64,000 nucleotides of DNA from Eubacteriales bacterium. Its GTDB lineage: Bacteria > Bacillota > Clostridia > Oscillospirales > CAG-272. Location of the stretch: positions 2,144-66,143 of the forward strand of contig JAZNJA010000090.1 of NCBI GenBank assembly GCA_045577755.1, in the 5' to 3' direction. The notes beneath the pieces were generated by a model. It was given only the letters and a program-made list of their open reading frames with translations. It had not been told where the DNA came from and searched no databases. How positions within the stretch are numbered: the first letter of the stretch is position 1; the number at the start of each line of letters is the position of its first letter. Made by a program: the position numbers and the translations under genes. Positions 1 to 64,000 of this stretch are shown here, piece after piece.

Positions 1-683
1 TCGGGGAGCTGATAATCTCCCAATTTATTGTACCACGTGATCGTACGGTAGCCTTCGTATTTTATTACAGAAAACTCATAGGAATCGAAATCGGCAAAAT
101 CAGCCATGGCTTGTTCAACAAGTTGGATCAATTCTGCATCATTATTGGCCGCAGTCACATCTACATGAGCCATGTAGAAAAAGCCTGTTCGGAAAAGAGT
201 TCCGTCATCCGTCAGCAAAACATACGGAGAGTCACTTTTACTCCACCCTTCTATATCGAGGTAATACTCGTGTACCAAAGCATCCTGTCTTGGGTAGAAA
301 TAGGATTGATTATAGGTCAACGGATATTCCACCCCATTCAGAACAAACACCTGCCCCTCGGGATGCTCGGCCCAGTCCACCGCCTGTACGTACATATTGG
401 TGGCTCCATCGGGCCCCCACGCCTCGTCGGAATAGTGGGATTTATACACCCGTTGCAGAGAAAAGCGAGAGGTCTCGGCGGGCGCGGCCGGCTCCTTCAT
501 CAGCATGGGTGCCACTACAGCCCCCACCGCCACCACCACAGCCAGAGCGGCCGCAACGGCAGCCAACCGCAGGAATTTTGTCCTTCGTCCCACCGCGACC
601 GGCGCAGCCGCATCAGGCGCGGCCTCCAGAATATACCGAGGGTCGATGCCCTCCATAGCATTGAATGCGGTCTTTCCTTTCAT
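1..683 (-). CDS. sigma-associated single-pass membrane protein (putative anti-sigma partner); C-terminus lies beyond the window edge
   Basis: Hand translation from ATG 683..681 gives MKGKTAFNAMEGIDPRYILEAAPD..., then a hydrophobic helix (LAAVAAALAVVVAVGAVVAPMLM) and an open frame down to position 1. The start overlaps the sigma-factor stop in an ATGA junction. Absent from the ORF track because it is truncated. Confidence 0.6.
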   Translation of the reverse strand, partial: MKGKTAFNAMEGIDPRYILEAAPDAAAPVAVGRRTKFLRLAAVAAALAVVVAVGAVVAPMLMKEPAAPAETSRFSLQRVYKSHYSDEAWGPDGATNMYVQAVDWAEHPEGQVFVLNGVEYPLTYNQSYFYPRQDALVHEYYLDIEGWSKSDSPYVLLTDDGTLFRTGFFYMAHVDVTAANNDAELIQLVEQAMADFADFDSYEFSVIKYEGYRTITWYNKLGDYQLP

Positions 684-1222
684 AACTTGTAACCCCTTTC
701 TTCCAAAAATTTTCGGAGCTTATTTCTTGTCTTGTAGAGCTTCACCGTGACGGCGTTGACGGTCATGCCCTCCGCTTTCGCCAGCTCGGCGGGCATCATG
801 GCGTACCAGTAGCGGCGGACGAAGAGACGGCGGTCGGTGTCCTTCAGCCCCGCCAGGAACTCGTTGAGCAGCTCGGGCAGCTCCTCCGCCGCCTCCTCGG
901 GGGCGGGGATGCAGGCCTCCAGCTCCTCGAAGGCCACCTCCAGCTCCCGGTTGCGCTTGGCGGCGCGGCTCTCGTGGTAGCGGTTGATGGACAGGCGGCG
1001 GGTCAGGACGGCGACGTAGGCCTTGAGGGAGGACGGCTCGTCGGGCGGGATGCTGTTCCACGCCTTGAGGTAGACGTCGCTGACGCACTCCTCGGCGTCC
1101 TGCTCGCTGTCCAGGATGTCCCGAGCGATGGTCATGCAGTATCTGCCGTACCGCTCCGCCGTCTCGGCGATAGCCCGCTCGTCACGGGCGAAAAACAGGC
1201 GGATGATGTCGCTGTCGGTCAT
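680..1222 (-). CDS. ECF-type RNA polymerase sigma-70 family factor (180 aa)
   Basis: Start trimmed to MTDSDIIRLFFARDERAIAE (ATG 1222..1220) with GAAAGGAGAG RBS upstream. Region 2 (YLKAWNSIPPDE) and region 4 HTH (AELAKAEGMTVNAVTVKLYKTRNKLRKFL) are recognisable. Confidence 0.85.
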   Translation of the reverse strand: MTDSDIIRLFFARDERAIAETAERYGRYCMTIARDILDSEQDAEECVSDVYLKAWNSIPPDEPSSLKAYVAVLTRRLSINRYHESRAAKRNRELEVAFEELEACIPAPEEAAEELPELLNEFLAGLKDTDRRLFVRRYWYAMMPAELAKAEGMTVNAVTVKLYKTRNKLRKFLEERGYKL

Positions 1223-1283
1223 GGTCTCTCCTTTCTCGGGGCGTCCCCCGAAAAATTGATTTGTATACGGTCGGGAGGGTTTC

Positions 1284-1457
1284 AAATTGCAGTTTATCGG
1301 TCTGTCTTTCGCCCACTTTTGGGCTGTCATCCTGAGCGGAGCCGCTTGCGGCGGAGTCGAAGGATCTCCTTTGCCGACAAGAGATCCTTCGACTCCGGGC
1401 TTCGCCCTCCGCTCAGGATGACAGCCCCAAAAAACAGTTCGACAAACCCAAATTTGA
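1284..1457. repeat. MITE-like intergenic palindromic element, copy 1 (imperfect terminal inverted repeats around a nested palindrome)
   Basis: 5' end AAATTGCAGTTTATCGGTCTGT and 3' end AACAGTTCGACAAACCCAAATTTGA match the ends of the 10832-11144 element and are imperfect inverted copies of each other. The core 1326-1422 (GTCATCCTGAGCGG...GTCGAAGGATCTC / GAGATCCTTCGAC...GCTCAGGATGAC) recurs at 30430-30536. Confidence 0.6.
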
Positions 1458-1570
1458 CCTCCCACAAGACCGATACACTCTGAATGAACGCGTTCACCGT
1501 GAACGGCTCTTTATCAGCCGTCCATCTACAAGGACAGGAAAAATTTCGGATTCTGTCCGTTTTCTCAAAA

Positions 1571-1609
1571 CTTTTTTCAAAAAACTTGGGACGGCATTTC
1601 TGCCGTCCC
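1571..1609 (-). terminator. rho-independent terminator downstream of the 1630-4902 gene
   Basis: Minus-strand hairpin GGGACGGCA-GAAA-UGCCGUCCC followed by AAGUUUUUUG. Confidence 0.65.
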
Positions 1610-1629
1610 GGGGGGGTAGGGGTGTTGGA

Positions 1630-4600
1630 TCAATTCAACTGCTGGATGGTGATAGACCCGATGAGATACTCCACGGTGGTCAGGCCGTAGAACAAGAGAT
1701 CGTCGGTGCCGCCGGGGGTGTTGGTATCGAAGGTGACGGTCAGCAGTCGGCTGTTGTCGGGATCCGCCTCGATCTTGTAGCTGACCTCGGCGGAGTTCTG
1801 GACGCCGCCCTGCATATGGAGCAGGACGAAGGCGCCGCGAGGCAGGGTGGTGGCCAGGTTGCCCAGCACGTCGTAGACCTGCATGGTGATGCGGAACTTG
1901 CGGCCGCCCGTCAGGTTGTTGGGAAGCGAGCCGAAGGTGAGGTTCTCGCCCGCGTAGTAGAAGGTATCGCCGAAGCCGTTTTTGCGGAGGAGCTCGGCGG
2001 TCTTCTCGGGCAGGAGGGCGGTGGAGGCGTAGGCACCCACGCCCGTATTCATGAGATTGCCCTCGGTGAAATCGAAGGTGTAGCCTGCCTTCAGCTCCTC
2101 CTGGGTCAGGGTATGGAAATCGTTGCGGGAGAGGAAGACGTCGGGCTTGAGGGAGCGCGCCATGGTGATGGTGAAGTCACCGATGTAGAGATCGGCATAG
2201 GCAGTGGGGTTGTTGTTCAGGAAGAACTTCAAGGACTTCTCCCCGGTGTCGCCCACGGTCCAGTCCATCTCGAAGTGGTAGAAGCCCTCGCCCGTGAAGA
2301 GGCCCTCGGCGAGCACGCGGTTACCGGGGGTGCTGTCCATGGCCAGGAGGTAGATCTTGGTGCCGTCCTTGGGCACCATGGGGGAGGCGATGTAGGCGTC
2401 GATGGAGATGTGGTAGGTCTTGCCCTGGACGTAGTAGCCCTTATCGGTGAATGCGGTGAAGTCGCCCATGTCACCCTTGACGTGGAGCACCGTACCCGAG
2501 GTAAAGCCGCTCTCGGCGTTCAGGATGGCGTTCTTGACCGTCTCGTCGGGGATGGCGTCGTAGGTCAGAGCCTCGCCATTCTTGCCGATGGTGATCTCCT
2601 TGTTCCAGGGGAAGGTATGGCCGTTGTAGAGCTGGTCCGTCGAGGGGTTCGCCCAGGAGGTGGCGGTGACGTTCACCATACCGATGTACACCGTAGCCCC
2701 CGCGGGGATATCAATGTAGAAGCCGGTGTTGCCATCCTCGGAATCGTACAGGCAGGCGGCACTTGCGATGGCGTTGGCCTGCTCGAAGAGGGTACCGTTC
2801 ACAGGAGTGGCGGTGTCTCCCGTGAGGAAGCCGGCGGCGCCGCCCGCGGCGGTGGCGTAGTAGTTGATGGAGAACATATAGGACTTGCCCGGGGTATGGA
2901 AGTGGTAGAGGAAATCAGCGGACAGGCCGTTCAGGATATAGCGGGTGCCGCTCTCACCGCCCGTCAGCACCAGCACGCGGTCCATGAAGCCCGCGTTGGC
3001 GGCCAGGGCGTCGCGGATGGCGGTATCCTCCAGCTTGGAGAGGGGCAGGATCCGACCGCCCTCCACCTGCATCATGATATAGGTCCAGTCGTAGGTGACG
3101 GTATTGACGAAGTCCACCTCGGTAGGCTCAATGACTACGGGGACGCGGGTCATCTTGCGGTTTTGGTAGGTGAACAGGCCCTCCTCGGTCCAGGTCTCGG
3201 ACTCGGTGACCTCCACGTTACGGCCCTTGGAGATCTTGGCGCCGTCGTTGAAGGTACAGCCCCAGAAGCCAATATCCTTGATGGCGCCGCGTATGGAAGC
3301 GCCGGCCGCGCCGATGTCCAGGCTGCCGCCGTTGAAGGTGCAGCCCACGTAGTCGATGTTACCGGGGATGGGACCCTCCACGCTGCCGTCCTCGCGGATC
3401 CAGGTGATGAGCATATCGAAAACGCAGTTCTCGATGCGGATCTCACGGCGGAAGCGGAAGGTACCCGTGAAGCGGGAGTTGGTGACGGTGGAGCCGGGGG
3501 CGCAGGTGTCACGGTTGCCCACGAGCCAGCCCTCCTCCATCTTGCGGAGGCTCTCGCCGTAGTCCAGCACGATATCCGTGGTGCCGTTGGGGTTCTGGAC
3601 CACGCGGCGGACGGTGGCCTTGCCCGCGTACACGCCCTTGGAGCTGAACACCTCGATGACGTCGCCCTCGCGGCAGTTGAAGGGATGGTAGGAGCCGTGG
3701 GTGTACATCTCGTACTGGGTGACGGTGAACTGGTTGCCGTTCTTGACCGAGGTGATGTAGCCCAGGGTATTGCTGACGTTGAAGACGTCGTCGAACAGAA
3801 CCCCCACGTCGCACTCGTTCCAATGGATGGGACGGCGGTTGTCCTTGACGTGGTAGCCGTCGCGCCAGGAGACCATCTTGATCTCGCGGTCGTTCTCCTC
3901 GCCGGGGATGTAGTCCACGTTCTCGAAGTAGATCTCGGCGTCGTTGTCGCGGACGTTGGCGATGAAGCTGGGGGCCGCCCAGACCTCGATGTTCTCAAAG
4001 ACCATACAGCCCGTATTGGAGGCGATGTACATGATCTCGCTCAGGGCGTTACCGATACCGGGGTTGGGCAAAAATACCTTGTCCCCCACCGCGTAGCCGT
4101 GGCTATCGGTCTGGTACTCCACCTTGACCTCCTTGGAGGCGGTTTTGGTCATGGTATTGATGAACCGGTGAGGTCTCTCCTGCTTGCCCTCGTTGTACTC
4201 GATGGAGAAATTGGTATAGCCGCGGCTGTCGTTGAATCCCTGGTTGGGCTCGATGTCGGTGGTGTAGGTGACGTGCGCGCCGTTCACCGCCTTGACGGTA
4301 CCCACCAGGTAGGGGGAGACTGCCAGATCCAGCTTCATGTTGCAGATGCGGATATCATTACAGTTCAGCATGGCATAGTAGCTGATACCGGGGGCGAAGC
4401 GGAAGACGGATCCGCCGCCGTCAACGGTGACACCGTCGGCACCGGTCATGGCGAAGGGAGAGCCAAAGGGGCCTGTGCTGCGGTCGGTGGTGCCGATGTA
4501 GTAGACCTTGCCCGACTCGAACTGCAGGGTGGCCTGCTGCTCCATGGCCGCCACGATGGCGCGGCCAATGGCGGGGCCGTCGTCGGTCTTACCGTCGCCC

Positions 4601-4902
4601 TTGACACCGAAGTCGGCGGCCTTCAGGACCACCTCGGACTTGGCGCCCGCCTGCTCCTTAGGGTACTCGGAGCGGTTGATGGGCTCGGGGACGGGATCGG
4701 TCTCGGGCTCGGTGGGAGCCTCGGTGGGCATCTCGGTGCCTTCGTCTGTGGGTGCTTCCCCACTCTCGTCGGGGGTGTCGGGAGCCACGGTGGATCCGTC
4801 GGTGGTGTCGGTGGTGGGATCGTCACCTCTACAGGCGACAAAGCCCAGGCAAAGGGCGAGGGTCAAAAGCGCGATCAGGAACAAGATGCTTTTGCGCTTC
4901 AT
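1630..4902 (-). CDS. secreted lipoprotein with pectate-lyase-3/GH28-like right-handed beta-helix and three C-terminal beta-sandwich (CBM-like) modules
   Basis: Signal peptide with lipobox (LALCLGFVAC), a Thr/Pro/Glu-rich linker, then LKAADFGVKGDGKTDDGPAIGRAI, typical of the Pectate_lyase_3 N-terminus. AGGAG RBS upstream of the ATG. Confidence 0.85.
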   Translation of the reverse strand: MKRKSILFLIALLTLALCLGFVACRGDDPTTDTTDGSTVAPDTPDESGEAPTDEGTEMPTEAPTEPETDPVPEPINRSEYPKEQAGAKSEVVLKAADFGVKGDGKTDDGPAIGRAIVAAMEQQATLQFESGKVYYIGTTDRSTGPFGSPFAMTGADGVTVDGGGSVFRFAPGISYYAMLNCNDIRICNMKLDLAVSPYLVGTVKAVNGAHVTYTTDIEPNQGFNDSRGYTNFSIEYNEGKQERPHRFINTMTKTASKEVKVEYQTDSHGYAVGDKVFLPNPGIGNALSEIMYIASNTGCMVFENIEVWAAPSFIANVRDNDAEIYFENVDYIPGEENDREIKMVSWRDGYHVKDNRRPIHWNECDVGVLFDDVFNVSNTLGYITSVKNGNQFTVTQYEMYTHGSYHPFNCREGDVIEVFSSKGVYAGKATVRRVVQNPNGTTDIVLDYGESLRKMEEGWLVGNRDTCAPGSTVTNSRFTGTFRFRREIRIENCVFDMLITWIREDGSVEGPIPGNIDYVGCTFNGGSLDIGAAGASIRGAIKDIGFWGCTFNDGAKISKGRNVEVTESETWTEEGLFTYQNRKMTRVPVVIEPTEVDFVNTVTYDWTYIMMQVEGGRILPLSKLEDTAIRDALAANAGFMDRVLVLTGGESGTRYILNGLSADFLYHFHTPGKSYMFSINYYATAAGGAAGFLTGDTATPVNGTLFEQANAIASAACLYDSEDGNTGFYIDIPAGATVYIGMVNVTATSWANPSTDQLYNGHTFPWNKEITIGKNGEALTYDAIPDETVKNAILNAESGFTSGTVLHVKGDMGDFTAFTDKGYYVQGKTYHISIDAYIASPMVPKDGTKIYLLAMDSTPGNRVLAEGLFTGEGFYHFEMDWTVGDTGEKSLKFFLNNNPTAYADLYIGDFTITMARSLKPDVFLSRNDFHTLTQEELKAGYTFDFTEGNLMNTGVGAYASTALLPEKTAELLRKNGFGDTFYYAGENLTFGSLPNNLTGGRKFRITMQVYDVLGNLATTLPRGAFVLLHMQGGVQNSAEVSYKIEADPDNSRLLTVTFDTNTPGGTDDLLFYGLTTVEYLIGSITIQQLN

Positions 4903-5004
4903 AGGCGGTCTCCTTTCTCATGCCCCGCGGCGGGGGTATGGACAGAGGACAGTCCGGGGGAAAATACCCCTCGGAGCAGGTCTTCCTTCCGTCGATATAG
5001 CACT

Positions 5005-5033
5005 ATTATAGCATAACCCCTCGCAAAATGCAA
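5005..5033 (-). promoter_or_regulatory. candidate sigma-A promoter for the beta-helix lipoprotein gene
   Basis: Minus strand reads TTGCAT, a 17-nt spacer, then TATAAT. Confidence 0.5.
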
Positions 5034-5149
5034 GATTTTTTTATGAAATATATATAAAGGTAAGCAGGCTTTTCCGCCCTCTCTTGAAAATCATCACCTT
5101 GCACAAAATCAGTGCGCTCTTTTCGTGCAAACCGCCTCTTCTTTGGGGC

Positions 5150-5178
5150 TTGACAAATCCGCCGTTTTGTATTATAAT
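5150..5178 (+). promoter_or_regulatory. candidate sigma-A promoter of the his operon
   Basis: TTGACA (5150-5155), 17-nt spacer, TATAAT (5173-5178), about 50 nt upstream of the first gene. Confidence 0.6.
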
Positions 5179-5228
5179 GGTGCAATAGTTTTTACTACAC
5201 TAAAGTGATAAAGGAGACCGAACGTCCC

Positions 5229-5534
5229 ATGAAGCCTCTTCATAATCCCGACGTGGACGCCCTTTTCGAAGCTATCCTGGCCATGAAGACCGTGGAGGAG
5301 TGCTACGCCTTCTTCGAGGACGCCTGCACCATCAAGGAGATCCTCGACGTGTCCCAAAGACTCAAGGCCGCCAAGATGCTCTCCTCGGGGGCCAACTACG
5401 CCGACATCAGCCGTGAGACCGGCATGAGCACCGCCACCATCAGCCGCGTGTCCAAGTGCCTGGAGTACGGCGCGGGGGGCTACCGACTCGCCATCGAGCG
5501 GGTGGGAGCGTTCCCTTCGTCCGATTCGGAATAA
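5229..5534 (+). CDS. YerC/YecD family TrpR-like DNA-binding protein, candidate histidine-operon repressor (HisR-type)
   Basis: MKPLHNPDVDALFEAILAMKTVEECYAFFEDACTIKEILDVSQRLKAAKML...TGMSTATISRVSKCLEYG is the YerC/YecD signature. ATG 5229 chosen over GTG 5205 because AAGGAG lies 9 nt upstream. Sits 25 nt upstream of hisZ. Confidence 0.8.
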   Translation: MKPLHNPDVDALFEAILAMKTVEECYAFFEDACTIKEILDVSQRLKAAKMLSSGANYADISRETGMSTATISRVSKCLEYGAGGYRLAIERVGAFPSSDSE

Positions 5535-5559
5535 CTACTGTCAAATAAGGATATTTACC

Positions 5560-6666
5560 ATGAACGTCACCTATCTCAAGCCGGAGGAGCGAGCCGTATT
5601 CGCTCTGCGGGAGCTCTACCGCGGCTATGGCTATCTGCCCTTCAAGATGAGCAAATTTGAGGAGTATGACCTCTACGTCCGCAACAAGGATTTTCTGGTC
5701 AGCGACCGTGTCATCACCTTCACCGACATGGGCGGTAAGCTCCTGGCCCTCAAGCCCGACGTCACCCTCTCCATCATCAAGAACGGCGAGGACCGACCCG
5801 GGGAGAAGCAGAAGGTCTGCTACAACGAGAACGTCTACCGCGTGTCGGGGAGCACCCACCACTTCAAGGAGATCCTGCAAACGGGCCTGGAGTGCATCGG
5901 GGACCTGGATGCCTACGATATCTGCGAGGTGGTGACCCTGGCCGCCGCTTCCCTTTCCACCGTCTCCCCGGATTTCGTGCTGGATATCTCCCACATGGGT
6001 ATTCTGTCGGCCCTGCTGGACGACGTCACCGCCGAGAAGTCGGTGCGCCGTGAGATCGCCCGCTGTATCGCCGAGAAGAACACCCACGACCTCACCCGCA
6101 TCTGCGCCGAGGCCGGCATCGGGGAGGAGGACACCGCCACCCTGAAGGAGTTCGTAGGCATCTACGGCGACATGGACACGGTGCTGGATCGCCTCACCCC
6201 CCTCTGCCGCCGCTACGAAGCGGTGGCCATCGCCCACAGTGAGCTGACGGGCCTGCGGGATCACCTGAAAAAGACCCCCTACGCCGACCGCGTGCGGTTC
6301 GATTTCTCCATCATCAACGATATGTCCTACTACAACGGCGTGGTCTTCTGTGGTTTTTTGGACGGCATCTGCGAGTGCGTGTTGTCGGGCGGCCAGTACA
6401 ACAAGCTCATGAAGCGCATGGGACGCAAGTCGGGGGCCATCGGCTTTGCCCTGTACCTGGACCTTCTGGAAGGGCTTCCCCGTACCGCTCCCGCTTGCGA
6501 CGTGGACGTCCTGGTGCTGTACGACAGCCGTACCCCCGCCGAGACCGTCACCGACACGGTGGAATCCCTCCGCAACCAGGGCAAGACCGTATCCGCCCAG
6601 CGAAGCGTCCCCGAAAAGCTCCGCTACGCCGCCCTCTGTGACCTGAGAAAGGAGGCGACCAAATGA
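5560..6666 (+). CDS. hisZ: ATP phosphoribosyltransferase regulatory subunit
   Basis: HisRS-like, lacking an anticodon-binding domain (ERAVFALRELYRGYGYLPFKMSKFEEYDLY). Overlaps the short-form hisG. Confidence 0.9.
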   Translation: MNVTYLKPEERAVFALRELYRGYGYLPFKMSKFEEYDLYVRNKDFLVSDRVITFTDMGGKLLALKPDVTLSIIKNGEDRPGEKQKVCYNENVYRVSGSTHHFKEILQTGLECIGDLDAYDICEVVTLAAASLSTVSPDFVLDISHMGILSALLDDVTAEKSVRREIARCIAEKNTHDLTRICAEAGIGEEDTATLKEFVGIYGDMDTVLDRLTPLCRRYEAVAIAHSELTGLRDHLKKTPYADRVRFDFSIINDMSYYNGVVFCGFLDGICECVLSGGQYNKLMKRMGRKSGAIGFALYLDLLEGLPRTAPACDVDVLVLYDSRTPAETVTDTVESLRNQGKTVSAQRSVPEKLRYAALCDLRKEATK

Positions 6667-7292
6667 TCAACGTTGCGCTTCCCAAGGGCAGACTGGGAGA
6701 AAAGGTTTACGCCATGTTCGCCGAGGCGGGCTATGAGTGTCCCGCCCTGCTGGAGCCCTCCCGCAAGCTCATCTTTGAAAACCCCGAGGCAGGGGTCCGC
6801 TACTTCTGGGTCAAGCCCTCCGACGTGGCCATCTACGTGGAGCGAGGCGCCGCCGATATCGGCGTGGCGGGCAAGGATATCCTCCTCGAATACGAGCCCG
6901 ACGTCTTCGAGCTTCTGGACCTGGATCTCGGTAAATGCCGTATGGCGGTGGCCGCCAAGTCCGATTTCTTCGACGACGGCACCCGCACCCTCCGCGTAGC
7001 CACCAAATTCACCAATATCGCTGCCCGCTATTACGCGTCCAAGTGCCGCGAGATCGACATCATCAAGCTCAACGGCTCCATCGAGATCGCCCCCATCCTG
7101 GGGTTGTCCGACGTCATCGTGGACATCGTGGAGACGGGCAAGACCCTGGTGGAGAACGATCTGGAGGTCAAGGAGACCATCCTCCCCATCTCGGCCCGCC
7201 TCATCTGCAACAAGGCCGCCTTCCGCTTCAAGACCGCGGAGATCGAGAAAATCACATCCTATATGAAAGCCCAGGTAGAAACCCATGATTAA
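6663..7292 (+). CDS. hisG: ATP phosphoribosyltransferase, short form
   Basis: MINVALPKGRLGEKVY..., 209 aa. ATGA overlap with hisZ. Confidence 0.95.
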   Translation: MINVALPKGRLGEKVYAMFAEAGYECPALLEPSRKLIFENPEAGVRYFWVKPSDVAIYVERGAADIGVAGKDILLEYEPDVFELLDLDLGKCRMAVAAKSDFFDDGTRTLRVATKFTNIAARYYASKCREIDIIKLNGSIEIAPILGLSDVIVDIVETGKTLVENDLEVKETILPISARLICNKAAFRFKTAEIEKITSYMKAQVETHD

Positions 7293-8571
7293 GATCTACA
7301 AGTACGGCGAGGTATCCAACGACGAGATCTTCGCCCGTGACAATATCGCATCCAACGTCGAAGGCGTCGTGACCGGCATCATCGCCGACGTCATCGCAAA
7401 CGGCGACAAGGCTCTGTACGCCTACGCCAAGAAGTTCGACAAGGCCGACCTGACCTCCCTGGAGGTCACCCCCGAGGAGATCGAGGAGGCCGTGGCATCC
7501 GTATCCCCCGAATTCCTGGATATCCTCCGCGAGGCCGCCGTCAACATCCGCGCCTTCCACGAAAAGCAGGTCAGAAACAGCTTCATCATCAGCGAGTGTG
7601 ACGGCGTGGTGGTGGGCCAGAAGGTGACCCCCATCGAGAAGGTGGGCCTCTACGTTCCCGGCGGCACCGCCGCTTACCCCTCCACCGTCCTCATGGACGC
7701 CATCCCCGCCAAGATCGCGGGCTGCTCTGAGATCGTCATGGTGACGCCTCCTTCCGCATCGGGCAAGGTCAACCCCGTCATCCTCGCCGCCGCCAAGGTA
7801 GCGGGCGTGACCCGCATCTTCAAGATGGGTGGCGCCCAGGCCATTGCCGCCCTGGCCTACGGCACCGAGAGCGTCCCCCGCGTGGACAAGATCGTAGGTC
7901 CCGGGAACGCCTACGTGGCCGAGGCCAAGAAGCAGGTCTTCGGCAGAGTCTCCATCGACATGATCGCCGGCCCCAGCGAGATCCTGGTGGTGGCCGACGC
8001 TACCTGTAACCCCAAGTTCGTGGCCGCGGATCTTCTGTCCCAGGCCGAGCACGACCGCATGGCAAGCGCGGTGCTGGTCACCGACACCTATGAGCTGGCC
8101 GAGGCCGTCTCCGCCGAGCTGGAGCGCCAGATCCCCCTGCTCCCCCGCGCCGACATCGCCCGCGAGTCCATCGACAAGAACGGCAAGATCATCGTGGCCG
8201 AGGGCAACCTCATGCTGGCCATCGACATCGCCAACGAGATCGCTCCCGAGCATCTGGAGCTGTCCATGGACAACCCCTTCGACTATCTGGACAAGGTCAA
8301 GCACGCCGGTTCCATCTTCATGGGCAAGTACTGCCCCGAGGCCCTGGGCGACTACTTCGCCGGCCCCAACCACACCCTGCCCACCAGCGGCACCGCCCGC
8401 TTCTCCTCCCCCCTGTCGGTGGATGACTTCGTCAAGAAGTCCCAGTTCACCTACTACACCCGCGACGCCCTCGCCAAGGTGGCCTACAAGGTGGCCTACT
8501 TTGCCGAGCGGGAAGGCCTCTCCGCCCACGCCAGAAGCGCCACGGTGCGCTTTGAGGGGGACGCCGAATGA
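7285..8571 (+). CDS. hisD: histidinol dehydrogenase
   Basis: 428 aa with conserved SQAEHD and GDYFAGPNHTLPT motifs. Confidence 0.95.
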   Translation: MIKIYKYGEVSNDEIFARDNIASNVEGVVTGIIADVIANGDKALYAYAKKFDKADLTSLEVTPEEIEEAVASVSPEFLDILREAAVNIRAFHEKQVRNSFIISECDGVVVGQKVTPIEKVGLYVPGGTAAYPSTVLMDAIPAKIAGCSEIVMVTPPSASGKVNPVILAAAKVAGVTRIFKMGGAQAIAALAYGTESVPRVDKIVGPGNAYVAEAKKQVFGRVSIDMIAGPSEILVVADATCNPKFVAADLLSQAEHDRMASAVLVTDTYELAEAVSAELERQIPLLPRADIARESIDKNGKIIVAEGNLMLAIDIANEIAPEHLELSMDNPFDYLDKVKHAGSIFMGKYCPEALGDYFAGPNHTLPTSGTARFSSPLSVDDFVKKSQFTYYTRDALAKVAYKVAYFAEREGLSAHARSATVRFEGDAE

Positions 8572-9635
8572 GCCGCTTCTTCACCAAACGGCTTGATAAG
8601 CTGACCCCCTACACCCCCGGCGAGCAGCCTCGGGATATGCAGTACATCAAGCTCAACACCAACGAGTCTCCCTTCCCTCCCTCCCCCGCTGTCATCGAGG
8701 CGGCCAAGACCGAGGCGGGACGGCTCCGGCTCTACTCCGACCCCACCTGCCGCGAGCTGACCGACAAACTGGCCTCCCTCTACGGCGTTTCCCCCGATCA
8801 GGTCATCCTCACCAACGGCTCCGACGAGGTGCTGAACTTCGCCTTCATGGCCTTTGCTGACGAGGATCACCCCCTGGTCTTCCCCGCCATCACCTACGGC
8901 TTCTACCCCGTCTTCGCCGAGTTGAACCGTATCCCCTACGAGGATATCCCCCTGAAGGAGGACTTCTCGGTGGACTACCGCGACTATCTGAATTTGGGTG
9001 GAAAAACCATCGTCATCGCCAACCCCAACGCCCCCACGGGACTCTGCCTGACCCTCGGCGAGATCGAGGAGATCGTGAGATCCAACCCCGACGGCGTGGT
9101 GGTGATTGACGAGGCCTACGTGGATTTCGGCGCCGAGAGCGCGGTGAAGTTGGTGGATCAGTATGATAATCTTCTGGTCACCCAGACCTTCTCCAAGTCC
9201 CGCTCCCTGGCGGGTGCAAGATTGGGATTCGGCATCGGTAACAAGGCACTGATCGCCGACCTCCACACGGTGCGCTACTCCACCAATCCCTACAACGTCA
9301 ACCGCATGACCGCCGCCGCGGGCTACGCCGCCCTCTGCGACAACGATTACTATATGCTAAACTGCCGTACCATCATGGAGAATCGGGCATACACCACCGA
9401 GGCTCTCCGCGATCTGGGCTTTGAGGTACTTCCCTCTCTGACCAACTTCGTCTTCGCCAAGACCGATAAGATCGGCGGTGAGGCCCTCTACCTGGAGCTG
9501 AAGCGCAGGGGCATCCTGGTGCGCCATTTCGGCAAGGCAGAGATCACTGACTACAACCGCATCACCATCGGCACAAGAGAGCAGATGGAGGCGTTCATTT
9601 CTACCGTTAAAACCATTCTGGAGGAGCTGTCATGA
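8568..9635 (+). CDS. hisC: histidinol-phosphate aminotransferase
   Basis: 355 aa, class II aminotransferase. KLNTNESPFPPSP and TFSKSRSLAGARLG (PLP lysine) motifs. Confidence 0.95.
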   Translation: MSRFFTKRLDKLTPYTPGEQPRDMQYIKLNTNESPFPPSPAVIEAAKTEAGRLRLYSDPTCRELTDKLASLYGVSPDQVILTNGSDEVLNFAFMAFADEDHPLVFPAITYGFYPVFAELNRIPYEDIPLKEDFSVDYRDYLNLGGKTIVIANPNAPTGLCLTLGEIEEIVRSNPDGVVVIDEAYVDFGAESAVKLVDQYDNLLVTQTFSKSRSLAGARLGFGIGNKALIADLHTVRYSTNPYNVNRMTAAAGYAALCDNDYYMLNCRTIMENRAYTTEALRDLGFEVLPSLTNFVFAKTDKIGGEALYLELKRRGILVRHFGKAEITDYNRITIGTREQMEAFISTVKTILEELS

Positions 9636-10222
9636 GAACCTCAACCATCAACCGCAAGACCGCCGAGACCGATATTTCCCTGACCCTGAATCTGGACGGG
9701 TCGGGTGTATCCACCATTGATTCGGGCTGCGGCTTCCTCGACCATATGCTCACCCTGTTCGCCCGTCACGGCGGCTTCGACCTGACCCTCACCTGCAAGG
9801 GCGACACCTATGTGGACGACCACCACACGGTGGAGGACATCGGTATCTGCCTGGGCAAGGCCCTGACCGAGGCCCTGGGGGACAAGCGGGGCATCAAGCG
9901 CTACGGCGACCGCATCCTCCCCATGGACGAAACCCTCATCCTCTCGGCCGTGGATATCTCGGGCCGCGGCGGGTGCTTCATGGATATGAGCATCCCCACC
10001 GAGAAGGTAGGCACCTTCGACACCCAGCTCTGCGAGGAGTTCTTCATCGCCCTGGCCCAGAACGGCGGGCTGACCCTCCACGTCCGCCAGCTGGCGGGCC
10101 GCAACAGCCACCACATTATCGAGGGCACCTTCAAGTCAGTGGCCAGGAGCCTCGGCGAGGCTGTTTCGATCGACGAAAAGAACGCCGACTCCATCCCCTC
10201 CACGAAAGGACTGCTGGAATGA
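9632..10222 (+). CDS. hisB: imidazoleglycerol-phosphate dehydratase
   Basis: 196 aa with RKTAETDISLTLNLDG and DDHHTVEDIGI motifs. Confidence 0.95.
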   Translation: MRTSTINRKTAETDISLTLNLDGSGVSTIDSGCGFLDHMLTLFARHGGFDLTLTCKGDTYVDDHHTVEDIGICLGKALTEALGDKRGIKRYGDRILPMDETLILSAVDISGRGGCFMDMSIPTEKVGTFDTQLCEEFFIALAQNGGLTLHVRQLAGRNSHHIIEGTFKSVARSLGEAVSIDEKNADSIPSTKGLLE

Positions 10223-10833
10223 TCGCTATTATCGACTACGGAGTGGGCAATCTCTTCTCCCTTTGCTCCTCCCTGAAAAGCATCGGCGCCGAGGCGGTGG
10301 TGACCCCCGATCCCGCTGTCATCCGCGCCGCCGACCGCATCATTCTCCCCGGTGTAGGTGCCTTCGCCGACGCCGCCGAAAAGCTCCGCGCCACGGGGCT
10401 GGATCAGGTCCTTCTGGAGGAGGCCGCCAACGGCAAGAAGATCATGGGTATCTGCCTCGGTATGCAGATGCTCTTTGAGGAGAGCCATGAGTACGGCATT
10501 CACAAGGGACTGGGCCTCATCCCCGGGCGGGTGGTCCCCATGGCGGGATACATCCCCGAAGGCCTGAAGATTCCCCACATCGGCTGGAATCCCCTGATTC
10601 TCAAGGGGGAGAGCAAGCACCCCCTGCTCAAATACGTGAACGAGGGAGACTGCGTGTATTTCGTCCATTCCTATTTCGCTGCCGACTGTCAAGAGTCGGT
10701 GATCGCTACCGCCGAGTACGGTAAGGAGCTGACCGCCGCCGTGGCAAAGAGTAACGTCATGGGTTGCCAGTTCCATCCCGAGAAGAGCGGGGGCGTCGGG
10801 TTGTCTATTCTGAAAGCATTCTGCGAGCTGTAA
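10219..10833 (+). CDS. hisH: imidazole glycerol phosphate synthase, glutaminase subunit
   Basis: Start trimmed to MIAIIDYGVGNLFS (ATG 10219, ATGA overlap with hisB). GICLGMQ active-site Cys and a C-terminal QFHPEKS motif. Confidence 0.95.
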   Translation: MIAIIDYGVGNLFSLCSSLKSIGAEAVVTPDPAVIRAADRIILPGVGAFADAAEKLRATGLDQVLLEEAANGKKIMGICLGMQMLFEESHEYGIHKGLGLIPGRVVPMAGYIPEGLKIPHIGWNPLILKGESKHPLLKYVNEGDCVYFVHSYFAADCQESVIATAEYGKELTAAVAKSNVMGCQFHPEKSGGVGLSILKAFCEL

Positions 10834-11144
10834 ATTGCGGTTTAACGGTCTGTTTATTTGTGCTGACCCTTGGATGTTGCCCTCTCACCCGCCTTCGGCG
10901 GGAGCTGTCTCGCTTCGGCTCGGTCACGACACGGCTCTGACTGCCACCGGCAGTCATTCACTACCGTGTCGCCGCTTCGCTACCCAGAGGGGGAGCCTTT
11001 CGTGCCTCGTTTATGAGTTTCCCTTATCCGACAAGACTTATAGGCTCCCCCTCCGGGGGAGCTCCGCGAAGCGGTGAGAGGGCAAATAACGCACGCAAAC
11101 CACGACCGCCCCCATTTCAAACAGTTCGCCAAACCCAAATCTGA
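10832..11144. repeat. MITE-like intergenic palindromic element, copy 2 (about 313 bp), inside the his operon
   Basis: Ends AAATTGCGGTTTAACGGTCTGT ... AACAGTTCGCCAAACCCAAATCTGA match copy 1 (1284-1457). Interior has nested inverted repeats (GCCCTCTCACC ... GGTGAGAGGGC; CGACACGG ... CCGTGTCG; GGGGGAGCC ... GGCTCCCCC). Confidence 0.6.
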
Positions 11145-11164
11145 AAACCAAGGAGGTTCCCATC

Positions 11165-11377
11165 ATGAAGCCCATCAAATCCAAGCGTTTCGTCTGCACC
11201 GAGATCTCCGGCGGTGGCTTTGACGGCACCCAGAGCCGTGTCCTGGTGGACCGCAAGACCGGCGTCAACTACCTGTGGACCGCAAGCGGCTACGCGGGCG
11301 GTCTGACCGTCCTGGTGGACGCCGAGGGCAAGCCCATCGTTACCCCCGTCCCCGCCGATGACGAGGACGAAGACTAA
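11165..11377 (+). CDS. small conserved protein (resembles the DUF6440 family), 70 aa
   Basis: AAGGAGG RBS 7 nt upstream. KRFVCTEISGG...RVLVDRKTGVNYLWTASGYAGGLTVLVDAEGKPIV matches a small-protein family common in Clostridia. GC3-rich codon usage like its neighbours. Confidence 0.6.
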   Translation: MKPIKSKRFVCTEISGGGFDGTQSRVLVDRKTGVNYLWTASGYAGGLTVLVDAEGKPIVTPVPADDEDED

Positions 11378-11396
11378 ACCAAGAGGTTCCATTCCT

Positions 11397-12113
11397 ATGT
11401 ATATTTTCCCCGCAATCGATCTGTACGACGGCAAGGCCGTCCGCCTCTTCAAGGGGGACTACCAACAGATGACCGTCTACAGCGAAAACCCCATTGAGAT
11501 CGCCCGTGACTTTGAAGCCAAGGGGGCGAGATTCATCCACATGGTGGATCTGGAGGGTGCCCGCGACGGCTCCACCCCCAATCTCTCCACCGTGGCCGAC
11601 GTGGCGCAAAATACCTCCCTGTTCGTAGAGATCGGGGGCGGCATCCGCGACATGGAGACGGTTGAGAAGTACCTGTCCGCGGGCGTGTCCCGTGTCATTC
11701 TGGGCACCGCCGCCGTCAATAACGAGGCATTTCTCCGCGAGGCCGTGGAGAGGTACGGCGACAAGATCGCCGTGGGTGCTGACGTCAAGGACGGCTACAT
11801 CGCCATCAAGGGGTGGCTTGTGCAGTCGGCCTACACCCCGGAGGCCTTCATGGAGAAGATGCAGAGTATCGGTGTCAAGACCGTCATCTGCACCGACATC
11901 TCCAAGGATGGTGCCATGAAGGGCACCAACCGCGAGCTGTACCGTGAGTTGTCCGCCAAGTTCCACATGGATATCGTGGCCTCGGGGGGCGTCTCCGACA
12001 TGGAGGACATCCGCGCCCTGACCGCCATGGACCTCTACGGTGCCATCATCGGCAAGGCCTACTACACGGGCGCCATCGATCTGGCAGAGGCCATCAAGGA
12101 GGCAAGCAAATGA
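11397..12113 (+). CDS. hisA: ProFAR isomerase
   Basis: Start trimmed to MYIFPAIDLYDGKAVRL (ATG 11397, AAGAGG upstream). Confidence 0.93.
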   Translation: MYIFPAIDLYDGKAVRLFKGDYQQMTVYSENPIEIARDFEAKGARFIHMVDLEGARDGSTPNLSTVADVAQNTSLFVEIGGGIRDMETVEKYLSAGVSRVILGTAAVNNEAFLREAVERYGDKIAVGADVKDGYIAIKGWLVQSAYTPEAFMEKMQSIGVKTVICTDISKDGAMKGTNRELYRELSAKFHMDIVASGGVSDMEDIRALTAMDLYGAIIGKAYYTGAIDLAEAIKEASK

Positions 12114-12871
12114 TCACGAAGAGAATCATCCCCTGTCTGGACGTCCGAAACGGACGGGTGGTCAAGGGCGTCAACTTTGAGGGAGTCCGCGACGTGTCCT
12201 CCCCCGTGGAGTTGGGCAAATTCTACTCCGACAGCGGAGCCGACGAGCTGGTGTTCTACGACATCACCGCCTCGGTGGAGGGCCGCGCCCTGTTCACCGA
12301 TATTCTCCGCGAGGTGGCCTCCACCATCTTCATCCCCCTGACCGTGGGCGGCGGCATCAATACCCTGGAGGACTTTGATCGGGTGCTGAAGTGCGGCGCC
12401 GACAAGGTGTCGGTCAACTCGGGCGCCATCCGCAACCCCAACCTGGTCTACGAGGCCGCCCAGCGCTACGGCGACCAGTGCGTAGTCCTCTCCGCCGATA
12501 TCAAGCGGGTGAACGGTGAGTTCCGCGTGTTCGCCAAGGGCGGCCGCGAGGACACGGGCATGGAGGCCATTGAGTGGATCAAGCGCTGCGTCGGCAACGG
12601 CGCGGGCGAGGTGGTGGTGAACTCCATCGACACCGACGGCGTCAAGAAGGGCTTTGATATCGAGATGCTCCGCGCGGTCTGCGACGCGGTGAACGTCCCC
12701 GTCATCGCCTCGGGCGGCGCGGGATGTGTACAGGACTTCATCGACCTGTTCCACAAGGTCCCCGATATCGACGCGGGCCTGGCCGCCTCGGTGTTCCACT
12801 TCGGTGAGATCGCCATTCCCGACCTGAAGCGGACGTTGTCTGCCGAGGGAATCAACATGAGACTGATCTAA
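12110..12871 (+). CDS. hisF: imidazole glycerol phosphate synthase, cyclase subunit
   Basis: MITKRIIPCLDVRNGRVVKGVNF; 253 aa; ATGA overlap with hisA. Confidence 0.95.
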   Translation: MITKRIIPCLDVRNGRVVKGVNFEGVRDVSSPVELGKFYSDSGADELVFYDITASVEGRALFTDILREVASTIFIPLTVGGGINTLEDFDRVLKCGADKVSVNSGAIRNPNLVYEAAQRYGDQCVVLSADIKRVNGEFRVFAKGGREDTGMEAIEWIKRCVGNGAGEVVVNSIDTDGVKKGFDIEMLRAVCDAVNVPVIASGGAGCVQDFIDLFHKVPDIDAGLAASVFHFGEIAIPDLKRTLSAEGINMRLI

Positions 12872-12883
12872 GGAGCTAAAACT

Positions 12884-13531
12884 ATGCTGAACATTGATGA
12901 ACTGAAATTCGACGAAAAGGGTCTCATCCCCGCCGTGGTGGTGGACTCCATCACCAAAAAGGTGCTGACCGTGGCCTACATGAACCGCGAAAGCCTCGCC
13001 ATCTCCATGGAGAAGGGCAAGACCTGCTTCTGGAGCCGCTCCCGTCAGGAGCTGTGGCTCAAGGGGGAGACCAGCGGTAACTACCAGCACATCGTCTCCA
13101 TCACCGCCGACTGCGACAACGACGCCCTGGTGGTCGTGGTGGAAAAGGACGGCCCCGCCTGCCATCTGGGTACCGATTCCTGCTTTACCAAGCCCGTATA
13201 TCAGAGCGAGGAGCTTCACGAGTTCACTCTCCAGGGTCTGGCCGATCTGCTCCAGGGCCGCATGGAGGAGCGCCCCGAGGGCTCCTACACCACCTACCTC
13301 TTCGACAAGGGTCTGGACAAGATCCTCAAGAAGGTAGGCGAGGAATGCACCGAGGTCATCATCGGCGCCAAGAACGGCGACAAGAAGGAAACCGTCTACG
13401 AGATCGCAGATCTGGCCTACCACGTCATGGTGCTGATGACCCAGATGGGCATCTCGGTGGAGGACGTCCACCGCGAGCTGGCCTCCCGCCACGTCATCGA
13501 CCACAAGGTCAAGCAGGAGAAGATGGTCTGA
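12884..13531 (+). CDS. hisI: bifunctional phosphoribosyl-AMP cyclohydrolase / phosphoribosyl-ATP pyrophosphatase
   Basis: 215 aa. N-terminal HisI (GLIPAVVVD...WSRSRQELWLKGETSGN) fused to C-terminal HisE (YTTYLFDKGLDKILKKVGEE). Confidence 0.93.
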   Translation: MLNIDELKFDEKGLIPAVVVDSITKKVLTVAYMNRESLAISMEKGKTCFWSRSRQELWLKGETSGNYQHIVSITADCDNDALVVVVEKDGPACHLGTDSCFTKPVYQSEELHEFTLQGLADLLQGRMEERPEGSYTTYLFDKGLDKILKKVGEECTEVIIGAKNGDKKETVYEIADLAYHVMVLMTQMGISVEDVHRELASRHVIDHKVKQEKMV

Positions 13532-13558
13532 GCCGTCCTTCCCAAGAAAGGAGTAGAC

Positions 13559-14140
13559 ATGGATCACACCGCAAGCTCCCTCCCCTTCGCCGTGGGGGAT
13601 TGGGTCACCCAATACAGCGCGGGATACTGGAAGGTCGTAGCCATCTATGACAAGTACGCCGACGAGGACGATTGGCGGAATCCGCCGACCTACCGTAAGG
13701 GGGATCACATCAGCTACTGGGTGGTCCTCAAAAAAGGCTTTACCCCCAAGATGAAGTGGAGCAACGCCTGCGAGTGCGTGGACGGATACTGGTGCGCCCC
13801 CGTCTCCCCCGAGGAAAAGGCCGCCATTGAGCAAGCCTTCGAGGCCGAGCCCGCCAAGGCGGGGAAATTCGAGGCCGCCACGAGTGAGCCCCGCCCCGGT
13901 ATCCAGAACTGCTGGATCACCCTCCCCGAGGAGCGCATTCCCCAACTGAAGGAGGAACTGGCCACCCTGCCCCCTCGGTTCACAGGAGAACAGTTGGAAG
14001 AGGTCCTTGGCCGAGTCCCCGAGCTGGCCGTGGGCGTTCCCCCCTCCACCGTTCTGTTGAATCTGTTGCTCCATCCCTACGAATTGGATGAGAGTCTGGA
14101 GTTCATCTACTGCGGGTATTCGCTGGAACCACTTGATTGA
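13559..14140 (+). CDS. hypothetical protein (193 aa), last gene of the his transcription unit
   Basis: AGGAG RBS. Co-directional, 27 nt after hisIE, and followed by a terminator. I recognise no family. Confidence 0.55.
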   Translation: MDHTASSLPFAVGDWVTQYSAGYWKVVAIYDKYADEDDWRNPPTYRKGDHISYWVVLKKGFTPKMKWSNACECVDGYWCAPVSPEEKAAIEQAFEAEPAKAGKFEAATSEPRPGIQNCWITLPEERIPQLKEELATLPPRFTGEQLEEVLGRVPELAVGVPPSTVLLNLLLHPYELDESLEFIYCGYSLEPLD

Positions 14141-14150
14141 CACACCCCAA

Positions 14151-14180
14151 AGGCATCCCGCGCGGATGCCTTTTGTATTT
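14151..14180 (+). terminator. rho-independent terminator ending the his unit
   Basis: AGGCATCC-CGCGC-GGATGCCT followed by TTTTGTATTTT. Confidence 0.7.
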
Positions 14181-14193
14181 TCCACAAATTCTC

Positions 14194-14222
14194 TTGACAA
14201 ATTTTCCCCAATAAGATATAAT
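14194..14222 (+). promoter_or_regulatory. candidate sigma-A promoter
   Basis: TTGACA, 17-nt spacer, TATAAT, about 30 nt upstream of ATG 14254. Confidence 0.6.
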
Positions 14223-14253
14223 GTATACAATCCAACCAAGAAAGGAACGCACC

Positions 14254-16935
14254 ATGAAAACCAAACGCTTCCTCTCCGCTCTGCTGGCCGCCCTGATGCT
14301 GGCCGCCACTCTGCTCTCGGGCGTCATCCTCCCCGCCGCCGAGGAGAGCGCTCCCGAAGATGCCGCCCCCGCCACCTACGTCACCGACGGCCTGGTCTCC
14401 CTCTACAAGGGCGAGGGCAACTCCCCCGACGCCACCGTCTGGGAGGACTCGGTGGGTGACAACGATCTTCCCATCGCCAAAGACGACAAGAACTACTTCA
14501 CCGACACAGGTCTCGCCGCCGAGGGCGCCCAGCACTACTTCCCCCGGGCCGTCGTGGATCTGGTCAACGGCAAGGCCTTCACCGTGGAGATCGCCTTCGG
14601 GGACTTCACCTCCATCGGCGGGGACTTCAACACCTTCATGAACTCCGCAAACGATAACTTTGCCCTGTTCCGCCGCAACTCCAACGATAACCTGGAGTTC
14701 AAGTGGGCGGGCAAGCCCGGCACCAGCCGTCCCATGGTGGGCGACGGCCTTGAGCTGATCGACAACGGTGTCATTTCCGTCACCTTTGAGGTGGGCGGCT
14801 CCTGCTGTATCTACGTGGACGGCACCATTGTGGCCAAGGTGTCCTGCGACACCGCCATGGGCGCCGACAACCTCTTCATCGGTCACGCCGCGGCCAACAA
14901 GAAGTATTCCACCACCTACAAGTCCATCCGCTTCTATGACCGCGCCCTCACCCCCGAGGAGGTGGCCAACAACGCAAAGGTGGACGGCGCTACCGTCGTC
15001 GCCCCCGCCGACAAGCCCAAGAGCAATATCACCGTAGCCCAGCCCCAAACCAACATCGTGGGTGATATCTCCATGATCCGCGAGGTGAACTCAAAGGCCG
15101 AAATGGAGTCCATGATTGCGGCTGAGAATCTTCCCGCCACTGCCCTCTACACCATCAACGAGAAGCTGGAAGCGCTGGACGGCGAGGGCACGGCCTTTGC
15201 CACCGTCGACGAGATCTTTGCCGCCCACGACTGCAAGATCATCTCCGCCTTCCGTGTTTCCGACAAGGCGGCTGCCGATGCCCTTCTGAAGCACCTCAAG
15301 GATATCCGTTTTTACGATTGCTTCGTGGTCTCGAAGGATCCTGCCATCGTGAAGGATTTCCGCACCGTCCTGCCCCAGGTATCGGGTGTCATCGACTACA
15401 CCGAGGTCTACGAAAACGCCCTTGAACTTCCCTGCACGGACATTCGCCGTTCCATGAAGGAAAATAACGGTACCGTCGCCCTCCTTCCCGATGCCGGGCA
15501 TGTCAGCCACACCCAGGTACAGTACCTCTACGACCGCCAGGTCAACGTGTGGATCCTGTCCTCGGACGGTCCCGGCGAGCTCATGCAATACCGTAACCTG
15601 CTCTCGGGCGCCATTGGCGTGGTGTCGGATCAAACCGAGGCCCTTCTGGATATCGCCTGCAACAAGCTCCCGAAAAACACCCTGACCCGCGTTCCCCTGA
15701 ATATCGGTCACCGCGGCATTCCCGCCAACGCCCCCGAAAATACCGTGGAAGGGTCCCTGTTCGCCTACGAGCAGGGGGCGACCGTCATTGAGCTGGACGT
15801 CTACCTCACCACCGATGGCGAGGTAGTGGTCATGCACGATGGCACCACAGGACGCACCTGCAACCAGGATCTGAACGTAGAGGCCTCCACCCTGGCCCAG
15901 CTCAAGGAGCTCTACGTCAATAAGGGCTACGAGAATCACGCCAAGTATAAGAACTGCCGCATTCCCACCCTAAAGGAGTATCTGGAGGCCTTCAAGGGCA
16001 AGGACTGCCAACTCTTTATCGAGATCAAGTCGGGCAAGACCGCTATTGTCAAGGCCGTGAAGGAATGTGTGGACGAGTACGATATGTACGACCAGTGCTC
16101 GGTCATCACTTTCAACGAGCCCATCATGGCCGCCATGCGCCGCGACTACCCCGAGATGAGCGTGGGCGCTCTCTGCGGCGGCTACATGAACGGTCTGGAT
16201 CCCGAGGCGGATCTCCGCTCGGCCATGACCTTCATCGGCAAGTACAACGCCACCCTGAACCCCTCCTACGGTGGGTATGAAGCGAATGACCTCCGCGCCG
16301 CCCTCATGCGGGGCATCAGCATCTATCCCTGGACCTTCCGCGGGGATCTGAACACCTACAAGAATCACTTCCTGTGGGGCTACTCGGGTTTGACCGGAGA
16401 CAACGCCAACGTATTCAAGCGGCTAGTCAAGAGTATACAGTACCATACCGCCGAGGAGGCCAATCCCATCCTCATAGACGTGACCTACTACAATCACACC
16501 GTCAAAACCGAGAATCCCTCGGTCGTCATTTCCCTGTCCGGCGACGACAAGATCCGGGAGGAAAACGGCGTGTTCACGGCTCTGGGCGGCTCCGGCAACC
16601 TGCTGATCATTCCCGGTCTGGAAGTCAAGATCGGCGCCGAGACTTACACGCTGTTCGGAGACGTGGTCAGCCTGGAGCCCATGGGCGGCATTCCCGAGCC
16701 CGAAACCGAGACGACTGCGCCCGATACCGAGCCTGTGACTGACGAGCCTACCACCGAGGCACCAACTGCCACCGAAACCACCCCCGATACCGACAAACCC
16801 GCCGAGGGCGACGGCACCGCCGCCGACTCCGAGACCGAGGCCCCCAAGGGCGGCTGTAAGTCGGCTCTGGGCGGCATGGCACTGTTGCTGGTCGCAGGCG
16901 CGGCTTTGGTGCTGGGGAAGAAGAAGGATCGATGA
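14254..16935 (+). CDS. secreted LamG/concanavalin-like plus glycerophosphodiester phosphodiesterase (GDPD) domain protein with a C-terminal membrane anchor (893 aa)
   Basis: Start trimmed to MKTKRFLSALLAALMLAA (signal peptide). GDPD motif GHRGIPANAPENTVEGS...ELDVYLTTDGEVVVMHD. Thr/Pro/Glu-rich linker, then GGCKSALGGMALLLVAGAALVLGKKKDR. Confidence 0.85.
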   Translation: MKTKRFLSALLAALMLAATLLSGVILPAAEESAPEDAAPATYVTDGLVSLYKGEGNSPDATVWEDSVGDNDLPIAKDDKNYFTDTGLAAEGAQHYFPRAVVDLVNGKAFTVEIAFGDFTSIGGDFNTFMNSANDNFALFRRNSNDNLEFKWAGKPGTSRPMVGDGLELIDNGVISVTFEVGGSCCIYVDGTIVAKVSCDTAMGADNLFIGHAAANKKYSTTYKSIRFYDRALTPEEVANNAKVDGATVVAPADKPKSNITVAQPQTNIVGDISMIREVNSKAEMESMIAAENLPATALYTINEKLEALDGEGTAFATVDEIFAAHDCKIISAFRVSDKAAADALLKHLKDIRFYDCFVVSKDPAIVKDFRTVLPQVSGVIDYTEVYENALELPCTDIRRSMKENNGTVALLPDAGHVSHTQVQYLYDRQVNVWILSSDGPGELMQYRNLLSGAIGVVSDQTEALLDIACNKLPKNTLTRVPLNIGHRGIPANAPENTVEGSLFAYEQGATVIELDVYLTTDGEVVVMHDGTTGRTCNQDLNVEASTLAQLKELYVNKGYENHAKYKNCRIPTLKEYLEAFKGKDCQLFIEIKSGKTAIVKAVKECVDEYDMYDQCSVITFNEPIMAAMRRDYPEMSVGALCGGYMNGLDPEADLRSAMTFIGKYNATLNPSYGGYEANDLRAALMRGISIYPWTFRGDLNTYKNHFLWGYSGLTGDNANVFKRLVKSIQYHTAEEANPILIDVTYYNHTVKTENPSVVISLSGDDKIREENGVFTALGGSGNLLIIPGLEVKIGAETYTLFGDVVSLEPMGGIPEPETETTAPDTEPVTDEPTTEAPTATETTPDTDKPAEGDGTAADSETEAPKGGCKSALGGMALLLVAGAALVLGKKKDR

Positions 16936-16968
16936 TTTGATTCCCTGTCACAAAACCGAGTGATCTGT

Positions 16969-17005
16969 TACTCACGGAGGTCTGTATGTCCTCCGTGAGT
17001 TTTTG
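16969..17005 (+). terminator. rho-independent terminator
   Basis: ACTCACGGAGG, 9-nt loop, CCTCCGTGAGT, then TTTTTG. Confidence 0.75.
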
Positions 17006-17040
17006 ATTCATTTCAATTGGGTAAAATGTACGGTATAGGC

Positions 17041-17069
17041 TTGAAATTTACGCACTCTTGTGCTATAAT
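17041..17069 (+). promoter_or_regulatory. candidate sigma-A promoter
   Basis: TTGAAA, 17-nt spacer (ending TGC, an extended -10), TATAAT. Confidence 0.5.
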
Positions 17070-17117
17070 GAAACAGTAGTATCCATACAATGAAATCAAA
17101 AACGGAGGGCATTTAAA

Positions 17118-17768
17118 TTGCTGAAAGAATTCTTGCATCCCCGGGATACGGACGATTCCTCGGGTTTCTTCATACATATTCGGGTACAACACAGGCGGTA
17201 CAACCTGCGGTCGAGCATCGCCTTCGGTGGCACCGCAATCATGCTCTTGCTTCTTGCTTTTCTCATTGGCTTCTCTTTCGACTCGAATATCGTCTTAATA
17301 GGGTTCATCCCCGTGGCGGACATTACTCTTTCCTGCACAACGTTAGCCTTTTTCGGAATAAGTGCCTGGGGGTGCTGCACGAGTCTGAAGGCTATCTTCG
17401 ACGAAACGGAATACCATCAAATGATGCGCGCCATAAAGAAGCTGGGCGACCCCGGAGTCATTGGCAAGGAACTGCAAGCCATATGCCCGAGTCCATATGT
17501 ATTAAAGGGGGAGCTTCGCTTCAACGAGCGTATCCTGTTTTTCAGCAGTAATGATTTCACCAGGGTAATCGATCCTGTTACCATTCGAAATATTGAATCA
17601 TCGACATCGGTCAACACATACCGTCGCACCGTATCCCACTGTATCACGATCCACTATGAACTGCAATCCAGCAGACTGTTGGATAGAATCTATATTTCTG
17701 TGGATAAGGAGGGGATTCTGCCTTTAATGGAGGAGCTGAACCGCCTGTATCCAACTCATAAAGAATAA
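17118..17768 (+). CDS. hypothetical membrane protein (216 aa) in a low-GC islet
   Basis: TTG start 8 nt after GGAGGG. Two predicted TM helices (AIMLLLLAFLIGFSF; ITLSCTTLAFFGISAWG). Visibly more AT-rich than its surroundings. Confidence 0.5.
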   Translation: MLKEFLHPRDTDDSSGFFIHIRVQHRRYNLRSSIAFGGTAIMLLLLAFLIGFSFDSNIVLIGFIPVADITLSCTTLAFFGISAWGCCTSLKAIFDETEYHQMMRAIKKLGDPGVIGKELQAICPSPYVLKGELRFNERILFFSSNDFTRVIDPVTIRNIESSTSVNTYRRTVSHCITIHYELQSSRLLDRIYISVDKEGILPLMEELNRLYPTHKE

Positions 17769-17883
17769 TCAGGATTCCCCACGGAGGGTGGTAGAGCTTT
17801 CCGTGGGGAATTTCATAATTCTCCATTTTTTTTGCAACCAATCCCCCCTTCCCCACACTATATGACCGAAAGGAGTGAGGAAC

Positions 17884-19506
17884 ATGACCGACAACCGCCG
17901 CCTCGCCGAGACCTACGGCCAGGAATACATGGGCAAGATCTTTTACTACTGCCTCCGCAAAACGGGGGATTCCCATGAGGCCGAGGAGCTGGCGTCCGAC
18001 ATTACGCTTCAGATCCTGACCGCCCTTCACGAGGGCGTGGAGATCCTGAGCTTCCCCGCCTGGGTATGGCAGATCGCGCGCAACCGCTATGCCCTGTGGG
18101 CCAAGACCAACCGCCGCCGCGGGGAAAACGAGTCCTTCATTGACCCCGACGATCCCGAGACCGAAAACATCCTCACCGCGGGGGGCTATAACACCACCCC
18201 ATCCGTGGCTGAGGCATACGCCCGCGACGAGGAGATGGCCGTCCTGCGCCGTGAGCTGGCCTTTCTGGGTCGTGACTATCGTGAGATCGTGGTATCCTAC
18301 TATATCGAGGACAGATCGGTGGGGGATATCGCCCGCGCCCTGGGTCAACCCGAGGGCACGGTGAAATCCCGTCTGTTCCGCTCCCGTAATCTTCTCAAGG
18401 AGGGAATGAAAATGGCAAGAGAATTTGGACCCAAGAGTTATAAGCCCGAGGAGGTGCGCTTCGTATCCAGCGGAGGCCAGATCAGCGGTCTGCCCTGGTC
18501 GGCTGTTCAGCGTATGCTCCCCAAGAATATCCTGCTGGAAGCAGGCAACAACCCGTCTACCGCAGAGGAGCTTTCGGTGGCCGTAGGCGTGGCGATGCCC
18601 TACATGGAGGAGGAGATCGCCGCCCTTGTGGACGCGGGGCTTCTCAAGGAGGTGGGCAACCGCTACGTCACCAACTTCTTCATCGAGAGCCGCGACTTGC
18701 AGGTAGCCATCCGCAACGAGCTACTGCTCATGACCCGTGACTGGGCGGAGCGGTACAATGCCCTGATGGACAAAGCCATCCCCATCTACCGCAAGGGATG
18801 CTTCATCCCCGAGGCCATGACCGACAGGGACTTGAAGTGGCACCTGGCCCTGGAGCTGCTGGATCAGCTGGTCCATAACTGTAAGGGCCACACCCACGAT
18901 TTCCCCGTGAAGCACAAGCACCCCGAAGACAGCTGGGGCTTCATCGGCTACGAGGGAGAGGGCATCGAGGAAGAGTGGTTCGTGGGACAGACCGGCTCCA
19001 TGATGGAGACCGGCACCCAGTTCTGGAGCTACCAGATCGGCAAGTGGGATATGTGGAACCGCGCCGCCACTTGGAACTCCCCCGCCATCAAGCTCATCGG
19101 CGACATGATCCGCGAGGGCAGACGGGCGGACACCCTGACCCCCACCGAGCAGGAGATCTTCGACCGCCGCAACCCCTACACCTTCTCCATCAGCGAGGAA
19201 GGCCGTGTGATCCCCAACATCATCACCTTCCGCGGCGAGGAAAAGGAGGCCATCCGCCGAGAGATCGCCGCCCTGCCCGAGTATGCTTCCCTCCAGGAGG
19301 CCGTCCAAGCCGTCTTTGACCGCGTGGTGGCTATGCTCCGCCGCGAGGGCCACGCCGTTCTGGAGGATCAGCTCCCCTACTGCGCCTCCTCCACCATGTG
19401 GAAGATCCGCGGTATCCTGCTGGATTCCATGGTGGACAAGGGTATTCTCGAGATCCCCGCCGAGCCCGCCATCAGTACGGTGGCCATGGCGCTGACCGTC
19501 CGGTAA
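17884..19506 (+). CDS. ECF-like sigma-70 family factor with an approximately 350-aa C-terminal extension (540 aa)
   Basis: ATG 17884 lies 9 nt after AAAGGAG. Region 2 (FPAWVWQIARNRYALW) and region 4 HTH (RSVGDIARALGQPEGTVKSRLFRSRNLLKEG) are followed by a long soluble extension with no TM helix. Confidence 0.8.
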   Translation: MTDNRRLAETYGQEYMGKIFYYCLRKTGDSHEAEELASDITLQILTALHEGVEILSFPAWVWQIARNRYALWAKTNRRRGENESFIDPDDPETENILTAGGYNTTPSVAEAYARDEEMAVLRRELAFLGRDYREIVVSYYIEDRSVGDIARALGQPEGTVKSRLFRSRNLLKEGMKMAREFGPKSYKPEEVRFVSSGGQISGLPWSAVQRMLPKNILLEAGNNPSTAEELSVAVGVAMPYMEEEIAALVDAGLLKEVGNRYVTNFFIESRDLQVAIRNELLLMTRDWAERYNALMDKAIPIYRKGCFIPEAMTDRDLKWHLALELLDQLVHNCKGHTHDFPVKHKHPEDSWGFIGYEGEGIEEEWFVGQTGSMMETGTQFWSYQIGKWDMWNRAATWNSPAIKLIGDMIREGRRADTLTPTEQEIFDRRNPYTFSISEEGRVIPNIITFRGEEKEAIRREIAALPEYASLQEAVQAVFDRVVAMLRREGHAVLEDQLPYCASSTMWKIRGILLDSMVDKGILEIPAEPAISTVAMALTVR

Positions 19507-19518
19507 AGGAGGACAAAT

Positions 19519-19794
19519 ATGGAAGAGACCAAGCTGACCGCCCAAGAGATCTTCACCCAGATCGCCGTCCTGCAAAAGCACCTGACCGAGGAGGACGGAA
19601 GCTCCCTCCGTCACCTGACCAACGCCCTCGCCATGCTGGACGGGGAGGAGGACGAGAAAGACCGAAGCGAGTCCCGTAAAGCGCAGGTAGAGGCCGTGTG
19701 CGATGTCTTCAAGACCCGCGAGCTGAACTTCATGGAGATGCTGGAGCTGTATAAGAGGATGTACGACGATCTGTCCAAGGATGAGGATAACTGA
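19519..19794 (+). CDS. small acidic hypothetical protein (91 aa)
   Basis: AAAGGAGG RBS, 12 nt after the sigma stop. Helical, Glu/Asp-rich sequence. Confidence 0.55.
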   Translation: MEETKLTAQEIFTQIAVLQKHLTEEDGSSLRHLTNALAMLDGEEDEKDRSESRKAQVEAVCDVFKTRELNFMEMLELYKRMYDDLSKDEDN

Positions 19795-19811
19795 CCCATT
19801 CCCATAGCAAA

Positions 19812-19838
19812 ACCCACCCGCCATGCAGACGGGTGGGT
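19812..19838. terminator. bidirectional hairpin between convergent genes
   Basis: CCCACCCG, 9-nt loop, CGGGTGGG, with U-rich flanks on both strands. Confidence 0.6.
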
Positions 19839-19843
19839 CATTT

Positions 19844-20884
19844 TCATGCCATTTTCTTCTTTTCGCGGATATACCTGACCCCCATCTGCCCGAGGTACAC
19901 CGTCTCGTAAATGACAAAGGAAATCAAAAACACCGCCAGCGATTGTAGGTAGAGATTCTCCATCTCCACGAACCGCGAAAGCGTCACCGCTACCGCCATG
20001 TGGAGTATGTAGACGTAGAAGGGCGCGGATTTGCCGATCCACTTGTAGTAGAAGCCGCACTCGGCGCGGCGGATGCAGAGGAAGAATTGGAGCAGGCACA
20101 CGGCGGCAAGGACACCGCTGACGTACATCTCGATCTTGCAGTTGGGGGTGCGCCACAGGGAGTCCTCCACCATCTGCAAGGCGAAAAATCCCACGCCCAG
20201 CACGCCGTAGATGATCTGTGCCAAACGGCTACGGGGCCACTTGATCCCCGCCAGCAGATACCCCAGACCGAAGCAGGGCAGGCCGAAGAACCAGGCGTTG
20301 CGCATGTACCGCATCTGCACCGAGGTCTCGGGCTGGAAGAAGTAGACCCCCGCCGTAAAGAAGAAGTAGCAGACGAAGCACACGGGAACCATCCACTTGT
20401 ACCACCACAGCTTCCCGCTCTTCGCCAGCAGGTAGTGAACCAGGGACACGGTGAACAGGGCGATGAGGAACCACATCTGCGCGCCCACGGTGTAGTAGGG
20501 AATGGGGGCGTTCTCAAAGAAGAAGCGGAACCAGAACAGGGAGGGGTCGTCGTAGAACAGGGTGGTCAGCAGCCAGCCCACGCTGGTGCCGTCTACAAGG
20601 TAGGCGATGACCTCATACACCGAATGGATGGCGATGCCCACCGCCATGTAGGTGGCGCACCGACGGATGAAGCCGGGGGCGCGGCCCTTGGCCTTGTCGG
20701 GATCGGGGGTGTAGAGGAAATACCCGCTGATCAGAAAGAACATGGGCACCGACAGGCGGTACAGGGGGTAGATGGGGTAGTCCATCTGCACCAGATGGAT
20801 GCAGATAACCATGTAGCAGAGGAAGAATTTGAAGAGATCGAGGTATACGTTGCGCCCCGAGGGCTTGGCTTGAGCGACGGTCAT
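19844..20884 (-). CDS. acyltransferase family 3 integral membrane protein (346 aa)
   Basis: Start trimmed to MTVAQAKPSGRNVYLDLFKFFLCYMVICIHL (AAGGAGG RBS). About 10 TM helices; the N-terminal RN.Y.D..K motif is typical of Acyl_transf_3. Confidence 0.8.
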   Translation of the reverse strand: MTVAQAKPSGRNVYLDLFKFFLCYMVICIHLVQMDYPIYPLYRLSVPMFFLISGYFLYTPDPDKAKGRAPGFIRRCATYMAVGIAIHSVYEVIAYLVDGTSVGWLLTTLFYDDPSLFWFRFFFENAPIPYYTVGAQMWFLIALFTVSLVHYLLAKSGKLWWYKWMVPVCFVCYFFFTAGVYFFQPETSVQMRYMRNAWFFGLPCFGLGYLLAGIKWPRSRLAQIIYGVLGVGFFALQMVEDSLWRTPNCKIEMYVSGVLAAVCLLQFFLCIRRAECGFYYKWIGKSAPFYVYILHMAVAVTLSRFVEMENLYLQSLAVFLISFVIYETVYLGQMGVRYIREKKKMA

Positions 20885-21014
20885 GTCGTCGTTCCTCCTT
20901 GTGCAAATATCCGCCGCTCGGATCACGCGGGTGGGGGGCGATTCGGGCGGCGGTATGGATCTGCTATGGAATTGCGGGGGGATCTGCGGGGATGCGCGTG
21001 GATGTGCGGTGGAT

Positions 21015-21887
21015 TCAGCGGATGGAAAACACCTTTTCGGCGTTCTCCGAAAGAATCATGCGGTTTTCTGCGTCGGTCAGCCCCATCTCAAAGAAGACGG
21101 CCAGATCGTCGGCCTGGGACCACATGGGGTAGTCGGTGCCGAACAGCACCTTCTCCGCGCCCCATCGGCGGATGAGAGCGGCGGTATGGGCAGGGGTCAG
21201 GGAGGTGACGTGAGGCTCAATGCCGTAGTCCTTCACCGCCGTGGCCATGCTGGAGGAGGTGTCCACATAGAGGTTTTTGAAGTCGGAGAGCCTGTCGCAA
21301 GCGTAGTCCCAGTTGGCCCAGCCTCCCATGTGGGCGCCCACCACCGTAAGGGTGGGGAAGTCGGTCAGTACGCGGTAGAGGCGGTCGGGATGGGAGTAGT
21401 CGAAGCGGGGATCCCCCATGTGCATGAGGATGGGGAGGCCATGCTCCGCGCAGAGCGTATAAATGAGGTAGGCGCGCTCATCGTCGATATGGAACTTCTG
21501 CATATCGGGATGGAGCTTGACCCCGTGGAGGCCGTGGGAGACAATATCCTCCACCGCCCCCTTCAAGTCGGGATGATCGGGGTGGAGAGTCCCCAGCCCC
21601 GTCAGCTTGCCGCTGTTTCCTTGGCTCTCGGCCTCGGATATGTCCGCGGCAATAGCTGCAGCGATGAAGCGGTTGATGGACTCCACGTGATGGGGGGTGG
21701 AGGCCACCGACTGGATCACGTAGCCGTCAACTCCTGCCGCTCCGCCAACCATCAGCAGGTCGGGTACGGTTCCCTGCCCGTGGGCGTGGGTATTGTAGAA
21801 ATGATCGGTAGACTCCACCGCACGGGCCGCGATCTTCTCGGGGTACACGTGGCAATGGGAGTCGATAACGGAATATTGACGTATCAT
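21015..21887 (-). CDS. amidohydrolase-2 family metal-dependent hydrolase (TIM barrel), 290 aa
   Basis: N-terminal VIDSHCHVYP (HxH metal motif) with later conserved His/Asp residues (e.g. LMHMGDP, GTDYPMW). Confidence 0.8.
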   Translation of the reverse strand: MIRQYSVIDSHCHVYPEKIAARAVESTDHFYNTHAHGQGTVPDLLMVGGAAGVDGYVIQSVASTPHHVESINRFIAAAIAADISEAESQGNSGKLTGLGTLHPDHPDLKGAVEDIVSHGLHGVKLHPDMQKFHIDDERAYLIYTLCAEHGLPILMHMGDPRFDYSHPDRLYRVLTDFPTLTVVGAHMGGWANWDYACDRLSDFKNLYVDTSSSMATAVKDYGIEPHVTSLTPAHTAALIRRWGAEKVLFGTDYPMWSQADDLAVFFEMGLTDAENRMILSENAEKVFSIR

Positions 21888-21898
21888 AGTGCTTGGTT

Positions 21899-22008
21899 AA
21901 GATACAAAGATACAAGATACGAGATACAAGATAGAGGCGGTTCTCCGGCCATTTTCTATCTTGTATCTTGTATCTGCCGAGCCCTGCTCGGCGTGTATCT
22001 TGTATCTC
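21899..22008. repeat. GATACAA heptad repeats arranged as a long palindrome
   Basis: Left arm GATACAAAGATACAAGATACGAGATACAAGATAG. Right arm CTATCTTGTATCTTGTATC. An embedded GC hairpin GCCGAGC-CCT-GCTCGGC, then TATCTTGTATC again. Confidence 0.7.
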
Positions 22009-22021
22009 TTTTTGTCCTATT

Positions 22022-24538
22022 TTATTTTTTCAGCCCCAGTCTCTCGGCGGCCTCTTCCCTCATCTTGTACTTGAGGATCTTACCCGCGGCGTTCATGGGG
22101 AACTTCTCCACGAAGTCGATATAGCGGGGCACCTTGTGGCGGGCCATGTGGTCCAGGATGTACTGCTTCATCTCCTCCACGGTCATGGTCTCACCCTCAC
22201 GGAGGATGATGCAGGCCATGATCTCCTCGCCGTACTGCTTATCGGGCACGCCGATGACCTGGACGTCCCGCACCTTGGGATGGGTGTAGATGAACTCCTC
22301 GATCTCCTTGGGGTAGATGTTCTCACCGCCACGGATGATCATGTCCTTCAGGCGGCCCGTGATGAGGTAGTTCCCGTCGGGACGGCGGCAGGCCAGGTCA
22401 CCCGTGTGGAGCCAGCCGTCGTCGTCGATGGTCTCGGCGGTGGCGGCGGGCATCTTGTAGTAGCCCTTCATGATGTTGTAGCCGCGGGCCACGAACTCAC
22501 CGTTGACCCCGTCGGGGCAGTCCAGACCCGTCTCGGGGTCGATGATCTTGCACTCCACGTTGGCAAAGGCGGAGCCCACGGTCTCGGTGCGGACCTCCAG
22601 GCTGTCGTAGTAGCTGGACATGGTACAGCCGGGGGCGGCCTCGGTCTGACCGTAGACCGACACGATCTCCCGCATATTCATGACCTCGGGCTGTGCGGCC
22701 TTCTTCATCAGATCCGCGGGGCAGTTGGCGCCCGCCATGATGCCGATTCTCATGTAGGAGAAGTCGGTCTTGGCAAAGTCCTCGTGCTGCATCATAGCGA
22801 TGAACATGGTGGGCACGCCGTTGAAGGCGGTGATGTGCTCGTTGTGGACGCAGGCCAGAGCGGGCTTGGGGGAGAAGTAGGGCAGGGGGTACATGGTGGT
22901 ACCGTGGGTCATGGAGGCGGTCATGGACAGCACCATGCCGAAGCAATGGAACATGGGGACTTGGATCATCATGCGATCGGCGGTGGACAGCTCCATGTGG
23001 TCGCCGATGTACTTACCGTTGTTGACCACGTTGTAGTGGGTCAGCATGACGCCCTTGGGGAAGCCCGTGGTGCCCGAGGTGTACTGCATATTGCAGACGT
23101 CGTCCTTGTGAACGGCGGCGGCCATGCGGTGGACCTCCTCCACAGGGACCTGGACTGAACGAGCCACAGCCTCGTGCCACTCCATACAGCCCTTCTGGCG
23201 GTAGCCTACGGTGATGACGTTGCGCAAGAAGGGCAGACGGCGGGCGTGGAGGGGGGTGCCGGGGCGGAGGGTCTCCAGCTCGGGGCAAAGCTCGGCCACG
23301 ATCTTACCGTAATGGCAGTCCTTGGCTCCCTCGGTCATGATGAGGGTATGGGTATCCGACTGGCGGAGCAGGTACTCCACCTCGTGGATCTTGTAGGCGG
23401 TATTGACGGTGACCAGCACCGCGCCCAGCTTGACGGTAGCCCAGAAGGCGATGTACCACTGGGGGACGTTGGAGGCCCAGACCGCCACGTGGGTACCGGC
23501 CTTCACACCCATGGAGATCAGGGCGCGGGCGAAGGTGTCCACGTCGTCGCGGAACTCGGAATAGGTGCGGGTGTAGTCCAGGGTGGTATACTTGAAGGCG
23601 TACTGATCGGGGAACTCCTCCACCATGCGGTCCAGCACCTGGGAGAAGGTGAGATCAATGAGCTGATCCTTTTCCCAGACGTACTCGCCCGTGTGAGCGC
23701 GGTTGAAGTAGAGGGTGCGGCGCTTCTTGGAGGGATCGTCAAACTGCTTCATGAAGCTGCCGAACTGGGAGAGGATGATCTCCATATCATCCAGCTCCTC
23801 GCACCACCGGGGATCCCAGACCAGGGAGATGTAGCCGTCGTAGTTCACCGAGCGCAGAGCCAGCATGATCTCGGAGATGGGCAATTCACCCTCGCCCGCC
23901 AGGCAGAACTCCAGGCCGTCCTCGGTTCTGCGGGTGTCGCAGAAGTGGACGTGACGGACGTAGGCACCCAGATTCTTGATGATCTCCTCGGGAGTCTCAC
24001 CGCCACCGAAGTTGGCGGCGGACAGCTGCCACAGAGCGCCGAAGCTGTCGCTGGCAAAGCGGTCCAAGAGGTCGCGGAGGGCCACCGACTTGCAGAACAG
24101 ACCCGAGGTCTCCATGAGGAGACACACCCCGCCTGCCTCGGCCTCGGGGAGGACACGGGCAATCAGAGCGGCCACGTTCTCGATGGCGGCCTCCACCTCT
24201 CCCTCGGGAGCGGCGGCGGTGCGGAGACGGATATTGGGGATATGGAGGCTCTCCGCCACGTCCATGCAATGGAGGATCTCGGCCTCGGCCTCGGCAGCGG
24301 TGGCAGCGTCCGAGGGATCAATGAGGCAGTCAATACAGGGGACGGTCAGCTTCTTCTCATAGAGACGGCGGAGGGTAGCGGCGGCGGCATAGTCGTAAAA
24401 CGCGCCGTCACGGCTGACGAACATGGGGCCGTGGATGTTGTGGATCTCCACGCCGGCATAGCCCAGAGAGGAGGCCATGTCGCAGAACTCGTCGAAGGTA
24501 TGATTATGCCACCCTTTGGTGGAAAAAGAGAGTTTCAT
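22022..24538 (-). CDS. fusion protein: N-terminal xylose-isomerase-like TIM barrel (sugar phosphate isomerase/epimerase family) plus C-terminal AMP-dependent acyl-CoA synthetase/ligase (838 aa)
   Basis: Residues 1-~275, MKLSFSTKGWHNHTFDEFCDMASSLGYAGVEIHN..., look like an AP_endonuc_2-type barrel. From about residue 290: FadD-like adenylating enzyme (YTSGTTGFPKGVMLTH, GEFVARGYNIMKGYY, TGDL, PMNAAGKILK). Confidence 0.85.
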   Translation of the reverse strand: MKLSFSTKGWHNHTFDEFCDMASSLGYAGVEIHNIHGPMFVSRDGAFYDYAAAATLRRLYEKKLTVPCIDCLIDPSDAATAAEAEAEILHCMDVAESLHIPNIRLRTAAAPEGEVEAAIENVAALIARVLPEAEAGGVCLLMETSGLFCKSVALRDLLDRFASDSFGALWQLSAANFGGGETPEEIIKNLGAYVRHVHFCDTRRTEDGLEFCLAGEGELPISEIMLALRSVNYDGYISLVWDPRWCEELDDMEIILSQFGSFMKQFDDPSKKRRTLYFNRAHTGEYVWEKDQLIDLTFSQVLDRMVEEFPDQYAFKYTTLDYTRTYSEFRDDVDTFARALISMGVKAGTHVAVWASNVPQWYIAFWATVKLGAVLVTVNTAYKIHEVEYLLRQSDTHTLIMTEGAKDCHYGKIVAELCPELETLRPGTPLHARRLPFLRNVITVGYRQKGCMEWHEAVARSVQVPVEEVHRMAAAVHKDDVCNMQYTSGTTGFPKGVMLTHYNVVNNGKYIGDHMELSTADRMMIQVPMFHCFGMVLSMTASMTHGTTMYPLPYFSPKPALACVHNEHITAFNGVPTMFIAMMQHEDFAKTDFSYMRIGIMAGANCPADLMKKAAQPEVMNMREIVSVYGQTEAAPGCTMSSYYDSLEVRTETVGSAFANVECKIIDPETGLDCPDGVNGEFVARGYNIMKGYYKMPAATAETIDDDGWLHTGDLACRRPDGNYLITGRLKDMIIRGGENIYPKEIEEFIYTHPKVRDVQVIGVPDKQYGEEIMACIILREGETMTVEEMKQYILDHMARHKVPRYIDFVEKFPMNAAGKILKYKMREEAAERLGLKK

Positions 24539-24563
24539 GGTAATTTCCTGCTTTCAGAAAGGA

Positions 24564-25946
24564 TCAGACGGACTGCTCGAAGACAATCTTGTTGACGGCG
24601 CTGAGGTAGGCGCGAATGGAAGCACCGATGATGTCGGTGGAGATACCCGTACCGGCGTAGAGCTTGCCCTCGGCGCGAAGCTTCACCAGAGCCGAGCCCA
24701 TGGCCTCCTTGCCCTCGGTGACGGCCTGGATCTGGAAATCGTCCAGCTCAAAGTGACATCCCATGATCTGCTCCAGCGCCTTGATCGCGGCGTCGATGGG
24801 GCCGTCTCCCATGGAGATGCCCTGGAGCTGCTCTCCCTTCTTGTCCAGCACGATCTGGGCAGAGGCGGCGAGAGCGTTTCCGCCCGAGCTGTTGACCATG
24901 TAGCTGACCAGCGTGTAGGTGGGAGGCACCTGCATAGCCACGCCCGAGACAATGGCCTCCAGCTCCTTGGCCCCCACGGTCTTCTTGGCGGCCACGCGGA
25001 CGAACTCGTTGTACACGGCCTCCACGTCCTCCTCGGACAGGTCGTAGCCCAGCTTGGCCACGGCGGCGGATACGGCATCCTTGTCATCCTGAGCGTCCAG
25101 AGTAAAGCCGCTCTCGGAGGGGGAGGCGATATTGACCGAAGCGGCGCGGTCGATGCCCTTCCCCGCTACCACGCGGGAGATCTGGCGGAGGATGCGGTGG
25201 TACTCGGTGAGCTGGAGCCCTGCGGTGAAGCCGTAGTGGTTGCCGCAGTTGCGGATGATGCCGCAGAAGTCCTCCAGAGACACGCAGGCGCCCTCCACGG
25301 CGGTCTTGACGGTGTCGGCACCCATGCGGACGGCCAGGATGGCGGCGGCGGCGGCCATGGCGTTCTTGTCATCGCAGGAGACCCCCACGGGGACGGTCAC
25401 GGTGTCCATGACCCCCTTCACGAAGGCGGCGAACTCATCGGGCATCTTCTCCCCCGTGCTGTCGCAGACGGTAACGGCGGTAGCCCCCGCCTCCACGGCG
25501 GCGGTGAGGACGGCGGTCAGGAAGGCGGGCTCGGCGCGGGTGGCATCCACGGCGCAGAACTCCACGTCGGCGCAGACCGCCTTGGCTTTCGCCACGGTAG
25601 CGGAGACCCACTCGATCATCTTGGGAGGCTTCTTATGGGCGCTATACTCCATGCCCACGGGGGACACGGGCACCTCCACGCGGAGGCGGGGGTGCTTGGC
25701 GGCGGAGATCGCCTGTACAGCGTGGTCGAAGCTCTCGGCGGTCATGCCCACGCAGACCGACAAGACACCGGCCCCCGCGAAGGAGGAGGCGGTGCGGACG
25801 AAGAGGATATCGGTCTTGGGGTTATCAATGGCGGGCAGCTCGATGACGTCTACCTTCAGCTTTTCCAGCTGGCGGCAGATCTCGATCTTTTCCTTGAAGC
25901 TGAAGGCGCAGTTTTCACGGCACAGGGTACGGTCGGCGATTCTCAT
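24564..25946 (-). CDS. 2-isopropylmalate synthase/homocitrate synthase-family protein with degenerate catalytic motifs and an intact LeuA-type C-terminal regulatory domain (460 aa)
   Basis: HMGL-like barrel plus LeuA_dimer-like C-terminus (GDGPIDAAIKALEQI...AVTEGKEAMGSALVKL). The N-terminal motif is IADRTLCRENC rather than DTTLRDGEQ, and VSCDDKNAMAAA replaces the HxHND metal site. Confidence 0.8.
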   Translation of the reverse strand: MRIADRTLCRENCAFSFKEKIEICRQLEKLKVDVIELPAIDNPKTDILFVRTASSFAGAGVLSVCVGMTAESFDHAVQAISAAKHPRLRVEVPVSPVGMEYSAHKKPPKMIEWVSATVAKAKAVCADVEFCAVDATRAEPAFLTAVLTAAVEAGATAVTVCDSTGEKMPDEFAAFVKGVMDTVTVPVGVSCDDKNAMAAAAAILAVRMGADTVKTAVEGACVSLEDFCGIIRNCGNHYGFTAGLQLTEYHRILRQISRVVAGKGIDRAASVNIASPSESGFTLDAQDDKDAVSAAVAKLGYDLSEEDVEAVYNEFVRVAAKKTVGAKELEAIVSGVAMQVPPTYTLVSYMVNSSGGNALAASAQIVLDKKGEQLQGISMGDGPIDAAIKALEQIMGCHFELDDFQIQAVTEGKEAMGSALVKLRAEGKLYAGTGISTDIIGASIRAYLSAVNKIVFEQSV

Positions 25947-25974
25947 GGGAAGTCTCCTTATTCAAATTATATTG

Positions 25975-26051
25975 GGGCTCTGCCCCAAGCCCCGCACGAA
26001 ACCCTTTTTGAAAAAAGTGTTTCGTGGCTTCCCAAAAACTTTTGGAAAAGG
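25975..26051. repeat. intergenic palindromic repeat, family 2, between the T-box terminator and the start codon
   Basis: GGGGCTCTGCCCC; hairpin CACGAAAC...GTTTCGTG enclosing CTTTTTGAAAAAAG; CCCAAAAACTTTTGG. Related modules at 1561-1590 and 27635-27744. Confidence 0.4.
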
Positions 26052-26079
26052 CTCTTGCAGAGTTATGAAACGTATGACC

Positions 26080-26350
26080 AAAACAAAAACCCCGAATGTA
26101 CAAACGTACATCCGAGGACGAAATTCATTCGCGGTACCACCTCGGTTATCTCAAAGCGAGATCACCTTATCGGAGCCCATCAGCTCCTCTGTCTTGTAAC
26201 GGGACAAACCGGAGAGACTTACTTCTTTCGGTTGGGTCTCTCTGCTCGGGAATGAGACTTACTTCACCCTCTCTATCGGCTCGCACCAACCGCCGACTCT
26301 CTGAAAGCAGGACAGGCAAAGAATAATTCCTTCATTGCATTTCTGTGATG
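26080..26350 (-). promoter_or_regulatory. T-box riboswitch leader 1 (inferred Leu specifier CUC)
   Basis: Minus-strand RNA has AGAGAG, a distal loop GGUUGGUGCGA, the T-box sequence GGUGGUACCGCG (26142..26131), and a terminator CCUCGGAUGUAC-GUUU-GUACAUUCGGGG followed by UUUUUGUUUU (26117..26080). Specifier slot CUC-A at 26256..26253. Confidence 0.8.
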
Positions 26351-26356
26351 TGGTGT

Positions 26357-26385
26357 ATTATAGCACACTTTTCCCTCTTTGTCAA
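26357..26385 (-). promoter_or_regulatory. consensus sigma-A promoter driving T-box 1
   Basis: Minus strand: TTGACA, 17 nt, TGC-TATAAT (extended -10). Confidence 0.7.
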
Positions 26386-26446
26386 GGGGTTTCGCGATAT
26401 TTTCGGCAACTTTTTATCCAAGTAAAATGTATTTGATGGAGAAAGG

Positions 26447-26472
26447 AAAACCGCGCCACAAGGCGCGGTTTT
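26447..26472. terminator. rho-independent terminator after ilvE (symmetric A/T flanks)
   Basis: AAAACCGCGCC-ACAA-GGCGCGGTTTT. Confidence 0.75.
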
Positions 26473-26487
26473 CGCGTAGAAAATTGA

Positions 26488-27552
26488 TCAGTCGATAGCC
26501 AGAGTCCAACCGAACTTGTCCTCGATCTTGCCCCACTGGATACCCGTCAGAGTATCGTACAGGTGCTGGGTGACCTCGCCGATCTTGCCACCGTTTACGG
26601 TGTACTTCTTATCCTTGTAGCACAGCTCGCCGATGGGAGAGACCACGGCGGCGGTACCGGTGCCCCAGGCCTCCTCCAGGGTGCCGTTCTCCATGGCCTC
26701 GGCCAGCTCGTCCACGCTGATGAGACGCTCGCTGACCTTGTAGCCCTCGGAGCGCAGGACCTCCAGGCAGGACATACGGGTGATACCGGGCAGGATGGAG
26801 CCCGAGAGCATGGGGGTCACGATCTCGCCACCTATTTTGAACATGACGTTCATGGCGCCCACCTCCTCGATGTACTTGCGGTGGACACCGTCCAGCCACA
26901 GCACCTGGGCATAGCCCTTCTTCTCGGCGCGTGCACCGGCACGGTTGGAGGCGGCGTAGTTACCGCCGCACTTGGTGTAGCCCGTACCGCCCTTGACGGC
27001 TCGGACGTCCTCGTCCTCGATCATGATACCAACGGGGTTGATGCCCTCCTTGTAGTAGCTGCCCACAGGAGAGGCGATGATCATGAAGGTGGTGTGATGG
27101 ACGGCGTGCACACCCAGGGTCTCGTCGTTACCGAACATCAGGGGACGGAGGTAAAGAGAGGTACCGGGGGCGGAGGGAGTCCAATCCTGCTCCATGTTCA
27201 CGAAGGCGGTCAGCACCTCCATGCCCAGCTCCTCGGGGATCTCGGGCAGGCACAGACGCTCGGCGGAGCGGTTCAGACGGCGGATGTTCTCAATGGGGCG
27301 GAAGAGCTGGACCTTACCGTCGGTGCGGCGGTAGGCCTTCAGACCCTCGAAGATCTCGGAGCCGTAGTGCAGGACCGTAGCGGCGGGATGGAGGGACAGG
27401 TTGCCGAAGGGGACGATGCGGGCGTCGTACCAGCCACGCTCGGGCTCGTACTCCATGAGGAACATATGGTCGGTAAAGATCTTACCGAAGCCCAGGGTGG
27501 AAGCGTCGGGCTTCTCCTTGGGGCAGGCGGTCTTGGTGATGGAAATATTCAT
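26488..27552 (-). CDS. ilvE: branched-chain amino acid aminotransferase
   Basis: 354 aa, class IV aminotransferase. LGFGKIFTDHMF, EGLKAYR, GGTGYTKCGGNYAAS. Confidence 0.92.
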   Translation of the reverse strand: MNISITKTACPKEKPDASTLGFGKIFTDHMFLMEYEPERGWYDARIVPFGNLSLHPAATVLHYGSEIFEGLKAYRRTDGKVQLFRPIENIRRLNRSAERLCLPEIPEELGMEVLTAFVNMEQDWTPSAPGTSLYLRPLMFGNDETLGVHAVHHTTFMIIASPVGSYYKEGINPVGIMIEDEDVRAVKGGTGYTKCGGNYAASNRAGARAEKKGYAQVLWLDGVHRKYIEEVGAMNVMFKIGGEIVTPMLSGSILPGITRMSCLEVLRSEGYKVSERLISVDELAEAMENGTLEEAWGTGTAAVVSPIGELCYKDKKYTVNGGKIGEVTQHLYDTLTGIQWGKIEDKFGWTLAID

Positions 27553-27634
27553 GACGGTGATTCCCTTTCATGTATGATTACCGAATGGGGCAGGGGCCCC
27601 ATGGGGGTTGCCAATATCCTTACGGGTATCGACT

Positions 27635-27744
27635 TTTTCCCAAGTACTTTTTTGAAAGTTTTGGGGATCCTTAAGGGACTTTTCTCAAAAGTCCCTTAAG
27701 CGGGTCAAGGGCAGAGCCCTTGTGGGGGGCAGGGGCAAAGCCCC
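27635..27744. repeat. intergenic palindromic repeat, family 2, between the oxidoreductase gamma gene and ilvE
   Basis: TTTTCCCAAGTACTTTTTTGAAAGTTTTGGGG; perfect hairpin CTTAAGGGACTTTT-CTC-AAAAGTCCCTTAAG (27670-27700); GGGCAGAGCCC; GGGGCAGGGGCAAAGCCCC. Confidence 0.45.
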
Positions 27745-27761
27745 TCGTTCTCCCGTTCTCC

Positions 27762-28295
27762 TCAGTAGTTCGCACCCAGCTCCAGAGCCTTGTAGTTCAG
27801 CTCCAGCATATCGGCGCGCTTGGCGGAGATGACCTTGGCGAGGGCGGCGTTGACGCCCTCCTCGTTGTACTCGCCCAGAGCGGCCAGAATCTTGCCCACC
27901 AGGATCATATTGCCCAGGGTGGGGATACCGTTCTCACCGGCCATGCGGGTGGCGGGGATGGCGTAGGCCTTGACGTCGGTGCGCTTCAGGGGGCGCTCGA
28001 TGAGGGAGGAATCGTAGAAGATCATGCCGCCCTTCTTGACGGCGGCCTCGTAGCGATCCAGAGAAGGCAGATTCATGGCCACCAGCACGTCGGGCTTAGC
28101 CACGATGGGAGAGCCCACCGCGCCGTCGGAGATGATGATGCCGCAGCTGGCGGTACCGCCGCGCATCTCGGGGCCGTAGGAGGGGAGCCAGCTCACGTTC
28201 TTGCCCTCGGTCAGGCCCTTGTAGGCTATGAACTTACCTGCGAACAGGATGCCCTGTCCGCCGAAGCCGGAAAAGAGAAATTCCTTGGTACTCAT
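27762..28295 (-). CDS. 2-oxoacid:ferredoxin oxidoreductase, gamma subunit
   Basis: 177 aa. [14 protein letters not shown] motif. Abuts the beta gene. Confidence 0.88.
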
Positions 28296-29063
28296 TTAGT
28301 TTTCCTCCTTCTTGGCTGCCTCGGCAGCGGCGGTTCTGTCCTTGTACACGCCCAGAGGGTAGTAGGGGATCATCTTGTCGTCGATCCACTTCAACGCCGC
28401 CTGGGGAGTCATGCCCCAGTTGGTGGGGCAGGTAGAAAGGACCTCGATCAGCGAGAAGCCCTTGCCCTCCACCTGATTCCGGAAGGCTTTCTTGATGGCC
28501 TTCTTGGCGTTGCGGATCTGCTTGACGTTATTCACGGTGACGCGCTCCAGATACTCGGGGCCGTCCAGGGTGGCCAGCATCTCGCAGACGCGGATGGGGA
28601 AACCGCACTGCTTGACGTCACGGCCGTAGGGGGAGGTCTGGGTCACCTGACCGGGCAGGGAGGTGGGGGCCATCTGACCGCCGGTCATGCCGTAAATGGC
28701 GTTGTTGACGAAGATGACGGTGATGTTCTCGTTACGGGCGGCGGCGTGGACCGTCTCGGCCATACCGATGGAGGCCAGGTCGCCGTCACCCTGGTAGGTG
28801 AAGACGATGCTGTCGGGCAGGGCGCGCTTGACACCCGTAGCGATGGCGGGAGCGCGGCCGTGGGCGGCCTCGATCATATCGCAGTTGAAGTAGTTGTAGG
28901 CCATGACCGAGCATCCCACAGGGGCGATGCCGATGGCGTTACCTTCGATCCCCAGCTCGTCCATGACCTCGGCCACCAGACGGTGGATGATACCGTGGGT
29001 ACAGCCGGGGCAGTAGTGGAAGGGGATATCGTTCAGGGCATGAGGTTTATCGAAAACGACCAT
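28296..29063 (-). CDS. 2-oxoacid:ferredoxin oxidoreductase, beta (TPP-binding) subunit
   Basis: 255 aa. YCPGCTHG and GDGD...NN TPP-binding motifs. Confidence 0.9.
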   Translation of the reverse strand: MVVFDKPHALNDIPFHYCPGCTHGIIHRLVAEVMDELGIEGNAIGIAPVGCSVMAYNYFNCDMIEAAHGRAPAIATGVKRALPDSIVFTYQGDGDLASIGMAETVHAAARNENITVIFVNNAIYGMTGGQMAPTSLPGQVTQTSPYGRDVKQCGFPIRVCEMLATLDGPEYLERVTVNNVKQIRNAKKAIKKAFRNQVEGKGFSLIEVLSTCPTNWGMTPQAALKWIDDKMIPYYPLGVYKDRTAAAEAAKKEEN

Positions 29064-30136
29064 TAGTTGTTACCTCCGATTCTGGCGGCGGTCTCCTTGA
29101 TGCTCTCCAGCACCTGCTCGGGGGAGGGGATCATACCGCCGACGCGGTTGCAAAGGGTGACGGGGGCCTTGCCCTCGGTGGCCAGCATCACGTCCTCGAT
29201 CATCTGACCCATGGACAGCTCCACCGAAATGTAGGCCTTACAGGTAGCCAAAGAATCCTTGAACGCCTTCTTGGGGAAGGGCCACAGGGTGATGGGACGG
29301 ATCATGCCCACCTTGATGCCCATCTCGCGGGCGGCGTCCACGGCGTTGCGGGAGACGCGGGAGGCGATGCCGAAGGCGGCGATGCAGATCTCGGCATCCT
29401 CCATGCGGTAGGTCTCGTACATGACCTCGTTCTCTTCAATCACCTTGTAGCGCTCGTAGCGGGCAAAGTTCAGCTCCTCCAGCTCCTCGGGAACCAGGGA
29501 CAGGGAGTTGACGATGTTGTGGACGCGCTCCAGCTTGGTGCCGGTGGTAGCCCAGGGCTTCTCGATCTTCTCGCCCACCTTCAGGGCGTCCAGAGCCACA
29601 GGCTCCATCATCTGACCCATGGTACCGTCGGCAAGGATCATGGAGGTCATGCGGTACTTGTCGGCCAGATCGAAGCCGTGGACGGTGAGCTCGGCCATCT
29701 CCTGCACAGAGGAGGGGGCCAGGACGATCATGTGGAAGTCACCGTGACCGCCGCCCTTGGTGGCCTGGAAGTAGTCGGCCTGGGAGGGCTGGATACCGCC
29801 GAGACCGGGGCCGCCGCGCTGGACGTTGACCACCAGAGAAGGCAGATCAGCGCCCGCCAGGTAGGACAGACCCTCGCTCTTGAGGGAGATTCCGGGGGAG
29901 GAGGAGGATGTCATGACACGGGTGCCGGTGGAGGCCACGCCGTAGACCATGTTGATGGCCGCGACCTCGGACTCTGCCTGGAGGAACACGCCGCCGATCT
30001 TGGGCAGCCGCTTGGCCATGTAGGCCGCGATCTCGGTCTGGGGGGTGATGGGGTAACCGAAGTAGTGGCGGCAGCCCGCGATGATGGCGGCCTCCGCGAT
30101 GGCCTCGTTACCCTTCATAAGTACCTTATCTGCCAT
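29063..30136 (-). CDS. 2-oxoacid:ferredoxin oxidoreductase, alpha subunit (VorB/KorA-like)
   Basis: Start trimmed to MADKVLMKGNEAIAEAAIIAGCRHYFGYPITPQTEI (AAAGGAGAG RBS). 357 aa. Confidence 0.9.
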   Translation of the reverse strand: MADKVLMKGNEAIAEAAIIAGCRHYFGYPITPQTEIAAYMAKRLPKIGGVFLQAESEVAAINMVYGVASTGTRVMTSSSSPGISLKSEGLSYLAGADLPSLVVNVQRGGPGLGGIQPSQADYFQATKGGGHGDFHMIVLAPSSVQEMAELTVHGFDLADKYRMTSMILADGTMGQMMEPVALDALKVGEKIEKPWATTGTKLERVHNIVNSLSLVPEELEELNFARYERYKVIEENEVMYETYRMEDAEICIAAFGIASRVSRNAVDAAREMGIKVGMIRPITLWPFPKKAFKDSLATCKAYISVELSMGQMIEDVMLATEGKAPVTLCNRVGGMIPSPEQVLESIKETAARIGGNN

Positions 30137-30141
30137 GTCGG

Positions 30142-30360
30142 TCACTCTCCTTTCTCTACCTTGATGATGCAGTCGGGGCACATGGTGGCGCAGAAGGCGC
30201 AACCAATGCAGGCCTCGATGTTCTCTGCCACCACGGGGTGGTGACCCTTCTTGTTGATCTGATCCTCAGCCAGTGCCAGCACGTGCTTGGGGCAGACGTC
30301 CACGCAAAGGCCGCAGCCCTTGCAGTTGTCGGTTTTGAAGGTCAATTTACATTTTGCCAT
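30142..30360 (-). CDS. 2-oxoacid:ferredoxin oxidoreductase, delta subunit (2x[4Fe-4S] ferredoxin)
   Basis: Start trimmed to MAKCKLTF (AAGGAG RBS). CKGCGLCVDVCP and CIGCAFCATMCP cluster motifs. 72 aa. Confidence 0.88.
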   Translation of the reverse strand: MAKCKLTFKTDNCKGCGLCVDVCPKHVLALAEDQINKKGHHPVVAENIEACIGCAFCATMCPDCIIKVEKGE

Positions 30361-30429
30361 ATGTTTACTCCTTGTTTCATTGAGCAAATTACACGGAATT
30401 ATTGGGACGGCACCCGCCTTCACGGATCC

Positions 30430-30536
30430 GTCATCCTGAGCGGAACGGAGCGCAGCGGAGTGCAGTCGAAGGATCTCTTCTTCCCCACAAGAGATCCTTC
30501 GGCTACGCGCGCGTCACGCGCTTTGCTCAGGATGAC
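30430..30536. repeat. palindromic module shared with the core of the 1284-1457 element
   Basis: GTCATCCTGAGCGG...GTCGAAGGATCTC / GAGATCCTTCGGC...GCTCAGGATGAC. Same arms as 1326-1422 but without the outer terminal repeats. Confidence 0.6.
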
Positions 30537-30568
30537 TCTTACCGGATCGGGGCATGATTTGAAGAGAA

Positions 30569-31237
30569 TCAAAGATACTTGTTTTTCTGCAGGCCCAGGG
30601 GGAACGCATTCGGCACCTTCCCTGCCACGGCGGGGTACAGCTCCTGTCTCACGGTGGTCATGACCACGGGAAGACCCGAAAGGCCGCTGACCTCCTCGGC
30701 GTAGGCCCCGGAGGCGAGGATATCCTCGGCGGTGGTCATGGCACCCAAGTTGGAGTTGTTGATCAACCCCGTGAAGCGGATGCCCCCCGCGAACTCGATC
30801 TCCCGCAGGACCTCCATGGTGGAGGCGGCGTCGCGGGTGAGAGGGCGGTAGCAGTTGATGACCATGAGCATCTCATAGTCGTTCTCCAAAAGGATCTTGG
30901 GAGCCAGACGGCCCAGCACCAAAGCTCCGCGGTCATCGCCGCCGATATCCAGGACGGCGGTCATGGAGCGGTCGTCGGTGAGGGCGTACATCTCCTGGGG
31001 AAGGGCGGGGATATCCACGTTACTGTTGGCGTAGGCCGAGCAGATGAGGCGGATGCCCTGCTGTTCAAAGAAGGCCGCGCTGTCCTTGGTGCGGAAGTAG
31101 GGGTTGACGATATCCAGATCCGCCACGGTGACGGTGTCGCGGGACTTCTTCAGCTCGGCGGCGATGTTCACCGCCACGTTGGTCTTGCCGCTGCCGTAGT
31201 GGCCGCAGAGGATGGTCAAGCGTTTGAGGGGATACAT
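30569..31237 (-). CDS. P-loop NTPase of the MinD/ParA/CooC-like (SIMIBI) type, 222 aa
   Basis: Start at MYPLKRLTILCGHYGSGKTNVAVNIA (deviant Walker A), GGGAGG RBS 7 nt upstream. 14 nt after the synthetase stop. Confidence 0.75.
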   Translation of the reverse strand: MYPLKRLTILCGHYGSGKTNVAVNIAAELKKSRDTVTVADLDIVNPYFRTKDSAAFFEQQGIRLICSAYANSNVDIPALPQEMYALTDDRSMTAVLDIGGDDRGALVLGRLAPKILLENDYEMLMVINCYRPLTRDAASTMEVLREIEFAGGIRFTGLINNSNLGAMTTAEDILASGAYAEEVSGLSGLPVVMTTVRQELYPAVAGKVPNAFPLGLQKNKYL

Positions 31238-31251
31238 GAGGTTGCCTCCCA

Positions 31252-33579
31252 TCACAGCTTATTGCGCTGGATCTTACCGCTGGTGGTCTTGGGCAGCTCG
31301 TCGCGGAAGACCACGATACGGGGATACTTGTAGGGGGCGGTGCGCTCCTTGACGTAGCGCTGGATCTCGCGCTTCAGCTCCTCGGTAGGCTCGGTTCCCT
31401 TCACCAGCACGATGGAGGCCTTGACCACCTGGCCGCGGACCTCGTCGGGCTCGGCGGAAACGCCGCACTCCAGGACGAAGGGCAGCTCCATGATGACAGA
31501 CTCGATCTCAAAGGGCCCGATGCGGTAGCCCGAGGACTTGATGACGTCGTCCACGCGGCCAACGAACCAGTAGAAGCCGTCCTCGTCCTTCCAGGCGGTA
31601 TCACCGGTATGGTAGTAGCCGTCGTGCCAGACCTCGGCGGTCTTGTCGGGAGCGTTGTAGTAGCCGGTGAACAGACCGCAGGGGGCGCCGTCAGCCACGC
31701 GGATGCAGATCTCGCCCGTCTCACCCACGGGAACGGGCTTACCGTCGGCATCCTGCAGTTCCACCTCGTAGATGGGGGCAGGCTTACCCATGGAGCCGAT
31801 CTTGTGGGGGGCGCCGGTGAGGTTACCGATGATCATGGTGGACTCGGACTGACCGAAGCCCTCCAGGATCTGGAGTCCCGTGGCCTTCTCGAACTGGCGG
31901 TAGACCTCGGGGTTGAGGGCCTCGCCCGCGGTGGTCATGTGGCGCACCGAGGAGAGGTCGTACTTGGAGATATCCTCCTTCACCATCATGCGGAGCATGG
32001 TGGGAGGGGCGCAGAAGGTGGTGATCTGGTGCTTGGCGAACATAGGAAGAATATCCGCCGCGTCGAAGCGGTCGAAATCGTAGACGAAGGTGGCCGCCTC
32101 GCAAAGCCACTGTCCGTAGAGCTTACCCCACATGGACTTGGCCCAGCCCGTGTCGGAGATGGTCAAATGGAGACCGTCGGGATGGACGTTGTGCCAGTAG
32201 CGGGCGGTATGGAAGTGACCCAGGGGGTACTTGTGGTTGTGAGCCGCGATCTTGGGGTAGCCCGAGGTGCCCGAGGTGAAGAACATGAGGAGCAGATCGT
32301 CGCCGCAGGGGGAGTCCTCGGTGCGGTTGAAGTGGGAGGAGAACAGGGTGTACTCCTCGTCAAAGGTACGCCAGCCCTCTCGCTCGCCGTTCACAATGAT
32401 CTTGTGCTTGAGGGTAGGACAATGCTCGGCGGCCAGATCCACCTGATGGGCGGTGTCGCCGTCGGCGGTGCAGAGGATAGCCGAGACACCCGCGGAGTTG
32501 AAGCGGTACTCGAAGTCATGCTCCTGGAGCTGGTTGGTAGCGGGGATGGCGATGGCACCCAGCTTATTCAGACCCAGCATGGCGAACCAGAACTGGTAGT
32601 GGCGCTTCAGCACCAGCATGACGCGGTCGCCCTTCTTGATGCCCAGGGACTTGAAGTAGTTAGCGCACTGGGCGGAGGCCCGCTTCATGTCCTTGAAGGT
32701 GAAGCGACGCTCGGTGTGATCGCGGGAGACGTGGAGCATGGCCAGTTTCTCAGGATCCTTCTCGGCCACGGCGTCCACCAGGTCGAAGGCGAAGTTGAAC
32801 TTATCGGTGTTCTTGAAGGTAATGGAGGTAGGCGTACCAAGAGCGTTCTCGGTGACGTCGATGAACTTACGCCAGACGCGGTCGCTCTGCTGGTCGCGGT
32901 GGACCGTGGTCTCCTTCTTGGTGGCGGGGACCGCCTCGGTGGGAGCCAACTCGGGAATAGGCTCGCCCGTGGGGTTGAGGACGATGGCGTAGAACACGCA
33001 GTCCTGACCGCCCACGGCGATCATACCGTGAGGGGTATCGGAATCGTAGTAGATGGTATCGCCCGCGCTGAGCACCTCGGTATGCTCGCCCACCTGGACC
33101 ATGAGCTTACCCTCGATGACGATATCCAGCTCCTGCCCCGCGTGGGTGGTCAGCTCGATGTCGCGGTGCTGGGCCTCCTCGGAGTAGGCGGAGCGCACGA
33201 ACAGAGGCTCGGCAATACGGTTCTGGAAGGCGTAGGCCATGTTGTAGTACACCATGCCGTGGGCCTTGGCGATCTCCTGCCCCGCACCCGCGCGGGTGAC
33301 GGTGTAGGACTTCAGCTTGGGGCTGTAGCCTTCAATAATTTCGGTGACGTTGACGTTCAGCGCCAGGGCGCAACGGTAGATGAACGCGAAGTTGAGGTCG
33401 CTCTGACCGCTCTCGCAGAGGAGGTACTCCTCCACCGACACGCCGGTCTTGGCGGCCATCTGCTGGGGCTCCAGCCCCTCGATCTCACGGAGGGCGCGGA
33501 TTCGACCCGCCATCTCCTTGATCTTAAAATCCAATCCGGACATGGAGGAGGGCTCCATCGTTTTGGTTATCTGATCCAT
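31252..33579 (-). CDS. fusion protein: XRE-type HTH plus cupin plus AMP-forming acyl-CoA synthetase (775 aa), paralog 1
   Basis: Start trimmed to MDQITKT (GAAAGGA RBS). HTH (LEPQQMAAKTGVSVEEYLLCESGQ). Cupin (HAGQELDIVIEGKLMVQVGE...GDTIYYDSDTPHGM). Synthetase (FFTSGTSGYPKIA, TGDTAWKDEDGFYWFVGRVDDVIKSSGYRIGPFEIES, PKTTSGKIQR). Confidence 0.88.
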   Translation of the reverse strand: MDQITKTMEPSSMSGLDFKIKEMAGRIRALREIEGLEPQQMAAKTGVSVEEYLLCESGQSDLNFAFIYRCALALNVNVTEIIEGYSPKLKSYTVTRAGAGQEIAKAHGMVYYNMAYAFQNRIAEPLFVRSAYSEEAQHRDIELTTHAGQELDIVIEGKLMVQVGEHTEVLSAGDTIYYDSDTPHGMIAVGGQDCVFYAIVLNPTGEPIPELAPTEAVPATKKETTVHRDQQSDRVWRKFIDVTENALGTPTSITFKNTDKFNFAFDLVDAVAEKDPEKLAMLHVSRDHTERRFTFKDMKRASAQCANYFKSLGIKKGDRVMLVLKRHYQFWFAMLGLNKLGAIAIPATNQLQEHDFEYRFNSAGVSAILCTADGDTAHQVDLAAEHCPTLKHKIIVNGEREGWRTFDEEYTLFSSHFNRTEDSPCGDDLLLMFFTSGTSGYPKIAAHNHKYPLGHFHTARYWHNVHPDGLHLTISDTGWAKSMWGKLYGQWLCEAATFVYDFDRFDAADILPMFAKHQITTFCAPPTMLRMMVKEDISKYDLSSVRHMTTAGEALNPEVYRQFEKATGLQILEGFGQSESTMIIGNLTGAPHKIGSMGKPAPIYEVELQDADGKPVPVGETGEICIRVADGAPCGLFTGYYNAPDKTAEVWHDGYYHTGDTAWKDEDGFYWFVGRVDDVIKSSGYRIGPFEIESVIMELPFVLECGVSAEPDEVRGQVVKASIVLVKGTEPTEELKREIQRYVKERTAPYKYPRIVVFRDELPKTTSGKIQRNKL

Positions 33580-33610
33580 GTTTGATCCTTTCTCGGGTGT
33601 CGCGAGGCGC

Positions 33611-33920
33611 ACCAAAAGCAAAGCAAGCGCACCCGTCCCAAAGTTTCGTTACTTTGAGACGAGTGCGCATAAATCATTTATACAGCACCCGCGGTACCAC
33701 TCAAATTGCGGAAAGCTCCGCCACTCAGTCGGGTCCATCAACCCGTAGACACTAACGCGGTCTGACTCGGAGCGGGTCTACTCTCACGGGATTTTTCCCA
33801 CGGTGATTTCTTCCGCTCGGCTCGGGAGCTACAAATACCGCGACCGTGTCGGTAGCTTACACCAACCGCTACCTCTCTTTGGACCGTGCCGTGGCATCCT
33901 CTCCGTCAATGCCTTTGATA
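33611..33920 (-). promoter_or_regulatory. T-box riboswitch leader 2 (inferred Val specifier GUA)
   Basis: AGAGAG, then GUAGC-GGUUGGUGUAA-GCUAC. T-box AAUUUGAGUGGUACCGCG. Terminator GCGCACUCGUCUCAAAGU...ACUUUGGGACGGGUGCGC followed by UUGCUUUGCUUUU. Specifier slot GUA-G at 33832..33829. Confidence 0.8.
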
Positions 33921-33926
33921 CAGATA

Positions 33927-33955
33927 ATTATAACACAACTTTGTTTGTTTGTCAA
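33927..33955 (-). promoter_or_regulatory. consensus sigma-A promoter driving T-box 2
   Basis: Minus strand: TTGACA, 17 nt, TGT-TATAAT. Confidence 0.7.
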
Positions 33956-34035
33956 TTATTTTATTTGGGTAAAACCACGCAAAATTTCCTGTCATGACAA
34001 GTAATTTTTTGTAGTATTTCACACCTTCCCGCGGC

Positions 34036-36369
34036 TTACAGCTTGTTGCGCTGGATCTTGCCGCTGATGGTCTTGGGCAGCTCGTCGCGGAAGACCACGA
34101 TACGGGGGTACTTGTAGGGAGCGGTGTTCTTCTTGACGTAGTTCTGGATCTCCTTCTTCAGCTCCTCGGTGGGCTCGGTACCCTTCACCAGGACGACGGA
34201 GGCCTTGACCACCTGGCCGCGGACCTCGTCGGGCTCGGCGGACACACCGCACTCCAGGACGTAGGGCAGCTCCATGATGACAGACTCGATCTCGAAGGGC
34301 CCGATGCGGTAGCCCGAGGACTTGATCACGTCGCCCACGCGGCCCACGTACCAGTAGAAGCCGTCCTCATCGCACCAAGCGGTGTCGCCGGTATGGTAGT
34401 AGCCGTCGTGGAGGACCTCGTCGGTCTTCTCCTGGTTGCGGTAGTAACCCAGGAAGAGGCCGCAGGGAGCCTTGTCGCCCACCTTGATGACGATCTCGCC
34501 CGTCTCGCCGTCGGGGACGGGGTTGCCGTCGGGATCCACCAGCATCATGTCGTACAGGGGCGAGGGCTTACCCATGGAGCCTACCTTGTGGGGATTGCCC
34601 ATGAGGTTGGCGATGGACAGGGTAGTCTCGGTCTGGCCGAAGCCCTCCTTGATCTGGAGGCCCGTAGCCTTCTCGAACTGGCGGTAGACCTCGGGGTTGA
34701 GGGCCTCGCCCGCGGTGGTCATGTGGCGGACAGAGGAGAAATCGTACTTGGAGATGTCCTCCTTGATCATCATGCGGAGCATGGTGGGAGGCGCGCAGAA
34801 GGTGGTGATCTGGTACTTGGCAAACATGGGGAGGATCACCGAGGCGTCGAAGCGGTCGAAGTCGTAGGTGAAGACCGCGCCCTCGGCCAGCCACTGACCG
34901 TAGAGCTTGCCCCACAGAGCCTTGCCCCAGCCCGTATCCGAGATGGTGAAGTGGAGGCCGTCCTCGCTCACACCGTGCCAGTACTTGGCGGTGATGTAGT
35001 GGCCCAGAGCGTACTTGTAGCTGTGGGCGGCGATCTTGGGATAGCCCGTGGTGCCCGAGGTGAAGAACATGATCATGGGATCGTCACCGCAGGGGGTGTC
35101 GTCGCCGCGGTAGAAGTGAGCGGAATAGAGGGGGAACTCCTTGTCGAAGTTGCGCCAGCCCTCGCGGTCGCCGCCCACCAGGATCTTGGTCTTGAGGGAG
35201 GGAGACTCGACCTCGGCCAGCTCCACCTGACGGGCTACGTCACCGTCGGCGGTACAGACGATGGCAGACACCTCGGCGGCGTTGAAGCGGTACTCCAGAT
35301 CGTGCTTGACCAGCTGGTTGGTGGCGGGGATGGCGATGGCGCCCAGCTTATGGAGGCCCAGGATGGCGAACCAGAACTGGTAGTGGCGCTTGAGCACCAG
35401 CATGACGCGGTCGCCCTTTTGGATGCCCAGAGACTTGAAGTAGTTGGCGGCCTGGTTGGAGGCGCGCTTCATATCGTTGAAGGTAAAGCGGCGCTCCACC
35501 ATGTCGCGGGAGATGTGGAGCATGGCCAGCTTGTTGGGATCCCGCTTGGCGAGGGCGTCCACCACGTCGAAGGCGAAGTTGAACCGATCCTCGTTCTTGA
35601 AGGTGATCTTCTGCAAAGCCCCGTTCTCGTCCACCACGGTGTCGATGAAGGGGGTGGTGACCGTCTCGGTGGCGGGGAGCGCCTCGGTATGGACCTGGCG
35701 CAGAGTCTCCTGCACCAGCTCGGCAGACAGGGCGCTCTCACCGGGGAGGACCACCGCCATGAAAAGGCAATCCTGGCCGTCCACGGCGATCATACCGTGG
35801 GGGGTGGAGGAATTGTAGTAGATGCTGTCGCCGGCCTCCAGGTACTCCACGTTGGAGCCGACCTGGACCTTCAGCTTGCCCTCCAGCACGAAGTCGAACT
35901 CCTGACCCGCGTGCTTGACGAGATGGATGGGCTTGTTCTGCAGCTCGGGGTCGTACTCGTAGCGGACGCGGTAGGGCTCGGCGATCTTCTTGCGGAAGAG
36001 GGGGGCCACCGACATGATGCTGATGCCCGCCTCCTTGGCGGTCTCCTGGCCCTCGCCCTTGCGGGTGACGGTGTAGGAGGACAGATGGGCGGAGCGACCC
36101 TCCAAGAGATCGGTAATACCAATGCCGAAGGCCTGGGCGCACTTGTGGATGAATGTGAAGGGGAAGTCCAGCTCTCCCGCCTCGTAGGCCACGTAAGCGG
36201 CGTTGCTGACCTCGGTCTTCTCGGCCATCTCGGCTACGGTGAAGCCGCAGATATCACGCATCTCGCGGATACGGATCGCGACCTCCTGGAGCTTCGCCCG
36301 GTCGTTCGCTCGGGCATTGGCCGAAGCGGCGACCGTATCTACGGCATTCGTTCTTGTTTCTTTTGCCAT
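34036..36369 (-). CDS. fusion protein: XRE-type HTH plus cupin plus AMP-forming acyl-CoA synthetase (777 aa), paralog 2
   Basis: AAGGAGG RBS. Same architecture as 31252-33579. The C-terminal ~110 aa are nearly identical between the two. Confidence 0.88.
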   Translation of the reverse strand: MAKETRTNAVDTVAASANARANDRAKLQEVAIRIREMRDICGFTVAEMAEKTEVSNAAYVAYEAGELDFPFTFIHKCAQAFGIGITDLLEGRSAHLSSYTVTRKGEGQETAKEAGISIMSVAPLFRKKIAEPYRVRYEYDPELQNKPIHLVKHAGQEFDFVLEGKLKVQVGSNVEYLEAGDSIYYNSSTPHGMIAVDGQDCLFMAVVLPGESALSAELVQETLRQVHTEALPATETVTTPFIDTVVDENGALQKITFKNEDRFNFAFDVVDALAKRDPNKLAMLHISRDMVERRFTFNDMKRASNQAANYFKSLGIQKGDRVMLVLKRHYQFWFAILGLHKLGAIAIPATNQLVKHDLEYRFNAAEVSAIVCTADGDVARQVELAEVESPSLKTKILVGGDREGWRNFDKEFPLYSAHFYRGDDTPCGDDPMIMFFTSGTTGYPKIAAHSYKYALGHYITAKYWHGVSEDGLHFTISDTGWGKALWGKLYGQWLAEGAVFTYDFDRFDASVILPMFAKYQITTFCAPPTMLRMMIKEDISKYDFSSVRHMTTAGEALNPEVYRQFEKATGLQIKEGFGQTETTLSIANLMGNPHKVGSMGKPSPLYDMMLVDPDGNPVPDGETGEIVIKVGDKAPCGLFLGYYRNQEKTDEVLHDGYYHTGDTAWCDEDGFYWYVGRVGDVIKSSGYRIGPFEIESVIMELPYVLECGVSAEPDEVRGQVVKASVVLVKGTEPTEELKKEIQNYVKKNTAPYKYPRIVVFRDELPKTISGKIQRNKL

Positions 36370-36395
36370 GGTAGTGTCCTCCTTGGGATCGTTTA

Positions 36396-36687
36396 CGAAT
36401 AAAAAAACACACCTGCCTCAAAACACTTTGAGACGGGTGCATAACACTCGCGGTACCACTCAAATTGCGGAAAAGCTTCCGCCACTCTTCGGAATCCAAT
36501 AATTCCTATGCTCTCACGCGGCATCCACGGGAGTCTCTACTTTCATCCATGGGACGGGTTCAAGTCCTCCGGCTCGGAAGGGATGGGTCTCTCAGGGGAA
36601 TACCGTCTGCTCGCACCAACCGCCGACTCTCTGTACGCATCCGACCTTGACCGTCTTCGTCATAGCCTTTGTCTTTTTATTCGATTG
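36396..36687 (-). promoter_or_regulatory. T-box riboswitch leader 3 (inferred Ile specifier AUC)
   Basis: AGAGAG, then GGUUGGUGCGA loop. T-box AAUUUGAGUGGUACCGCG. Terminator hairpin followed by UUUUUUUAUU. Specifier slot AUC-C at 36584..36581. Confidence 0.75.
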
Positions 36688-36692
36688 CGCGT

Positions 36693-36721
36693 ATTATAGC
36701 ACAATTTCGTTGACTTGTCAA
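36693..36721 (-). promoter_or_regulatory. consensus sigma-A promoter driving T-box 3
   Basis: Minus strand: TTGACA, 17 nt, TGC-TATAAT. Confidence 0.7.
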
Positions 36722-36846
36722 TAGGTTTGCGGAAATTTTCACGGCAAATTCCCGCATTTTTTGAGGTTTTTCCCTTCCCTCCCGCCTCAAGGAAGAGCGC
36801 ACCCCGCAAAAGCAGGGCGCGCGTGAGATCGTATGGGAAAAGAGAC

Positions 36847-39045
36847 TCAATCCTTCCGCTTCCCGCAGGCCACGGCGGCGGCGATGGCGGTCAGCAGGAC
36901 GCCCGCGGAGACGGTCACGGCCGAGCCGCAGCCGCTCTTGGGCGCCTCAGTCTCGGGAGCCTCGGTCTCGGGGGCCTCGGTGGGCATCTCGGTGGGAGCC
37001 TCGGTAGGCTCCTCCGTAGGCTCTTCGGTAGGCTCCTCGGTGGGACCCTCGGTAGGCTCCTCGGTAGGCTCCTCGGTGGGGGCCTCGGTCTCCTCTGTGT
37101 AGCGGGTCACCTTCTCGATAGTCAGGTAGTGGAGCAGCTTCTCGGCGTTGCCCGCGGCGGCCACGGCCACGTAGACGGTGAAGCTGTCGCCCTCCTCCTT
37201 GGAGAGGTCAACGGTCAAGCCCTCAAAGCGGCCCTTCTCGGCGGTGGGGAGCTTCATGTTGCCCTCATTGGTGGCCTTGTCCAGGATGGCCTGCTCGGCA
37301 TCGGTGAAGGTGCCGTCAGTACATTCGTACCAATGGAGCCTGTCAATAGACCAGTAGTGCTTGCTCTGACCGCCGTTGACCTGGGCCCAGCCCTTCAGGA
37401 CCAGCTTGCCGTCCTCGGTGAGCATCAGCTCGGACAGAGTGGCGGGCCGGATGGCGGCGGCCTTCTGCTCGGCGGACCAGGAGGAGGTGTAGGCGGGATC
37501 GCGGCGGCCGATGAGGTCGGTGTAGTCCACGCCGTTGACGTTCTCCACCTGAGCCATATAGCCATAGGCGTAGGAGGGCTCCACCTTGAGGTCAGCGCCG
37601 TCGGTGTCGGGAGGCTCGGGAGCCGAGAGGCCGATGCCGGGGAGGGTATAGGTGGCGGCGGTCTCCAGGTTCTTGGGCTCGATGTCAACCCCCTTGTAGA
37701 CGATTCCCATGCCATGGATAACGGCGCGGACGCTGTTGTTTCCGTCCACAGCCGAGGAGCGGCGGACGTAGTTACTGCCCGACAGGGTCACCATGGTGGT
37801 GGATCCGCCTCCGTCCATGAGGATGGCGGTGTACAGCCCCAGCTCCTTGCAGAGGGAGGGGAGGTCGGTCATCTTGCAGGCGTTGCGGGTGCCGTCCACG
37901 GTGGCGGTGGTGGCGATCATGACCACGGTGCCGTCCTTCTTCATGCCCAGGATGGTGCAGGGATAGTGGGTGTTGTTGCCGGGCTGGCCCGTGGCGTTGC
38001 CCTTCTGCATGAGGGTGAAGAAGCCCGCCATGGCCTCGGTGACGCCCGCCCAATCCGCCTTCTGGGAGGAGGTCATCATATCCGAGAGAACGTTGGGGGT
38101 CATGGTAACGGTGTCGCCCACCTTGAACTTGTCGGTGACGCGGTTGACGGCGCTGCCGCGGGCGGAGATGACCACGGTCTTTTCGGTGATGGCGGGGCGC
38201 TCGGCCTTGTCACCGCTCTTGAAGACGGCGACCACCTTACCCCGGGTCTCCTTGCCGATGCGGAAGGCGGAGTCGGAGCACTCCAGATACACCTCGTAGG
38301 CGTCCTCAAAGGCGAAGGACTCGGTGCCGCAGCGCTGATTGTAGAGGATCACCGAATTGGGGGCGGGGAGGCGGTTGATGCCGTTGGCCGTCACCGAGGT
38401 GTTGGTGGTGACGTTCTTCATGGCGATGGTGATGGTGGGCTGACCGATCATGGCGGTGCCGTCGGCCTTGATGGCGAAGACGGGACCGCGGGAGGCGCCG
38501 GTGCCTCGCTCCACGTTGTCGTTGCGGGCCAGGTTGTTCTCGTCGTCGATCTGGTGGGAGGCCCACAGCTCGCCCCCGATGATCATGGTACCGCGGGAGA
38601 CGCTGACGTGCTTGACCGAGGGGCCGGTGGCCTTGACGCCGTCGCCGTCGTAGTCGGTGTGGTGGACGATCCAGGGATCGCCGTTGATGGCGGCGATGAC
38701 GGTGCCGTCGCTGTGGGCCTTGTTGTAGGCCACGGCGTTACTACCCATGGTACCCTTGGTCCAGGTGTATTCACCGCCGTTGAGCACGGCCATAGTGAGC
38801 TTATCCGAGGGGATGAACTCGATGACGTTCAGAAGGCCGTCGGCGGCGGAGCTGTACTTGGAGCCCTTGCTGAGCAGGTACTGGGTCAGGGCGATACCCG
38901 TGTCGGTGCCGTCGATCTGGATGGCCTGGGTGTCGGTCTTGACTGCCCCCGTCACGGCGGGCGCGGCGGAAACCGTCACGGCGCAAAGCCCCGCCAGCAT
39001 GGAGAGGCAGAGGAAGAGAGAGAGGATCCTGACTGAAAGCTTCAT
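36847..39045 (-). CDS. secreted phosphodiester glycosidase (NAGPA/DUF2233-like) family protein with a C-terminal membrane anchor (732 aa)
   Basis: Signal peptide MKLSVRILSLFLCLSMLAGLCAVTVSA. AAINGDPW and ILMDGGGSTTMV motifs. (PTEE)n linker, then SGCGSAVTVSAGVLLTAIAAAVACGKRKD. Confidence 0.8.
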   Translation of the reverse strand: MKLSVRILSLFLCLSMLAGLCAVTVSAAPAVTGAVKTDTQAIQIDGTDTGIALTQYLLSKGSKYSSAADGLLNVIEFIPSDKLTMAVLNGGEYTWTKGTMGSNAVAYNKAHSDGTVIAAINGDPWIVHHTDYDGDGVKATGPSVKHVSVSRGTMIIGGELWASHQIDDENNLARNDNVERGTGASRGPVFAIKADGTAMIGQPTITIAMKNVTTNTSVTANGINRLPAPNSVILYNQRCGTESFAFEDAYEVYLECSDSAFRIGKETRGKVVAVFKSGDKAERPAITEKTVVISARGSAVNRVTDKFKVGDTVTMTPNVLSDMMTSSQKADWAGVTEAMAGFFTLMQKGNATGQPGNNTHYPCTILGMKKDGTVVMIATTATVDGTRNACKMTDLPSLCKELGLYTAILMDGGGSTTMVTLSGSNYVRRSSAVDGNNSVRAVIHGMGIVYKGVDIEPKNLETAATYTLPGIGLSAPEPPDTDGADLKVEPSYAYGYMAQVENVNGVDYTDLIGRRDPAYTSSWSAEQKAAAIRPATLSELMLTEDGKLVLKGWAQVNGGQSKHYWSIDRLHWYECTDGTFTDAEQAILDKATNEGNMKLPTAEKGRFEGLTVDLSKEEGDSFTVYVAVAAAGNAEKLLHYLTIEKVTRYTEETEAPTEEPTEEPTEGPTEEPTEEPTEEPTEAPTEMPTEAPETEAPETEAPKSGCGSAVTVSAGVLLTAIAAAVACGKRKD

Positions 39046-39133
39046 GAGCGTATCCTTTCTTGGTTGGGATGGTGAGACCGCGCAAGTCGGAAAAGGGCTT
39101 GCGCGGTAACGATTTTTGGAATGAGTGAATGCT

Positions 39134-39421
39134 TTACGCGAAGAATCCGAGAATGACCCAGATGAGGAAGAAGACCACCGACATTCCCCCCAGAAAGATC
39201 AGCATGGGGCCGATCATGGAGCGGACGGCGGAGACGTAGGTCTGCCAGATGCTTCCCGCTCGGGTAGTGGGCTGACGCTTTTGCTTCTTGTAGGAGGGCT
39301 GTACAGGACGGCGCAGGGGGGTATTCCCCCGCACCCCCGACATATCGGCCACGGTGGAGCCGTCGTCGATATACGTGATCTTTTCCTTCTTCTTCTTGGG
39401 CTGCTTGCCGTCCTTTCCCAT
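39134..39421 (-). CDS. small basic tail-anchored membrane protein (95 aa), hypothetical
   Basis: Starts 6 nt after the oppF stop. Lys-rich N-terminus, one C-terminal TM helix (MLIFLGGMSVVFFLIWVILGFF). GC3-rich codons. Weak RBS. Confidence 0.5.
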   Translation of the reverse strand: MGKDGKQPKKKKEKITYIDDGSTVADMSGVRGNTPLRRPVQPSYKKQKRQPTTRAGSIWQTYVSAVRSMIGPMLIFLGGMSVVFFLIWVILGFFA

Positions 39422-39427
39422 AGCAGA

Positions 39428-40441
39428 TCAGACCTTGTGGCAGGCCACGAAATGGCCCGGCTCCACCTCGCGGTAGACGGGAGCCTCGGCGCCGCACGCA
39501 TCACAGGCCTCGGGGCAACGGGTATGGAAGCGGCACCCCGCGGGAGGATTGGCGGGAGAGGGGATATCCCCCTTCAGCACGATTCGCTCCATCTTCTTAT
39601 CGGGATCGGGGTTGGGAATGGCCGAGAAGAGGGCGCGGGTGTAGGGGTGGAGGGGATTGCCGAAGATGTCCTTCTTGGCGCCGAACTCCACCATGTTGCC
39701 CAGATACATGACGCCGATCTTGTCCGAAATGAACTTGACCACCGACAGGTCGTGGGAGATGAAAAGGTAGGTGAGGCCTCGCTCCTTCTGGAGCTTTTTC
39801 AGAAGGTTGATGATCTGAGCCTGAATGGACACGTCCAGTGCCGACACAGGCTCGTCGCAGACCACCAGCTTGGGGTTGACCGACAGAGCGCGGGCGATAC
39901 AGATACGCTGGCGCTGGCCGCCCGAGAATTCATGGGGGTAGCGCTCGTAGTAGTAGTCCCGGAGACCGCACTGCTCCATGAGGTCGATGACGTAGTCCTT
40001 GACCTGGGAAGGAGGCACGATCTTGTGGACCTTCACAGGCTCCGAGAGGATGTCGCCCACGGTAGCGCGGGGCGGCAGGGAGGAGTAGGGGTCCTGGAAG
40101 ATGATCTGCATCTCGGTACGGAGGGAGCGCATCTGGGTCTTGGAGTAGTTCGTAATATCGTTGCCGTCGTAGATGATCTGTCCGCCGTTTGAGGGGTGGA
40201 GCTTGAGGATGGTACGGCCCAGGGTGGTCTTGCCGCAGCCCGACTCGCCCACGATACCCAGGGTCTCGCCGGGGTAGAGGTCGAAGGAGACGTTGTCCAC
40301 GGCGATCAGCTCCTGCTGGACCTTGCCCGTCAACGACTTCTTGATGGGGAAGGCCTTGCGGAGATCCTTCACCGAAAGGAGGGGCTTGCGCTCATCGGCG
40401 GTCTCAGCGGCCTCTGCCGTCATATTCTTGGTATCAGCCAT
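39428..40441 (-). CDS. oppF: oligopeptide/dipeptide ABC transporter ATP-binding protein
   Basis: Walker A GESGCGKTT, signature FSGGQRQR, and the C-terminal oligopeptide-type extension with Cys residues. Confidence 0.9.
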   Translation of the reverse strand: MADTKNMTAEAAETADERKPLLSVKDLRKAFPIKKSLTGKVQQELIAVDNVSFDLYPGETLGIVGESGCGKTTLGRTILKLHPSNGGQIIYDGNDITNYSKTQMRSLRTEMQIIFQDPYSSLPPRATVGDILSEPVKVHKIVPPSQVKDYVIDLMEQCGLRDYYYERYPHEFSGGQRQRICIARALSVNPKLVVCDEPVSALDVSIQAQIINLLKKLQKERGLTYLFISHDLSVVKFISDKIGVMYLGNMVEFGAKKDIFGNPLHPYTRALFSAIPNPDPDKKMERIVLKGDIPSPANPPAGCRFHTRCPEACDACGAEAPVYREVEPGHFVACHKV

Positions 40442-41657
40442 GGCTCTCCTCCTCTCCGTACAGGTGACAGGACACGAAATGGGTGGGGCTGACCTGCACC
40501 ATGCAGGGGTAGTCCCCGCCGCACTTCTCGATGCAACGGTCGCAACGCTCCTTGAAGTAGCAGTGGTTGGGCATATTCACAGGGTTGGGGACGTTGCCGG
40601 GGATGTTGAACAGGGTATCGCTGTCGGAGTCCATGGTGGGCTTGGACTTCTGCAGGCCGATGGTGTAGGGATGGCGGGGATCGTGGAAGATCTCGGCCAC
40701 GGTGCCCATCTCGATGACGCGGCCCGCGTACATGACCACCACGAAGTCGGCCATCTCGGCGATGACGCCCAGGTCGTGGGTGATCAGCAGGATGGAGCCG
40801 TCCATCTTGTCCTTCAGGTCGCGGAGCAGATCCAGGATCTGAGCCTGGATGGTCACGTCCAGAGCCGTGGTGGGCTCGTCGGCGATGATGAGGCGGGGGT
40901 TGCAGGCCAGGGCCATGGAGATCATGACGCGCTGACGCATACCGCCCGACAGCTCGTGGGGGAATGCCTTGTATACCCGCTCGGGGGCGGCGATACCCAC
41001 CAGGGAGAGCATCTCCATGGAGCGGGCCCGGGCCATCTCCTTGGTGGCCCCGGGGACGTGGATGAAGGTCACCTCGTCCAGCTGCTCACCGATGGTGAAC
41101 ACGGGGTTGAGGGAGGTCATAGGCTCCTGGAAGATCATGGCGATCTGACGGCCGCGGATGCGGTGGATCTCATGGATGGGCATGGAGGCGATGTCGAAGA
41201 CCTTGTCCTCCATCTCAAAGAGAGGAGTGCCGTTGTGGTCCGCCTCACCCGTGGGGATGAGGTTGCCGTGGCTGTCCCGCTTGAAGTCGTGGGAATTGAA
41301 GCGGATAGCGCCCGAGACGATCTGTCCCTGGGGGCCCTGGAGCAGCTGCATGACCGACATGGAGGTCACGCTCTTGCCGCAGCCCGACTCGCCCACGACG
41401 CCAACGGTGGCGTTCTTGGGGACGTTGAAGGACACGCCGTTTACGGCCTTGACCACGCCCTGATCCGTGAAGAAGTAGGTGTGCAGATCCTCGATCTCCA
41501 GGATGTTGGCGGGATCCTTCATCTCGGTGGTGAACTCGGATTCGTCGGCCCGTCTGTGCTTGCGCTTCTCCAGGGCGTTCATGATCTTGCGATTCTCCTT
41601 GGCGATGGCGCGGACCTCTTTACCCGAGAGGTAATGGGAGCTTTTCTTTTCTGCCAT
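40434..41657 (-). CDS. oppD: oligopeptide/dipeptide ABC transporter ATP-binding protein (with N-terminal extension and an insertion after Walker A)
   Basis: [18 protein letters not shown]. 407 aa. Overlaps oppF by 8 nt. Confidence 0.9.
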
Positions 41658-41661
41658 GGTA

Positions 41662-42735
41662 TCACCTCCTCATCTTGGGGTCGAGGGCGTCACGCAGGCC
41701 GTCGCCTACGAAGTTGAAGCCCAGCACCGCCAGTATGATGCAGAGGCCGGGAGGGCCCCAGACGTTGAAGAAGTTCTCCAGGATGTACTGGTCCTCGGCC
41801 ACGATGTTGATCATGGTACCCCACGCGGCGTAGGGAGCGCGGACGCCCATGTTCAGGTAGGACAGGGAGGCCTCGTAGAGGATCATGCTGCCCAGGGACA
41901 GGGTCATGGAGACGATGAGCTGGGGCATGACGTTGGGGACCAGATGCTTGAAGATCTTGCGGGGGGTGGAGTAGCCCATGGCCTCGGCGGCCACCATGTA
42001 CTCCTGCTCGCGGAGGGACAGGATCTGACCGCGGACCAGTCGCGCCGTTCCCGGCCAGGAGAACAGGGTCAGGTAGGCCATCAGATAGTAGATACGAAGC
42101 TGGGACGGGACTCCCATGGAATCCAGGAGAGTACCGATGATCAGCAGAATGGGGAAGCCGGGCAGACACATGAGAATGTCGCAGATTCTCATGATGACAC
42201 CGTCCACAGCCCCGCCGAAGTAGCCCGAGATACCGCCCAGCACCACGCCGAAGATTGTGATGGCGAAGACGGCGATGAAGCTGACGGTCAGGGAGATGCG
42301 GCCGCCGTACATGAGACGGGTGAAGACGTCACGGCCGTCCTTGTCGGTGCCCAGGATGTGGTTTTTGTCAGGCTTGGCCAGGGAGTTGATGGTCTTGTTG
42401 GTCTCCACCACCTGGTAGACCGTCACTTCCTTGCCGTCCACCATCATGGTGATGGGCTGCCGGGTGTACTCTACCTTGCCCGACTTATCCTGGGTGGTCT
42501 CTCCCCACTGGGTGTAGACCACGGGGCCCAGCCAGCAGAAGAGGAACAGGGCCACGATCATGACAAGACCCGCCACGCTCAGCTTGGAGCGGAAGAAGCG
42601 GCGCATGACCATGCGGGTGGGGGACATGAGGCGGACGTTCTTGTCCAAAGGCTCGTCGGTGTCGGCGGTGTCGGCGGCCTTGACCTCGGTCTCCTCGGCT
42701 ACGGTCTCAAGGGATTGATTCTTATTTTCTTCCAT
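41662..42735 (-). CDS. oppC: oligopeptide ABC transporter permease
   Basis: BPD_transp_1 family permease with an acidic N-terminal extension. 357 aa. Confidence 0.88.
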   Translation of the reverse strand: MEENKNQSLETVAEETEVKAADTADTDEPLDKNVRLMSPTRMVMRRFFRSKLSVAGLVMIVALFLFCWLGPVVYTQWGETTQDKSGKVEYTRQPITMMVDGKEVTVYQVVETNKTINSLAKPDKNHILGTDKDGRDVFTRLMYGGRISLTVSFIAVFAITIFGVVLGGISGYFGGAVDGVIMRICDILMCLPGFPILLIIGTLLDSMGVPSQLRIYYLMAYLTLFSWPGTARLVRGQILSLREQEYMVAAEAMGYSTPRKIFKHLVPNVMPQLIVSMTLSLGSMILYEASLSYLNMGVRAPYAAWGTMINIVAEDQYILENFFNVWGPPGLCIILAVLGFNFVGDGLRDALDPKMRR

Positions 42736-42757
42736 AGTATCAGACCTCCTTGCCGTA

Positions 42758-43750
42758 TCAGGTGAGCTTGACGCGGGGATCCACCACCGCGTACATCAGG
42801 TCGGCCAGCAGCACGCCCAGGACACTCAAAAGCGCCAGGAACATATTGTAGCCCATGATGAAGGGAATGTCAGCCACGATCATGGCTTTGTAAGCCACGT
42901 TACCGATACCGGGGAGGTCGAAGACCTGCTCGGTGATGATGGCACCCGAGAACAGGGAGGGCAGAAGCCCCGCCAGAGAGGTGACCAGAGGGATCATGGT
43001 ATTGCGGAAGGCGTGCTTGTAGACCACGACACGCTCCGAAAGGCCCTTGGCGCGGGCGGTACGGATGTAGTCGGAGCTCAGGACCTCCAGCATATTGGTA
43101 CGGGTCATTCTCATGCGTCCGCCGATGGACAAAATGACCACGGTCAGGACGGGGATGAACATATGCTTCAGGTAGTCCAGAAGCAGGTAGATGCCCGTGT
43201 AGGACTGGGAGGCGTCGGTCATGCCCGACGGCGGGAACCAGCCCAGCTTGTTGGCGAACAGGTCCTTGAGCACCTGTCCGAAGAAGAAGGCGGGGAGGGA
43301 GATACCGATCATGACCAGAACGGTGACGATATAGTCTCTGGCCGAATACTGGTGGGTGGCGGCGGTAATACCCAGAGGAATGGCGATGAGGAACTCCAAT
43401 ATCACCGCCACAAAGGCGATGGCAAAGGACACGCCCATGTGATCGCGGATGACGTCGATGACGGGGGCGCCGTACTTGAAGCTGGTACCGAAGTCGAACT
43501 GCACCAGCTTGCCCAGCCAGTTGACGTAGCCCTTCAGGATACCCACAAAGCTGTCGTCCTCCAGACCGTAGAGCTTTTTCATGCTCTCCACCGTCTCCTC
43601 GGGGATGGTGGCGCCGCCCTGGTTCATCTCGGCGATCTTGCCCTCGATGAAGCTGACGGGCATACATCTGACCAGAACGTAAATGATGAGAGATACGCCC
43701 AGAAGGATCAGCACCGCCAGACCGAGACGTTTCAAAATATACTTTAACAT
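42758..43750 (-). CDS. oppB: oligopeptide ABC transporter permease
   Basis: MLKYILKRLGLAVLILLGVSLIIYVL is a typical OppB/DppB N-terminus. 330 aa. Confidence 0.9.
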   Translation of the reverse strand: MLKYILKRLGLAVLILLGVSLIIYVLVRCMPVSFIEGKIAEMNQGGATIPEETVESMKKLYGLEDDSFVGILKGYVNWLGKLVQFDFGTSFKYGAPVIDVIRDHMGVSFAIAFVAVILEFLIAIPLGITAATHQYSARDYIVTVLVMIGISLPAFFFGQVLKDLFANKLGWFPPSGMTDASQSYTGIYLLLDYLKHMFIPVLTVVILSIGGRMRMTRTNMLEVLSSDYIRTARAKGLSERVVVYKHAFRNTMIPLVTSLAGLLPSLFSGAIITEQVFDLPGIGNVAYKAMIVADIPFIMGYNMFLALLSVLGVLLADLMYAVVDPRVKLT

Positions 43751-43771
43751 AATGACACCTTATCTTATCAT

Positions 43772-46342
43772 TTAGTTAGCAAATTCGATCTCCCAGATCT
43801 TGTCCAGGGGAGAGGTGTAGGGGTTGATCTCCTCGGGGAGGGAGGAGGACTTGATGACGCCCGCGTTGTAGGCGTACAGCACGTCACGCTGGTAGACGGG
43901 CATCTCCACGGCCAGATCCAGGACGTAGCCCATGGCCTCCTTGTACAGCTCGGAGCGGATCTCCTGGTCGTCGGTCTCGCGGGCCTCGTCGATGACGGCG
44001 GAGAGATCGTTCAGGACGGCGTTCTCGTACTGGTACAGAGCGGGGGAGGCCAGGATCTCACGGTAGCCCCAGGCCAGGGTAGAGGTGGCGGTGGAGTTCT
44101 TGTGGTAGACCTGGTACATATCGGGGTCGATGGTGGAGCCCCAGGCGGCGGCCCAGACGGCCAGGGAGCCGGTGGACAGCTTGGTCAGTGCCTGGGTGTC
44201 AGGCACCACCTCGATGTCCCAGCCGCACTCGTTGAGGAGGTCGGCGGCGTTCTGGAAGGTCTGGTAGGTGGGGTGGTCGGTGAGGTTGGAGCCTGCGATG
44301 GTGAACTTGATGGACAGGGCAGCGTCACCTGCGGAGACACCTGCCATCTCCATGAAGGACTTGATGGAGGCCATGGCGTCCTCGCGGTTCCAGTTGATGG
44401 CGATGTAGTCGCTGTGGAGGTTGTCACGGCTGTTGTTACCGCTCTCGTCCTTGGGGTATGCCCAGGAGACGGTGGACATGGGCCAGTAGATGGTCTCGGC
44501 GGTACCCGTGGAGTAGTAGGACAGCGCCAGGCTGGTATCCATGGCGCACATGATGGCCTTGCGGATGTTGATATCCGGCACCTTGCCCGCGTTGATACCG
44601 ATGTAACCGTAGCCCAGCTGACGGGTAGAGGTCTTCTCGATGCCCTTGGCGGCCATGCCGTTGAGCTTGTCGATGTTGTTCTGGGTGAACTGGGGGGTGA
44701 CGAAGTGGACCGAACCGCTCTCCAGCACGTTCAGGGCGTTGGAGGAGGAGACCACCTGGTAGCGGAGCTTCTCGATCTTGGGGGCTCCCATGAGGAAGTT
44801 ATGGTTGGCCTTGAAGTAGACCACGTTGTTGCTGAAGAAGGCGGTACCCTCGGGGTTGTCGCCGTTGTTCGCGTCGGTGGCCTTGTAGGCGCCCGCGCCC
44901 ATGGGGACCTTGACGTTGCGGGGAGACTGGATGACGGTGGTCATGAACTCGTAGGAGGCGTACTCCACACCGAACTGATTGTTGGGAATGTCCACGGTGT
45001 AGCCCTCGGCGTAGTAGTGCTGGGGCGCCACCGAGAAGGCGAAGTTCCAGATGGCCTTGGGGTCGGTGCCCTTGACCGTGATCTGGAGCACGTCGTACTC
45101 GTCGGGGTTCACGGGGGTGCCGTCGGCGTTATGGTCGTGAGCCACGGTGTAGCTGCCGTTCTTGGCGTAGGCGACGGTCTCGTCGGTGGTGTGGCCCAGG
45201 GAGACGATACCCGCGATGTTGGGCACGGCCAGCTGACCGTCCTTCACACCCGCGTGGAGGATGACCTCCTTGGCGGCGGCGGTGTAGCCGGTGGAGAGCT
45301 TCTGAGCGGTGGCCCAGTACATGAGGATCATGTGCAGCTCCTGCTCCACCTTGGAATCGTAGACGTACTGGATGGCGGAATCCTTATCCACCACCACGTC
45401 GGCGTTGTAGTTGCGGATGACCTTCTTGATCCGGGACTTGATGTCCTTGTTGTTCTCGTCCTTCTCGTACTCGATGGTGACGTAGCCCTCGGCGTACATG
45501 AAGGAGGTGACCTCGTCGAACTCACCCGTGGACTTGTAGGGCTCCTCCAGGTAAGCCTCCTTGGCGGAGACGTAGTCGGTGTTCAGCTCTTCTCGGAAGT
45601 ACTTCAGGGTCAGCTCATAGTCGGCCAGCAGGTTGTCCACGGTGACCTCGGAGGGATCGTTGGAAATAGCCTCTCTGTAGCCGCTGGACAGGCTGTGGCT
45701 CTGGATGGCGGCCACCATCTGGTCGTAGGTGGCGGAGTAGGTACCCTGGGTAGCGGTCTGACCCACCTGCTTGTAGAGGTTGATCAGCTCGTTGATGCGG
45801 TTCTTGGCTCTGTCGCCTGCCTGCTGGGTGATCCGGTCGTCGGCGCCGTTGTCCCCCGAGCTGACGGTCTGGGTGCGGTAGTCCTTCAGACCCAGGATGT
45901 CGGTGGAGTACATGGTAGAGGAGCCGGTGTAGACGGGATCCAGGTACACGTACAGGTTGAACAGCACGTCGTTTATGGTCAGGGGCTTGCCATCCGAGAA
46001 GGTGATGCCGTTCTTGATGATAAAGGTGTAGACGGTATTGTCGGCGGCGCTGTCGTAGACCACGTCGTAGTCCTTGACCACCACGGCGTGCTCGTCGCCG
46101 CAGGCCACGATGACCTCACCGTTCACGTAGTCGGTGCCCAGCATACCGATCTGGGTCATGGACACGATGGTACCGTCGGCGGCGGTGGTGGAGAAGAAGG
46201 GGTTGAAGAGACCGTCCAGCTCCTCGGTCATGATGACCAGGGCGTCGGGTCTTCCTCCCCCGCCCCCGCAGGAAGCGAACACGGCGACCGTGCTGAAGCA
46301 CATCAGAGCGGCCAGCACGACCGAAAGGATTTTCTTACTCAT
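43772..46342 (-). CDS. oppA: family-5 solute-binding lipoprotein (OppA-like), unusually large (856 aa)
   Basis: Lipobox VAVFASCGGGGG. SBP_bac_5-like core (ITFSDGKPLTINDVLFN). AGGAGG RBS. Confidence 0.85.
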   Translation of the reverse strand: MSKKILSVVLAALMCFSTVAVFASCGGGGGRPDALVIMTEELDGLFNPFFSTTAADGTIVSMTQIGMLGTDYVNGEVIVACGDEHAVVVKDYDVVYDSAADNTVYTFIIKNGITFSDGKPLTINDVLFNLYVYLDPVYTGSSTMYSTDILGLKDYRTQTVSSGDNGADDRITQQAGDRAKNRINELINLYKQVGQTATQGTYSATYDQMVAAIQSHSLSSGYREAISNDPSEVTVDNLLADYELTLKYFREELNTDYVSAKEAYLEEPYKSTGEFDEVTSFMYAEGYVTIEYEKDENNKDIKSRIKKVIRNYNADVVVDKDSAIQYVYDSKVEQELHMILMYWATAQKLSTGYTAAAKEVILHAGVKDGQLAVPNIAGIVSLGHTTDETVAYAKNGSYTVAHDHNADGTPVNPDEYDVLQITVKGTDPKAIWNFAFSVAPQHYYAEGYTVDIPNNQFGVEYASYEFMTTVIQSPRNVKVPMGAGAYKATDANNGDNPEGTAFFSNNVVYFKANHNFLMGAPKIEKLRYQVVSSSNALNVLESGSVHFVTPQFTQNNIDKLNGMAAKGIEKTSTRQLGYGYIGINAGKVPDINIRKAIMCAMDTSLALSYYSTGTAETIYWPMSTVSWAYPKDESGNNSRDNLHSDYIAINWNREDAMASIKSFMEMAGVSAGDAALSIKFTIAGSNLTDHPTYQTFQNAADLLNECGWDIEVVPDTQALTKLSTGSLAVWAAAWGSTIDPDMYQVYHKNSTATSTLAWGYREILASPALYQYENAVLNDLSAVIDEARETDDQEIRSELYKEAMGYVLDLAVEMPVYQRDVLYAYNAGVIKSSSLPEEINPYTSPLDKIWEIEFAN

Positions 46343-46377
46343 TTTCTGTATTCCTCCTAATTATATACGCGGCCCGA

Positions 46378-49300
46378 TCACTCGGCGAAGGTCAGAGTGA
46401 CCTCGCCGGTTTCGGGGTTCACCTCCACGCGGGCGGTGTTGTTGTCGGGATCCTCGACCGTGACGGTGATGCCGCTCATGTCGATGCCCTCGACCTTGCC
46501 GCTTCCGCAGAGCAGGCCGATGTTGTAATCGTTGGGACGGTAGCAATCCTTACCGATCTCAATGGTACCCGTGACGGTGACGTTCTGAAGAGTCGCGCCC
46601 TCCTGAACGGTACCCGCCAGCAGACCGTAGTTGGTTCCCTGCATACGGGAGCCCGCCACGACGCGGAAGGTGATGTTCTCCAGGCGGAGATCGGTGACGG
46701 AGGAGGAAGCCCCCAGCACGCCGAAGAGACCGCCGTTGATCTTGGAATTATCGCCCTGCAGGACGGTCACATTGGAGATGGTGTGGCCGTTACCCACGAT
46801 GGAGCCGGTGAACTCACCCGTGGACATGACCGTAGGCCACAGGAAATTTGAGAAGTCCAGATCTGCCTCGATGAGGTAGCTGCCGCCCAGGCGGGCATTG
46901 TCGTAGAACTGCTTGGGGGTGGAGATGCGGAACCAGGTTCCCTCCATCCAGGTGGTGTAGAGGCGGATGGTACCGTCGCTCTCCACCGTACCCGTGGCAT
47001 AGTCCACGGCGCCGCTGACCTTGCCCTCGGCGGGGATGGTCATGGCCTCATCCAGGAAAGCGGACTCGAAGGTCATGCCCTCTACGGAGGGGAAGTCCTT
47101 CATATCCAGCTTACCGGTGCGCTGGTTCCACACGGGCAGGTCGATGGTGACCAGCTGCTTGGTCTCGATCAGGGAGAAGGAGCCGTCAGCCTCTGCGGCG
47201 TAGAACTCGAAGTTGAAGTAGGGGACCCAGGCGGCGTAGAGGGTGATCTCATTCTCCGCGGAGCCCTTTGTGCCGTTGGGGTCAACGGCGAGACGGTCGG
47301 TCTTGAAATCCCACTTGCCGCTGTAGGTGTAGCCCTGAGGACGGCCGCTCACGGCGGTGGGCTGACCGTACTCGTCCAGAGGCTGGCCGTTTTCGTCCAC
47401 GCGGAGGGTGCGCTCGGTGTACCAGCCCGCCAGGAAGTGGCCGGTGTTGGACACGGGGAAGGCGCTGTCCTTGCGGATAGGATCGTCGGGGGCGATCAAG
47501 GCGATCTGAGCCTTGCCCTCAGCGTCGGTCTTGTAGTCGGCGGGGTTGAAAACGTCCACGATGTAGACCTCGTTGGGGGATCCCGCGAAGGAGCCGCCGC
47601 CTGCGTCAAAGCGGACGCTGACGGTGTAGCCCTCCTCGTCCATGCCGGTGTAGGGGGTATCCCACAGGGACATACCGCCCACGATGGCCAGCACGCCGAA
47701 GACCAGGGCGGCCACGGCCAGGACAATGACGATGGCCAGGGTCACGGCGGGAGGCAGACTGAAGTGGATGGGCGCGCGGGTCTTACCGAAGGACTTCAGA
47801 TTGGTCTTGGGACGGCTCTTGCGGGCCTTCTTGGGCTTCTTGGCCTTGACAGGGGCTACCGCAGGAGCCTCAGCGGGAGCCTCGGCAGGAGCCTCCTCGG
47901 AGGACTTGGCGGGAGTCTCGGCGGGAGCCTCGGCAGCCGTCTCCTCGGTGGGAGCGGCATCCGCGCCGGGCGCGGGAGCGGCCACAGCACCATTGGCACC
48001 AGCGGCGGCCAGAGCCTTGCGCTTGCTCAGATACAGGCAGGCAAAGACGATGGCGGCGGTCAGGAACAGGATGGACAGCACACCAAGAGCGATGGCGGAG
48101 GCGGGGATCCCCTCAAAGAATCCGCCGTTCTCCACAGGCTCGGTATCGGTCTCGGTCCCGTCGCCGTTCTCCAGATACTCCAGATCCTTGATACGCTTCT
48201 CGGCCTGCTCCAGCTTGGAGTAGTTGGTGACCAGAGCGCGCTGCTCGATGGTGGAGATCCTGTCGTAGGCCTCGCGGGCGGCGATGACCAGGGGCTTGTC
48301 CGCCAGGGAGACCTTGTCGGGCAGAGCGTTGATGGCGGCGATGGCGGCCAGGGTCACCTCGTCGGCGGCGGCGGCGCCGTCCACCACGGTGGCAAAATAC
48401 CGGCCCCAGATGAAGGAATCGTACTGACGGCCGTTGACGGGACGGACGATGACCAGGTCTCCGTCATAGAGACCCACGTAGTCCACGAAGTTCGCGCCAT
48501 AGTAGACATTGGAGGGGGTATCGGCAGCGTTCCACATGAAGTAAGGCACGATGCCGAGACCGTCGTGGTAGATCTCCTCGCCGTCGGTGTTGGTGAAGGA
48601 ATACTGACCCGTAGCCGGAATGTGATCCTTGCTGTTGAACAGCTCGGCGTCATAGGCCTCCTCCAGGGCGGGAGCGACGTAGGAAGCGAAGGACAGCATG
48701 GACAGCTTCTCACAGCCGTAGAAGGCCTTGTGGCCCACCGACTTCAGGGTGTAGGGCGTCACCACCTGGCGAACAGGGGCACCCGCGAAGGCCATGTCGG
48801 CGATGCGGACGGTGCCGTCGGCCACGGTGACCACGGAAGCGTCACCCGCATAGGCGATCAGCTCCAGACCCGTGGGAACCACGCGGTAGAGGTGGCCGTC
48901 GATGACGCGGACGGTATCGCTGATGGCGAAGGTCAGGGTCTCGGTGCCGTACTCGGAGCCGTTGAAGGTCTCGGTCTCGGTGGACTTGAAGGCCTCCAGA
49001 CGGCAGTTGGCGAAGGGATTGTCACCCAGATCGGCCAGAGCCGAGCCGAGGGTCACGGTGAAGTCGGTCATCTCCTCCTTCAGGAACGCGTGGGTACCCA
49101 GGTAGGAGGCAGACTCCAGATCAGCCGAGGTGATGGCGGTGTAAGCGAAGGCGTAATCCCCCACGGAGGTGACCTTGTTCAGGTTCTCCGCGGATGCCAG
49201 GGCGTTACAGTAGGAGAAGGCGCCCTCACCCAGGGTGGAGCCGTTGGGATTCAGGATCACGGCGGTCAGACCCTCGTTGTAGACGAAGGCGTAGGTGCCG

Positions 49301-52300
49301 ATATCCGCGGCGGCGGAGAGATCGACAGCGGTCAGGGCGGTGCTGTTGAAGGCGTTGGTGCCGATGGACTCCACGCCCCTCAGGTTGATATCGGACAGGG
49401 CCTCGCAGTAGAAGAAGGCCTGGGCGGGGATGGCGGTAATGCTGCTGCCCAGCTTGACCGAGGTCAGCTCCTTACAGTAGGCGAAGGCGGACTCGCCCAT
49501 GGATGCGGCGGCGGAGAGATCCACCGACCGGAGATCCGCGGCGTAGTACAGGTAGACGTACATACCCTCGCCGTCGATGACGGGGATGGTCAGGCCGCTG
49601 TTGGAGAAGAGGTAGAGCATATCGCCCGAGAAGGCGGACTCACCCACCGACAGGGCGGCGGAGAGGTCGATGCTCTCCAGCTCGGCGGCGTTGTAGAAGG
49701 CGAAATCGCCGATGACAGCATTCTTGCCCAGGGTCACGGTCTCCAGCTTGGAGGCGCCGTAGAAGGCGGAGTTACCGATCTGCACGTTCTCGCCGATCGT
49801 AAGCTCCAGTAGGGGAGAGGTGAGGACGTAGTGGTAGAAGCGGATATCGTTCTCCTCGTAGAAGGTGGCCTCGTAGTTGCTGTCGATGTCCAGACGGAAG
49901 GCGGAATCACCGATACCGGCGTTGTTTCCGATCTTCACAGACTTGAGAGCCTTGCACTCGCGGAAGGCGGAGGCCCCCACGGTCACGCCGTCGGGGATGA
50001 CCACGCTCTCAACAGAGGAGCGGGCGAAGGCGTAGTCACCGATCACAGCCACGCCCGACAGGTCGGGGGTCGCCTTGATGGCGGTGCGGTAGAAGGAATG
50101 GTCGGCGATGGTAGTGAGCTTACCCAGCTTGATCGTCTCCAGACGGGAGCAATCAGCGAAGGCATAGGCTCCCACAACGGTGACCTGGGGCATAGTGACC
50201 GTGGTCAGCTGCTTGTTGCCCGAGAAGGCGCCCGTACCGATGGCGGTCACCTTGGAGTCAGAGAGCTCGAAGGAGCCCTTGACACCGGGAGCCACCAGGA
50301 TCAGGGTGTTTCCTTCTTTGTTGAGCAGGTAAGGCTTCCCTGCCTGGACGGTGAAGGCGGTGTTGCTCTCGGCCACGGTGAAGGCGTTCAGGGCGGTACC
50401 GCGGAAGGCGTACTCGCCGATGACCGCCACGTCCTTGCCCAGGGTCACGGAGGTCAGAGCCGCACAGCCGTCGAAGGCGCCTGCGGGCACGACGGAGGCG
50501 TTGACGGAGATCGTGGGCAGAGCCTTACAACCGCTGAATGCGTAACGGCCCAGCTTGATCTTCTCGGCGGGGATGCTCACCGAGGTCAGGGATTCACAGC
50601 CCGCGAAGGCGTATGCACCCACCGACTGGGTAGAGGCAGAGAGGGTCACGCCCTTCAGAGGGGCGTTGCCGAAGAAGGCGTAGTCAGCCAGAGCCACCAC
50701 GCTGTCCAGCTTGATGGAACCCTCCAGAGCGCAGTCGGCGAAGGCGTTCTGGTTGATGAACTTGACACTGCCCAGGCCCTCCACGGTCTTAAGGGCGGTA
50801 CAGCCGTAGAAGGCGCCCTGGTCGATGCGCTCCAGGGTGGAGGGCAGGACCACACGCTTCAGGGCGGTCAGGTTGGCGAAGGCGAAGGGACCGATGGTCT
50901 TGACGCCCTCGGGGATGATGACCTCCTCGATGGTATCGTCACCGATGAACCAGATCTTGGTGGTCTCGGGGAGGTCCTCCGAGATCTCGTCCTCGGGGCC
51001 CTTGGGGATATAATCGAAGTTGGAGAAGGCGTACTGTCCGATCTCGGTGATGGACAGGGAGGCGGGGATGTTGACCACGCCGCCCAGACCGAAGTAGTGG
51101 GTCAGGGAGGGGCCGGTGGTCACGTAGGGATCCTTGACGCTGATGCTGATGGACTTAGAGAAGTAGGTGGCCTGGTCGTCCATGAAGACCTTGACGGCGA
51201 TGGAGGCGAAGCCCTCGGCCACGGCGGTGATGGCGCCGTTTTCATCCACGGTGACGATGTTCTCGTTGGAGGATTCGAACACCACCTTGGTATCCTCGGG
51301 GAAGTAGGCGTCCAGGCGGTAGCGCAGGGTCACCGACTCGGAGGGGAACATGGAGAGGGAGTAGTTCTCGCCCACGAACTTCATCTCGTCCCCGGTCACA
51401 CCCAGGTCTCGCTCCTCGGAGGAGAGGAAGTAGTAGGCCTTGTCGACGCGGTAGCCCGTCAGGGTGAAGTTCTCGGCCACGGGCTTGTCGTAGCGCACGT
51501 AGCCCTCGTCCCCCTCGCCCCGCACCGTCAGGGTGAAGGAGGCGGTCTTCTTGGTCACGGGGTCGCGGGCCACGATGCGGGACACACCGGGAGCGATGGC
51601 CACCAGCTTATCGCCCACCACAGTAGCCACGTCCATGTTGGCGGAGTAGTACTCCAGAAGCTCGGGCCACTCGGTGGCGGGATACACCAGAGGCTTGAGA
51701 TCGTAGACCTCGTTGGGAGACAGGGTCAGCTCGGACTCGGTGAAGTAGAAGTCGGTGTAGTCATCGGGCAGGGGGATCTCGTAGGCGGCCTGGTTCAAGG
51801 CGTAGTCGTAGGTGACCACGGTGATGCAGTTGCCGTTAGCGGAGTTCATGCGGATCTCGTCCACGTAGTCGGTCAGCTCGTAGATGACGGTAGTGGTGGA
51901 GTTCTCCTCGGAGTAGACGGGGGTCATGTACTTGTCAAAGGCCTTGACCATGTAGCCGTCCTGCTCCAGGGCCACGTAGCCCAGCTGCATACACATGGCG
52001 TAGTGGTTGTCGTAGACCGACATCTTGGCGAAGAGGCGGGTCTTCTTAGCCGACTTATCGTACTCGGTGTAGAACTCGCAGTCGGTGACGGCGGGAGCCT
52101 GGAAGTCGGTGACTACGGGGAAGGTGAAGGTGTCGTTGTCATTGACAACGAGGTTGTCGTTGGTCTCGGCGCCGTCGCGGTCGTAGTCCATGTAGGTCTT
52201 GACGGTGACGGTGTAGGAGGAGTTGTTCTTCAGGGCCCGGTCAATGGCCGAGAACTTCACGTCGATGTTGGCGGGGAAAATCGTCGCGCCGTTACTGTAG

Positions 52301-55203
52301 GACTTGCGGATATCCCGATCCACGGTCTCGTACACCACCTCGCCCGTGGCGTCGTCGGTGACGGTGATGACCGCCTCCTTGACGTTACGGAGCAGGCCTG
52401 CCCAAACGTACTGGACGGCGTTGACCGCGCCCTCCTGGTTGGAGATGGAGATGTACTTGCGGTCGGCGGCGATCTTCTTGTCGGCGGGGTTCTGGACGAA
52501 GTAGTAAGCGCCCATGAAGCTGACGTAGTCCCCTTCCACGCGGCCCACGGGGCGGGTGGCGTAGGCATCGGGCAGGGTCTTGTCCAGAAGGTCGATGGAA
52601 TCGTCCAGCTCATCCTTGTTGGTCTGGAAGAAGTCCAGGTCCATGATGGGGGCCTCGGTCCAGTCGCCGTAGAAGGCGAGGTAGGGAGCGCCCAGACTGA
52701 CGGTGCCCTCGGCGGCGGTGAGGGTCACGAAGCCCTCCACGTACATACCGTTCTCGAAGGACTCGTCCATGTACTTCTTGTCCTCATCGCTGAGGGTGAT
52801 GGTGACGGTGAGCTCGGCTACCTTGCCGCCATCCACAGTGACGGTGCTGCCCGACAGGGAGCCGCCCTTGCAGTCGGAGACGACTACCGAGGCACCGCTC
52901 AGGATGTAGCCCTGCTCGGTGACGGTGGTCTCGCCCTGGTTGGTCTTGGTATCGCTGACGCCCTCGGTCATGACGATAGCCGAGACGTCGTAGGTCAGAG
53001 CGGAGGAACCGAAGTTGTTGATGGCGAACTTCAGGGTGTACACGCCGGTGCGGTTGGGATCGTCCCCCAGCTCGATCTTGGACTTATCCATGATCTCGCC
53101 GGTCTTGCGGTCGTAGGTCCGGATGAAGGCCTTGGTGGAGGCGGCGCTGACCAGGTTGGCCAGGCCTGCGCCCTGCTTACGGGGGGAGTAGGGCAGGCCG
53201 TTGGTGTTGTAGACCACGTCGGCGGTGGACATGAGGAGCTGATTAACAAAGGCGGTGACCGCCACGGGGTCGTCGGCCTTGTCGGGGAAGTTCTGCTTGA
53301 CGTACTGGCGGAGCAGCGCGGTCACGCCCGACATATTGGGGGTCGCCATGGAGGTACCCGAGATGCGGTCGTAGGACTGACCGGGGACAGCCGACAGGAT
53401 GGAGCCGCCATGGGCGGTGATCTCGGGCTTCAGCTGGAGATCGGGGGTGGGGCCCCAGGAGGAGAAGTCGGACATGAAGGGACCCGAGGTCTGGGAGCGC
53501 TTCACCGACAGAACACCCTTGCCGGCGGCGGCCAGCATCTCACCGTCGTCCTGGCGGATGGAGGCCACGGCGATGGTGGTGTCGCCCACGTTCATCTTGA
53601 TATCACCCGATACGTTGTTGTAGATGATGATACCCGCCGCGCCCTTCTGCTGGGCCACGTTGGCCTTCTCCTCGAAGGTGGTGGAGCCACGGGCCACCAG
53701 GGCGATCTTGCCCTTGACGTCAATACCCGTGTAGTCGGCGGAGCGGCCCGCGCCGGGGATGGTGATGAATTCGATCTCCAGCTCGTCCACACCGTCGGGG
53801 AGCAGATCGTCGTAGAAATTCTTCTCCTCGGACACACGGTCGGAGGACTCCAGGAAATAGATGATGGTCTCGCCGTAGAGCAGGTAAGGAGTCTTGGTAC
53901 CGCTGATGGACGCCACGGACAGGGCGCCCTTGTAGGTAGAGGGAGAGCCGACGGTAGCCGAGTCGGGGTTGGAGGTCAGGCCCAGGTTACCGTTCTTCTC
54001 GGAAGAATATGTAGAGTTATAGCTGTTGGAGGCGGCGGCCACGATGGAGATACCCGCGGCGCGGATGCGGTCGTACACGCCCGAGATGGCTTCCTTGTCC
54101 ATCTCGCGGGAGAAGCCGCAATCGGTACCCAGGGACATATTGATGACGTCCACGCCGATGACCACGCAGTCGTCCAGAGCCGCCAGGATCCAGGCAGAGC
54201 GGGCGGAGGTCTCCACGTCCGAGAAGGTCTTCATGATGCAGAGCTGGGCGTTGGGGGCCACACCCGTGATGGTGTCGTCCTTGCCCGCGATGATGCCCGC
54301 CACGTGGGTACCGTGGTCCGAGGCGATGGGGTAGACGTCGGAGTCCCCGTCGGCGTAGTCGAAGCTGAAGGGCACCTTCTCGTTGATGTACACGTCGGAG
54401 GCGGTCAGGTTCGACTGCATCCCCGAGGCGCGGGTGTCGCTAATGAGGGCGGCGACCTCGTCGAAGGTCAGGCCCAGCTTGCTGCGGTCGGCGGTGAAGT
54501 TATCCAGGGAGAAGGCGGAGTGGTAGTAGTCCAGACCCGTGTCCAGGACCGCCACCACGGTGCCGGTGCCGTCGTACGCAAAGCCCGAGCTGTTGAAGAT
54601 ACCCGTGGGGTAGACGTTGACGGTGTTCTCCACCAGCTGAGTTCCCTCGGACTTGGTCTCCTCGGGCTTGTAGACCTCACCGATGATGGTGGTGCCTCGG
54701 TCGCCCACGGTCTTGACGAAGGACTCAAAATCCCCCGCCTTGATGAGGATCTCAAAGCCGCTCATGACGTTGGTGTAGCTCTTACCCGTCGCGTACTTGA
54801 GCTCAGCCTTGTTGAAGTCGGAGAGCAGAGCGTCCTTCTCGGCGGCGATGCGGCCGCGGATGGCGGCGGCCTCGTCGGAGAGGGCGTACTCAGTGAAGCT
54901 CATACCCGAGGAGGCCCCGGGGTACTGCTCCAGAAGGGACTTCTCCTTGACCTCAATGATGACCGAGATCTCGTCGGTCTCCTTGATGGTCTCGGGAAGC
55001 TTGTAGATCACCGAGCTGTCGTAGTAGTTCTCCTTGTTGGTGATGAGATCCTTGTCAAGGAGATGGATCCCGCCCCCGCCCGGAGAGCTGTCGGGGATCA
55101 GCCAACCGATGACGGCGGCGGCCGCGGACAGGATCATCACGGCGGCCAGTACCACCGTCAGGACGCGGATCGTAGTCTTTTGCTTTGCGGAATTTGCGAA
55201 CAT
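46378..55203 (-). CDS. giant multidomain cell-surface protein (2941 aa): signal anchor, S8 subtilisin-like protease with PA insert, Ig-like (Big_2) domains, about 30 BspA-type leucine-rich repeats, two internal TM helices, and a C-terminal Listeria-Bacteroides-repeat/GLUG region
   Basis: Start trimmed to MFANSAKQKTTIRVLTVVLAAVMILSAAAAVIGWL (ATG 55203). Catalytic triad contexts VVAVLDTGLD, SDHGTHVAG, SGTSMATPNMSG. PA domain GKIALVARGSTTFEEKANVAQQKGAAGIIIYNN. LRRs of the form IGxxAFxxCxxLxxVxL. TM helices at about 48020-48115 and 47665-47760. GLUG-like GGLFGVLG / GLLAGTV. Confidence 0.85.
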   Translation of the reverse strand: MFANSAKQKTTIRVLTVVLAAVMILSAAAAVIGWLIPDSSPGGGGIHLLDKDLITNKENYYDSSVIYKLPETIKETDEISVIIEVKEKSLLEQYPGASSGMSFTEYALSDEAAAIRGRIAAEKDALLSDFNKAELKYATGKSYTNVMSGFEILIKAGDFESFVKTVGDRGTTIIGEVYKPEETKSEGTQLVENTVNVYPTGIFNSSGFAYDGTGTVVAVLDTGLDYYHSAFSLDNFTADRSKLGLTFDEVAALISDTRASGMQSNLTASDVYINEKVPFSFDYADGDSDVYPIASDHGTHVAGIIAGKDDTITGVAPNAQLCIMKTFSDVETSARSAWILAALDDCVVIGVDVINMSLGTDCGFSREMDKEAISGVYDRIRAAGISIVAAASNSYNSTYSSEKNGNLGLTSNPDSATVGSPSTYKGALSVASISGTKTPYLLYGETIIYFLESSDRVSEEKNFYDDLLPDGVDELEIEFITIPGAGRSADYTGIDVKGKIALVARGSTTFEEKANVAQQKGAAGIIIYNNVSGDIKMNVGDTTIAVASIRQDDGEMLAAAGKGVLSVKRSQTSGPFMSDFSSWGPTPDLQLKPEITAHGGSILSAVPGQSYDRISGTSMATPNMSGVTALLRQYVKQNFPDKADDPVAVTAFVNQLLMSTADVVYNTNGLPYSPRKQGAGLANLVSAASTKAFIRTYDRKTGEIMDKSKIELGDDPNRTGVYTLKFAINNFGSSALTYDVSAIVMTEGVSDTKTNQGETTVTEQGYILSGASVVVSDCKGGSLSGSTVTVDGGKVAELTVTITLSDEDKKYMDESFENGMYVEGFVTLTAAEGTVSLGAPYLAFYGDWTEAPIMDLDFFQTNKDELDDSIDLLDKTLPDAYATRPVGRVEGDYVSFMGAYYFVQNPADKKIAADRKYISISNQEGAVNAVQYVWAGLLRNVKEAVITVTDDATGEVVYETVDRDIRKSYSNGATIFPANIDVKFSAIDRALKNNSSYTVTVKTYMDYDRDGAETNDNLVVNDNDTFTFPVVTDFQAPAVTDCEFYTEYDKSAKKTRLFAKMSVYDNHYAMCMQLGYVALEQDGYMVKAFDKYMTPVYSEENSTTTVIYELTDYVDEIRMNSANGNCITVVTYDYALNQAAYEIPLPDDYTDFYFTESELTLSPNEVYDLKPLVYPATEWPELLEYYSANMDVATVVGDKLVAIAPGVSRIVARDPVTKKTASFTLTVRGEGDEGYVRYDKPVAENFTLTGYRVDKAYYFLSSEERDLGVTGDEMKFVGENYSLSMFPSESVTLRYRLDAYFPEDTKVVFESSNENIVTVDENGAITAVAEGFASIAVKVFMDDQATYFSKSISISVKDPYVTTGPSLTHYFGLGGVVNIPASLSITEIGQYAFSNFDYIPKGPEDEISEDLPETTKIWFIGDDTIEEVIIPEGVKTIGPFAFANLTALKRVVLPSTLERIDQGAFYGCTALKTVEGLGSVKFINQNAFADCALEGSIKLDSVVALADYAFFGNAPLKGVTLSASTQSVGAYAFAGCESLTSVSIPAEKIKLGRYAFSGCKALPTISVNASVVPAGAFDGCAALTSVTLGKDVAVIGEYAFRGTALNAFTVAESNTAFTVQAGKPYLLNKEGNTLILVAPGVKGSFELSDSKVTAIGTGAFSGNKQLTTVTMPQVTVVGAYAFADCSRLETIKLGKLTTIADHSFYRTAIKATPDLSGVAVIGDYAFARSSVESVVIPDGVTVGASAFRECKALKSVKIGNNAGIGDSAFRLDIDSNYEATFYEENDIRFYHYVLTSPLLELTIGENVQIGNSAFYGASKLETVTLGKNAVIGDFAFYNAAELESIDLSAALSVGESAFSGDMLYLFSNSGLTIPVIDGEGMYVYLYYAADLRSVDLSAAASMGESAFAYCKELTSVKLGSSITAIPAQAFFYCEALSDINLRGVESIGTNAFNSTALTAVDLSAAADIGTYAFVYNEGLTAVILNPNGSTLGEGAFSYCNALASAENLNKVTSVGDYAFAYTAITSADLESASYLGTHAFLKEEMTDFTVTLGSALADLGDNPFANCRLEAFKSTETETFNGSEYGTETLTFAISDTVRVIDGHLYRVVPTGLELIAYAGDASVVTVADGTVRIADMAFAGAPVRQVVTPYTLKSVGHKAFYGCEKLSMLSFASYVAPALEEAYDAELFNSKDHIPATGQYSFTNTDGEEIYHDGLGIVPYFMWNAADTPSNVYYGANFVDYVGLYDGDLVIVRPVNGRQYDSFIWGRYFATVVDGAAAADEVTLAAIAAINALPDKVSLADKPLVIAAREAYDRISTIEQRALVTNYSKLEQAEKRIKDLEYLENGDGTETDTEPVENGGFFEGIPASAIALGVLSILFLTAAIVFACLYLSKRKALAAAGANGAVAAPAPGADAAPTEETAAEAPAETPAKSSEEAPAEAPAEAPAVAPVKAKKPKKARKSRPKTNLKSFGKTRAPIHFSLPPAVTLAIVIVLAVAALVFGVLAIVGGMSLWDTPYTGMDEEGYTVSVRFDAGGGSFAGSPNEVYIVDVFNPADYKTDAEGKAQIALIAPDDPIRKDSAFPVSNTGHFLAGWYTERTLRVDENGQPLDEYGQPTAVSGRPQGYTYSGKWDFKTDRLAVDPNGTKGSAENEITLYAAWVPYFNFEFYAAEADGSFSLIETKQLVTIDLPVWNQRTGKLDMKDFPSVEGMTFESAFLDEAMTIPAEGKVSGAVDYATGTVESDGTIRLYTTWMEGTWFRISTPKQFYDNARLGGSYLIEADLDFSNFLWPTVMSTGEFTGSIVGNGHTISNVTVLQGDNSKINGGLFGVLGASSSVTDLRLENITFRVVAGSRMQGTNYGLLAGTVQEGATLQNVTVTGTIEIGKDCYRPNDYNIGLLCGSGKVEGIDMSGITVTVEDPDNNTARVEVNPETGEVTLTFAE

Positions 55204-55271
55204 GTTCCTTACCTTTCTGACGCTTTTCGGCGTATTTTCGACACAAATAAAAAAGTCCATGCGTAAACAGT

Positions 55272-55300
55272 ATTTTATCACATCGAGATGGATAATTCAA
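55272..55300 (-). promoter_or_regulatory. candidate sigma-A promoter of the giant protease/opp unit
   Basis: Minus strand: TTGAAT, 17 nt, TAAAAT, in an AT-rich divergent intergenic region. Confidence 0.45.
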
Positions 55301-55453
55301 GAGCAAATTGTAAACATATATCATTAATAATAAAAAATCCGGAAACCCCCTTGATTTTTTCCGAAGTTTGTGGTATGCTATACGATGTTGTTCTATGCTC
55401 CTTTGTAGCCCATCACATACATAGCGAACAAAATCCCTGATAGGAGAAAAAAC

Positions 55454-58288
55454 ATGAAGAATCTGCGCAAGTCCCTCGCCCTCATCCTGGCGTTGCTCAT
55501 GCTGCTGGCGTCCTTTGCCGCCTGCAATCCGAACAACGGACCCGATGAGACCACCGGCGAGACCACCCAGCCCAACACCCCCTCCGAGACCAAGCCCGGC
55601 AGCTCCGAGGCCAAGGCCGAGTACTCCATCACGGTCAAATCTGCGGGCGGTCTGGCTCTTTCGGGCGTCAACGTCTATATCTACACCGACGACACCCTGG
55701 AGGATCTGGTCAACTACACCACCACCGATGCCGCGGGTGTGGCCAAGATCACCCTGAAGAAGAGCGACAAGTACGTGGCGGTCCTCTCGGGCATGCCCGA
55801 GGGCTACAAGACCGAGGCCTGCTATCCCCTGTCCGGCACGGCTACCGAGATCGCCCTCACCTCCGCCGTCATCGACAACACCGACCACAGCGGTAAGTCC
55901 TACCAGCTGGGCGACGTCATGCGGGACTTCTCGGTGGTGGACACCGACGGCAACACCCAGAAGCTCTCCGAGCTCCTGAAGACCAAGAAGATGGTGCTGA
56001 TCAACTTCTGGTATACCACCTGCTCCTGGTGCGTCAAGGAGTTCCCCTATATGGACGCCGTGTATCAGCAGTTCAAGGACGACATTGAGATCGTAGCCCT
56101 GAACCACTCCACCCTCAGCGGCGACTCTGAGGAGGGCATCAAGAAATTCAAGGATAACTTCTACACCGACTACGTGGGCGAGGGCGCCGAGGGCGGCCTG
56201 TCCTTCCCCATGGCCAAGGATTACACCAACATGGGCCCCGCCTTCAACATCCAGGGCTACCCCACCTCGGTGCTGGTGGACCGCTACGGCGTCATCTGCA
56301 TGATCGAGGCGGGCGGCATCGTCAGCGACGCTCCCTTCGTGGCCATGTTCGAGCATTTCACCGCCGAAAGCTACGAGCAGAAGCTCTTCCACAGCCTGGA
56401 CGAGCTCATGCCCGCCGAGAAGCCCAACGTCTCCATGCCCTCCTCCGACGAGATCGCGGGGGTCTTCAACCAGGGTGAGATCACCGTCACCTACCGCCCC
56501 GAGACCGAGGACGAGAACGCCGAGATGTACTGGCCCTTCATCATCAAGGAGAAGGACGGCGAAAAGGTCATCGTCCCCGCCAACTCCGGCAAGGACGGCA
56601 GCTTCTCCATCATGTACGCCGACGTCACCATGAAGGCGGGCGAGGCCCTGGCCTTCGACTACTGGGCATCCAGCGAGCAGGGCGCCGATATCCTCTATAT
56701 GCTGGTGGACGCCAAGGATATCTACCAGATCTCGGGCGAGTCTGACAAGTGGAACACCTGCTTCACCTACGTCGCCCAGAAGGACGGCACCTACGAGGTG
56801 GCCTTCTGCTACTCCAAGGACTCCTCCGACACCGTGGGAGACGATACCGTCTACCTGAAAAACCTCCGCGTGGTCAAGGAAAGTGAGATCAACGTCCCCA
56901 CCTACATTCCCCGCTACGCCGCCACCGACCGCGCCGCCGACGGCTTCGGCTACGAGACCTATATCACCCCCGTCTACAACGAGGAGGACGGCTACTATCA
57001 CGTGGGCGACAAGAACGGTCCCCTCCTGCTGGTGGATCTCATGAAGGCCACCCAGTTCAGTAACCTCCCCATCTACACCCACGCCTACAACGGTCAGATC
57101 GAGATCGACGGCGTCAACTACTACGACGCCATCGTCCAGTACTGCAACTACGCCTCCAACTCCGCCATCTACGGCCTCTGCTCGGTCAACGCCGAGCTGA
57201 AGGGTCTTCTGGAGAAGGTAGCCCAGGCCATCGGTCTGGAAAGCGACAATCCCAATCAGTGGCTCCAGATGTGCTCCTACTACGACGCCTACGGCACGGG
57301 AGGCGTCCACCTGGACGACCCCATCCGCGGTCTGGCGGCCTACTCCGCCTACACCGCCACCGAGGGCGACGACAACCACGTCTACTACGACCGCGTCATC
57401 ATGCCCCGAGGCCTGCTCTATAAGTTCGTTCCCGAGCGCTCGGGCGCCTACCGCATCACCTCCCACAGCGACTGGCAGGTGGACGGCTGGATCTTCAACG
57501 CCGACCGCACCGAGTACTACGTCCACGAGGGCGGCGAGCGTATGTACTACGATCCCGTCAACCTCTCCATGGTGGTCTACTTCGAGGCCGGTAAGGATTA
57601 CTACATCGACATCGCCTTCTACGACGTCTACCAGGTGGGCGGCTTCACCTTCAGCGTGGAGTTCCTGGGCGCTTCCTACGACCACTTCACGGTCTGCGCC
57701 CCCGGCTACTTCACCTTCCCCGACGGTGAGATCGTGGACGACGGTATGAGCGACCTGGCCGAGATCCTCTCGGGCGGTATCAAGATCGCCATGGGCGACG
57801 ACGGCTACTACCACGAGCTCCGCGCGGACGGCTCCCTGGGCTCGGTCATCTACGCTGACTTCATCGGCCTGACCGCCGTGTTCTCCCACTCCGTGGAGGA
57901 AATGATCGGACGCGGTGCCTTCAACTTCGCCGTCACCGAGTCGGACCAGGAGATCCTCAACTACATGGCTCTCTACGGCGACGGTACCCGCGAGAAGCTC
58001 AAGGAGATCTGGGGCGAGGAGTTCGAGGAGCTGGCTGAGATCTACAAGCTGGACGAGGTGCTGGAGGGCAAGACCCACGGCCGCGGCCAGGATCTCACCG
58101 CCGACATCACCGCCTACCTGGACAAGAAGATCCCCGCCTCCGAGGATCACCCCGAGCTGGAGGGCTGCGTCCCCGTGGATGCCCGCCTGGCCGAGCTGCT
58201 CCAGACCCTCATGGACAAGTACACCTTCGCCGGTGTGGACTACTCCTGGGCTAAGCTCTGCTACTATTATCAGCACCTGGGTGCTTGA
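55454..58288 (+). CDS. lipoprotein with a prealbumin-like fold domain, a TlpA/redoxin-type thioredoxin domain (CSWC) and a large C-terminal region including a pre-peptidase-C-terminal-like module (944 aa)
   Basis: Lipobox LLASFAAC. Redoxin block DFSVVDTDGNTQKLSELLKTKKMVLINFWYTTCSWCVKEFPYM. AGGAG RBS. Confidence 0.85.
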   Translation: MKNLRKSLALILALLMLLASFAACNPNNGPDETTGETTQPNTPSETKPGSSEAKAEYSITVKSAGGLALSGVNVYIYTDDTLEDLVNYTTTDAAGVAKITLKKSDKYVAVLSGMPEGYKTEACYPLSGTATEIALTSAVIDNTDHSGKSYQLGDVMRDFSVVDTDGNTQKLSELLKTKKMVLINFWYTTCSWCVKEFPYMDAVYQQFKDDIEIVALNHSTLSGDSEEGIKKFKDNFYTDYVGEGAEGGLSFPMAKDYTNMGPAFNIQGYPTSVLVDRYGVICMIEAGGIVSDAPFVAMFEHFTAESYEQKLFHSLDELMPAEKPNVSMPSSDEIAGVFNQGEITVTYRPETEDENAEMYWPFIIKEKDGEKVIVPANSGKDGSFSIMYADVTMKAGEALAFDYWASSEQGADILYMLVDAKDIYQISGESDKWNTCFTYVAQKDGTYEVAFCYSKDSSDTVGDDTVYLKNLRVVKESEINVPTYIPRYAATDRAADGFGYETYITPVYNEEDGYYHVGDKNGPLLLVDLMKATQFSNLPIYTHAYNGQIEIDGVNYYDAIVQYCNYASNSAIYGLCSVNAELKGLLEKVAQAIGLESDNPNQWLQMCSYYDAYGTGGVHLDDPIRGLAAYSAYTATEGDDNHVYYDRVIMPRGLLYKFVPERSGAYRITSHSDWQVDGWIFNADRTEYYVHEGGERMYYDPVNLSMVVYFEAGKDYYIDIAFYDVYQVGGFTFSVEFLGASYDHFTVCAPGYFTFPDGEIVDDGMSDLAEILSGGIKIAMGDDGYYHELRADGSLGSVIYADFIGLTAVFSHSVEEMIGRGAFNFAVTESDQEILNYMALYGDGTREKLKEIWGEEFEELAEIYKLDEVLEGKTHGRGQDLTADITAYLDKKIPASEDHPELEGCVPVDARLAELLQTLMDKYTFAGVDYSWAKLCYYYQHLGA

Positions 58289-58334
58289 TTTTTAAATCTC
58301 TCGTTTAGAATCAAACGATCTGTTAATAAAATTC

Positions 58335-58373
58335 AGGACCCCTACGGACGCTGTGCCCGTAGGGGTCCTTTCG
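58335..58373 (+). terminator. rho-independent terminator
   Basis: AGGACCCCTACGG, 9-nt loop, CCGTAGGGGTCCT, then TTCGATT (weak U tract). Confidence 0.6.
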
Positions 58374-58495
58374 ATTCCCGGCCCCGTTTCTCGCGGGCCC
58401 CGCCCGAAAGGGCCGGGATCCTCCCCCGCGGCCACGGTTCAGAGGCGAGATCTCCGTTCCTCCGCGCGCCAAATAAAAAACGCACGCGCAAGGTA

Positions 58496-58524
58496 TTGAC
58501 GGAATCCTTTTTTTATGATACAAT
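58496..58524 (+). promoter_or_regulatory. candidate sigma-A promoter of the mannosidase gene
   Basis: TTGACG, 17 nt, TACAAT. Confidence 0.55.
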
Positions 58525-58580
58525 AGAAGCAGATCGGGGGCTCAGTCCCCCGTGATGCCCCCCTGAAAGGAGCCGGTATC

Positions 58581-61136
58581 ATGAAAAAAACCTTACACGT
58601 CATTCCGCACTCCCACTGGGACCGCGAGTGGTATCTTCCCTTCGAGAAGCACCGTGTCCGTCTGGTGGAGCTGTTCGATACTCTGATCGACGTCATGGAA
58701 AAGGACCCCGACTATACCTACTACCACATGGACGGTCAGTACGTGGTCATCGACGATTACCTGGAGATCAAGCCCCATATGCGGGACCGCCTCATGAAGC
58801 TCATCCACGACGGCCGCATCCAGGTAGGCCCCTGGTACATCCTCCAGGACGAGTACCTCACCTCGGGCGAGGCCAACGTCCGCAATATGCTCTACGGTCT
58901 GAAGCTCTGCCGTGAGATCGGTGCCGAGCCCGTGGAGACCGGCTACTTCCCCGATGCCTTCGGCAACATCTCTCAGGCCCCCCAGATCGTCAGAGGCTTC
59001 GGATTTGACAGCGCCGTCTTTGGCCGCGGCATCAACGACGTGGGCGCCGACAACCAGATCGTCAAGCAGAACGGTATCACCAAGAGCGAGCTGATCTGGC
59101 GTTCCCCCGACGGCTCTGAGGTCATGGGCGTTCTCTTCGCGGGCTGGTACTGCAACGCCATGGAGCTGCCCACCGATCCCGACGCTCTCCGCAGCCGCCT
59201 GGCTGATATCGTGGCCTCCACCTCCCGCTTCGCCCTGACTCCCCAACTGCTGGGCATGAACGGCTGTGATCACCAGCCCATTCAGGTGGACCTCCAGCCC
59301 GCCATCAAGCTGGCGAACCAGGTGCAGGACGAGGTAGAGGTCAAGCAGTCCAATTTCAAGGACTACCTGGAGGCTGTCCGCCCCTATAAGGACACCTTCC
59401 CCGTCTACGAGGGGGAGATCAACGGTCAGCTCTCCACCGGCTCCTGCCCCCTGATCTGCACCGCCTCGGCCCACGTGGACATCAAGCAGATGAACCACGA
59501 CACCCAGCACCTCCTGGAACGCCTGGCCGAGCCCGTCAGCGTCCTGTCCTTCCTGAACGGCGGGAAATATGAGCAGGATCTCTTCCTCTACGCCTGGAAG
59601 AAGCTCATGCAGAACCACCCCCACGACTCCATCTGCTCCTGCTCCTGCGACGAGATCTACGAGGAGATGAAGACCCGCTTCGCCAAGGCCTCCGCCTGCG
59701 GCGAGGAGCTGCGGGACGGAGCCCTGGATCACCTGGCCGCCGTGGTGGACACCTCCGCTGTCGAGGGCGACCACGCCATCCTGGTGCTGTCTCTGGAGCC
59801 CAACCGTTCCGTACTGACCGTCAGGGCCAACGTGGACCTGGACCGCAACGATCCCACTACCGACATCGCCATCTTCGACGAGAAGGGCAACGAGGTCCCC
59901 GCCAAGATTCGATATATCCCCAACCAATTCACCTATACCCTCCCCAAGGACCGCTTCCGTCAGCCCCGCTACGTGAATCGCTTCGAGGTGGAGATGCAGG
60001 TTGAGTCCGTTGGTATCGGCTACCGCACCTTCGCCGTCAAGAAGCAGGCTCCCACCGCCAAGACCGCCGTCTGCTACACCGACTCCTCCATGGAGAACGA
60101 GTTCCTTTCGGTGAGCTTCAACGCAAACGGCACCGTGGACGTCACCGACAAGAGGACCGGCCGCGCCTACAAGGATCAGAACCTCTTCGAGGACACCCGC
60201 GATCAGGGTAACCTCTACAACTACGTCCAGCCCGAGGGCGACATGGCCGTCACCACCGCCGACTCCAAGGCCGAGATCTCCCTCCACGAGGTCACCCCCT
60301 GGTCGGTCACCTTCAAGGCCGTGGTCCCCATGGCCATCGATGCCGATATCACCACCTACGTTACCCTCTCCGACAAGGTCGCCCGGGTGGACTTCAGGAC
60401 CGTGGTCGTAAACCGCATGGAGGATCACCGCCTCCGCGCCCTGTTCACCTCGGACATCGCCACCGACTCGGTCTGGGCCGAGGGTCAGTTCGACGTGGTG
60501 CGCCGCGATATTCAGCCCTCCCCCGTCTGGAAAAATCCCTGCAATGCCCAGCGCGTCCAGGCCTTCGTGACCCTGGAGTCCGACAGCGCCACCCATGCTC
60601 TGATGGTGGCTAACCGCGGGCTCTGCGAGTATGAGGTCCTCCGCGACGGACGCAACACCCTGGCCGTCACCCTCCTCCGTGCTGTGGGCGAGATCGGCGA
60701 CTGGGGCGTATTCCCCACCCCCCTGGGACAGAAGAAGGGCACCTGGACCCTGGAGTACTCCCTCATCCCTTACGACACGACCGCTCGTCCCGCCGCCTAC
60801 GCCGAGGGCTACACCTTCGCCTACCCCGCCGCCCTGGCCATCGGCACCACCAAGCACGAGGGTACCCTCCCCGCCGCTCAGGACTACGTCCGCTTCCATA
60901 ACGAGCATATCCGCATGACCGCCCTCAAGAAGGCCGAGGACCGCGACACCGCCATCCTTCGCCTCTTCAACACCGCCGCCGAGACCGTCACCCTCACGGC
61001 AGACCTCTCCGATCGGTTCACGACCGCCAAGCTCACCAATCTGAACGAGGCAGTCGAGGCTGGTCTGGAGATCAAGGACGGCAAGCTGACCCTGGATATC
61101 CCCGCCAAGAAGATCATGACCCTGGAGCTGGCTTGA
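58581..61136 (+). CDS. GH38 family alpha-mannosidase (851 aa)
   Basis: N-terminal LHVIPHSHWDREWYLPFE is the GH38 metal-site signature. Size and C-terminal beta-rich domains fit cytoplasmic GH38 enzymes. No signal peptide. Confidence 0.9.
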   Translation: MKKTLHVIPHSHWDREWYLPFEKHRVRLVELFDTLIDVMEKDPDYTYYHMDGQYVVIDDYLEIKPHMRDRLMKLIHDGRIQVGPWYILQDEYLTSGEANVRNMLYGLKLCREIGAEPVETGYFPDAFGNISQAPQIVRGFGFDSAVFGRGINDVGADNQIVKQNGITKSELIWRSPDGSEVMGVLFAGWYCNAMELPTDPDALRSRLADIVASTSRFALTPQLLGMNGCDHQPIQVDLQPAIKLANQVQDEVEVKQSNFKDYLEAVRPYKDTFPVYEGEINGQLSTGSCPLICTASAHVDIKQMNHDTQHLLERLAEPVSVLSFLNGGKYEQDLFLYAWKKLMQNHPHDSICSCSCDEIYEEMKTRFAKASACGEELRDGALDHLAAVVDTSAVEGDHAILVLSLEPNRSVLTVRANVDLDRNDPTTDIAIFDEKGNEVPAKIRYIPNQFTYTLPKDRFRQPRYVNRFEVEMQVESVGIGYRTFAVKKQAPTAKTAVCYTDSSMENEFLSVSFNANGTVDVTDKRTGRAYKDQNLFEDTRDQGNLYNYVQPEGDMAVTTADSKAEISLHEVTPWSVTFKAVVPMAIDADITTYVTLSDKVARVDFRTVVVNRMEDHRLRALFTSDIATDSVWAEGQFDVVRRDIQPSPVWKNPCNAQRVQAFVTLESDSATHALMVANRGLCEYEVLRDGRNTLAVTLLRAVGEIGDWGVFPTPLGQKKGTWTLEYSLIPYDTTARPAAYAEGYTFAYPAALAIGTTKHEGTLPAAQDYVRFHNEHIRMTALKKAEDRDTAILRLFNTAAETVTLTADLSDRFTTAKLTNLNEAVEAGLEIKDGKLTLDIPAKKIMTLELA

Positions 61137-61160
61137 CCGATCCTCTCCAACCGAAAAAAG

Positions 61161-61201
61161 AAACCGCGCCCACCCCCGTAGGGGGGCGGGCGCGGTTTTT
61201 C
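61161..61201. terminator. bidirectional rho-independent terminator
   Basis: AAACCGCGCCCACCCCC-GTA-GGGGGGCGGGCGCGGTTTTT, with an A tract upstream. Lies between convergent genes. Confidence 0.8.
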
Positions 61202-61277
61202 GTAAGTCGAAGGCAGGAGTACGGGCAAGGCGCCGTGTCCGATGCCGCGGTATCGGGGTCCGACGGTCGGAGGTCTC

Positions 61278-63536
61278 TTACCGCCCTCTGCTGACGATCC
61301 GGAATTGGTTCTCGGTAAGCAGCCAGTACGCGTCGTCCATCAGCTGGTAGTCGTACTTGATCACGTCGGTCTGCAGCTCGTCCAGGCCATCCCGTCGGGC
61401 GATGAGCTTTCTGAATTCCACCAGACCGTCAAAGGTGGTGAGATTTCCATGTCGGCGCAGGGTGTAGTCCTTTCCGTTGTCCTCCCTGTCTGCCAGGATC
61501 TCGGCCTTGCTCGCGGGAACGAAGCCCACGCTCAGCATGAACGAATTCCAGCGGTAATGCTCATGGATCGCCATGGTACGCCTGCGGGATTCCTTGAAAT
61601 CAAGGCCATATCGGATGATGGGCTTACCCTCGGCATCCCGCCCGTCGGAGATGGGGAGATCGTCGGGGGCGTAGCGGTCCAGATAAGCCTTCCGATCCAG
61701 GACCTCGAACCGCCCGTGTCACAGGCGGGAAGGTAATCCAGCCCCATCAGGTGCAGCTTGGCACGCAGGCTGAGGCAAGCGTATACGTTGGACTCCCTCT
61801 CCTTCGGAGTCTTTTTCAGGTACCAATCGCAATCCGCCTGAGCATACACGTCCGACACGGAGACGCCCGTCCCCTTGCCGGTATTGCTTTTGATAGCTTT
61901 TTCCAGGGCGTAGATCCGATCGCGCATTTTCGCCATGGCGGTGGCGGTATGATTGACGATACGATCCACGTTGTAGACGGTCTTCCTCTCGTCGCCGATC
62001 AGGAAGCAGTCGTCCCGTCTGAAGATCTCGTAGGCATCGTTTCCGCTGCACCTTGACGAAAACGTAGGTATTCCGAAGCCCCCACTCCTGTTTCTTCGCC
62101 AGAAGCTTCTGGGCCATATCCTGGTTCTCAAGATCGGTTCCAAAGGCGATGATGATGTAATTGAAGCTCTTCTCACCCGAGAGAGCGGTGCGGATGCTCC
62201 TGTAAAACGCGGGACTGTTTACGTCCAGGACGCCGGGGGTGCTGGTGACTGAGGCGGGCATGGGGAAGGGCAAGTACGGCTGATCCTCCCCTCCTCTTCC
62301 CTGCTTCGCGATCCTGTCCTCGAATTCGTTTTGGAAGCGGCGGTAGCTGTGATTCAGATTCTTGTCGTTCTCGGCGTTCTGCTTGTCAAAAATGTGATAC
62401 CGGACCGACTTCAGAACCGGCGTCCCATTCTCTTCGGTCATGAACTGGTTGTTGGCCACCGAGGTCAAAAAGATCCGTCGGTTGGTCTTTCCAAAGCCGA
62501 TCATGGCCACGTTCACGTCCACGCCGTCACGCAGAAGGGACGTGCCGTAGTCGATCTGCTCCTCCGTCATGAACTGAGTGAGGGGATACCGATCGATGAA
62601 ATCCATCGCGATCCGGCGATACTTGCTCACGTAGTGGATACAGCCGTCCGACGCCTCCACGATGCTGTCGTATACGGTCTCATGGTCGGGGGAGCCAAAG
62701 ACGTATACCTGGGCGCGGCTCAAGAGATGGGCCACCGTTTTCGGATCCTTCCCCTCCAGGAAGCGGCGGCTGCAGGCGATGAGCCTGTGGCAGAGATCGA
62801 TATTGGCCTCGTCGCTTTGGGTATTGATGATCAGCACGCAGGAGCGCCGGCTTTCAGGATCGGACAGGGTATCCCGCAGCAGATCGCAGCAGTACGCCTG
62901 CAGTCTGGTTTCGGAGACGGGCTCTGCCCCCCGGCGGCTCCCGCTCTTTTCCGTGGCGCTCCCCGAAATGAAGTTGATCCTCTTGGCGAACAGCGCGGCC
63001 TTTTCCCCGTCGGAAATATCATCGAGCAGCATGACCCTTCGGTGCTTTTCCGACTCGTATATGCTGAGGTTCGCCTCGTTCAGCCCCACGATCAGCAATC
63101 TTTCCTTTTTACAGCGATTCCACCGTCGGATCTGCCACCATTCCCAAACCTTTTGATACATCAGGGAGGCCACGAACAGCATGGCGTTGACGGCGACCAC
63201 GACGAAGCAGAGGTACATAGCGGCTCTGTAGACGGGGTTATCCCTCATGAGCCCCTCGATATCCTTGGTGTCGTACCGTAAAACCACCAGAGTTACAGCC
63301 TTACTGATAGCCGTGAAGATGGCCATGACCCAATTGGCGGGGTCCTGATAAAAAAGCCCGATCCAATACAGGGGGATCGCCGCCAGGTACACGACGGCGC
63401 AGTTTCCCTTTTTAAACCTTCGGATGAACTCGATATTCTTCCAGGGCGTCCTTCGGTTTCTGCAGAAAATGACCACACACACGGTGACGATGGCCAGCAG
63501 AACCGCTATGCAAACAGCCGACAGTGCGGTATACAT
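61278..63536 (-). pseudogene. frameshifted gene for a membrane-anchored multi-Rossmann-like protein of unknown function
   Basis: One reading frame gives MYTALSAVCIAVLL...TYVFVKV. It continues in another frame as SGNDAYEIFRRDDCFLIGDERKTVYNV...LHLMGLDYLP, and in a third as GRFEVLDRKAYLDRY...MAIHEHYRWNSFMLSVGF...FRIVSRGR. Frame switches are near 62048-62058 and 61705-61725. Good AAGGAGG RBS at the 5' end. Confidence 0.7.
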
Positions 63537-63735
63537 AAGTCCTCCTTGCTCCCGCGCGTCCACGCAACGCGACGGGTTCTTTATGCGGCGGAAGGCAGCT
63601 CCCGCCGGGGTGCTGTCTCATGACGGATACGCTCCTACAGGGAATCAGCCCGAGACCGGGATTCTGACTGGGTCACTTCATTATGCCATAGATCCGCGAA
63701 TATTGCAAGTGCTTTGTGTCCCGATTGCGCCGTAG

Positions 63736-63809
63736 GCGTATTTCACTGCCGCAGGCAATTTCACACGCGCCAGCGTATTTCACTCGTTCCGCAGGAACGA
63801 ATTTCACTG
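63736..63809. repeat. two tandem ~37-bp direct repeats, each with two ATTTCAC boxes flanking a small hairpin
   Basis: GCGTATTTCACTGCCGCAGGCAATTTCACACGCGCCA followed by GCGTATTTCACTCGTTCCGCAGGAACGAATTTCACTG. Confidence 0.6.
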
Positions 63810-63844
63810 AAAAAAGCCATTCGCTTTTGCGAATGGCTTTTTTC
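63810..63844. terminator. bidirectional rho-independent terminator
   Basis: AAAAAA-GCCATTCGC-TTTT-GCGAATGGC-TTTTTTC. Confidence 0.75.
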
Positions 63845-64000
63845 TTGGCACACCCTTTCAAAATCGATCCATACCGCAAGTTTTTTCGAAATCGATCCGT
63901 GGTTTTCGGTTGGTGGGTAGACTTATCCCTTGGCGATGATGGGAGTTGCACTTGACCGCTGTCTTCCGGGGTGCTACTCCATGCGCGCAAACGAAGCTAT

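Follow-up and report, generated by a model that had tools for sequence, protein, structure and literature searches.

A three-operon gene cluster under T-box control in gut and rumen Clostridia, predicted to supply isoleucine, valine and probably leucine from branched short-chain acids

On its minus strand, the window (the whole 64-kb stretch of DNA that was analysed) carries three transcription units which we consider likely to form a three-operon salvage system, using the branched short-chain acids plentiful in the gut and rumen to make Ile, Val and probably Leu. The acids would be activated by AMP-forming ligases, of which the Ile-type enzyme would take 2-methylbutyrate, the Val-type enzyme isobutyrate and a ligase fused to a TIM barrel probably isovalerate. 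The acyl-CoAs would then be converted to 2-oxoacids through reductive carboxylation by a four-subunit VorB-type 2-oxoacid:ferredoxin oxidoreductase, and transamination of the 2-oxoacids by IlvE would give the amino acids. The substrates of the ligases and of the oxidoreductase, and the anabolic direction of the pathway, are what we infer from the specifiers of the T-box leaders, the VorB assignment, the kinship of two ligases to Macs and MbcS and the conserved pairing of specifiers with genes, all of which lend support to the proposal of the earlier note that synthetase, oxidoreductase and IlvE make up a salvage pathway under tRNA control specific to each amino acid. The features of the cluster, in the direction of transcription, are as follows.

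36693-36721, minus strand: promoter of the Ile unit, TTGACA-17-TATAAT with extended -10 TG, 12/12 consensus
36426-36672, minus strand: T-box leader of the Ile unit, full-length RF00230 match (78.1 bits, E = 1e-15)
34036-36369, minus strand: HTH-cupin-acyl-CoA synthetase, Ile-type (Pfam HTH_3, Cupin_2, AMP-binding; top NCBIfam match MbcS)
33927-33955, minus strand: promoter of the Val unit, 12/12 consensus with TG
33627-33918, minus strand: T-box leader of the Val unit including its terminator (RF00230 match 33652-33918, 77.6 bits, E = 1.4e-15)
31252-33579, minus strand: HTH-cupin-acyl-CoA synthetase, Val-type (Pfam HTH, Cupin_2, AMP-binding; top NCBIfam match MbcS; Macs 3ETC, 620 bits)
30569-31237, minus strand: P-loop NTPase between the Val-type ligase gene and vorD (Walker A GHYGSGKT; weak ParA/CbiA matches)
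30142-30360, minus strand: oxidoreductase delta subunit, 2x[4Fe-4S] ferredoxin-like (Pfam Fer4 families; start and ribosome-binding site read)
29063-30136, minus strand: oxidoreductase alpha subunit, VorB-type (NCBIfam NF005507, 540 bits)
28296-29063, minus strand: oxidoreductase beta subunit, thiamine diphosphate binding (Pfam TPP_enzyme_C)
27762-28295, minus strand: oxidoreductase gamma subunit (Pfam POR)
26488-27552, minus strand: IlvE, branched-chain amino acid aminotransferase (NCBIfam PRK13357, 473 bits); terminator downstream, about 26445-26478
26357-26385, minus strand: promoter of the Leu unit, 12/12 consensus with TG
26090-26344, minus strand: T-box leader of the Leu unit including its terminator (RF00230 match 26111-26344, 112.3 bits, above gathering)
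24564-25946, minus strand: LeuA-like pseudoenzyme (Pfam HMGL-like, a degenerate barrel, and LeuA_dimer)
22022-24538, minus strand: fusion of a xylose-isomerase-like TIM barrel with an AMP-forming acyl-CoA ligase (Pfam AP_endonuc_2 and AMP-binding)
21015-21887, minus strand: metal-dependent hydrolase of the Amidohydro_2 family, encoded third in the Leu unit (Pfam, 1.5e-31)

The three-unit layout described in the earlier note is borne out by the RF00230 matches, the promoters and the Pfam and NCBIfam assignments; however, its Leu unit lacked the amidohydrolase gene, due to which the cluster starts at 21015 and not at 22022. Each leader is preceded by a perfect sigma-70 promoter (first positions 36721, 33955 and 26385), where shuffled sequence gave a mean of 4.2 sites matching at least 9/12 positions, and each ends in a terminator hairpin with a U-run, so that the claim of a promoter and a T-box ahead of every unit holds. 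The terminator said to follow ilvE is visible in the sequence, but it was not listed by the terminator scan. The cluster has been kept in hundreds of species. In related loci, which derive from rumen and gut MAGs of Clostridia, the Leu unit changes its place as a whole and adjoins the VOR/IlvE cluster in many arrangements, the synteny outlasting rearrangement. Where loci have enough sequence, the oxidoreductase and IlvE are retained in 43 of 51 and the P-loop NTPase in 44 of 51. No conserved Cys was found in the P-loop NTPase sequences, and the structure model of this protein is unreliable.

T-boxes induce supply genes upon starvation; CUC is a typical specifier for Leu, AUC for Ile and GUA for Val. 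When searched with Rfam RF00230 (gathering score 93, model length 219), all three leaders match model positions 1-219, and although the Ile and Val leaders score below the gathering score, their matches are far beyond chance. The specifier of the Ile leader is AUC (36584-36582; terminator about 36407-36442), that of the Val leader is GUA (33832-33830; 18-bp terminator 33627-33668) and that of the Leu leader is CUC (26256-26254; terminator 26090-26117), with a UGGU bulge in each; these leaders are thus T-boxes, as the earlier note had read them, and none has a codon of another amino acid as specifier. The pairing of specifier and gene was counted in 80 related loci from different species of gut and rumen Clostridia. 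AUC precedes the Ile-type ligase in 50/50 orthologous leaders and is invariant while its neighbouring bases vary; the 73/73 orthologous leaders of the Val-type ligase read GUA (71) or GUC (2), and the 23/23 aligned orthologous leaders of the LeuA-like gene read CUC (22) or CUG (1). One orthologous leader ahead of a LeuA-like gene reads CCC. The UGGU sequence is present in 150/150 aligned leaders, consistent with an A at the discriminator position, the base that tRNA-Ile, -Val and -Leu have there.

If transcription attenuation at these leaders is of the T-box kind, with each ligase gene behind its own leader, then uncharged tRNA-Ile(GAU), tRNA-Val(UAC) or tRNA-Leu(GAG) would stabilise the antiterminator, and the cell would then produce the ligase that serves the amino acid in short supply. 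The Val leader would also govern the common oxidoreductase, IlvE and the P-loop NTPase; as the oxidoreductase and IlvE lie behind this leader only, starvation for Ile or Leu alone would need their basal expression. Product feedback may come in addition from the HTH-cupin domains at the N-termini of the ligases and from the LeuA-like protein in a regulatory role.

The suggestion that the oxidoreductase is of the branched-chain type agrees with the model scores of its alpha subunit, which passes VorB NF005507 (540 bits, cut-off 399; the model is at subfamily and not at equivalog level) and fails the models for 2-oxoglutarate (OGOR, 235 vs 579 bits), pyruvate (POR, 89 vs 550) and indolepyruvate (IOR, 70 vs 651) enzymes. 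The start of this subunit is the ATG at 30136, the TTG of the list of open reading frames being wrong. Neither the beta nor the gamma subunit passes a curated cut-off, and there is no solved VOR with which the enzyme could be compared. IlvE passes the equivalog cut-off of PRK13357 (473 vs 307 bits), and the gene had been correctly named.

AMP-forming ligases run in the acyl-CoA direction. The Ile-type and Val-type ligases, which are 69% identical, reach 426-432 bits with the MbcS equivalog model, well short of its cut-off of 850 bits, and the top PDB match for their ligase domains is Macs 3ETC. Macs prefers 2-methylbutyrate (PMC10455477) and MbcS acts selectively on 2-methylbutyrate and isobutyrate, handling isovalerate very poorly (PMC10026030). 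Judged by these closest characterised relatives, the earlier claim that the synthetases act on branched acids appears sound for these two enzymes, which are a predicted 2-methylbutyrate-CoA ligase (Ile-type) and a predicted isobutyrate-CoA ligase (Val-type). Further, a neighbour-joining tree of 138 ligases divides exactly by specifier (50 Ile and 74 Val members, 0 exceptions), and one activating enzyme per T-box, as had been proposed, is a conserved arrangement. At the three ligase-domain positions that separate the clades, the Val-type has Ala, Met and Met where the Ile-type has Gly, Leu and Leu; the Val-type is bulkier at all three, which fits a C4 versus a C5 acid, and the Gly of the Ile-type, at the WxK pocket position, is the same as in Macs.

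The Leu unit had been described as a LeuA-like protein and a TIM/AMP-ligase fusion; its domains and its Leu T-box (CUC) stand, but the LeuA-like protein is catalytically degenerate, the TIM barrel is without conserved metal ligands and the amidohydrolase was missed. In the LeuA-like protein of the window and its orthologs of 37 loci, the TLRDGEQ, HxH and GERAGN motifs are absent, the Arg-Asp of TLRDGEQ being gone; due to the loss of these residues, including the HxH metal ligands, it is not a canonical Claisen-condensing enzyme, and the LeuA_dimer regulatory domain is its best conserved part. The TIM domain evolves fast and its fold match is generic. The fused ligase is only 26% identical to the Val-type ligase and belongs to another, PRK12583-like family (638 bits, below the cut-off of 832), in which no close characterised relative was found; it is probably a candidate isovalerate-CoA ligase, and the very poor handling of isovalerate by MbcS (PMC10026030) would explain why Leu has a different ligase family. 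In 21 loci the amidohydrolase gene immediately follows that of the TIM-ligase; the metal ligands HxH, H, H and D are all kept in 22 sequences, and the enzyme is apparently active. A simple pathway needs no role for the pseudo-LeuA, the degenerate TIM barrel or the amidohydrolase. It could be argued that free isovalerate is not what the Leu unit activates, and that its three proteins process another Leu-related precursor (a conjugated, lactonised or otherwise modified acid) or have some other function linked to Leu; the route from acid through acyl-CoA to 2-oxoacid would then hold for the Ile and Val units alone. The conserved amidohydrolase counts in favour of this, since plain isovalerate carboxylation needs no hydrolase, as does the unusual family of the ligase. 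However, nearly all leaders of the Leu unit carry a Leu specifier, the unit stays beside the VOR/IlvE cluster through many rearrangements, and a separate isovalerate ligase is to be expected since MbcS-type enzymes are poor with this acid (PMC10026030). In addition, carboxylation of isovalerate to Leu is classical rumen biochemistry, reportedly from the labelling work of Allison and co-workers in the 1960s. We thus regard a different Leu precursor as unlikely, though it is the most probable of the alternatives.

It is less probable still, and in our opinion improbable, that the HTH-cupin-ligases are mainly ligand-responsive transcription factors, similar to BirA or of the PuuR type, whose ligase activity would serve to produce or detect an effector instead of carrying pathway flux. 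HTH_3 with Cupin_2 is the architecture of PuuR-like repressors, and of the 11 residues by which the Ile clade differs from the Val clade, 8 are in the HTH, linker and cupin region and only 3 in the ligase domain. However, the ligase domains are intact and strongly conserved (620 bits to Macs), no conserved operator beyond -35/-10 was found upstream of the leaders, and the cluster is without any other ligase for C4/C5 alpha-branched acids. That IlvE and VOR degrade branched-chain amino acids to acyl-CoAs, or that the branched acyl-CoAs made by the ligases prime the synthesis of membrane fatty acids, is hardly credible: although 2-oxoacid:ferredoxin oxidoreductases are reversible and the top NCBIfam match, MbcS, serves fatty-acid priming in S. 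aureus (PMC10026030), induction by uncharged cognate tRNA would be senseless for degradation of the same amino acid, the AMP-forming ligases spend ATP making acyl-CoA with no energy harvested from it, fatty-acid synthesis genes are absent from the cluster, and the exact pairing of Ile, Val and Leu specifiers with genes across species points to amino-acid supply.

The biochemical pathway of the proposed salvage system is already known, and a full-text search of the literature gave no earlier description of its genetic organisation. As the labelling work of Allison and co-workers reportedly showed, rumen anaerobes and methanogens obtain Val, Leu and Ile by carboxylating branched-chain fatty acids reductively; Methanothermobacter has an anabolic VOR. 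The predicted route from acid to acyl-CoA, by a ferredoxin-dependent oxidoreductase to 2-oxoacid, and to amino acid, and the rumen and gut habitat, are common to both; however, that work defined fluxes and enzymes but no gene cluster, whereas the present cluster has three dedicated ligases, a separate tRNA-sensing leader for each of them, and accessory proteins. S. aureus MbcS and Methanosarcina acetivorans Macs, the best NCBIfam and PDB matches, are likewise short branched-chain acyl-CoA synthetases, but the window ligases differ in having an additional HTH-cupin module, about 250 residues long, at the N-terminus and in being two specialised paralogs, T-box controlled and probably tied to amino-acid instead of lipid supply. 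The leaders share their riboswitch class, specifier codon, UGGN bulge and terminator/antiterminator with the T-boxes known from the ilv-leu operon of Bacillus subtilis and from aminoacyl-tRNA synthetase genes; unlike the ilv-leu T-box, they would regulate salvage from fatty acids and not the de novo ilv/leu pathway, which would be divided by substrate among three leaders that differ in specifier. With 2-isopropylmalate synthase (LeuA), the LeuA-like protein encoded behind the Leu T-box has in common the HMGL-like barrel and a LeuA_dimer domain with well conserved regulatory motifs, but not the catalytic motifs. Lastly, in the aryl-acid salvage of Methanococcus maripaludis via indolepyruvate oxidoreductase, an exogenous acid likewise passes through a CoA thioester, reductive carboxylation and transamination to an amino acid; however, its substrates are aromatic, its enzyme is an IOR and not of the VOR type, and it is without T-box control.

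The three T-box leaders that had been read from the sequence alone in the earlier note are all full-length matches to the Rfam model RF00230, each covering model positions 1-219 of 219, viz. Stem I with its K-turn and specifier loop, Stem III and the antiterminator. In all three units the leader lies downstream of its promoter at a distance of 8-10 nt. The positions of these elements, with the specifiers taken from the codon position of the specifier loop in the cmscan alignment, are as follows.

26111-26344, minus strand: T-box leader of the Leu unit, 112.3 bits, above the gathering score of 93
33652-33918, minus strand: T-box leader of the Val unit, 77.6 bits, E about 1e-15, below the gathering score of 93
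36426-36672, minus strand: T-box leader of the Ile unit, 78.1 bits, E about 1e-15, below the gathering score of 93
26385, 33955 and 36721, minus strand: promoters, each a perfect TTGACA-17-TATAAT with a TG extended -10
36584-36582, minus strand: specifier AUC
33832-33830, minus strand: specifier GUA
26256-26254, minus strand: specifier CUC

Each of the leaders is closed by a terminator hairpin with a U-run, the 5' arm of which shares bases with the antiterminator's 3' arm. Given this overlap and the U-run hairpins, the leaders are read as classical transcription-attenuation T-boxes, for which tRNA-dependent antitermination is predicted. The specifier codon is followed in all three by one base, a 4-bp helix and the K-turn strand CGAGC. 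However, in the Ile leader of the window this one base is C where a purine is usual, and because of this, comparative support was needed for its register. A search upstream of the leaders for a conserved operator for the HTH domains revealed only the -35, the extended -10 and A-rich upstream elements. About 140 nt (25947-26089) separate the Leu T-box terminator from the LeuA-like start codon and hold two more hairpins (25972-25993 and an AT-rich one around 26010-26040); the matching gap in the Ile and Val leaders is only 40-50 nt.

An alignment of the two HTH-cupin ligases of the window and four homologs was used to scan one genome per species, in which at least 581 stretches encode a relative of these ligases; the best 80 loci of these were retained. 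All of them stem from Clostridia MAGs of gut, rumen or faeces, with the labels Acutalibacteraceae, Oscillospiraceae, Ruminococcaceae, Christensenella/Catabacter, Saccharofermentans and others; one, L001 (JBGVRH01), has a ligase with 96% identity. A Stem I covariance model (model R1) built on the three window leaders, from which the pairs of the middle helix were omitted because their MAFFT register differed in each leader, gave 164 matches, and 150 of these were aligned for the codon tally.

Table. Specifier codons in aligned orthologous leaders, by the gene that follows.
Ile-type ligase: AUC 50/50
Val-type ligase: GUA 71, GUC 2 (73/73)
LeuA-like gene: CUC 22, CUG 1 (23/23)

In the Ile leaders AUC is invariant, whereas the base after it varies (C in 26, A in 23 and G in 2), as do those before it; a constant AUC amid variable flanks fixes the register of the Ile specifier. 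The UGGN bulge, the counterpart of the tRNA NCCA end, is UGGU in 150/150 aligned leaders, in keeping with a discriminator A in tRNA-Ile, tRNA-Val and tRNA-Leu. Outside the alignment, further leaders carry AUC (four), GUA (two), CUG (three) and CUC (two). The sole exception is a strong T-box (121.5 bits) at 1250-1494 of the related locus L040, which precedes a divergent LeuA-like/TIM-ligase pair and whose specifier is CCC (Pro) in place of CUC. CCC is one substitution away from CUC; possible causes are a point change, an error of assembly or a unit that has been retargeted. The earlier note had held that leaders responding to other tRNAs would speak against a branched-chain amino acid (BCAA) system; the window codons are those for Ile, Val and Leu, and their pairing with the genes is kept in the orthologous leaders. 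Two loci (L061 and L074) have no T-box match upstream of the LeuA-like gene. The features of L061 at 9345-9566 and 1-108 are two tRNA genes immediately before the Val T-box and ligase, and an FMN riboswitch at the edge of this locus.

The two HTH-cupin-ligases of the window are 69% identical to each other, and a neighbour-joining tree of 138 such ligases divides by specifier without exception: the 50 AUC-linked genes all fall in one clade, which has no Val-linked gene, and the 74 Val-linked genes all fall in the other, which has no Ile-linked gene. The proposal of one activating enzyme per T-box is supported by this split. The database names of the cluster proteins are just "AMP-binding protein" or "hypothetical protein". 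The best PDB relative of the ligase domains is Macs of M. acetivorans (3ETC, 620 bits, E 5e-185), and the best NCBIfam match of both proteins is MbcS of S. aureus, at 426 and 432 bits, under the equivalog cut-off of 850. By these scores they are placed as relatives of MbcS and Macs and not as MbcS equivalogs. The preferred substrate of Macs is 2-methylbutyrate, and its pocket Trp is Trp259 (PMC10455477); MbcS is selective for 2-methylbutyrate and isobutyrate, and its activity on isovalerate is very poor (PMC10026030). If an offset in the numbering is assumed, the pocket Trp is kept, as KYW of 3ETC aligns with RYW in the Val type and KYW in the Ile type. Only 11 positions separate the two clades cleanly, of which 3 lie in the ligase domain, while the other 8 are spread over the HTH, the linker and the first part of the cupin domain. 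The three positions and the N-terminal part of the proteins are listed below.

Position 480 (Val type) / 482 (Ile type): Ala vs Gly, W-x-K segment
Position 483 (Val type) / 485 (Ile type): Met vs Leu, W-x-K segment
Position 582 (Val type) / 584 (Ile type): Met vs Leu, three residues past the GFGQ(S/T)E motif
32830-33579 (Val type) and 35620-36369 (Ile type), minus strand: N-terminal 250 aa of the ligases, with HTH, linker and early cupin

At all three ligase-domain positions the Val type has the bulkier residue, and at the first of them, which we take to be that of the acetate-pocket Val310 of S. enterica Acs, Macs has Gly like the Ile type. We infer that the bulkier residues would suit a pocket for a C4 acid (isobutyrate) versus a C5 acid (2-methylbutyrate). 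Further, the location of 8 of the 11 separating residues in the N-terminal module suggests that the HTH-cupin module may also distinguish Ile from Val.

The enzymes that would act after the ligases lie in the Val unit. The oxidoreductase has a complete set of subunits in Pfam terms, viz. delta (Fer4), alpha (POR_N, PFOR_II), beta (TPP_enzyme_C) and gamma (POR). Its alpha subunit passes the cut-off of the NCBIfam model NF005507 VorB (540 bits vs 399), which is a subfamily model only, and remains below those for OorA (235 vs 579), PorA (89 vs 550) and IOR (70 vs 651), as well as that of the oxalate model. A firm grouping with 2-oxoglutarate- or pyruvate-specific enzymes, which had been named as an outcome that would overturn the proposed pathway, is thus not what was found; the alpha subunit groups with VorB, and the enzyme is a predicted 2-oxoisovalerate:ferredoxin oxidoreductase (VOR). 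The delta, beta and gamma subunits passed no cut-off of the curated NCBIfam models, and a PDB search found no VOR structure, the nearest being an unspecific P. furiosus 2-keto acid enzyme and 2-oxoglutarate enzymes (OGORs). The assignment of the aminotransferase as IlvE holds, as two equivalog cut-offs are exceeded (PRK13357, 473 vs 307 bits; TIGR01123, 394 vs 250 bits). Sequence searches with the P-loop protein gave nothing above E 0.3, and its AlphaFold model is poor (pLDDT 51); the idea that it is a NifH-like electron-injecting ATPase was dropped, as it has no conserved Cys. Between the P-loop gene and vorD there is a 208-nt spacer (30361-30568) with nested inverted repeats, GTCATCCTGAGC...GCTCAGGATGAC and GGATCTCTT...AAGAGATCC. 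As this gap is 30-60 nt in most relatives, a repeat element seems to have been inserted here into the Val operon.

For the Leu unit the earlier description stands only in part: the Leu T-box and the genes for the LeuA-like protein (24564-25946) and the TIM-ligase (22022-24538) are present, but the catalytic motifs of LeuA are lost, the metal ligands of the TIM barrel are unconserved and an amidohydrolase gene had been missed. The alignment of the LeuA-like protein to LeuA structures starts only at residue 13. Catalytic capacity was judged by the Arg-Asp of LRDGxQ, the HxH metal ligands and GERAGN; in this protein TLRDGEQ of LeuA is replaced by TLCRENC and HCHND by SCDDK, and GERAGN is missing (the window reads EGACVS). 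None of the three motifs is conserved in orthologs from 37 loci, and the protein scores far under every LeuA cut-off in NCBIfam. However, the LeuA_dimer regulatory domain is present (Pfam PF08502, E 6e-30) and is its best conserved part, with a median identity of 67% vs 52% for the barrel. The protein is most simply read as a putative pseudoenzyme that retains the leucine-binding domain.

The TIM domain has a xylose-isomerase-like fold (Pfam AP_endonuc_2, 2e-20; model pLDDT 77), and Foldseek with this model found only generic sugar epimerase/isomerase barrels (TM about 0.7). It is fast-evolving (27-64% identity), and its Glu/Asp/His/Glu metal site is conserved only in the first Glu and one Asp, with no conservation at the His residues or the last Glu. 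The ligase domain fused to it is PRK12583-like (638 bits, under the NCBIfam cut-off of 832) and belongs to another family, with 26% identity to the Val-type ligase; a PDB sequence search with the TIM-ligase found generic ANL ligases only and no branched-acid relative. The poor activity of MbcS on isovalerate (PMC10026030) would predict a separate ligase for this acid. The Amidohydro_2 gene (21015-21887) has its HxH, H, H and D ligands intact and directly follows the TIM-ligase gene in 21 loci, and it is therefore part of the Leu operon. Its product matched no NCBIfam family, and the nearest structure, 3IRS, is of an uncharacterised protein. These extra proteins leave the chemistry of the Leu unit no more than half explained. 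A long inverted repeat of GATACAA-like units around a GC hairpin (CGCCGAGCAGGGCTCGGC, 21900-22010) lies in the 134-nt spacer that separates the TIM-ligase stop from the amidohydrolase start; most of the related loci have a spacer of just 24-35 nt.

The gene content of the 80 loci was determined by tblastn with ten window proteins, the denominators being loci with enough flanking sequence.

Table. Occurrence of cluster genes in the related loci.
Oxidoreductase alpha + beta: 43/51
IlvE: 43/51
P-loop gene: 44/51
Second (Ile-type) ligase: 52/64
LeuA-like gene: 36/63

The LeuA-like/TIM-ligase pair relocates as a block: many loci have it downstream in the same orientation, others (e.g. L027, L029, L036, L041 and L044) upstream in divergent orientation, and IlvE precedes the P-loop gene in some (L015, L040, L072). 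The linkage kept despite these rearrangements argues for a shared function of the components. Nine loci (L018, L022, L037, L042, L053, L069, L075, L078 and L079) have a lone Val-type ligase with its Val T-box and no oxidoreductase, IlvE or second ligase nearby; their partner genes may be elsewhere in the genome or absent. Within the window no tRNA genes and no ilv/leu genes beyond the cluster were found, and the genes around the cluster, viz. NAGPA, opp-type ABC ATPases, an acyltransferase and a sigma factor, have no relation to it. The window also contains a very long ORF of 2967 aa (46378-55281, minus strand), followed by a 1073-aa ORF (55055-58276), and, on the minus strand, a Gut-1 RNA (RF01706, 63735-63809, 56.4 bits, above the gathering score of 50), an sRNA family for which, to our knowledge, gut metagenomes are the only source.

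A T-box responds to its uncharged cognate tRNA by switching genes on, the reaction of AMP-forming ligases proceeds towards acyl-CoA, and the ferredoxin-dependent oxidoreductase is reversible. When these properties are combined with the presence of IlvE, the only coherent direction for the pathway would be from acid to amino acid. The shared oxidoreductase and IlvE would be controlled by the Val leader. The stretch from the Ile-type ligase gene to the Val promoter showed no terminator, so that Ile-unit transcripts would run into the Val leader; with the shared enzymes behind this leader, starvation for Ile or Leu alone would have to rely on basal oxidoreductase and IlvE expression. It is possible, though less likely than not, that amino acids are sensed in two layers, by a tRNA-charging sensor in each leader RNA and by a product-sensing protein module attached to each ligase; as parts of this one tentative claim, the module would be the HTH-cupin domain, whose clade-specific residues differ, in the Ile and Val ligases, and for the Leu ligase the LeuA-derived pseudoenzyme, left with only its leucine-binding regulatory domain and docking onto the degenerate TIM barrel. 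If true, the biosynthetic enzyme LeuA would have been recycled as a dedicated allosteric subunit of an unrelated ligase.

It has been known for 60 years that isobutyrate, isovalerate and 2-methylbutyrate are needed by, or beneficial to, fibre-degrading rumen and gut anaerobes, and this need is exploited in ruminant feeding. The cluster would provide a genetic basis for this old requirement, whose gene set and control seem never to have been defined, in the form of a concrete and widespread locus (at least 581 ligase relatives, one genome per species). Its T-box specifiers annotate three otherwise unnamed ligases, with substrate predictions that are directly testable, and in microbiome work the locus could be a marker from which to predict BCAA auxotrophy, as well as cross-feeding between gut bacteria that ferment protein and those that degrade fibre. 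For protein evolution, candidate new allosteric modules are offered by the pseudo-LeuA and the HTH-cupin fusions. In agreement with the remark that this organisation had not been described, a full-text literature search found no cluster combining T-boxes, VOR and branched-acid ligases, and no link of T-boxes to this pathway. Pathway, riboswitch class and enzyme families were all known before; what appears to be new is their combination, in which one salvage pathway is divided by substrate among three specifiers, sensor-like domains are fused to the ligases, and a LeuA-derived pseudoenzyme stands alongside the Leu ligase.

Follow-up and report, generated by a model that had tools for sequence, protein, structure and literature searches.

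The window, i.e. the whole stretch of 64,000 nucleotides that was analysed, carries a gene in which a xylose-isomerase-like TIM barrel is fused to an AMP-forming ligase. This barrel-ligase fusion is a genuine enzyme and very widespread in gut anaerobes, and the reading that we somewhat favour, on the basis of gene context and sequence comparison, is that it serves as a leucine-starvation-induced short branched-chain acyl-CoA synthetase, with the resulting isovaleryl-CoA being reductively carboxylated to leucine. The fusion is encoded on the minus strand (22022..24538, ATG at 24538, 838 aa, no internal stops) and is organised as follows:

23714..24538, minus strand: xylose-isomerase-like TIM barrel, residues 1-275 (Pfam, alignment, AF2, Foldseek)
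23666..23713, minus strand: low-confidence linker running into a conserved pre-ligase segment, residues 276-291 (alignment, AF2)
22022..23665, minus strand: AMP-forming acyl-CoA ligase, PRK12583-like, residues 292-838 plus the stop codon (Pfam, NCBIfam, motifs)

The original prediction of a single 838-aa ORF, made up of an N-terminal sugar-isomerase-type barrel and a complete adenylate-forming ligase with motifs of its own, is borne out by the open frame and by the domain scan. PF01261 (AP_endonuc_2) matches residues 20-241 with 73.9 bits (cut-off 31.1), PF00501 (AMP-binding) residues 303-694 with 293.9 bits and PF13193 (AMP-binding_C) residues 745-820 with 63 bits, and in the alignment all ANL core motifs are intact, i.e. 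YTSGTTGFPKG, YGQTE, TGD, GRxKDxxIRGGENIYPxEIE and the terminal GK. G284, W288 and K290 are invariant in the pre-ligase segment, and the AF2 model of the full-length protein has a pTM of 0.60. Moreover, an assembly error does not account for the continuous frame: an independent metagenome contig crosses the barrel/ligase junction without a gap (23616-24455), more than 120 protein clusters at 78% identity or above agree with the fusion in length and in all three domains, and the barrel is matched in 155 of the 300 genomes sampled from the class (Clostridia), mostly within open frames of 820-880 aa. Contigs of other organisms accumulate on the conserved ligase part of the gene.

The fusion is the distal gene of a unit that starts with a leucine-specific leader, and it is followed by a repeat array:

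26357..26385, minus strand: sigma-70-type promoter of the Leu unit (TTGACA, 17 nt spacer, TG-TATAAT; 12/12 matches)
26111..26344, minus strand: T-box leader with CUC (Leu) specifier (112.3 bits, Rfam gathering score 93)
24564..25946, minus strand: LeuA-like predicted pseudoenzyme, 460 aa, HMGL-like barrel and strongly conserved LeuA_dimer domain
21899..22008, no strand given: GATACAA/TTGTATC inverted-repeat array and GC hairpin, between the stop codon of the fusion and an amidohydrolase gene; a possible 3' stabiliser, terminator or operator

It had been proposed that the fusion is co-transcribed with a degenerate LeuA-like gene behind a CUC T-box. T-box and specifier hold: the leader ends in a terminator hairpin with a T-run (26117-26090), and an RNA-library contig spans 26124-26347 of it with no differences. 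A shared transcript is plausible, as the two genes are separated by only 25 nt with no terminator-like site predicted there, and their junction is spanned (e.g. 24202-24701) by contigs of two RNA libraries that belong to a single study, which is weak evidence. The arrangement recurs: among 20 other loci, drawn from many families, 12 have a T-box immediately in front of either the fusion or the LeuA-like/fusion pair, with a CUC specifier in 10/10 of these T-boxes among the matches listed, and a T-box core motif precedes the pair in 68 of 74 further loci. At the remaining 8 of the 20 loci no T-box was found within 2.5 kb, and the search for T-boxes at loci with a split form of the fusion (see below) gave none. 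By score, specifier, terminator and recurrence the unit is thus assigned to a leucine-specific T-box regulon.

The ligase domain is a member of the ANL superfamily and of the acyl-CoA synthetase class. Its motifs are invariant across 21 aligned sequences, in which the A4 region reads PMFHCFG; A4 of the acyl/aryl type has a His, whereas amino-acid adenylation domains have an Asp. The best NCBIfam model is PRK12583/NF009233 (fusion residues 292-837 aligned to model positions 14-557 of 558), which the fusion matches with 637.9 bits and thus under the cut-off of 832, as does an unfused relative beside a stand-alone barrel (784.3 bits). The label 'FadD-type' in the original prediction is too specific, since the FadD model NF006523 reaches only 252.8 bits (cut-off 884) and no curated threshold is attained. 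In public records the family is annotated as 'AMP-binding protein' and named 'fatty-acyl-CoA synthase' by the sources. The domain is extremely well conserved, with 66-85% identity across families of the class and a dN/dS of ~0.09. Its substrate is most likely isovalerate, giving isovaleryl-CoA, a choice suggested by the surroundings of the gene, as no sequence feature of the ligase singles out isovalerate over another C4-C8 acid.

These surroundings comprise the following features:

34036..36672, minus strand: Ile (AUC) T-box (36672-36426) and HTH-cupin-MbcS-like ligase 1 (36369-34036)
31252..33918, minus strand: Val (GUA) T-box (33918-33652) and HTH-cupin-MbcS-like ligase 2 (33621-31252)
30569..31255, minus strand: ParA/Mrp-like P-loop protein, which travels with the oxidoreductase cluster
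27762..30202, minus strand: 2-oxoacid:ferredoxin oxidoreductase (alpha 30202-29063, beta 29063-28296, gamma 28295-27762)
26488..27552, minus strand: branched-chain amino acid aminotransferase (BCAT; ilvE_II, over the curated cut-off), last step to Leu/Val/Ile
21015..21887, minus strand: Amidohydro_2 (PF04909) protein, within 6 kb of the LeuA-like/fusion pair at 52 of 80 loci
19844..20926, minus strand: Acyl_transf_3 membrane acyltransferase, with a terminator-like site at 19834-19812

Thus, the window holds three T-boxes (Ile, Val, Leu), each of which drives one ligase. The assignment of the Val and Ile units to the HTH-cupin ligases stands, the GUA T-box preceding ligase 2, with which oxidoreductase and BCAT form one unit, and the AUC T-box preceding ligase 1; the best NCBIfam model of both ligases is MbcS. 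The alpha subunit of the oxidoreductase passes the VorB model NF005507 (540 bits, cut-off 399). BCAT, oxidoreductase subunits, ParA-like gene and MbcS-like ligases recur near the fusion in other genomes, and a VorB-type oxidoreductase orthologue is present in 20 of 20 genomes with the fusion and in 5 of 20 without it, counts that overstate independence because the genomes are related. At the downstream end of the block, the only significant PDB relative of the amidohydrolase is the uncharacterised 3irs (next matches 24 and 19 bits). The acyltransferase gene, linked elsewhere at 2 of 80 loci, is probably not part of the system.

From this arrangement we infer the substrate and the direction of flux. 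Uncharged tRNA-Leu would cause readthrough of the CUC T-box into the LeuA-like and fusion genes, and the ligase domain would then activate an acid scavenged from outside the pathway, most probably isovalerate, with ATP and CoA, yielding isovaleryl-CoA. The neighbouring VorB-type oxidoreductase would reductively carboxylate isovaleryl-CoA to 4-methyl-2-oxopentanoate, from which the aminotransferase would form leucine; isovaleryl-CoA could additionally prime iso-odd fatty acids. MbcS, the methylbutyryl-CoA synthetase of Staphylococcus aureus and the nearest relative of ligases 1 and 2 that has been characterised, accepts isobutyrate and 2-methylbutyrate, and isovalerate very poorly (PMC10026030), which would give a reason for a third, different ligase. 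The T-boxes, the co-occurrence of the VorB-type oxidoreductase and this poor acceptance together argue for the earlier suggestion that the fusion may be the activating enzyme of the Leu branch. LeuB, a catalytic LeuA and an aconitase-family gene of LeuC size are all missing from the genome itself (93.5% complete), whose single aconitase-family gene codes for 760 aa, so that the ligase route would be the organism's own leucine route. LeuB scores above its cut-off in 0 of 7 genomes with the LeuA-like/fusion pair versus 10 of 13 with the fusion alone; as many carriers thus have LeuB, the fusion is not solely an auxotroph's device.

The role of the barrel is a separate question. By sequence and predicted fold the domain is assigned to the PF01261 xylose-isomerase-like TIM barrels: the AF2 model of the barrel has a pLDDT of 90.3, and the top 500 Foldseek matches all have this fold (TM ~0.75, probability 1.0). 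A PDB sequence search with the barrel gave no close match, and the ESM Atlas offered only 'sugar phosphate isomerase/epimerase' (0.86), which provides a lead at most. We also weighed an AsbF-like dehydroshikimate-to-aroyl route, but discarded it because AsbF ranks 17th with 17% identity, a shikimate context is missing and the metal site of the window protein is dead. Stand-alone barrels of the same class with 26-32% identity have neither adjacent ligases nor common neighbours, i.e. they are paralogues and uninformative.

In the alignment the canonical Glu-Asp-His-Glu metal ligands correspond to E143, Q171, H198 and V240 of the window protein; two of the four are replaced (D171Q, E240V), and the two His residues that follow D171 elsewhere read SA. 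Among 120 close homologues the Asp is absent from all barrels but three and the second Glu from all 120, and both residues are gone in 64 of 79 barrels adjoining a LeuA-like gene. The tetrad, the mark of catalytic competence in PF01261 barrels, is therefore broken, and a catalytic function of the barrel (isomerisation, decarboxylation or hydration of a precursor), as had been envisaged, is not supported for the window protein, whose barrel, to judge from these residues, is no metal-dependent isomerase of the usual kind. Nevertheless, the barrel is under purifying selection although its tetrad is broken, and it is probably retained for a structural or regulatory role. Since the ligases beside a LeuA-like gene are conserved at 88-95% identity despite the loss of D171 and E240, the ligase of this clade is expected to work without barrel catalysis.

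Other lineages differ. In 18 of 20 fusion loci of other sampled genomes, as well as in 9 of 9 stand-alone barrels of the split form, the tetrad is intact along with H173, H174 and D201; the split form has the order reversed (ligase, barrel, then gamma, delta, alpha and beta subunits of a 2-oxoacid:ferredoxin oxidoreductase). In those lineages the barrel may be catalytic; one orthologue with an intact site is WP_137696756 of Ruminiclostridium herbifermentans. These intact, ligase-linked barrels are not explained by a plain isovalerate model, and a second chemical step may exist. The fusion might be a two-step bifunctional enzyme of a leucine-linked route not yet described, in which the barrel, as a metal-dependent isomerase, epimerase or dehydratase, makes or reshapes the carboxylate for the ligase or acts on the 2-oxoacid of the oxidoreductase, the substrate then being not simply isovalerate and the step being dispensable in the window lineage. 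The adjacency of barrel, ligase and oxidoreductase even in the split form, as well as the rarity of unfused ligase orthologues (1 of 20 fusion-less genomes of the class), are consistent with this. However, the losses beside LeuA-like genes, where the ligase persists, speak against it, no sugar, inositol or hydroxy-keto-acid genes recur near the fusion loci, and the fold search returned only generic relatives with 13-20% identity. We therefore regard a two-step enzyme as unlikely, though worth keeping in mind.

In the window lineage the broken barrel is accompanied by a second protein of this type. The LeuA-like gene had been called degenerate, which is confirmed: its catalytic motifs read DRTLCRENC and SCDDK, RD(GEQ) and HxH being gone, and its best isopropylmalate synthase (IPMS) model reaches 259.8 bits (cut-off 532), the protein staying under every IPMS cut-off. 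In 7 of 7 orthologues from different lineages, as in 116 of 116 close homologues, neither metal His is left and the Arg-Asp of DTTLRDGEQ has likewise been substituted. The expected co-occurrence with the fusion is found as well, since the fusion starts at most 150 nt downstream of the LeuA-like gene in 78 of 78 loci. The LeuA-like gene thus appears to encode a conserved pseudoenzyme that keeps a domain of the leucine-binding type, and, being translationally adjacent, its product is a candidate leucine-sensing partner of the fusion. We infer the roles of both degenerate proteins from this pattern, and we speculate, with considerable reservation, that in the window lineage the LeuA-like protein and the dead fused barrel jointly make up a regulatory module that senses leucine for the live salvage ligase, while the barrels with intact sites catalyse a second step of a leucine-linked pathway elsewhere. 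If so, an enzyme of a lost biosynthetic pathway would have found a new use as the allosteric sensor that provides feedback on the salvage route now in its place.

The T-box and the ligase class can also be read without leucine synthesis. Isovaleryl-CoA might be made under scarce leucine as primer for iso-odd fatty acids, as is the case for the products of MbcS in S. aureus (PMC10026030), ligases 1 and 2 are of the MbcS type, and induction at leucine shortage fits leucine sparing equally well. Nevertheless, the Val T-box operon holds oxidoreductase and aminotransferase, i.e. it points in the biosynthetic direction, a source of leucine is needed as the isopropylmalate route is absent from the genome, and no fab genes are linked to the fusion loci, which makes a function in primer supply alone rather improbable. 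Still less credible is a generic, FadD-like CoA ligase for medium- or long-chain fatty acids that serves lipid uptake or degradation and stands behind the T-box by chance. Many NCBIfam models named 'long-chain-fatty-acid--CoA ligase' match the fusion with E-values of 1e-70 to 1e-125, and the sources' name points the same way, but all of them score far under their own cut-offs, the Leu T-box recurs across families, and the genes linked to the fusion are those for BCAT and VorB-type oxidoreductase, in no case those of beta-oxidation. That the block is catabolic and oxidises branched-chain amino acids in the Stickland manner, while the ligase runs in reverse or recycles acids, deserves hardly any credence. 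Aminotransferases and oxidoreductases of this kind do work in both directions and have catabolic functions in other Clostridia, but AMP-forming ligases of the ANL family are in effect one-way enzymes by which no ATP is conserved, and T-boxes activate genes when the amino acid is lacking.

Taken together, salvage of isovalerate for leucine synthesis remains our preferred reading. New here are a barrel that, as far as its residues tell, has lost its tetrad in the window lineage and is yet under selection, and a LeuA-like gene upstream of the fusion that seems to be a conserved pseudoenzyme. Our literature search found no paper on the fusion, no T-box control of an acyl-CoA ligase and no gene assigned to isovalerate activation in leucine synthesis; a Geobacter genome paper brought up by the search has no bearing on it, and in a 2008 T-box survey (PMC2494555) 'CoA' and 'isovaler' do not occur, while among the matches listed all passages with 'ligase' deal with tRNA ligases. 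The fusion family, which about every second sampled Clostridia genome carries and which is under the control of a leucine sensor, is a concrete and testable candidate for isovalerate activation. Its confirmation would benefit metabolic models and the prediction of auxotrophies in uncultured gut bacteria, account for cross-feeding on isovalerate and provide a worked example of pseudoenzymes, i.e. a dead LeuA and a dead isomerase barrel, that are kept beside a live enzyme.

Compared with known systems, the fusion shares with MbcS the principle of an AMP-forming ligase that moves exogenous short branched acids into the acyl-CoA pool. Its ligase, however, falls into another subfamily, being 25-28% identical to the MbcS-like neighbours; MbcS itself lacks a barrel, and PMC10026030 describes no T-box control of MbcS. 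With ketose 3-epimerases, IolI, SCO6571, the Art22 isomerase and AsbF the barrel has only the fold and 13-20% identity in common, whereas its Asp and second Glu are replaced by Gln and Val and it lacks a sugar or shikimate gene context. Relative to the NF009233 type, for which our PDB and literature search found no member with a tested substrate, the fusion adds an N-terminal 275-aa TIM barrel and control by a Leu T-box. The LeuA-like protein shares HMGL-like barrel and LeuA_dimer domain with 2-isopropylmalate synthase (best PDB match 3rmj, the enzyme from N. meningitidis), but is devoid of the catalytic motifs and occurs in genomes without LeuB. In rumen and gut anaerobes branched short-chain acids, which many gut and rumen Clostridia need, are reductively carboxylated to Val, Leu and Ile, as known from classical labelling, by which the carboxylation of isovalerate to leucine was demonstrated decades ago. 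The gene set described here, with its ligases, VorB-type oxidoreductase, aminotransferase and Ile, Val and Leu T-boxes, fits this route, of which the fusion is a candidate member.

The fusion, which joins a xylose-isomerase-like TIM barrel to an AMP-forming acyl-CoA ligase, may well be a short branched-chain acyl-CoA synthetase that is induced by leucine starvation and serves leucine formation by reductive carboxylation; we infer both its activity and the direction of flux. Leucine shortage would induce the fusion as part of a Leu T-box unit, the ligase would most likely convert isovalerate to isovaleryl-CoA, and this would feed the VorB-type 2-oxoacid:ferredoxin oxidoreductase of the window, from which the branched-chain amino acid aminotransferase (BCAT) would finally yield leucine. 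The genes are arranged as follows:

Unit 1, minus strand: Ile (AUC) T-box (36672-36426), then HTH-cupin ligase 1
Unit 2, minus strand: Val (GUA) T-box (33918-33652), HTH-cupin ligase 2, ParA/Mrp-like P-loop protein, oxidoreductase alpha/beta/gamma, BCAT
Unit 3, minus strand: perfect sigma-70 promoter, Leu (CUC) T-box (26344-26111), LeuA-like gene, fusion
24538..22022, minus strand: fusion ORF, 838 aa, no internal stops

The oxidoreductase alpha subunit passes the NCBI VorB model (540 bits vs. 399). Both HTH-cupin ligases are similar to MbcS, the methylbutyryl-CoA synthetase of Staphylococcus aureus, which activates 2-methylbutyrate and isobutyrate, but isovalerate very poorly (PMC10026030), providing a rationale for a third ligase, from another subfamily, on the leucine branch.

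The comparison of 20 fusion loci from 14 families, together with the regulation, supports the originally predicted role as Leu-branch activator. In 12 of these loci, the fusion or the LeuA-like/fusion pair is immediately preceded by a T-box leader; all ten T-box alignments shown have CUC at the specifier position. The VorB-type alpha subunit has an orthologue (at least 58% identity) in 20/20 fusion genomes vs. 5/20 genomes without the fusion; among the 20 genomes without the fusion, just one encodes the ligase orthologue in unfused form. Recurrent neighbours are limited to the LeuA-like gene (immediately before the fusion in 6/20 loci), BCAT, oxidoreductase subunits, a ParA-like gene, MbcS-like ligases and Amidohydro_2. 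The window's own genome, a MAG of 253 contigs that is 93.5% complete, contains no LeuB (top match 31.9 bits), no LeuA besides the degenerate LeuA-like gene, and a single aconitase-family gene (760-aa frame). LeuB scores above the cut-off in none of seven genomes with the LeuA-like/fusion pair vs. 10/13 with the fusion alone.

Several neighbouring features were also recorded. The ParA/Mrp-like P-loop protein (30569-31255, minus strand, 228 aa) accompanies the VorB-type cluster in 6/20 and 29/80 loci and could serve the oxidoreductase as an Fe-S cluster carrier. The HTH-cupin head and the MbcS-like ligase are one protein in the window, unlike in loci L023, L032 and L035 of other genomes (e.g. 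L032:16444-18669), where they are separate adjoining ORFs (~184-194 and ~565 aa). The 134-nt gap between the fusion stop codon and the amidohydrolase start is occupied by a palindromic array without T-run, i.e. a GC hairpin surrounded by densely packed GATACAA units and their inverted form TTGTATC (21899-22008), with 1-nt length variants at 21983-21994 among metagenome contigs. The Amidohydro_2 gene (21015-21887, minus strand) and an acyltransferase-3 gene follow; the Amidohydro_2 protein, encoded near the pseudo-LeuA/fusion pair in 52/80 loci, has no NCBIfam match, its sole significant PDB relative being the uncharacterised protein 3irs. Elsewhere, the window contains a Gut-1 RNA (63735-63809, minus strand; RF01706, 56.4 bits, exceeding the gathering score) and a 2967-aa ORF (46378-55281, minus strand), followed by more long ORFs on the same strand.

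Pfam recovers both predicted parts of the single frame, the barrel (PF01261, residues 20-241, 73.9 bits) and a complete AMP-forming ligase (PF00501, residues 303-694, 293.9 bits; C-domain PF13193, residues 745-820). The frame is no assembly artefact: more than 120 protein clusters at ≥78% identity have the same length and three domains, one independent metagenome contig spans the barrel/ligase junction gap-free, and the barrel is matched in 155/300 sampled genomes of the class (Clostridia, to judge by named members such as Ruminiclostridium, Alkalibacter, Saccharofermentans, Oscillospiraceae and Acutalibacteraceae), mostly inside frames of 820-880 aa. In one genome (locus L076, G102:C1:442700-455600), a single open frame of 968 aa holds both parts; the matches are ~120 nt apart, corresponding to a longer linker or N-terminal extension, and the ligase shares 58% identity with that of the window.

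A bifunctional enzyme catalysing two steps is possible, if rather unlikely. The confident AF2 model shows a standard xylose-isomerase-like barrel (pLDDT 90.3) without a close solved relative (13-20% identity). A Glu-Asp-His-Glu tetrad with neighbouring His/Asp is kept in 18/20 fusion loci of other sampled genomes, as it is in each of the nine stand-alone barrels that were checked. Moreover, a split form exists in other classes of the phylum: in 7/10 loci, a ligase on its own (52-56% identical) precedes a separate barrel that shares 43-47% identity with the barrel of the fusion used as query (L031), six of these seven loci continuing with an oxidoreductase gamma-delta-alpha-beta set; no T-box was found at split-form loci. 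Thus, barrel, ligase and oxidoreductase are one evolutionary module, fused or split, and the intact site and persistent linkage in these other lineages suggest a second, additional step by the barrel. In the window lineage, however, the site has decayed (E143, Q171, H198, V240, and SA for HH): the Asp is Asn, Gln or Ser in 117/120 close homologues, and the second Glu is replaced in all 120, by Val save for one Thr. Among 79 barrels adjoining pseudo-LeuA, 64 have lost both D171 and E240 and only 12 keep D171, H198 and E240. In this organism it is therefore very improbable that the barrel works as a metal-dependent isomerase (isomerisation was among the roles envisaged at first), and the decay of the site shows that the ligase needs no barrel step. 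Across the 20 loci, barrels are only 30-55% identical to the window's (ligase, 66-85%). Nevertheless, the barrel is not junk: it remains under purifying selection, with a median dN/dS of ~0.17 vs. 0.09 for the ligase (93 pairs, dS partly saturated).

That the fusion serves to supply lipid primers is improbable. A generic FadD is still less credible, as the true FadD models score far under their cut-offs, lower in relative terms than the top NCBIfam model, PRK12583/NF009233 'fatty acid CoA ligase family', itself under its cut-off (637.9 vs. 832 bits); the earlier label 'FadD-type' was thus too specific. A catabolic role of the block is very unlikely.

For the proposed leucine-responsive synthetase, we infer the roles of barrel and pseudo-LeuA. 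The latter adjoins the fusion wherever there is downstream room (≤150 nt to the fusion start, 78/78 loci), and a T-box core motif precedes it in 68/74 loci. In two gut metatranscriptome libraries from a single study, contigs match the T-box leader exactly and span the terminator/LeuA-like start as well as the junction of LeuA-like gene and fusion, which fits read-through and, with a spacing of 25 nt, the predicted co-transcription, although contigs from RNA libraries, which can hold DNA, are weak evidence. Encoded by >535 species-level genomes, the LeuA-like protein is, judging from its residues, a conserved pseudoenzyme: DRTLCRENC replaces the DTTLRDGEQ motif, and S-C-D stands where the HxH metal ligands lie in the alignment to 2-isopropylmalate synthase of N. 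meningitidis. The residues of both motifs are absent from 7/7 orthologues of different lineages and 116/116 close homologues, whereas the C-terminal LeuA_dimer domain is the best conserved part.

Follow-up and report, generated by a model that had tools for sequence, protein, structure and literature searches.

The question raised by this locus was which amino acids are sensed by three T-box leaders within a 64,000-nt stretch of Oscillospirales DNA (the whole stretch analysed, hereafter the window), and what purpose is served by the genes behind them. A T-box specifier names directly the amino acid that a downstream gene serves, which few other sequence features do. The T-box type is known; the interest of the locus lies in its regulon of branched-chain acyl-CoA ligase paralogs, a 2-ketoisovalerate:ferredoxin oxidoreductase (VOR) and a branched-chain aminotransferase. 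The best overall explanation, which is very probably correct, is that the leaders sense the tRNAs of Leu, Val and Ile and divide among them a putative pathway from branched fatty acids to amino acids.

The leaders were located at 26111–26344 (leader 1), 33652–33918 (leader 2) and 36426–36672 (leader 3); all positions are those of the window, and all features described here lie on its minus strand. The three leaders shared the order of elements claimed in the first-pass annotation, and the motifs were found at the positions given there: UGA(A/C), a 4-nt strand, AGAGAG, the distal loop GGUUGGUG(CGA/UAA), a triplet plus one base, the complementary strand, and CGAGC. In leader 1, UGAA (26334–26331) was followed by the basal helix of GGAA (26330–26327) with UUCC (26252–26249), the AG bulge (26302–26297) and the distal loop (26291–26284). 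The same elements of leader 2 were UGAC (33908–33905), GGAG (33904–33901) with CUCC (33828–33825), the AG bulge (33878–33873) and the distal loop (33867–33860). Leader 3 had the K-turn UGAC (36662–36659), GAAG (36658–36655) with CUUC (36580–36577), the AG bulge (36632–36627) and the distal loop (36621–36614). The T-box bulge was UGGUACC in all three, at 26139–26133, 33699–33693 and 36458–36452, respectively. All Stem I parts, namely the K-turn GA motif, specifier loop, AG bulge and distal loop, were thus present in each leader; the specifier-loop S-turn was non-canonical in leaders 2 and 3.

The leaders were compared with the T-box family model of Rfam, RF00230, which has a gathering score of 93 bits. 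Leader 1 scored above it (112.3 bits, E = 5e-24). Leaders 2 and 3 scored below it, at 77.6 bits (E = 2.4e-16) and 78.1 bits (E = 1.7e-16), both E values rounding to 2e-16. All three matches covered the full model (1–219), and those of leaders 2 and 3 are far beyond chance. Inspection of the specifier column in this alignment had been proposed as a check on the manual Stem I alignment, and it returned identical triplets: CUC (26254–26256) followed by A at 26253 in leader 1, GUA (33830–33832) followed by G at 33829 in leader 2, and AUC (36582–36584) followed by C at 36581 in leader 3. The triplets fell in the 'uuca' columns of the model, directly 5' of the basal helix strand.

The specifier slot was then examined in 150 aligned copies of Stem I, drawn from 80 related loci of gut and rumen Oscillospirales, one per species. 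AUC occupied it in 69 copies, GUA in 49, CUC in 23, GUC in 8, and GCA in a single aberrant copy. Codon positions 1 and 2 were 100% conserved within each class. Position 3 did not vary among Ile or Leu copies, and in the Val class its only variation was synonymous (GUA/GUC). The neighbouring specifier-loop positions were 39–95% conserved, and Stem I overall was about 65% identical. Downstream genes were assigned to the leaders by tblastn. AUC was followed by one clade of HTH-cupin-acyl-CoA-synthetase genes (69/69), GUA or GUC by the sister clade (56 of the 56 scorable leaders), and CUC by a LeuA-like gene (23/23). The triplets co-evolve with the downstream genes. The proposed control by Leu, Val and Ile was supported by the RF00230 triplets, the codon conservation within classes and this exceptionless match between triplet and gene, and at the sequence level the three leaders were confirmed as T-boxes with Leu, Val and Ile codons.

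The base pairing of Stem I was evaluated in the same 150 copies. The covariation between the two 4-nt strands, first noticed in the three leaders of the window, was upheld: the strands were 100% paired, in seven Watson-Crick combinations plus two single G-U variants. Compensatory double changes occurred at three of the four pairs of this basal helix, and slid controls paired at 28–49%. The Stem I helices were 98.6–100% paired, again with compensatory changes. The UGGU bulge, which had been read as compatible with discriminator A73, was found in 147 of the 150 homologs. Among tRNA genes, those for Leu(GAG), Val and Ile were found neither in the window nor in the loci scanned (41 of the 80), where only unrelated tRNAs occurred, so the matching of anticodon and discriminator was assumed.

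A purine 3' of the specifier is a usual T-box feature and is not absolute. Leader 1 has one (A), as does leader 2 (G), but leader 3 has C, for which reason it had been called the least certain. This caveat was lifted by the Ile class (n = 69), in which the base after AUC was A in 34 leaders, C in 31, G in 3 and U in 1; C after AUC is a normal variant in Ile leaders. The C in leader 3, the specifier loops without a canonical S-turn, and the U that precedes GUA in most Val leaders could also be taken to mean that the frame is shifted by at least one base, so that some leaders sense another tRNA: CAU (His) or CCA (Pro) in leader 3, UGU (Cys) in leader 2. The bases before AUC, however, varied (CCC, CCU, CAG, UCG, CUU), as did those before GUC (U, C, G), so the shifted triplets are unconserved. 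A shift of +1 would turn the leader 2 triplet into the stop codon UAG, and the base 3' of the triplet varied freely (A 34, C 31). The unshifted codons are solely those of branched-chain amino acids, which match the LeuA, VOR and IlvE context. A shifted frame is scarcely credible on this evidence, and such readings were dropped because the flanking bases are not conserved.

The scores of leaders 2 and 3 below the Rfam gathering score, and the HTH-cupin domains of the regulated proteins themselves, would also fit decayed T-box relics, with genes that are constitutive or controlled by protein, for example by their own HTH domains. Against this, the K-turn, AG bulge, distal loop, UGGU bulge, competing antiterminator and terminator, and perfect promoter are all intact, and in up to 80 species the leaders have been kept, with compensatory changes. 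Decay is very unlikely, and it was dropped in view of the intact elements and the conservation among related loci.

Each leader had its own promoter, with TTGACA, a 17-nt spacer, TATAAT and a TG before the −10 hexamer (12/12 consensus): 26357–26385 for leader 1, 33927–33955 for leader 2 and 36693–36721 for leader 3. The terminators were a 12-bp stem with a U tract at 26080–26117 (leader 1; −23.2 kcal/mol, z = −2.4), an 18-bp stem with a U-rich tail at 33617–33668 (leader 2; −42 kcal/mol, z = −6.0), and a hairpin with a U tract at 36401–36439 (leader 3; −21.3 kcal/mol, z = −2.85). A MIR1862 match at leader 2 was rejected as merely this terminator hairpin. In all three leaders the terminator hairpin shared a strand with the antiterminator and was the default fold; in leader 3, the 5' strand of the terminator overlapped the 3' strand of the antiterminator. 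The leaders would act as transcription-attenuating riboswitches, each behind its own consensus promoter. Without tRNA, each would fold into the intrinsic terminator. An uncharged tRNA would dock by three contacts: the anticodon with the specifier, the elbow with the Stem I platform of AG bulge and distal loop, and the free ACCA end with the UGGU bulge. Docking would stabilise the antiterminator and allow read-through. The predicted effectors are tRNA-Leu(GAG) for CUC, tRNA-Val(UAC) for GUA and tRNA-Ile(GAU) for AUC.

Leader 3 is followed by HCA_Ile (34036–36369), in Pfam terms a 777-aa protein in which HTH and cupin domains are fused to an AMP-forming acyl-CoA synthetase. Behind leader 2 is its paralog HCA_Val (31252–33579), with the same Pfam domains and 69% identity to HCA_Ile; its start is probably the ATG at 33579. 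The next gene (30569–31255) encodes a 228-aa P-loop NTPase of ParA/MinD/Mrp type, assigned by weak Pfam matches, and its position between the ligase and VOR genes was conserved across loci. A four-subunit 2-oxoacid:ferredoxin oxidoreductase of VorB type (27762–30423) comprises delta (30423–30142), alpha (about 30133–29063), beta (29063–28296) and gamma (28295–27762). VOR alpha scored 540.1 bits against the VorB cut-off of 399 (NF005507), and with delta, beta and gamma adjacent the enzyme was assigned as a 2-ketoisovalerate:ferredoxin oxidoreductase. The branched-chain amino acid aminotransferase (IlvE type II, 26488–27552) was above both NCBIfam cut-offs (NF009897, 472.8 bits against 307; TIGR01123, 394.1 against 250). 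Leader 1 heads a 460-aa LeuA-like protein (24564–25946) with HMGL-like and LeuA allosteric (LeuA_dimer) domains. Its best isopropylmalate synthase score was 259.8 bits, below the cut-off of 532 (equivalogs NF002086 and TIGR00973), and by this score it is a divergent family member. The remaining Leu module (21015–24538), conserved beside CUC T-boxes, consists of a protein that joins a xylose-isomerase-like TIM barrel to an AMP-binding acyl-CoA ligase (24538–22022), followed by an Amidohydro_2 protein (21887–21015). Gene order was conserved across the related loci.

The two ligases were compared in detail. Unsupervised clustering of 116 ligase proteins (UPGMA on identity distances) gave two groups that were exactly the split between AUC and GUA/GUC. 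The best-matching model was MbcS (NF047394), with 432.4 bits for HCA_Val and 425.9 bits for HCA_Ile, both below the equivalog cut-off of 850; judged by these scores the proteins are MbcS homologs, not equivalogs. The ligase domain was closest to Macs of Methanosarcina acetivorans (PDB 3ETC, 611 bits), which prefers 2-methylbutyrate (PMC10455477). Macs and Staphylococcus aureus MbcS (about 430 bits) are short branched-chain acyl-CoA synthetases and share the GWGK motif with the HCA ligases. The Trp of this motif in the HCA proteins is probably the acyl-pocket Trp259 of Macs, a residue number that assumes a tag offset in 3ETC. Within the ligase domain a single position was a fixed difference between the clades (Ile, G482; Val, A494). 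It adjoins the Trp aligned to the WG of the Macs motif, and Macs likewise has Gly there. HCA_Ile is predicted to be a 2-methylbutyrate-CoA ligase and HCA_Val an isobutyrate-CoA ligase. Unlike Macs and MbcS, the HCA proteins carry an extra N-terminal HTH and cupin of about 260 residues and form two co-evolving paralogs, each behind its own T-box. These N-terminal domains held 10 of the 11 clade-fixed differences, and a sequence search with the 260 residues gave no informative relative of solved structure.

The three switches are suggested to divide a pathway from branched short-chain fatty acids to branched-chain amino acids. The Ile switch would turn on the predicted 2-methylbutyrate-CoA ligase, the Val switch the predicted isobutyrate-CoA ligase together with VOR and the aminotransferase, and the Leu switch the LeuA-like module. 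VOR would reductively carboxylate the acyl-CoA to the 2-oxoacid. AMP-forming ligases work in the direction from acid to acyl-CoA. The cluster would probably let gut and rumen Clostridia make Leu, Val and Ile from branched short-chain fatty acids. It is possible, as a more tentative proposal, that the specifiers serve as a built-in annotation of a hitherto uncharacterised system of this kind, widespread among Oscillospirales of gut and rumen, in which the paralogs handle 2-methylbutyrate and isobutyrate, the Gly/Ala switch sets the acyl size, the HTH-cupin region adds a second, paralog-specific layer of sensing, and the Leu module is a non-canonical route to the Leu keto acid.

The specifiers may also be read correctly and the regulon still serve another end, either the supply of branched acyl-CoA primers for membrane fatty acids or the catabolism of amino acids with an oxidative VOR. 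MbcS is the nearest family with a name and has its role in fatty acid synthesis, where it provides such primers in S. aureus (PMC10026030, PMC11167679). VOR enzymes are reversible, and a search of the literature outside subscription journals gave no paper that ties these genes to reductive carboxylation. Induction of a T-box by the uncharged cognate tRNA, on the other hand, implies that the genes supply the amino acid, and it fits neither breakdown nor lipid synthesis. Catabolism needs no AMP-forming ligase. The genes for ligase, VOR and aminotransferase lie close together, controlled by switches specific to amino acids. Isovalerate carboxylation with subsequent amination is an accepted rumen route to Leu (PMC7356843). 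A role in lipid synthesis or catabolism is accordingly considered unlikely, and supply of the three amino acids is preferred. Two points about VOR count against the supply pathway: all three branches would need VOR and the aminotransferase, yet both occur in the Val operon only, and VOR could run oxidatively.

Allison and colleagues reportedly found in the 1960s–70s that rumen bacteria form Val, Ile and Leu by reductive carboxylation of isobutyrate, 2-methylbutyrate and isovalerate, respectively. This physiology is matched by the genes present, namely an acid-CoA ligase, VOR and an aminotransferase, and by their occurrence in Oscillospirales of rumen and gut. The isoacid studies dealt with patterns of labelling and with activities rather than with genes or their regulation, and we infer the link to the present cluster. 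A literature search outside subscription journals returned no paper on a T-box upstream of a cluster of acyl-CoA ligase, VOR and aminotransferase, and an earlier description is possible. By their specifiers, three uncharacterised gene modules that are conserved in at least 80 gut and rumen Clostridia species are assigned to Ile, Val and Leu, and the codons allow a prediction of the ligase for 2-methylbutyrate and the one for isobutyrate. The modules offer candidates for the genes behind the classic isoacid requirement of rumen bacteria that degrade fibre, a matter of interest for ruminant nutrition and for what becomes of branched-chain fatty acids in the human gut.

Among known T-boxes, the ileS and valS leaders of Firmicutes (RF00230) share their Stem I architecture and amino acid specificities with the present leaders; the Ile specifier is usually AUC. 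Preference for particular specifier codons has been described as conserved (PMC2494555). Whereas the ileS and valS leaders regulate tRNA synthetases, the present Ile and Val leaders control genes for acyl-CoA ligase, VOR and aminotransferase. Leaders 2 and 3 fall short of the Rfam gathering score, and almost half of the leaders in the Ile class carry a pyrimidine 3' of the codon. For T-box biology these findings are an incremental advance, though they do show that a whole lineage tolerates a pyrimidine 3' of the specifier. Leader 1 is of the same type as the Bacillus subtilis ilv-leu T-box, which is attenuating, has a UGGU bulge, heads a biosynthetic operon containing leuA, and carries a CUC Leu specifier according to Marta et al. 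1996 as cited in PMC2494555. It differs from that of ilvBHC-leuABCD in the genes that follow, which here are the divergent LeuA-like gene, the TIM-barrel/acyl-CoA-ligase fusion and Amidohydro_2.

The motifs that the first-pass annotation had read by eye in three T-box leaders were all found on the minus strand, each at the position claimed for it. Leaders 1 to 3 shared the order UGA(A/C), a 4-nt strand, AGAGAG, a hairpin with loop GGUUGGUG(CGA/UAA), a triplet plus one nucleotide, the complementary 4-nt strand, and CGAGC. The triplet and next base were CUCA in leader 1 (26256..26253, minus strand), GUAG in leader 2 (33832..33829, minus strand), and AUCC in leader 3 (36584..36581, minus strand). 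The claimed T-box bulge was present as UGGUACC in all three. Against RF00230 (gathering score 93), leader 1 (26344..26111, minus strand) scored above threshold with 112.3 bits; leader 2 (33918..33652, minus strand; 77.6 bits, E = 2.4e-16) and leader 3 (36672..36426, minus strand; 78.1 bits, E = 1.7e-16) scored below it. All three matches covered model positions 1-219. In this alignment, the triplet and next base proposed as specifier fell in the 'uuca' columns in every leader; these columns lie immediately 5′ of the basal helix's 3′ strand and the K-turn GAGC.

Each leader had the same TTGACA-17 nt-TATAAT promoter with TG upstream of TATAAT, a 12/12 consensus match (minus strand; 26357..26385, 33927..33955, and 36693..36721 for leaders 1, 2, and 3). 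At looser criteria (at least 9/12), the promoter scan gave 8 sites, against a mean of about 4 in shuffled controls of the region. Each leader also contained a terminator made up of a hairpin and a U tract; the hairpin was the default fold and had one strand in common with the antiterminator. Since leaders 2 and 3 have their own promoter and a terminator sharing a strand with the antiterminator, they are complete despite their sub-threshold Rfam scores.

Because covariation cannot be established from only three sequences, relatives were gathered. The HCA gene (HTH-cupin-acyl-CoA-synthetase fusion) of leader 3 had thousands of relatives in gut metagenomes. A scan at one genome per species gave 80 loci, all from Oscillospirales-type Clostridia of the guts of humans, ruminants, and other animals. 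A Stem I covariance model, for which the three window leaders supplied the sequences and just their three safest helices the structure, matched 159 copies, 150 of which were aligned. The basal helix was 100% paired in the 150 copies, with changes on both sides at three of four pairs, which bears out the covariation claimed earlier. Seven Watson-Crick strand combinations and two further variants with a single G-U were observed. Fitting the copies to the model biases the alignment toward pairing; however, pairing fell to 28–49% when the 3′ partner was slid by 1–3 columns. These controls and the diversity of pair types argue that the basal helix is real.

The specifier slot held AUC in 69 copies, GUA in 49, CUC in 23, GUC in 8, and GCA in 1. 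Stem I identity within each class was only about 63–66%, and loop positions beside the codon were 39–95% conserved. Codon positions 1 and 2 were 100% conserved within each class; position 3 was fixed for Ile and Leu and varied for Val only by the synonymous exchange of A and C. Shifted specifier frames were rejected, because the bases 5′ of the triplet were variable and such frames were not kept. The base 3′ of AUC in the Ile class was A in 34 copies, C in 31, G in 3, and U in 1. Leader 3 had been considered the least certain owing to its C after AUC, but this C is an ordinary variant (31/69 Ile leaders).

The link to the downstream gene was examined independently of the RNA model, by tblastn on the 3.2 kb 3′ of every Stem I copy. 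All 69 AUC copies preceded the HCA type nearest the leader-3 gene, 56/56 GUA/GUC copies preceded the type nearest the leader-2 gene (one more lay at a contig end), and 23/23 CUC copies preceded a LeuA-like gene. When clustered by identity into two groups, 116 full-length HCA proteins reproduced the AUC versus GUA/GUC split with zero exceptions. Judging from these matches, specifier and enzyme paralog have therefore co-evolved, in up to 80 species, and this co-evolution is the strongest support for the triplets as functional codons. RF00230 columns, codon conservation, and gene-clade match agree on the Leu/Val/Ile triad; the leaders were shown by sequence and comparison to be T-box attenuators with these specifiers, and the predicted assignment is correct and now well supported.

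T-boxes with Leu, Val, and Ile specificities are textbook knowledge, so the leader RNAs belong to an already known class. In Bacillus subtilis, the ilv-leu operon has a CUC specifier, as in leader 1 (cited in PMC2494555). No description of a T-box upstream of a ligase, VOR (2-ketoisovalerate:ferredoxin oxidoreductase), and aminotransferase cluster was found in the literature searched, in which subscription journals were poorly covered. The value of the finding lies in codon-based enzyme predictions rather than in the riboswitches as such.

The array in the window was co-directional (minus strand), and its order was kept in most related loci of sufficient length. The Ile unit consisted of its T-box and HCA_Ile (34036..36369). 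The Val unit consisted of its T-box, HCA_Val (31252..33579), a P-loop NTPase, VOR delta/alpha/beta/gamma, and a branched-chain aminotransferase; VorB and IlvE were above their NCBIfam cut-offs. The Leu unit consisted of its T-box, a LeuA-like protein, a TIM-barrel/AMP-ligase fusion, and an Amidohydro_2 protein. This conserved Leu module (21015..25946, minus strand), with a divergent LeuA-like protein and a xylose-isomerase-like TIM barrel joined to the AMP-binding ligase, was divergently oriented to the Ile/Val array in some loci. It may provide the Leu keto acid by a non-canonical route. No terminator was found in the gap from HCA_Ile to the Val leader or in that from the aminotransferase to the Leu leader, so transcription read-through among the three units is possible. 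In one species (L043:12337-12585), the Val-clade ligase was absent and an aberrant T-box immediately preceded the P-loop and VOR genes. The specifier loop of this T-box had a 4–5 nt insertion (..GCAUCUGCAU, then CUCC), and the codon was ambiguous: GCA, or UGC with a helix one pair longer.

Both HCA proteins are fusions of HTH, cupin, and AMP-forming acyl-CoA synthetase. Within 33577..33621 (minus strand), the mechanically called ORF start of HCA_Val, TTG at 33621, falls in the terminator tail; the start is likely ATG 33579, preceded by GAGAAAGGA. The best-matching model for the ligase domain was MbcS (about 430 bits, under the 850 cut-off), and the nearest solved structure was Methanosarcina acetivorans Macs (3ETC, 611 bits). 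Macs prefers 2-methylbutyrate (PMC10455477), and MbcS activates 2-methylbutyrate and isobutyrate in Staphylococcus aureus (PMC10026030). Eleven alignment columns split the Ile and Val clades, one of them in the ligase domain: Gly482 in 69/69 Ile-clade versus Ala494 in 47/47 Val-clade proteins (numbered from TTG 33621 in HCA_Val), in the motif DTGW[G/A]K. This residue adjoins a Trp aligned with the W of the Macs GWGK motif, which is assumed to be the acyl-pocket Trp259 (numbering via an assumed tag offset in the 3ETC chain). Macs has Gly here, like the predicted 2-methylbutyrate enzyme HCA_Ile; the Gly/Ala difference is a hint that fits the Ile/Val assignment. The N-terminal ~260 residues of both proteins comprised an XRE-type HTH and a cupin, a PuuR-like architecture with a weak match. 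As 10 of the 11 clade-fixed residues lie in this part (residues 27-133 of the Ile paralog), a paralog-specific DNA- or ligand-binding role is suggested.

Conversion of branched short-chain fatty acids to branched-chain amino acids is old rumen physiology. Leu, for example, is made from isovalerate in the rumen (PMC7356843). In the proposed pathway, the fatty acid would be activated to the acyl-CoA, VOR would reductively carboxylate this to the 2-oxoacid, and the aminotransferase would yield the matching amino acid. The biosynthetic direction is favoured because a T-box switches genes on at amino acid shortage and AMP-forming ligases go from acid to acyl-CoA. VOR and the aminotransferase stood behind the Val switch only, though all three branches would need them. 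Uncharged tRNA-Leu(GAG), tRNA-Val(UAC), and tRNA-Ile(GAU) would stabilise the respective antiterminators. No cognate Leu(GAG), Val, or Ile tRNA gene for anticodon and A73 comparison was found in the window or in the 41 of 80 loci scanned.

Elsewhere in the window, a Gut-1 RNA (RF01706; 63735..63809, minus strand) scored 56.4 bits, above the gathering score of 50. Gut-1 is an sRNA family from gut metagenomes with hairpins spaced by GUGAAAU. Two very long ORFs of 2967 and 1073 aa lay within 46378..58276 (minus strand); downstream of them, 39428..43750 holds the operon of an Opp-type peptide ABC transporter.
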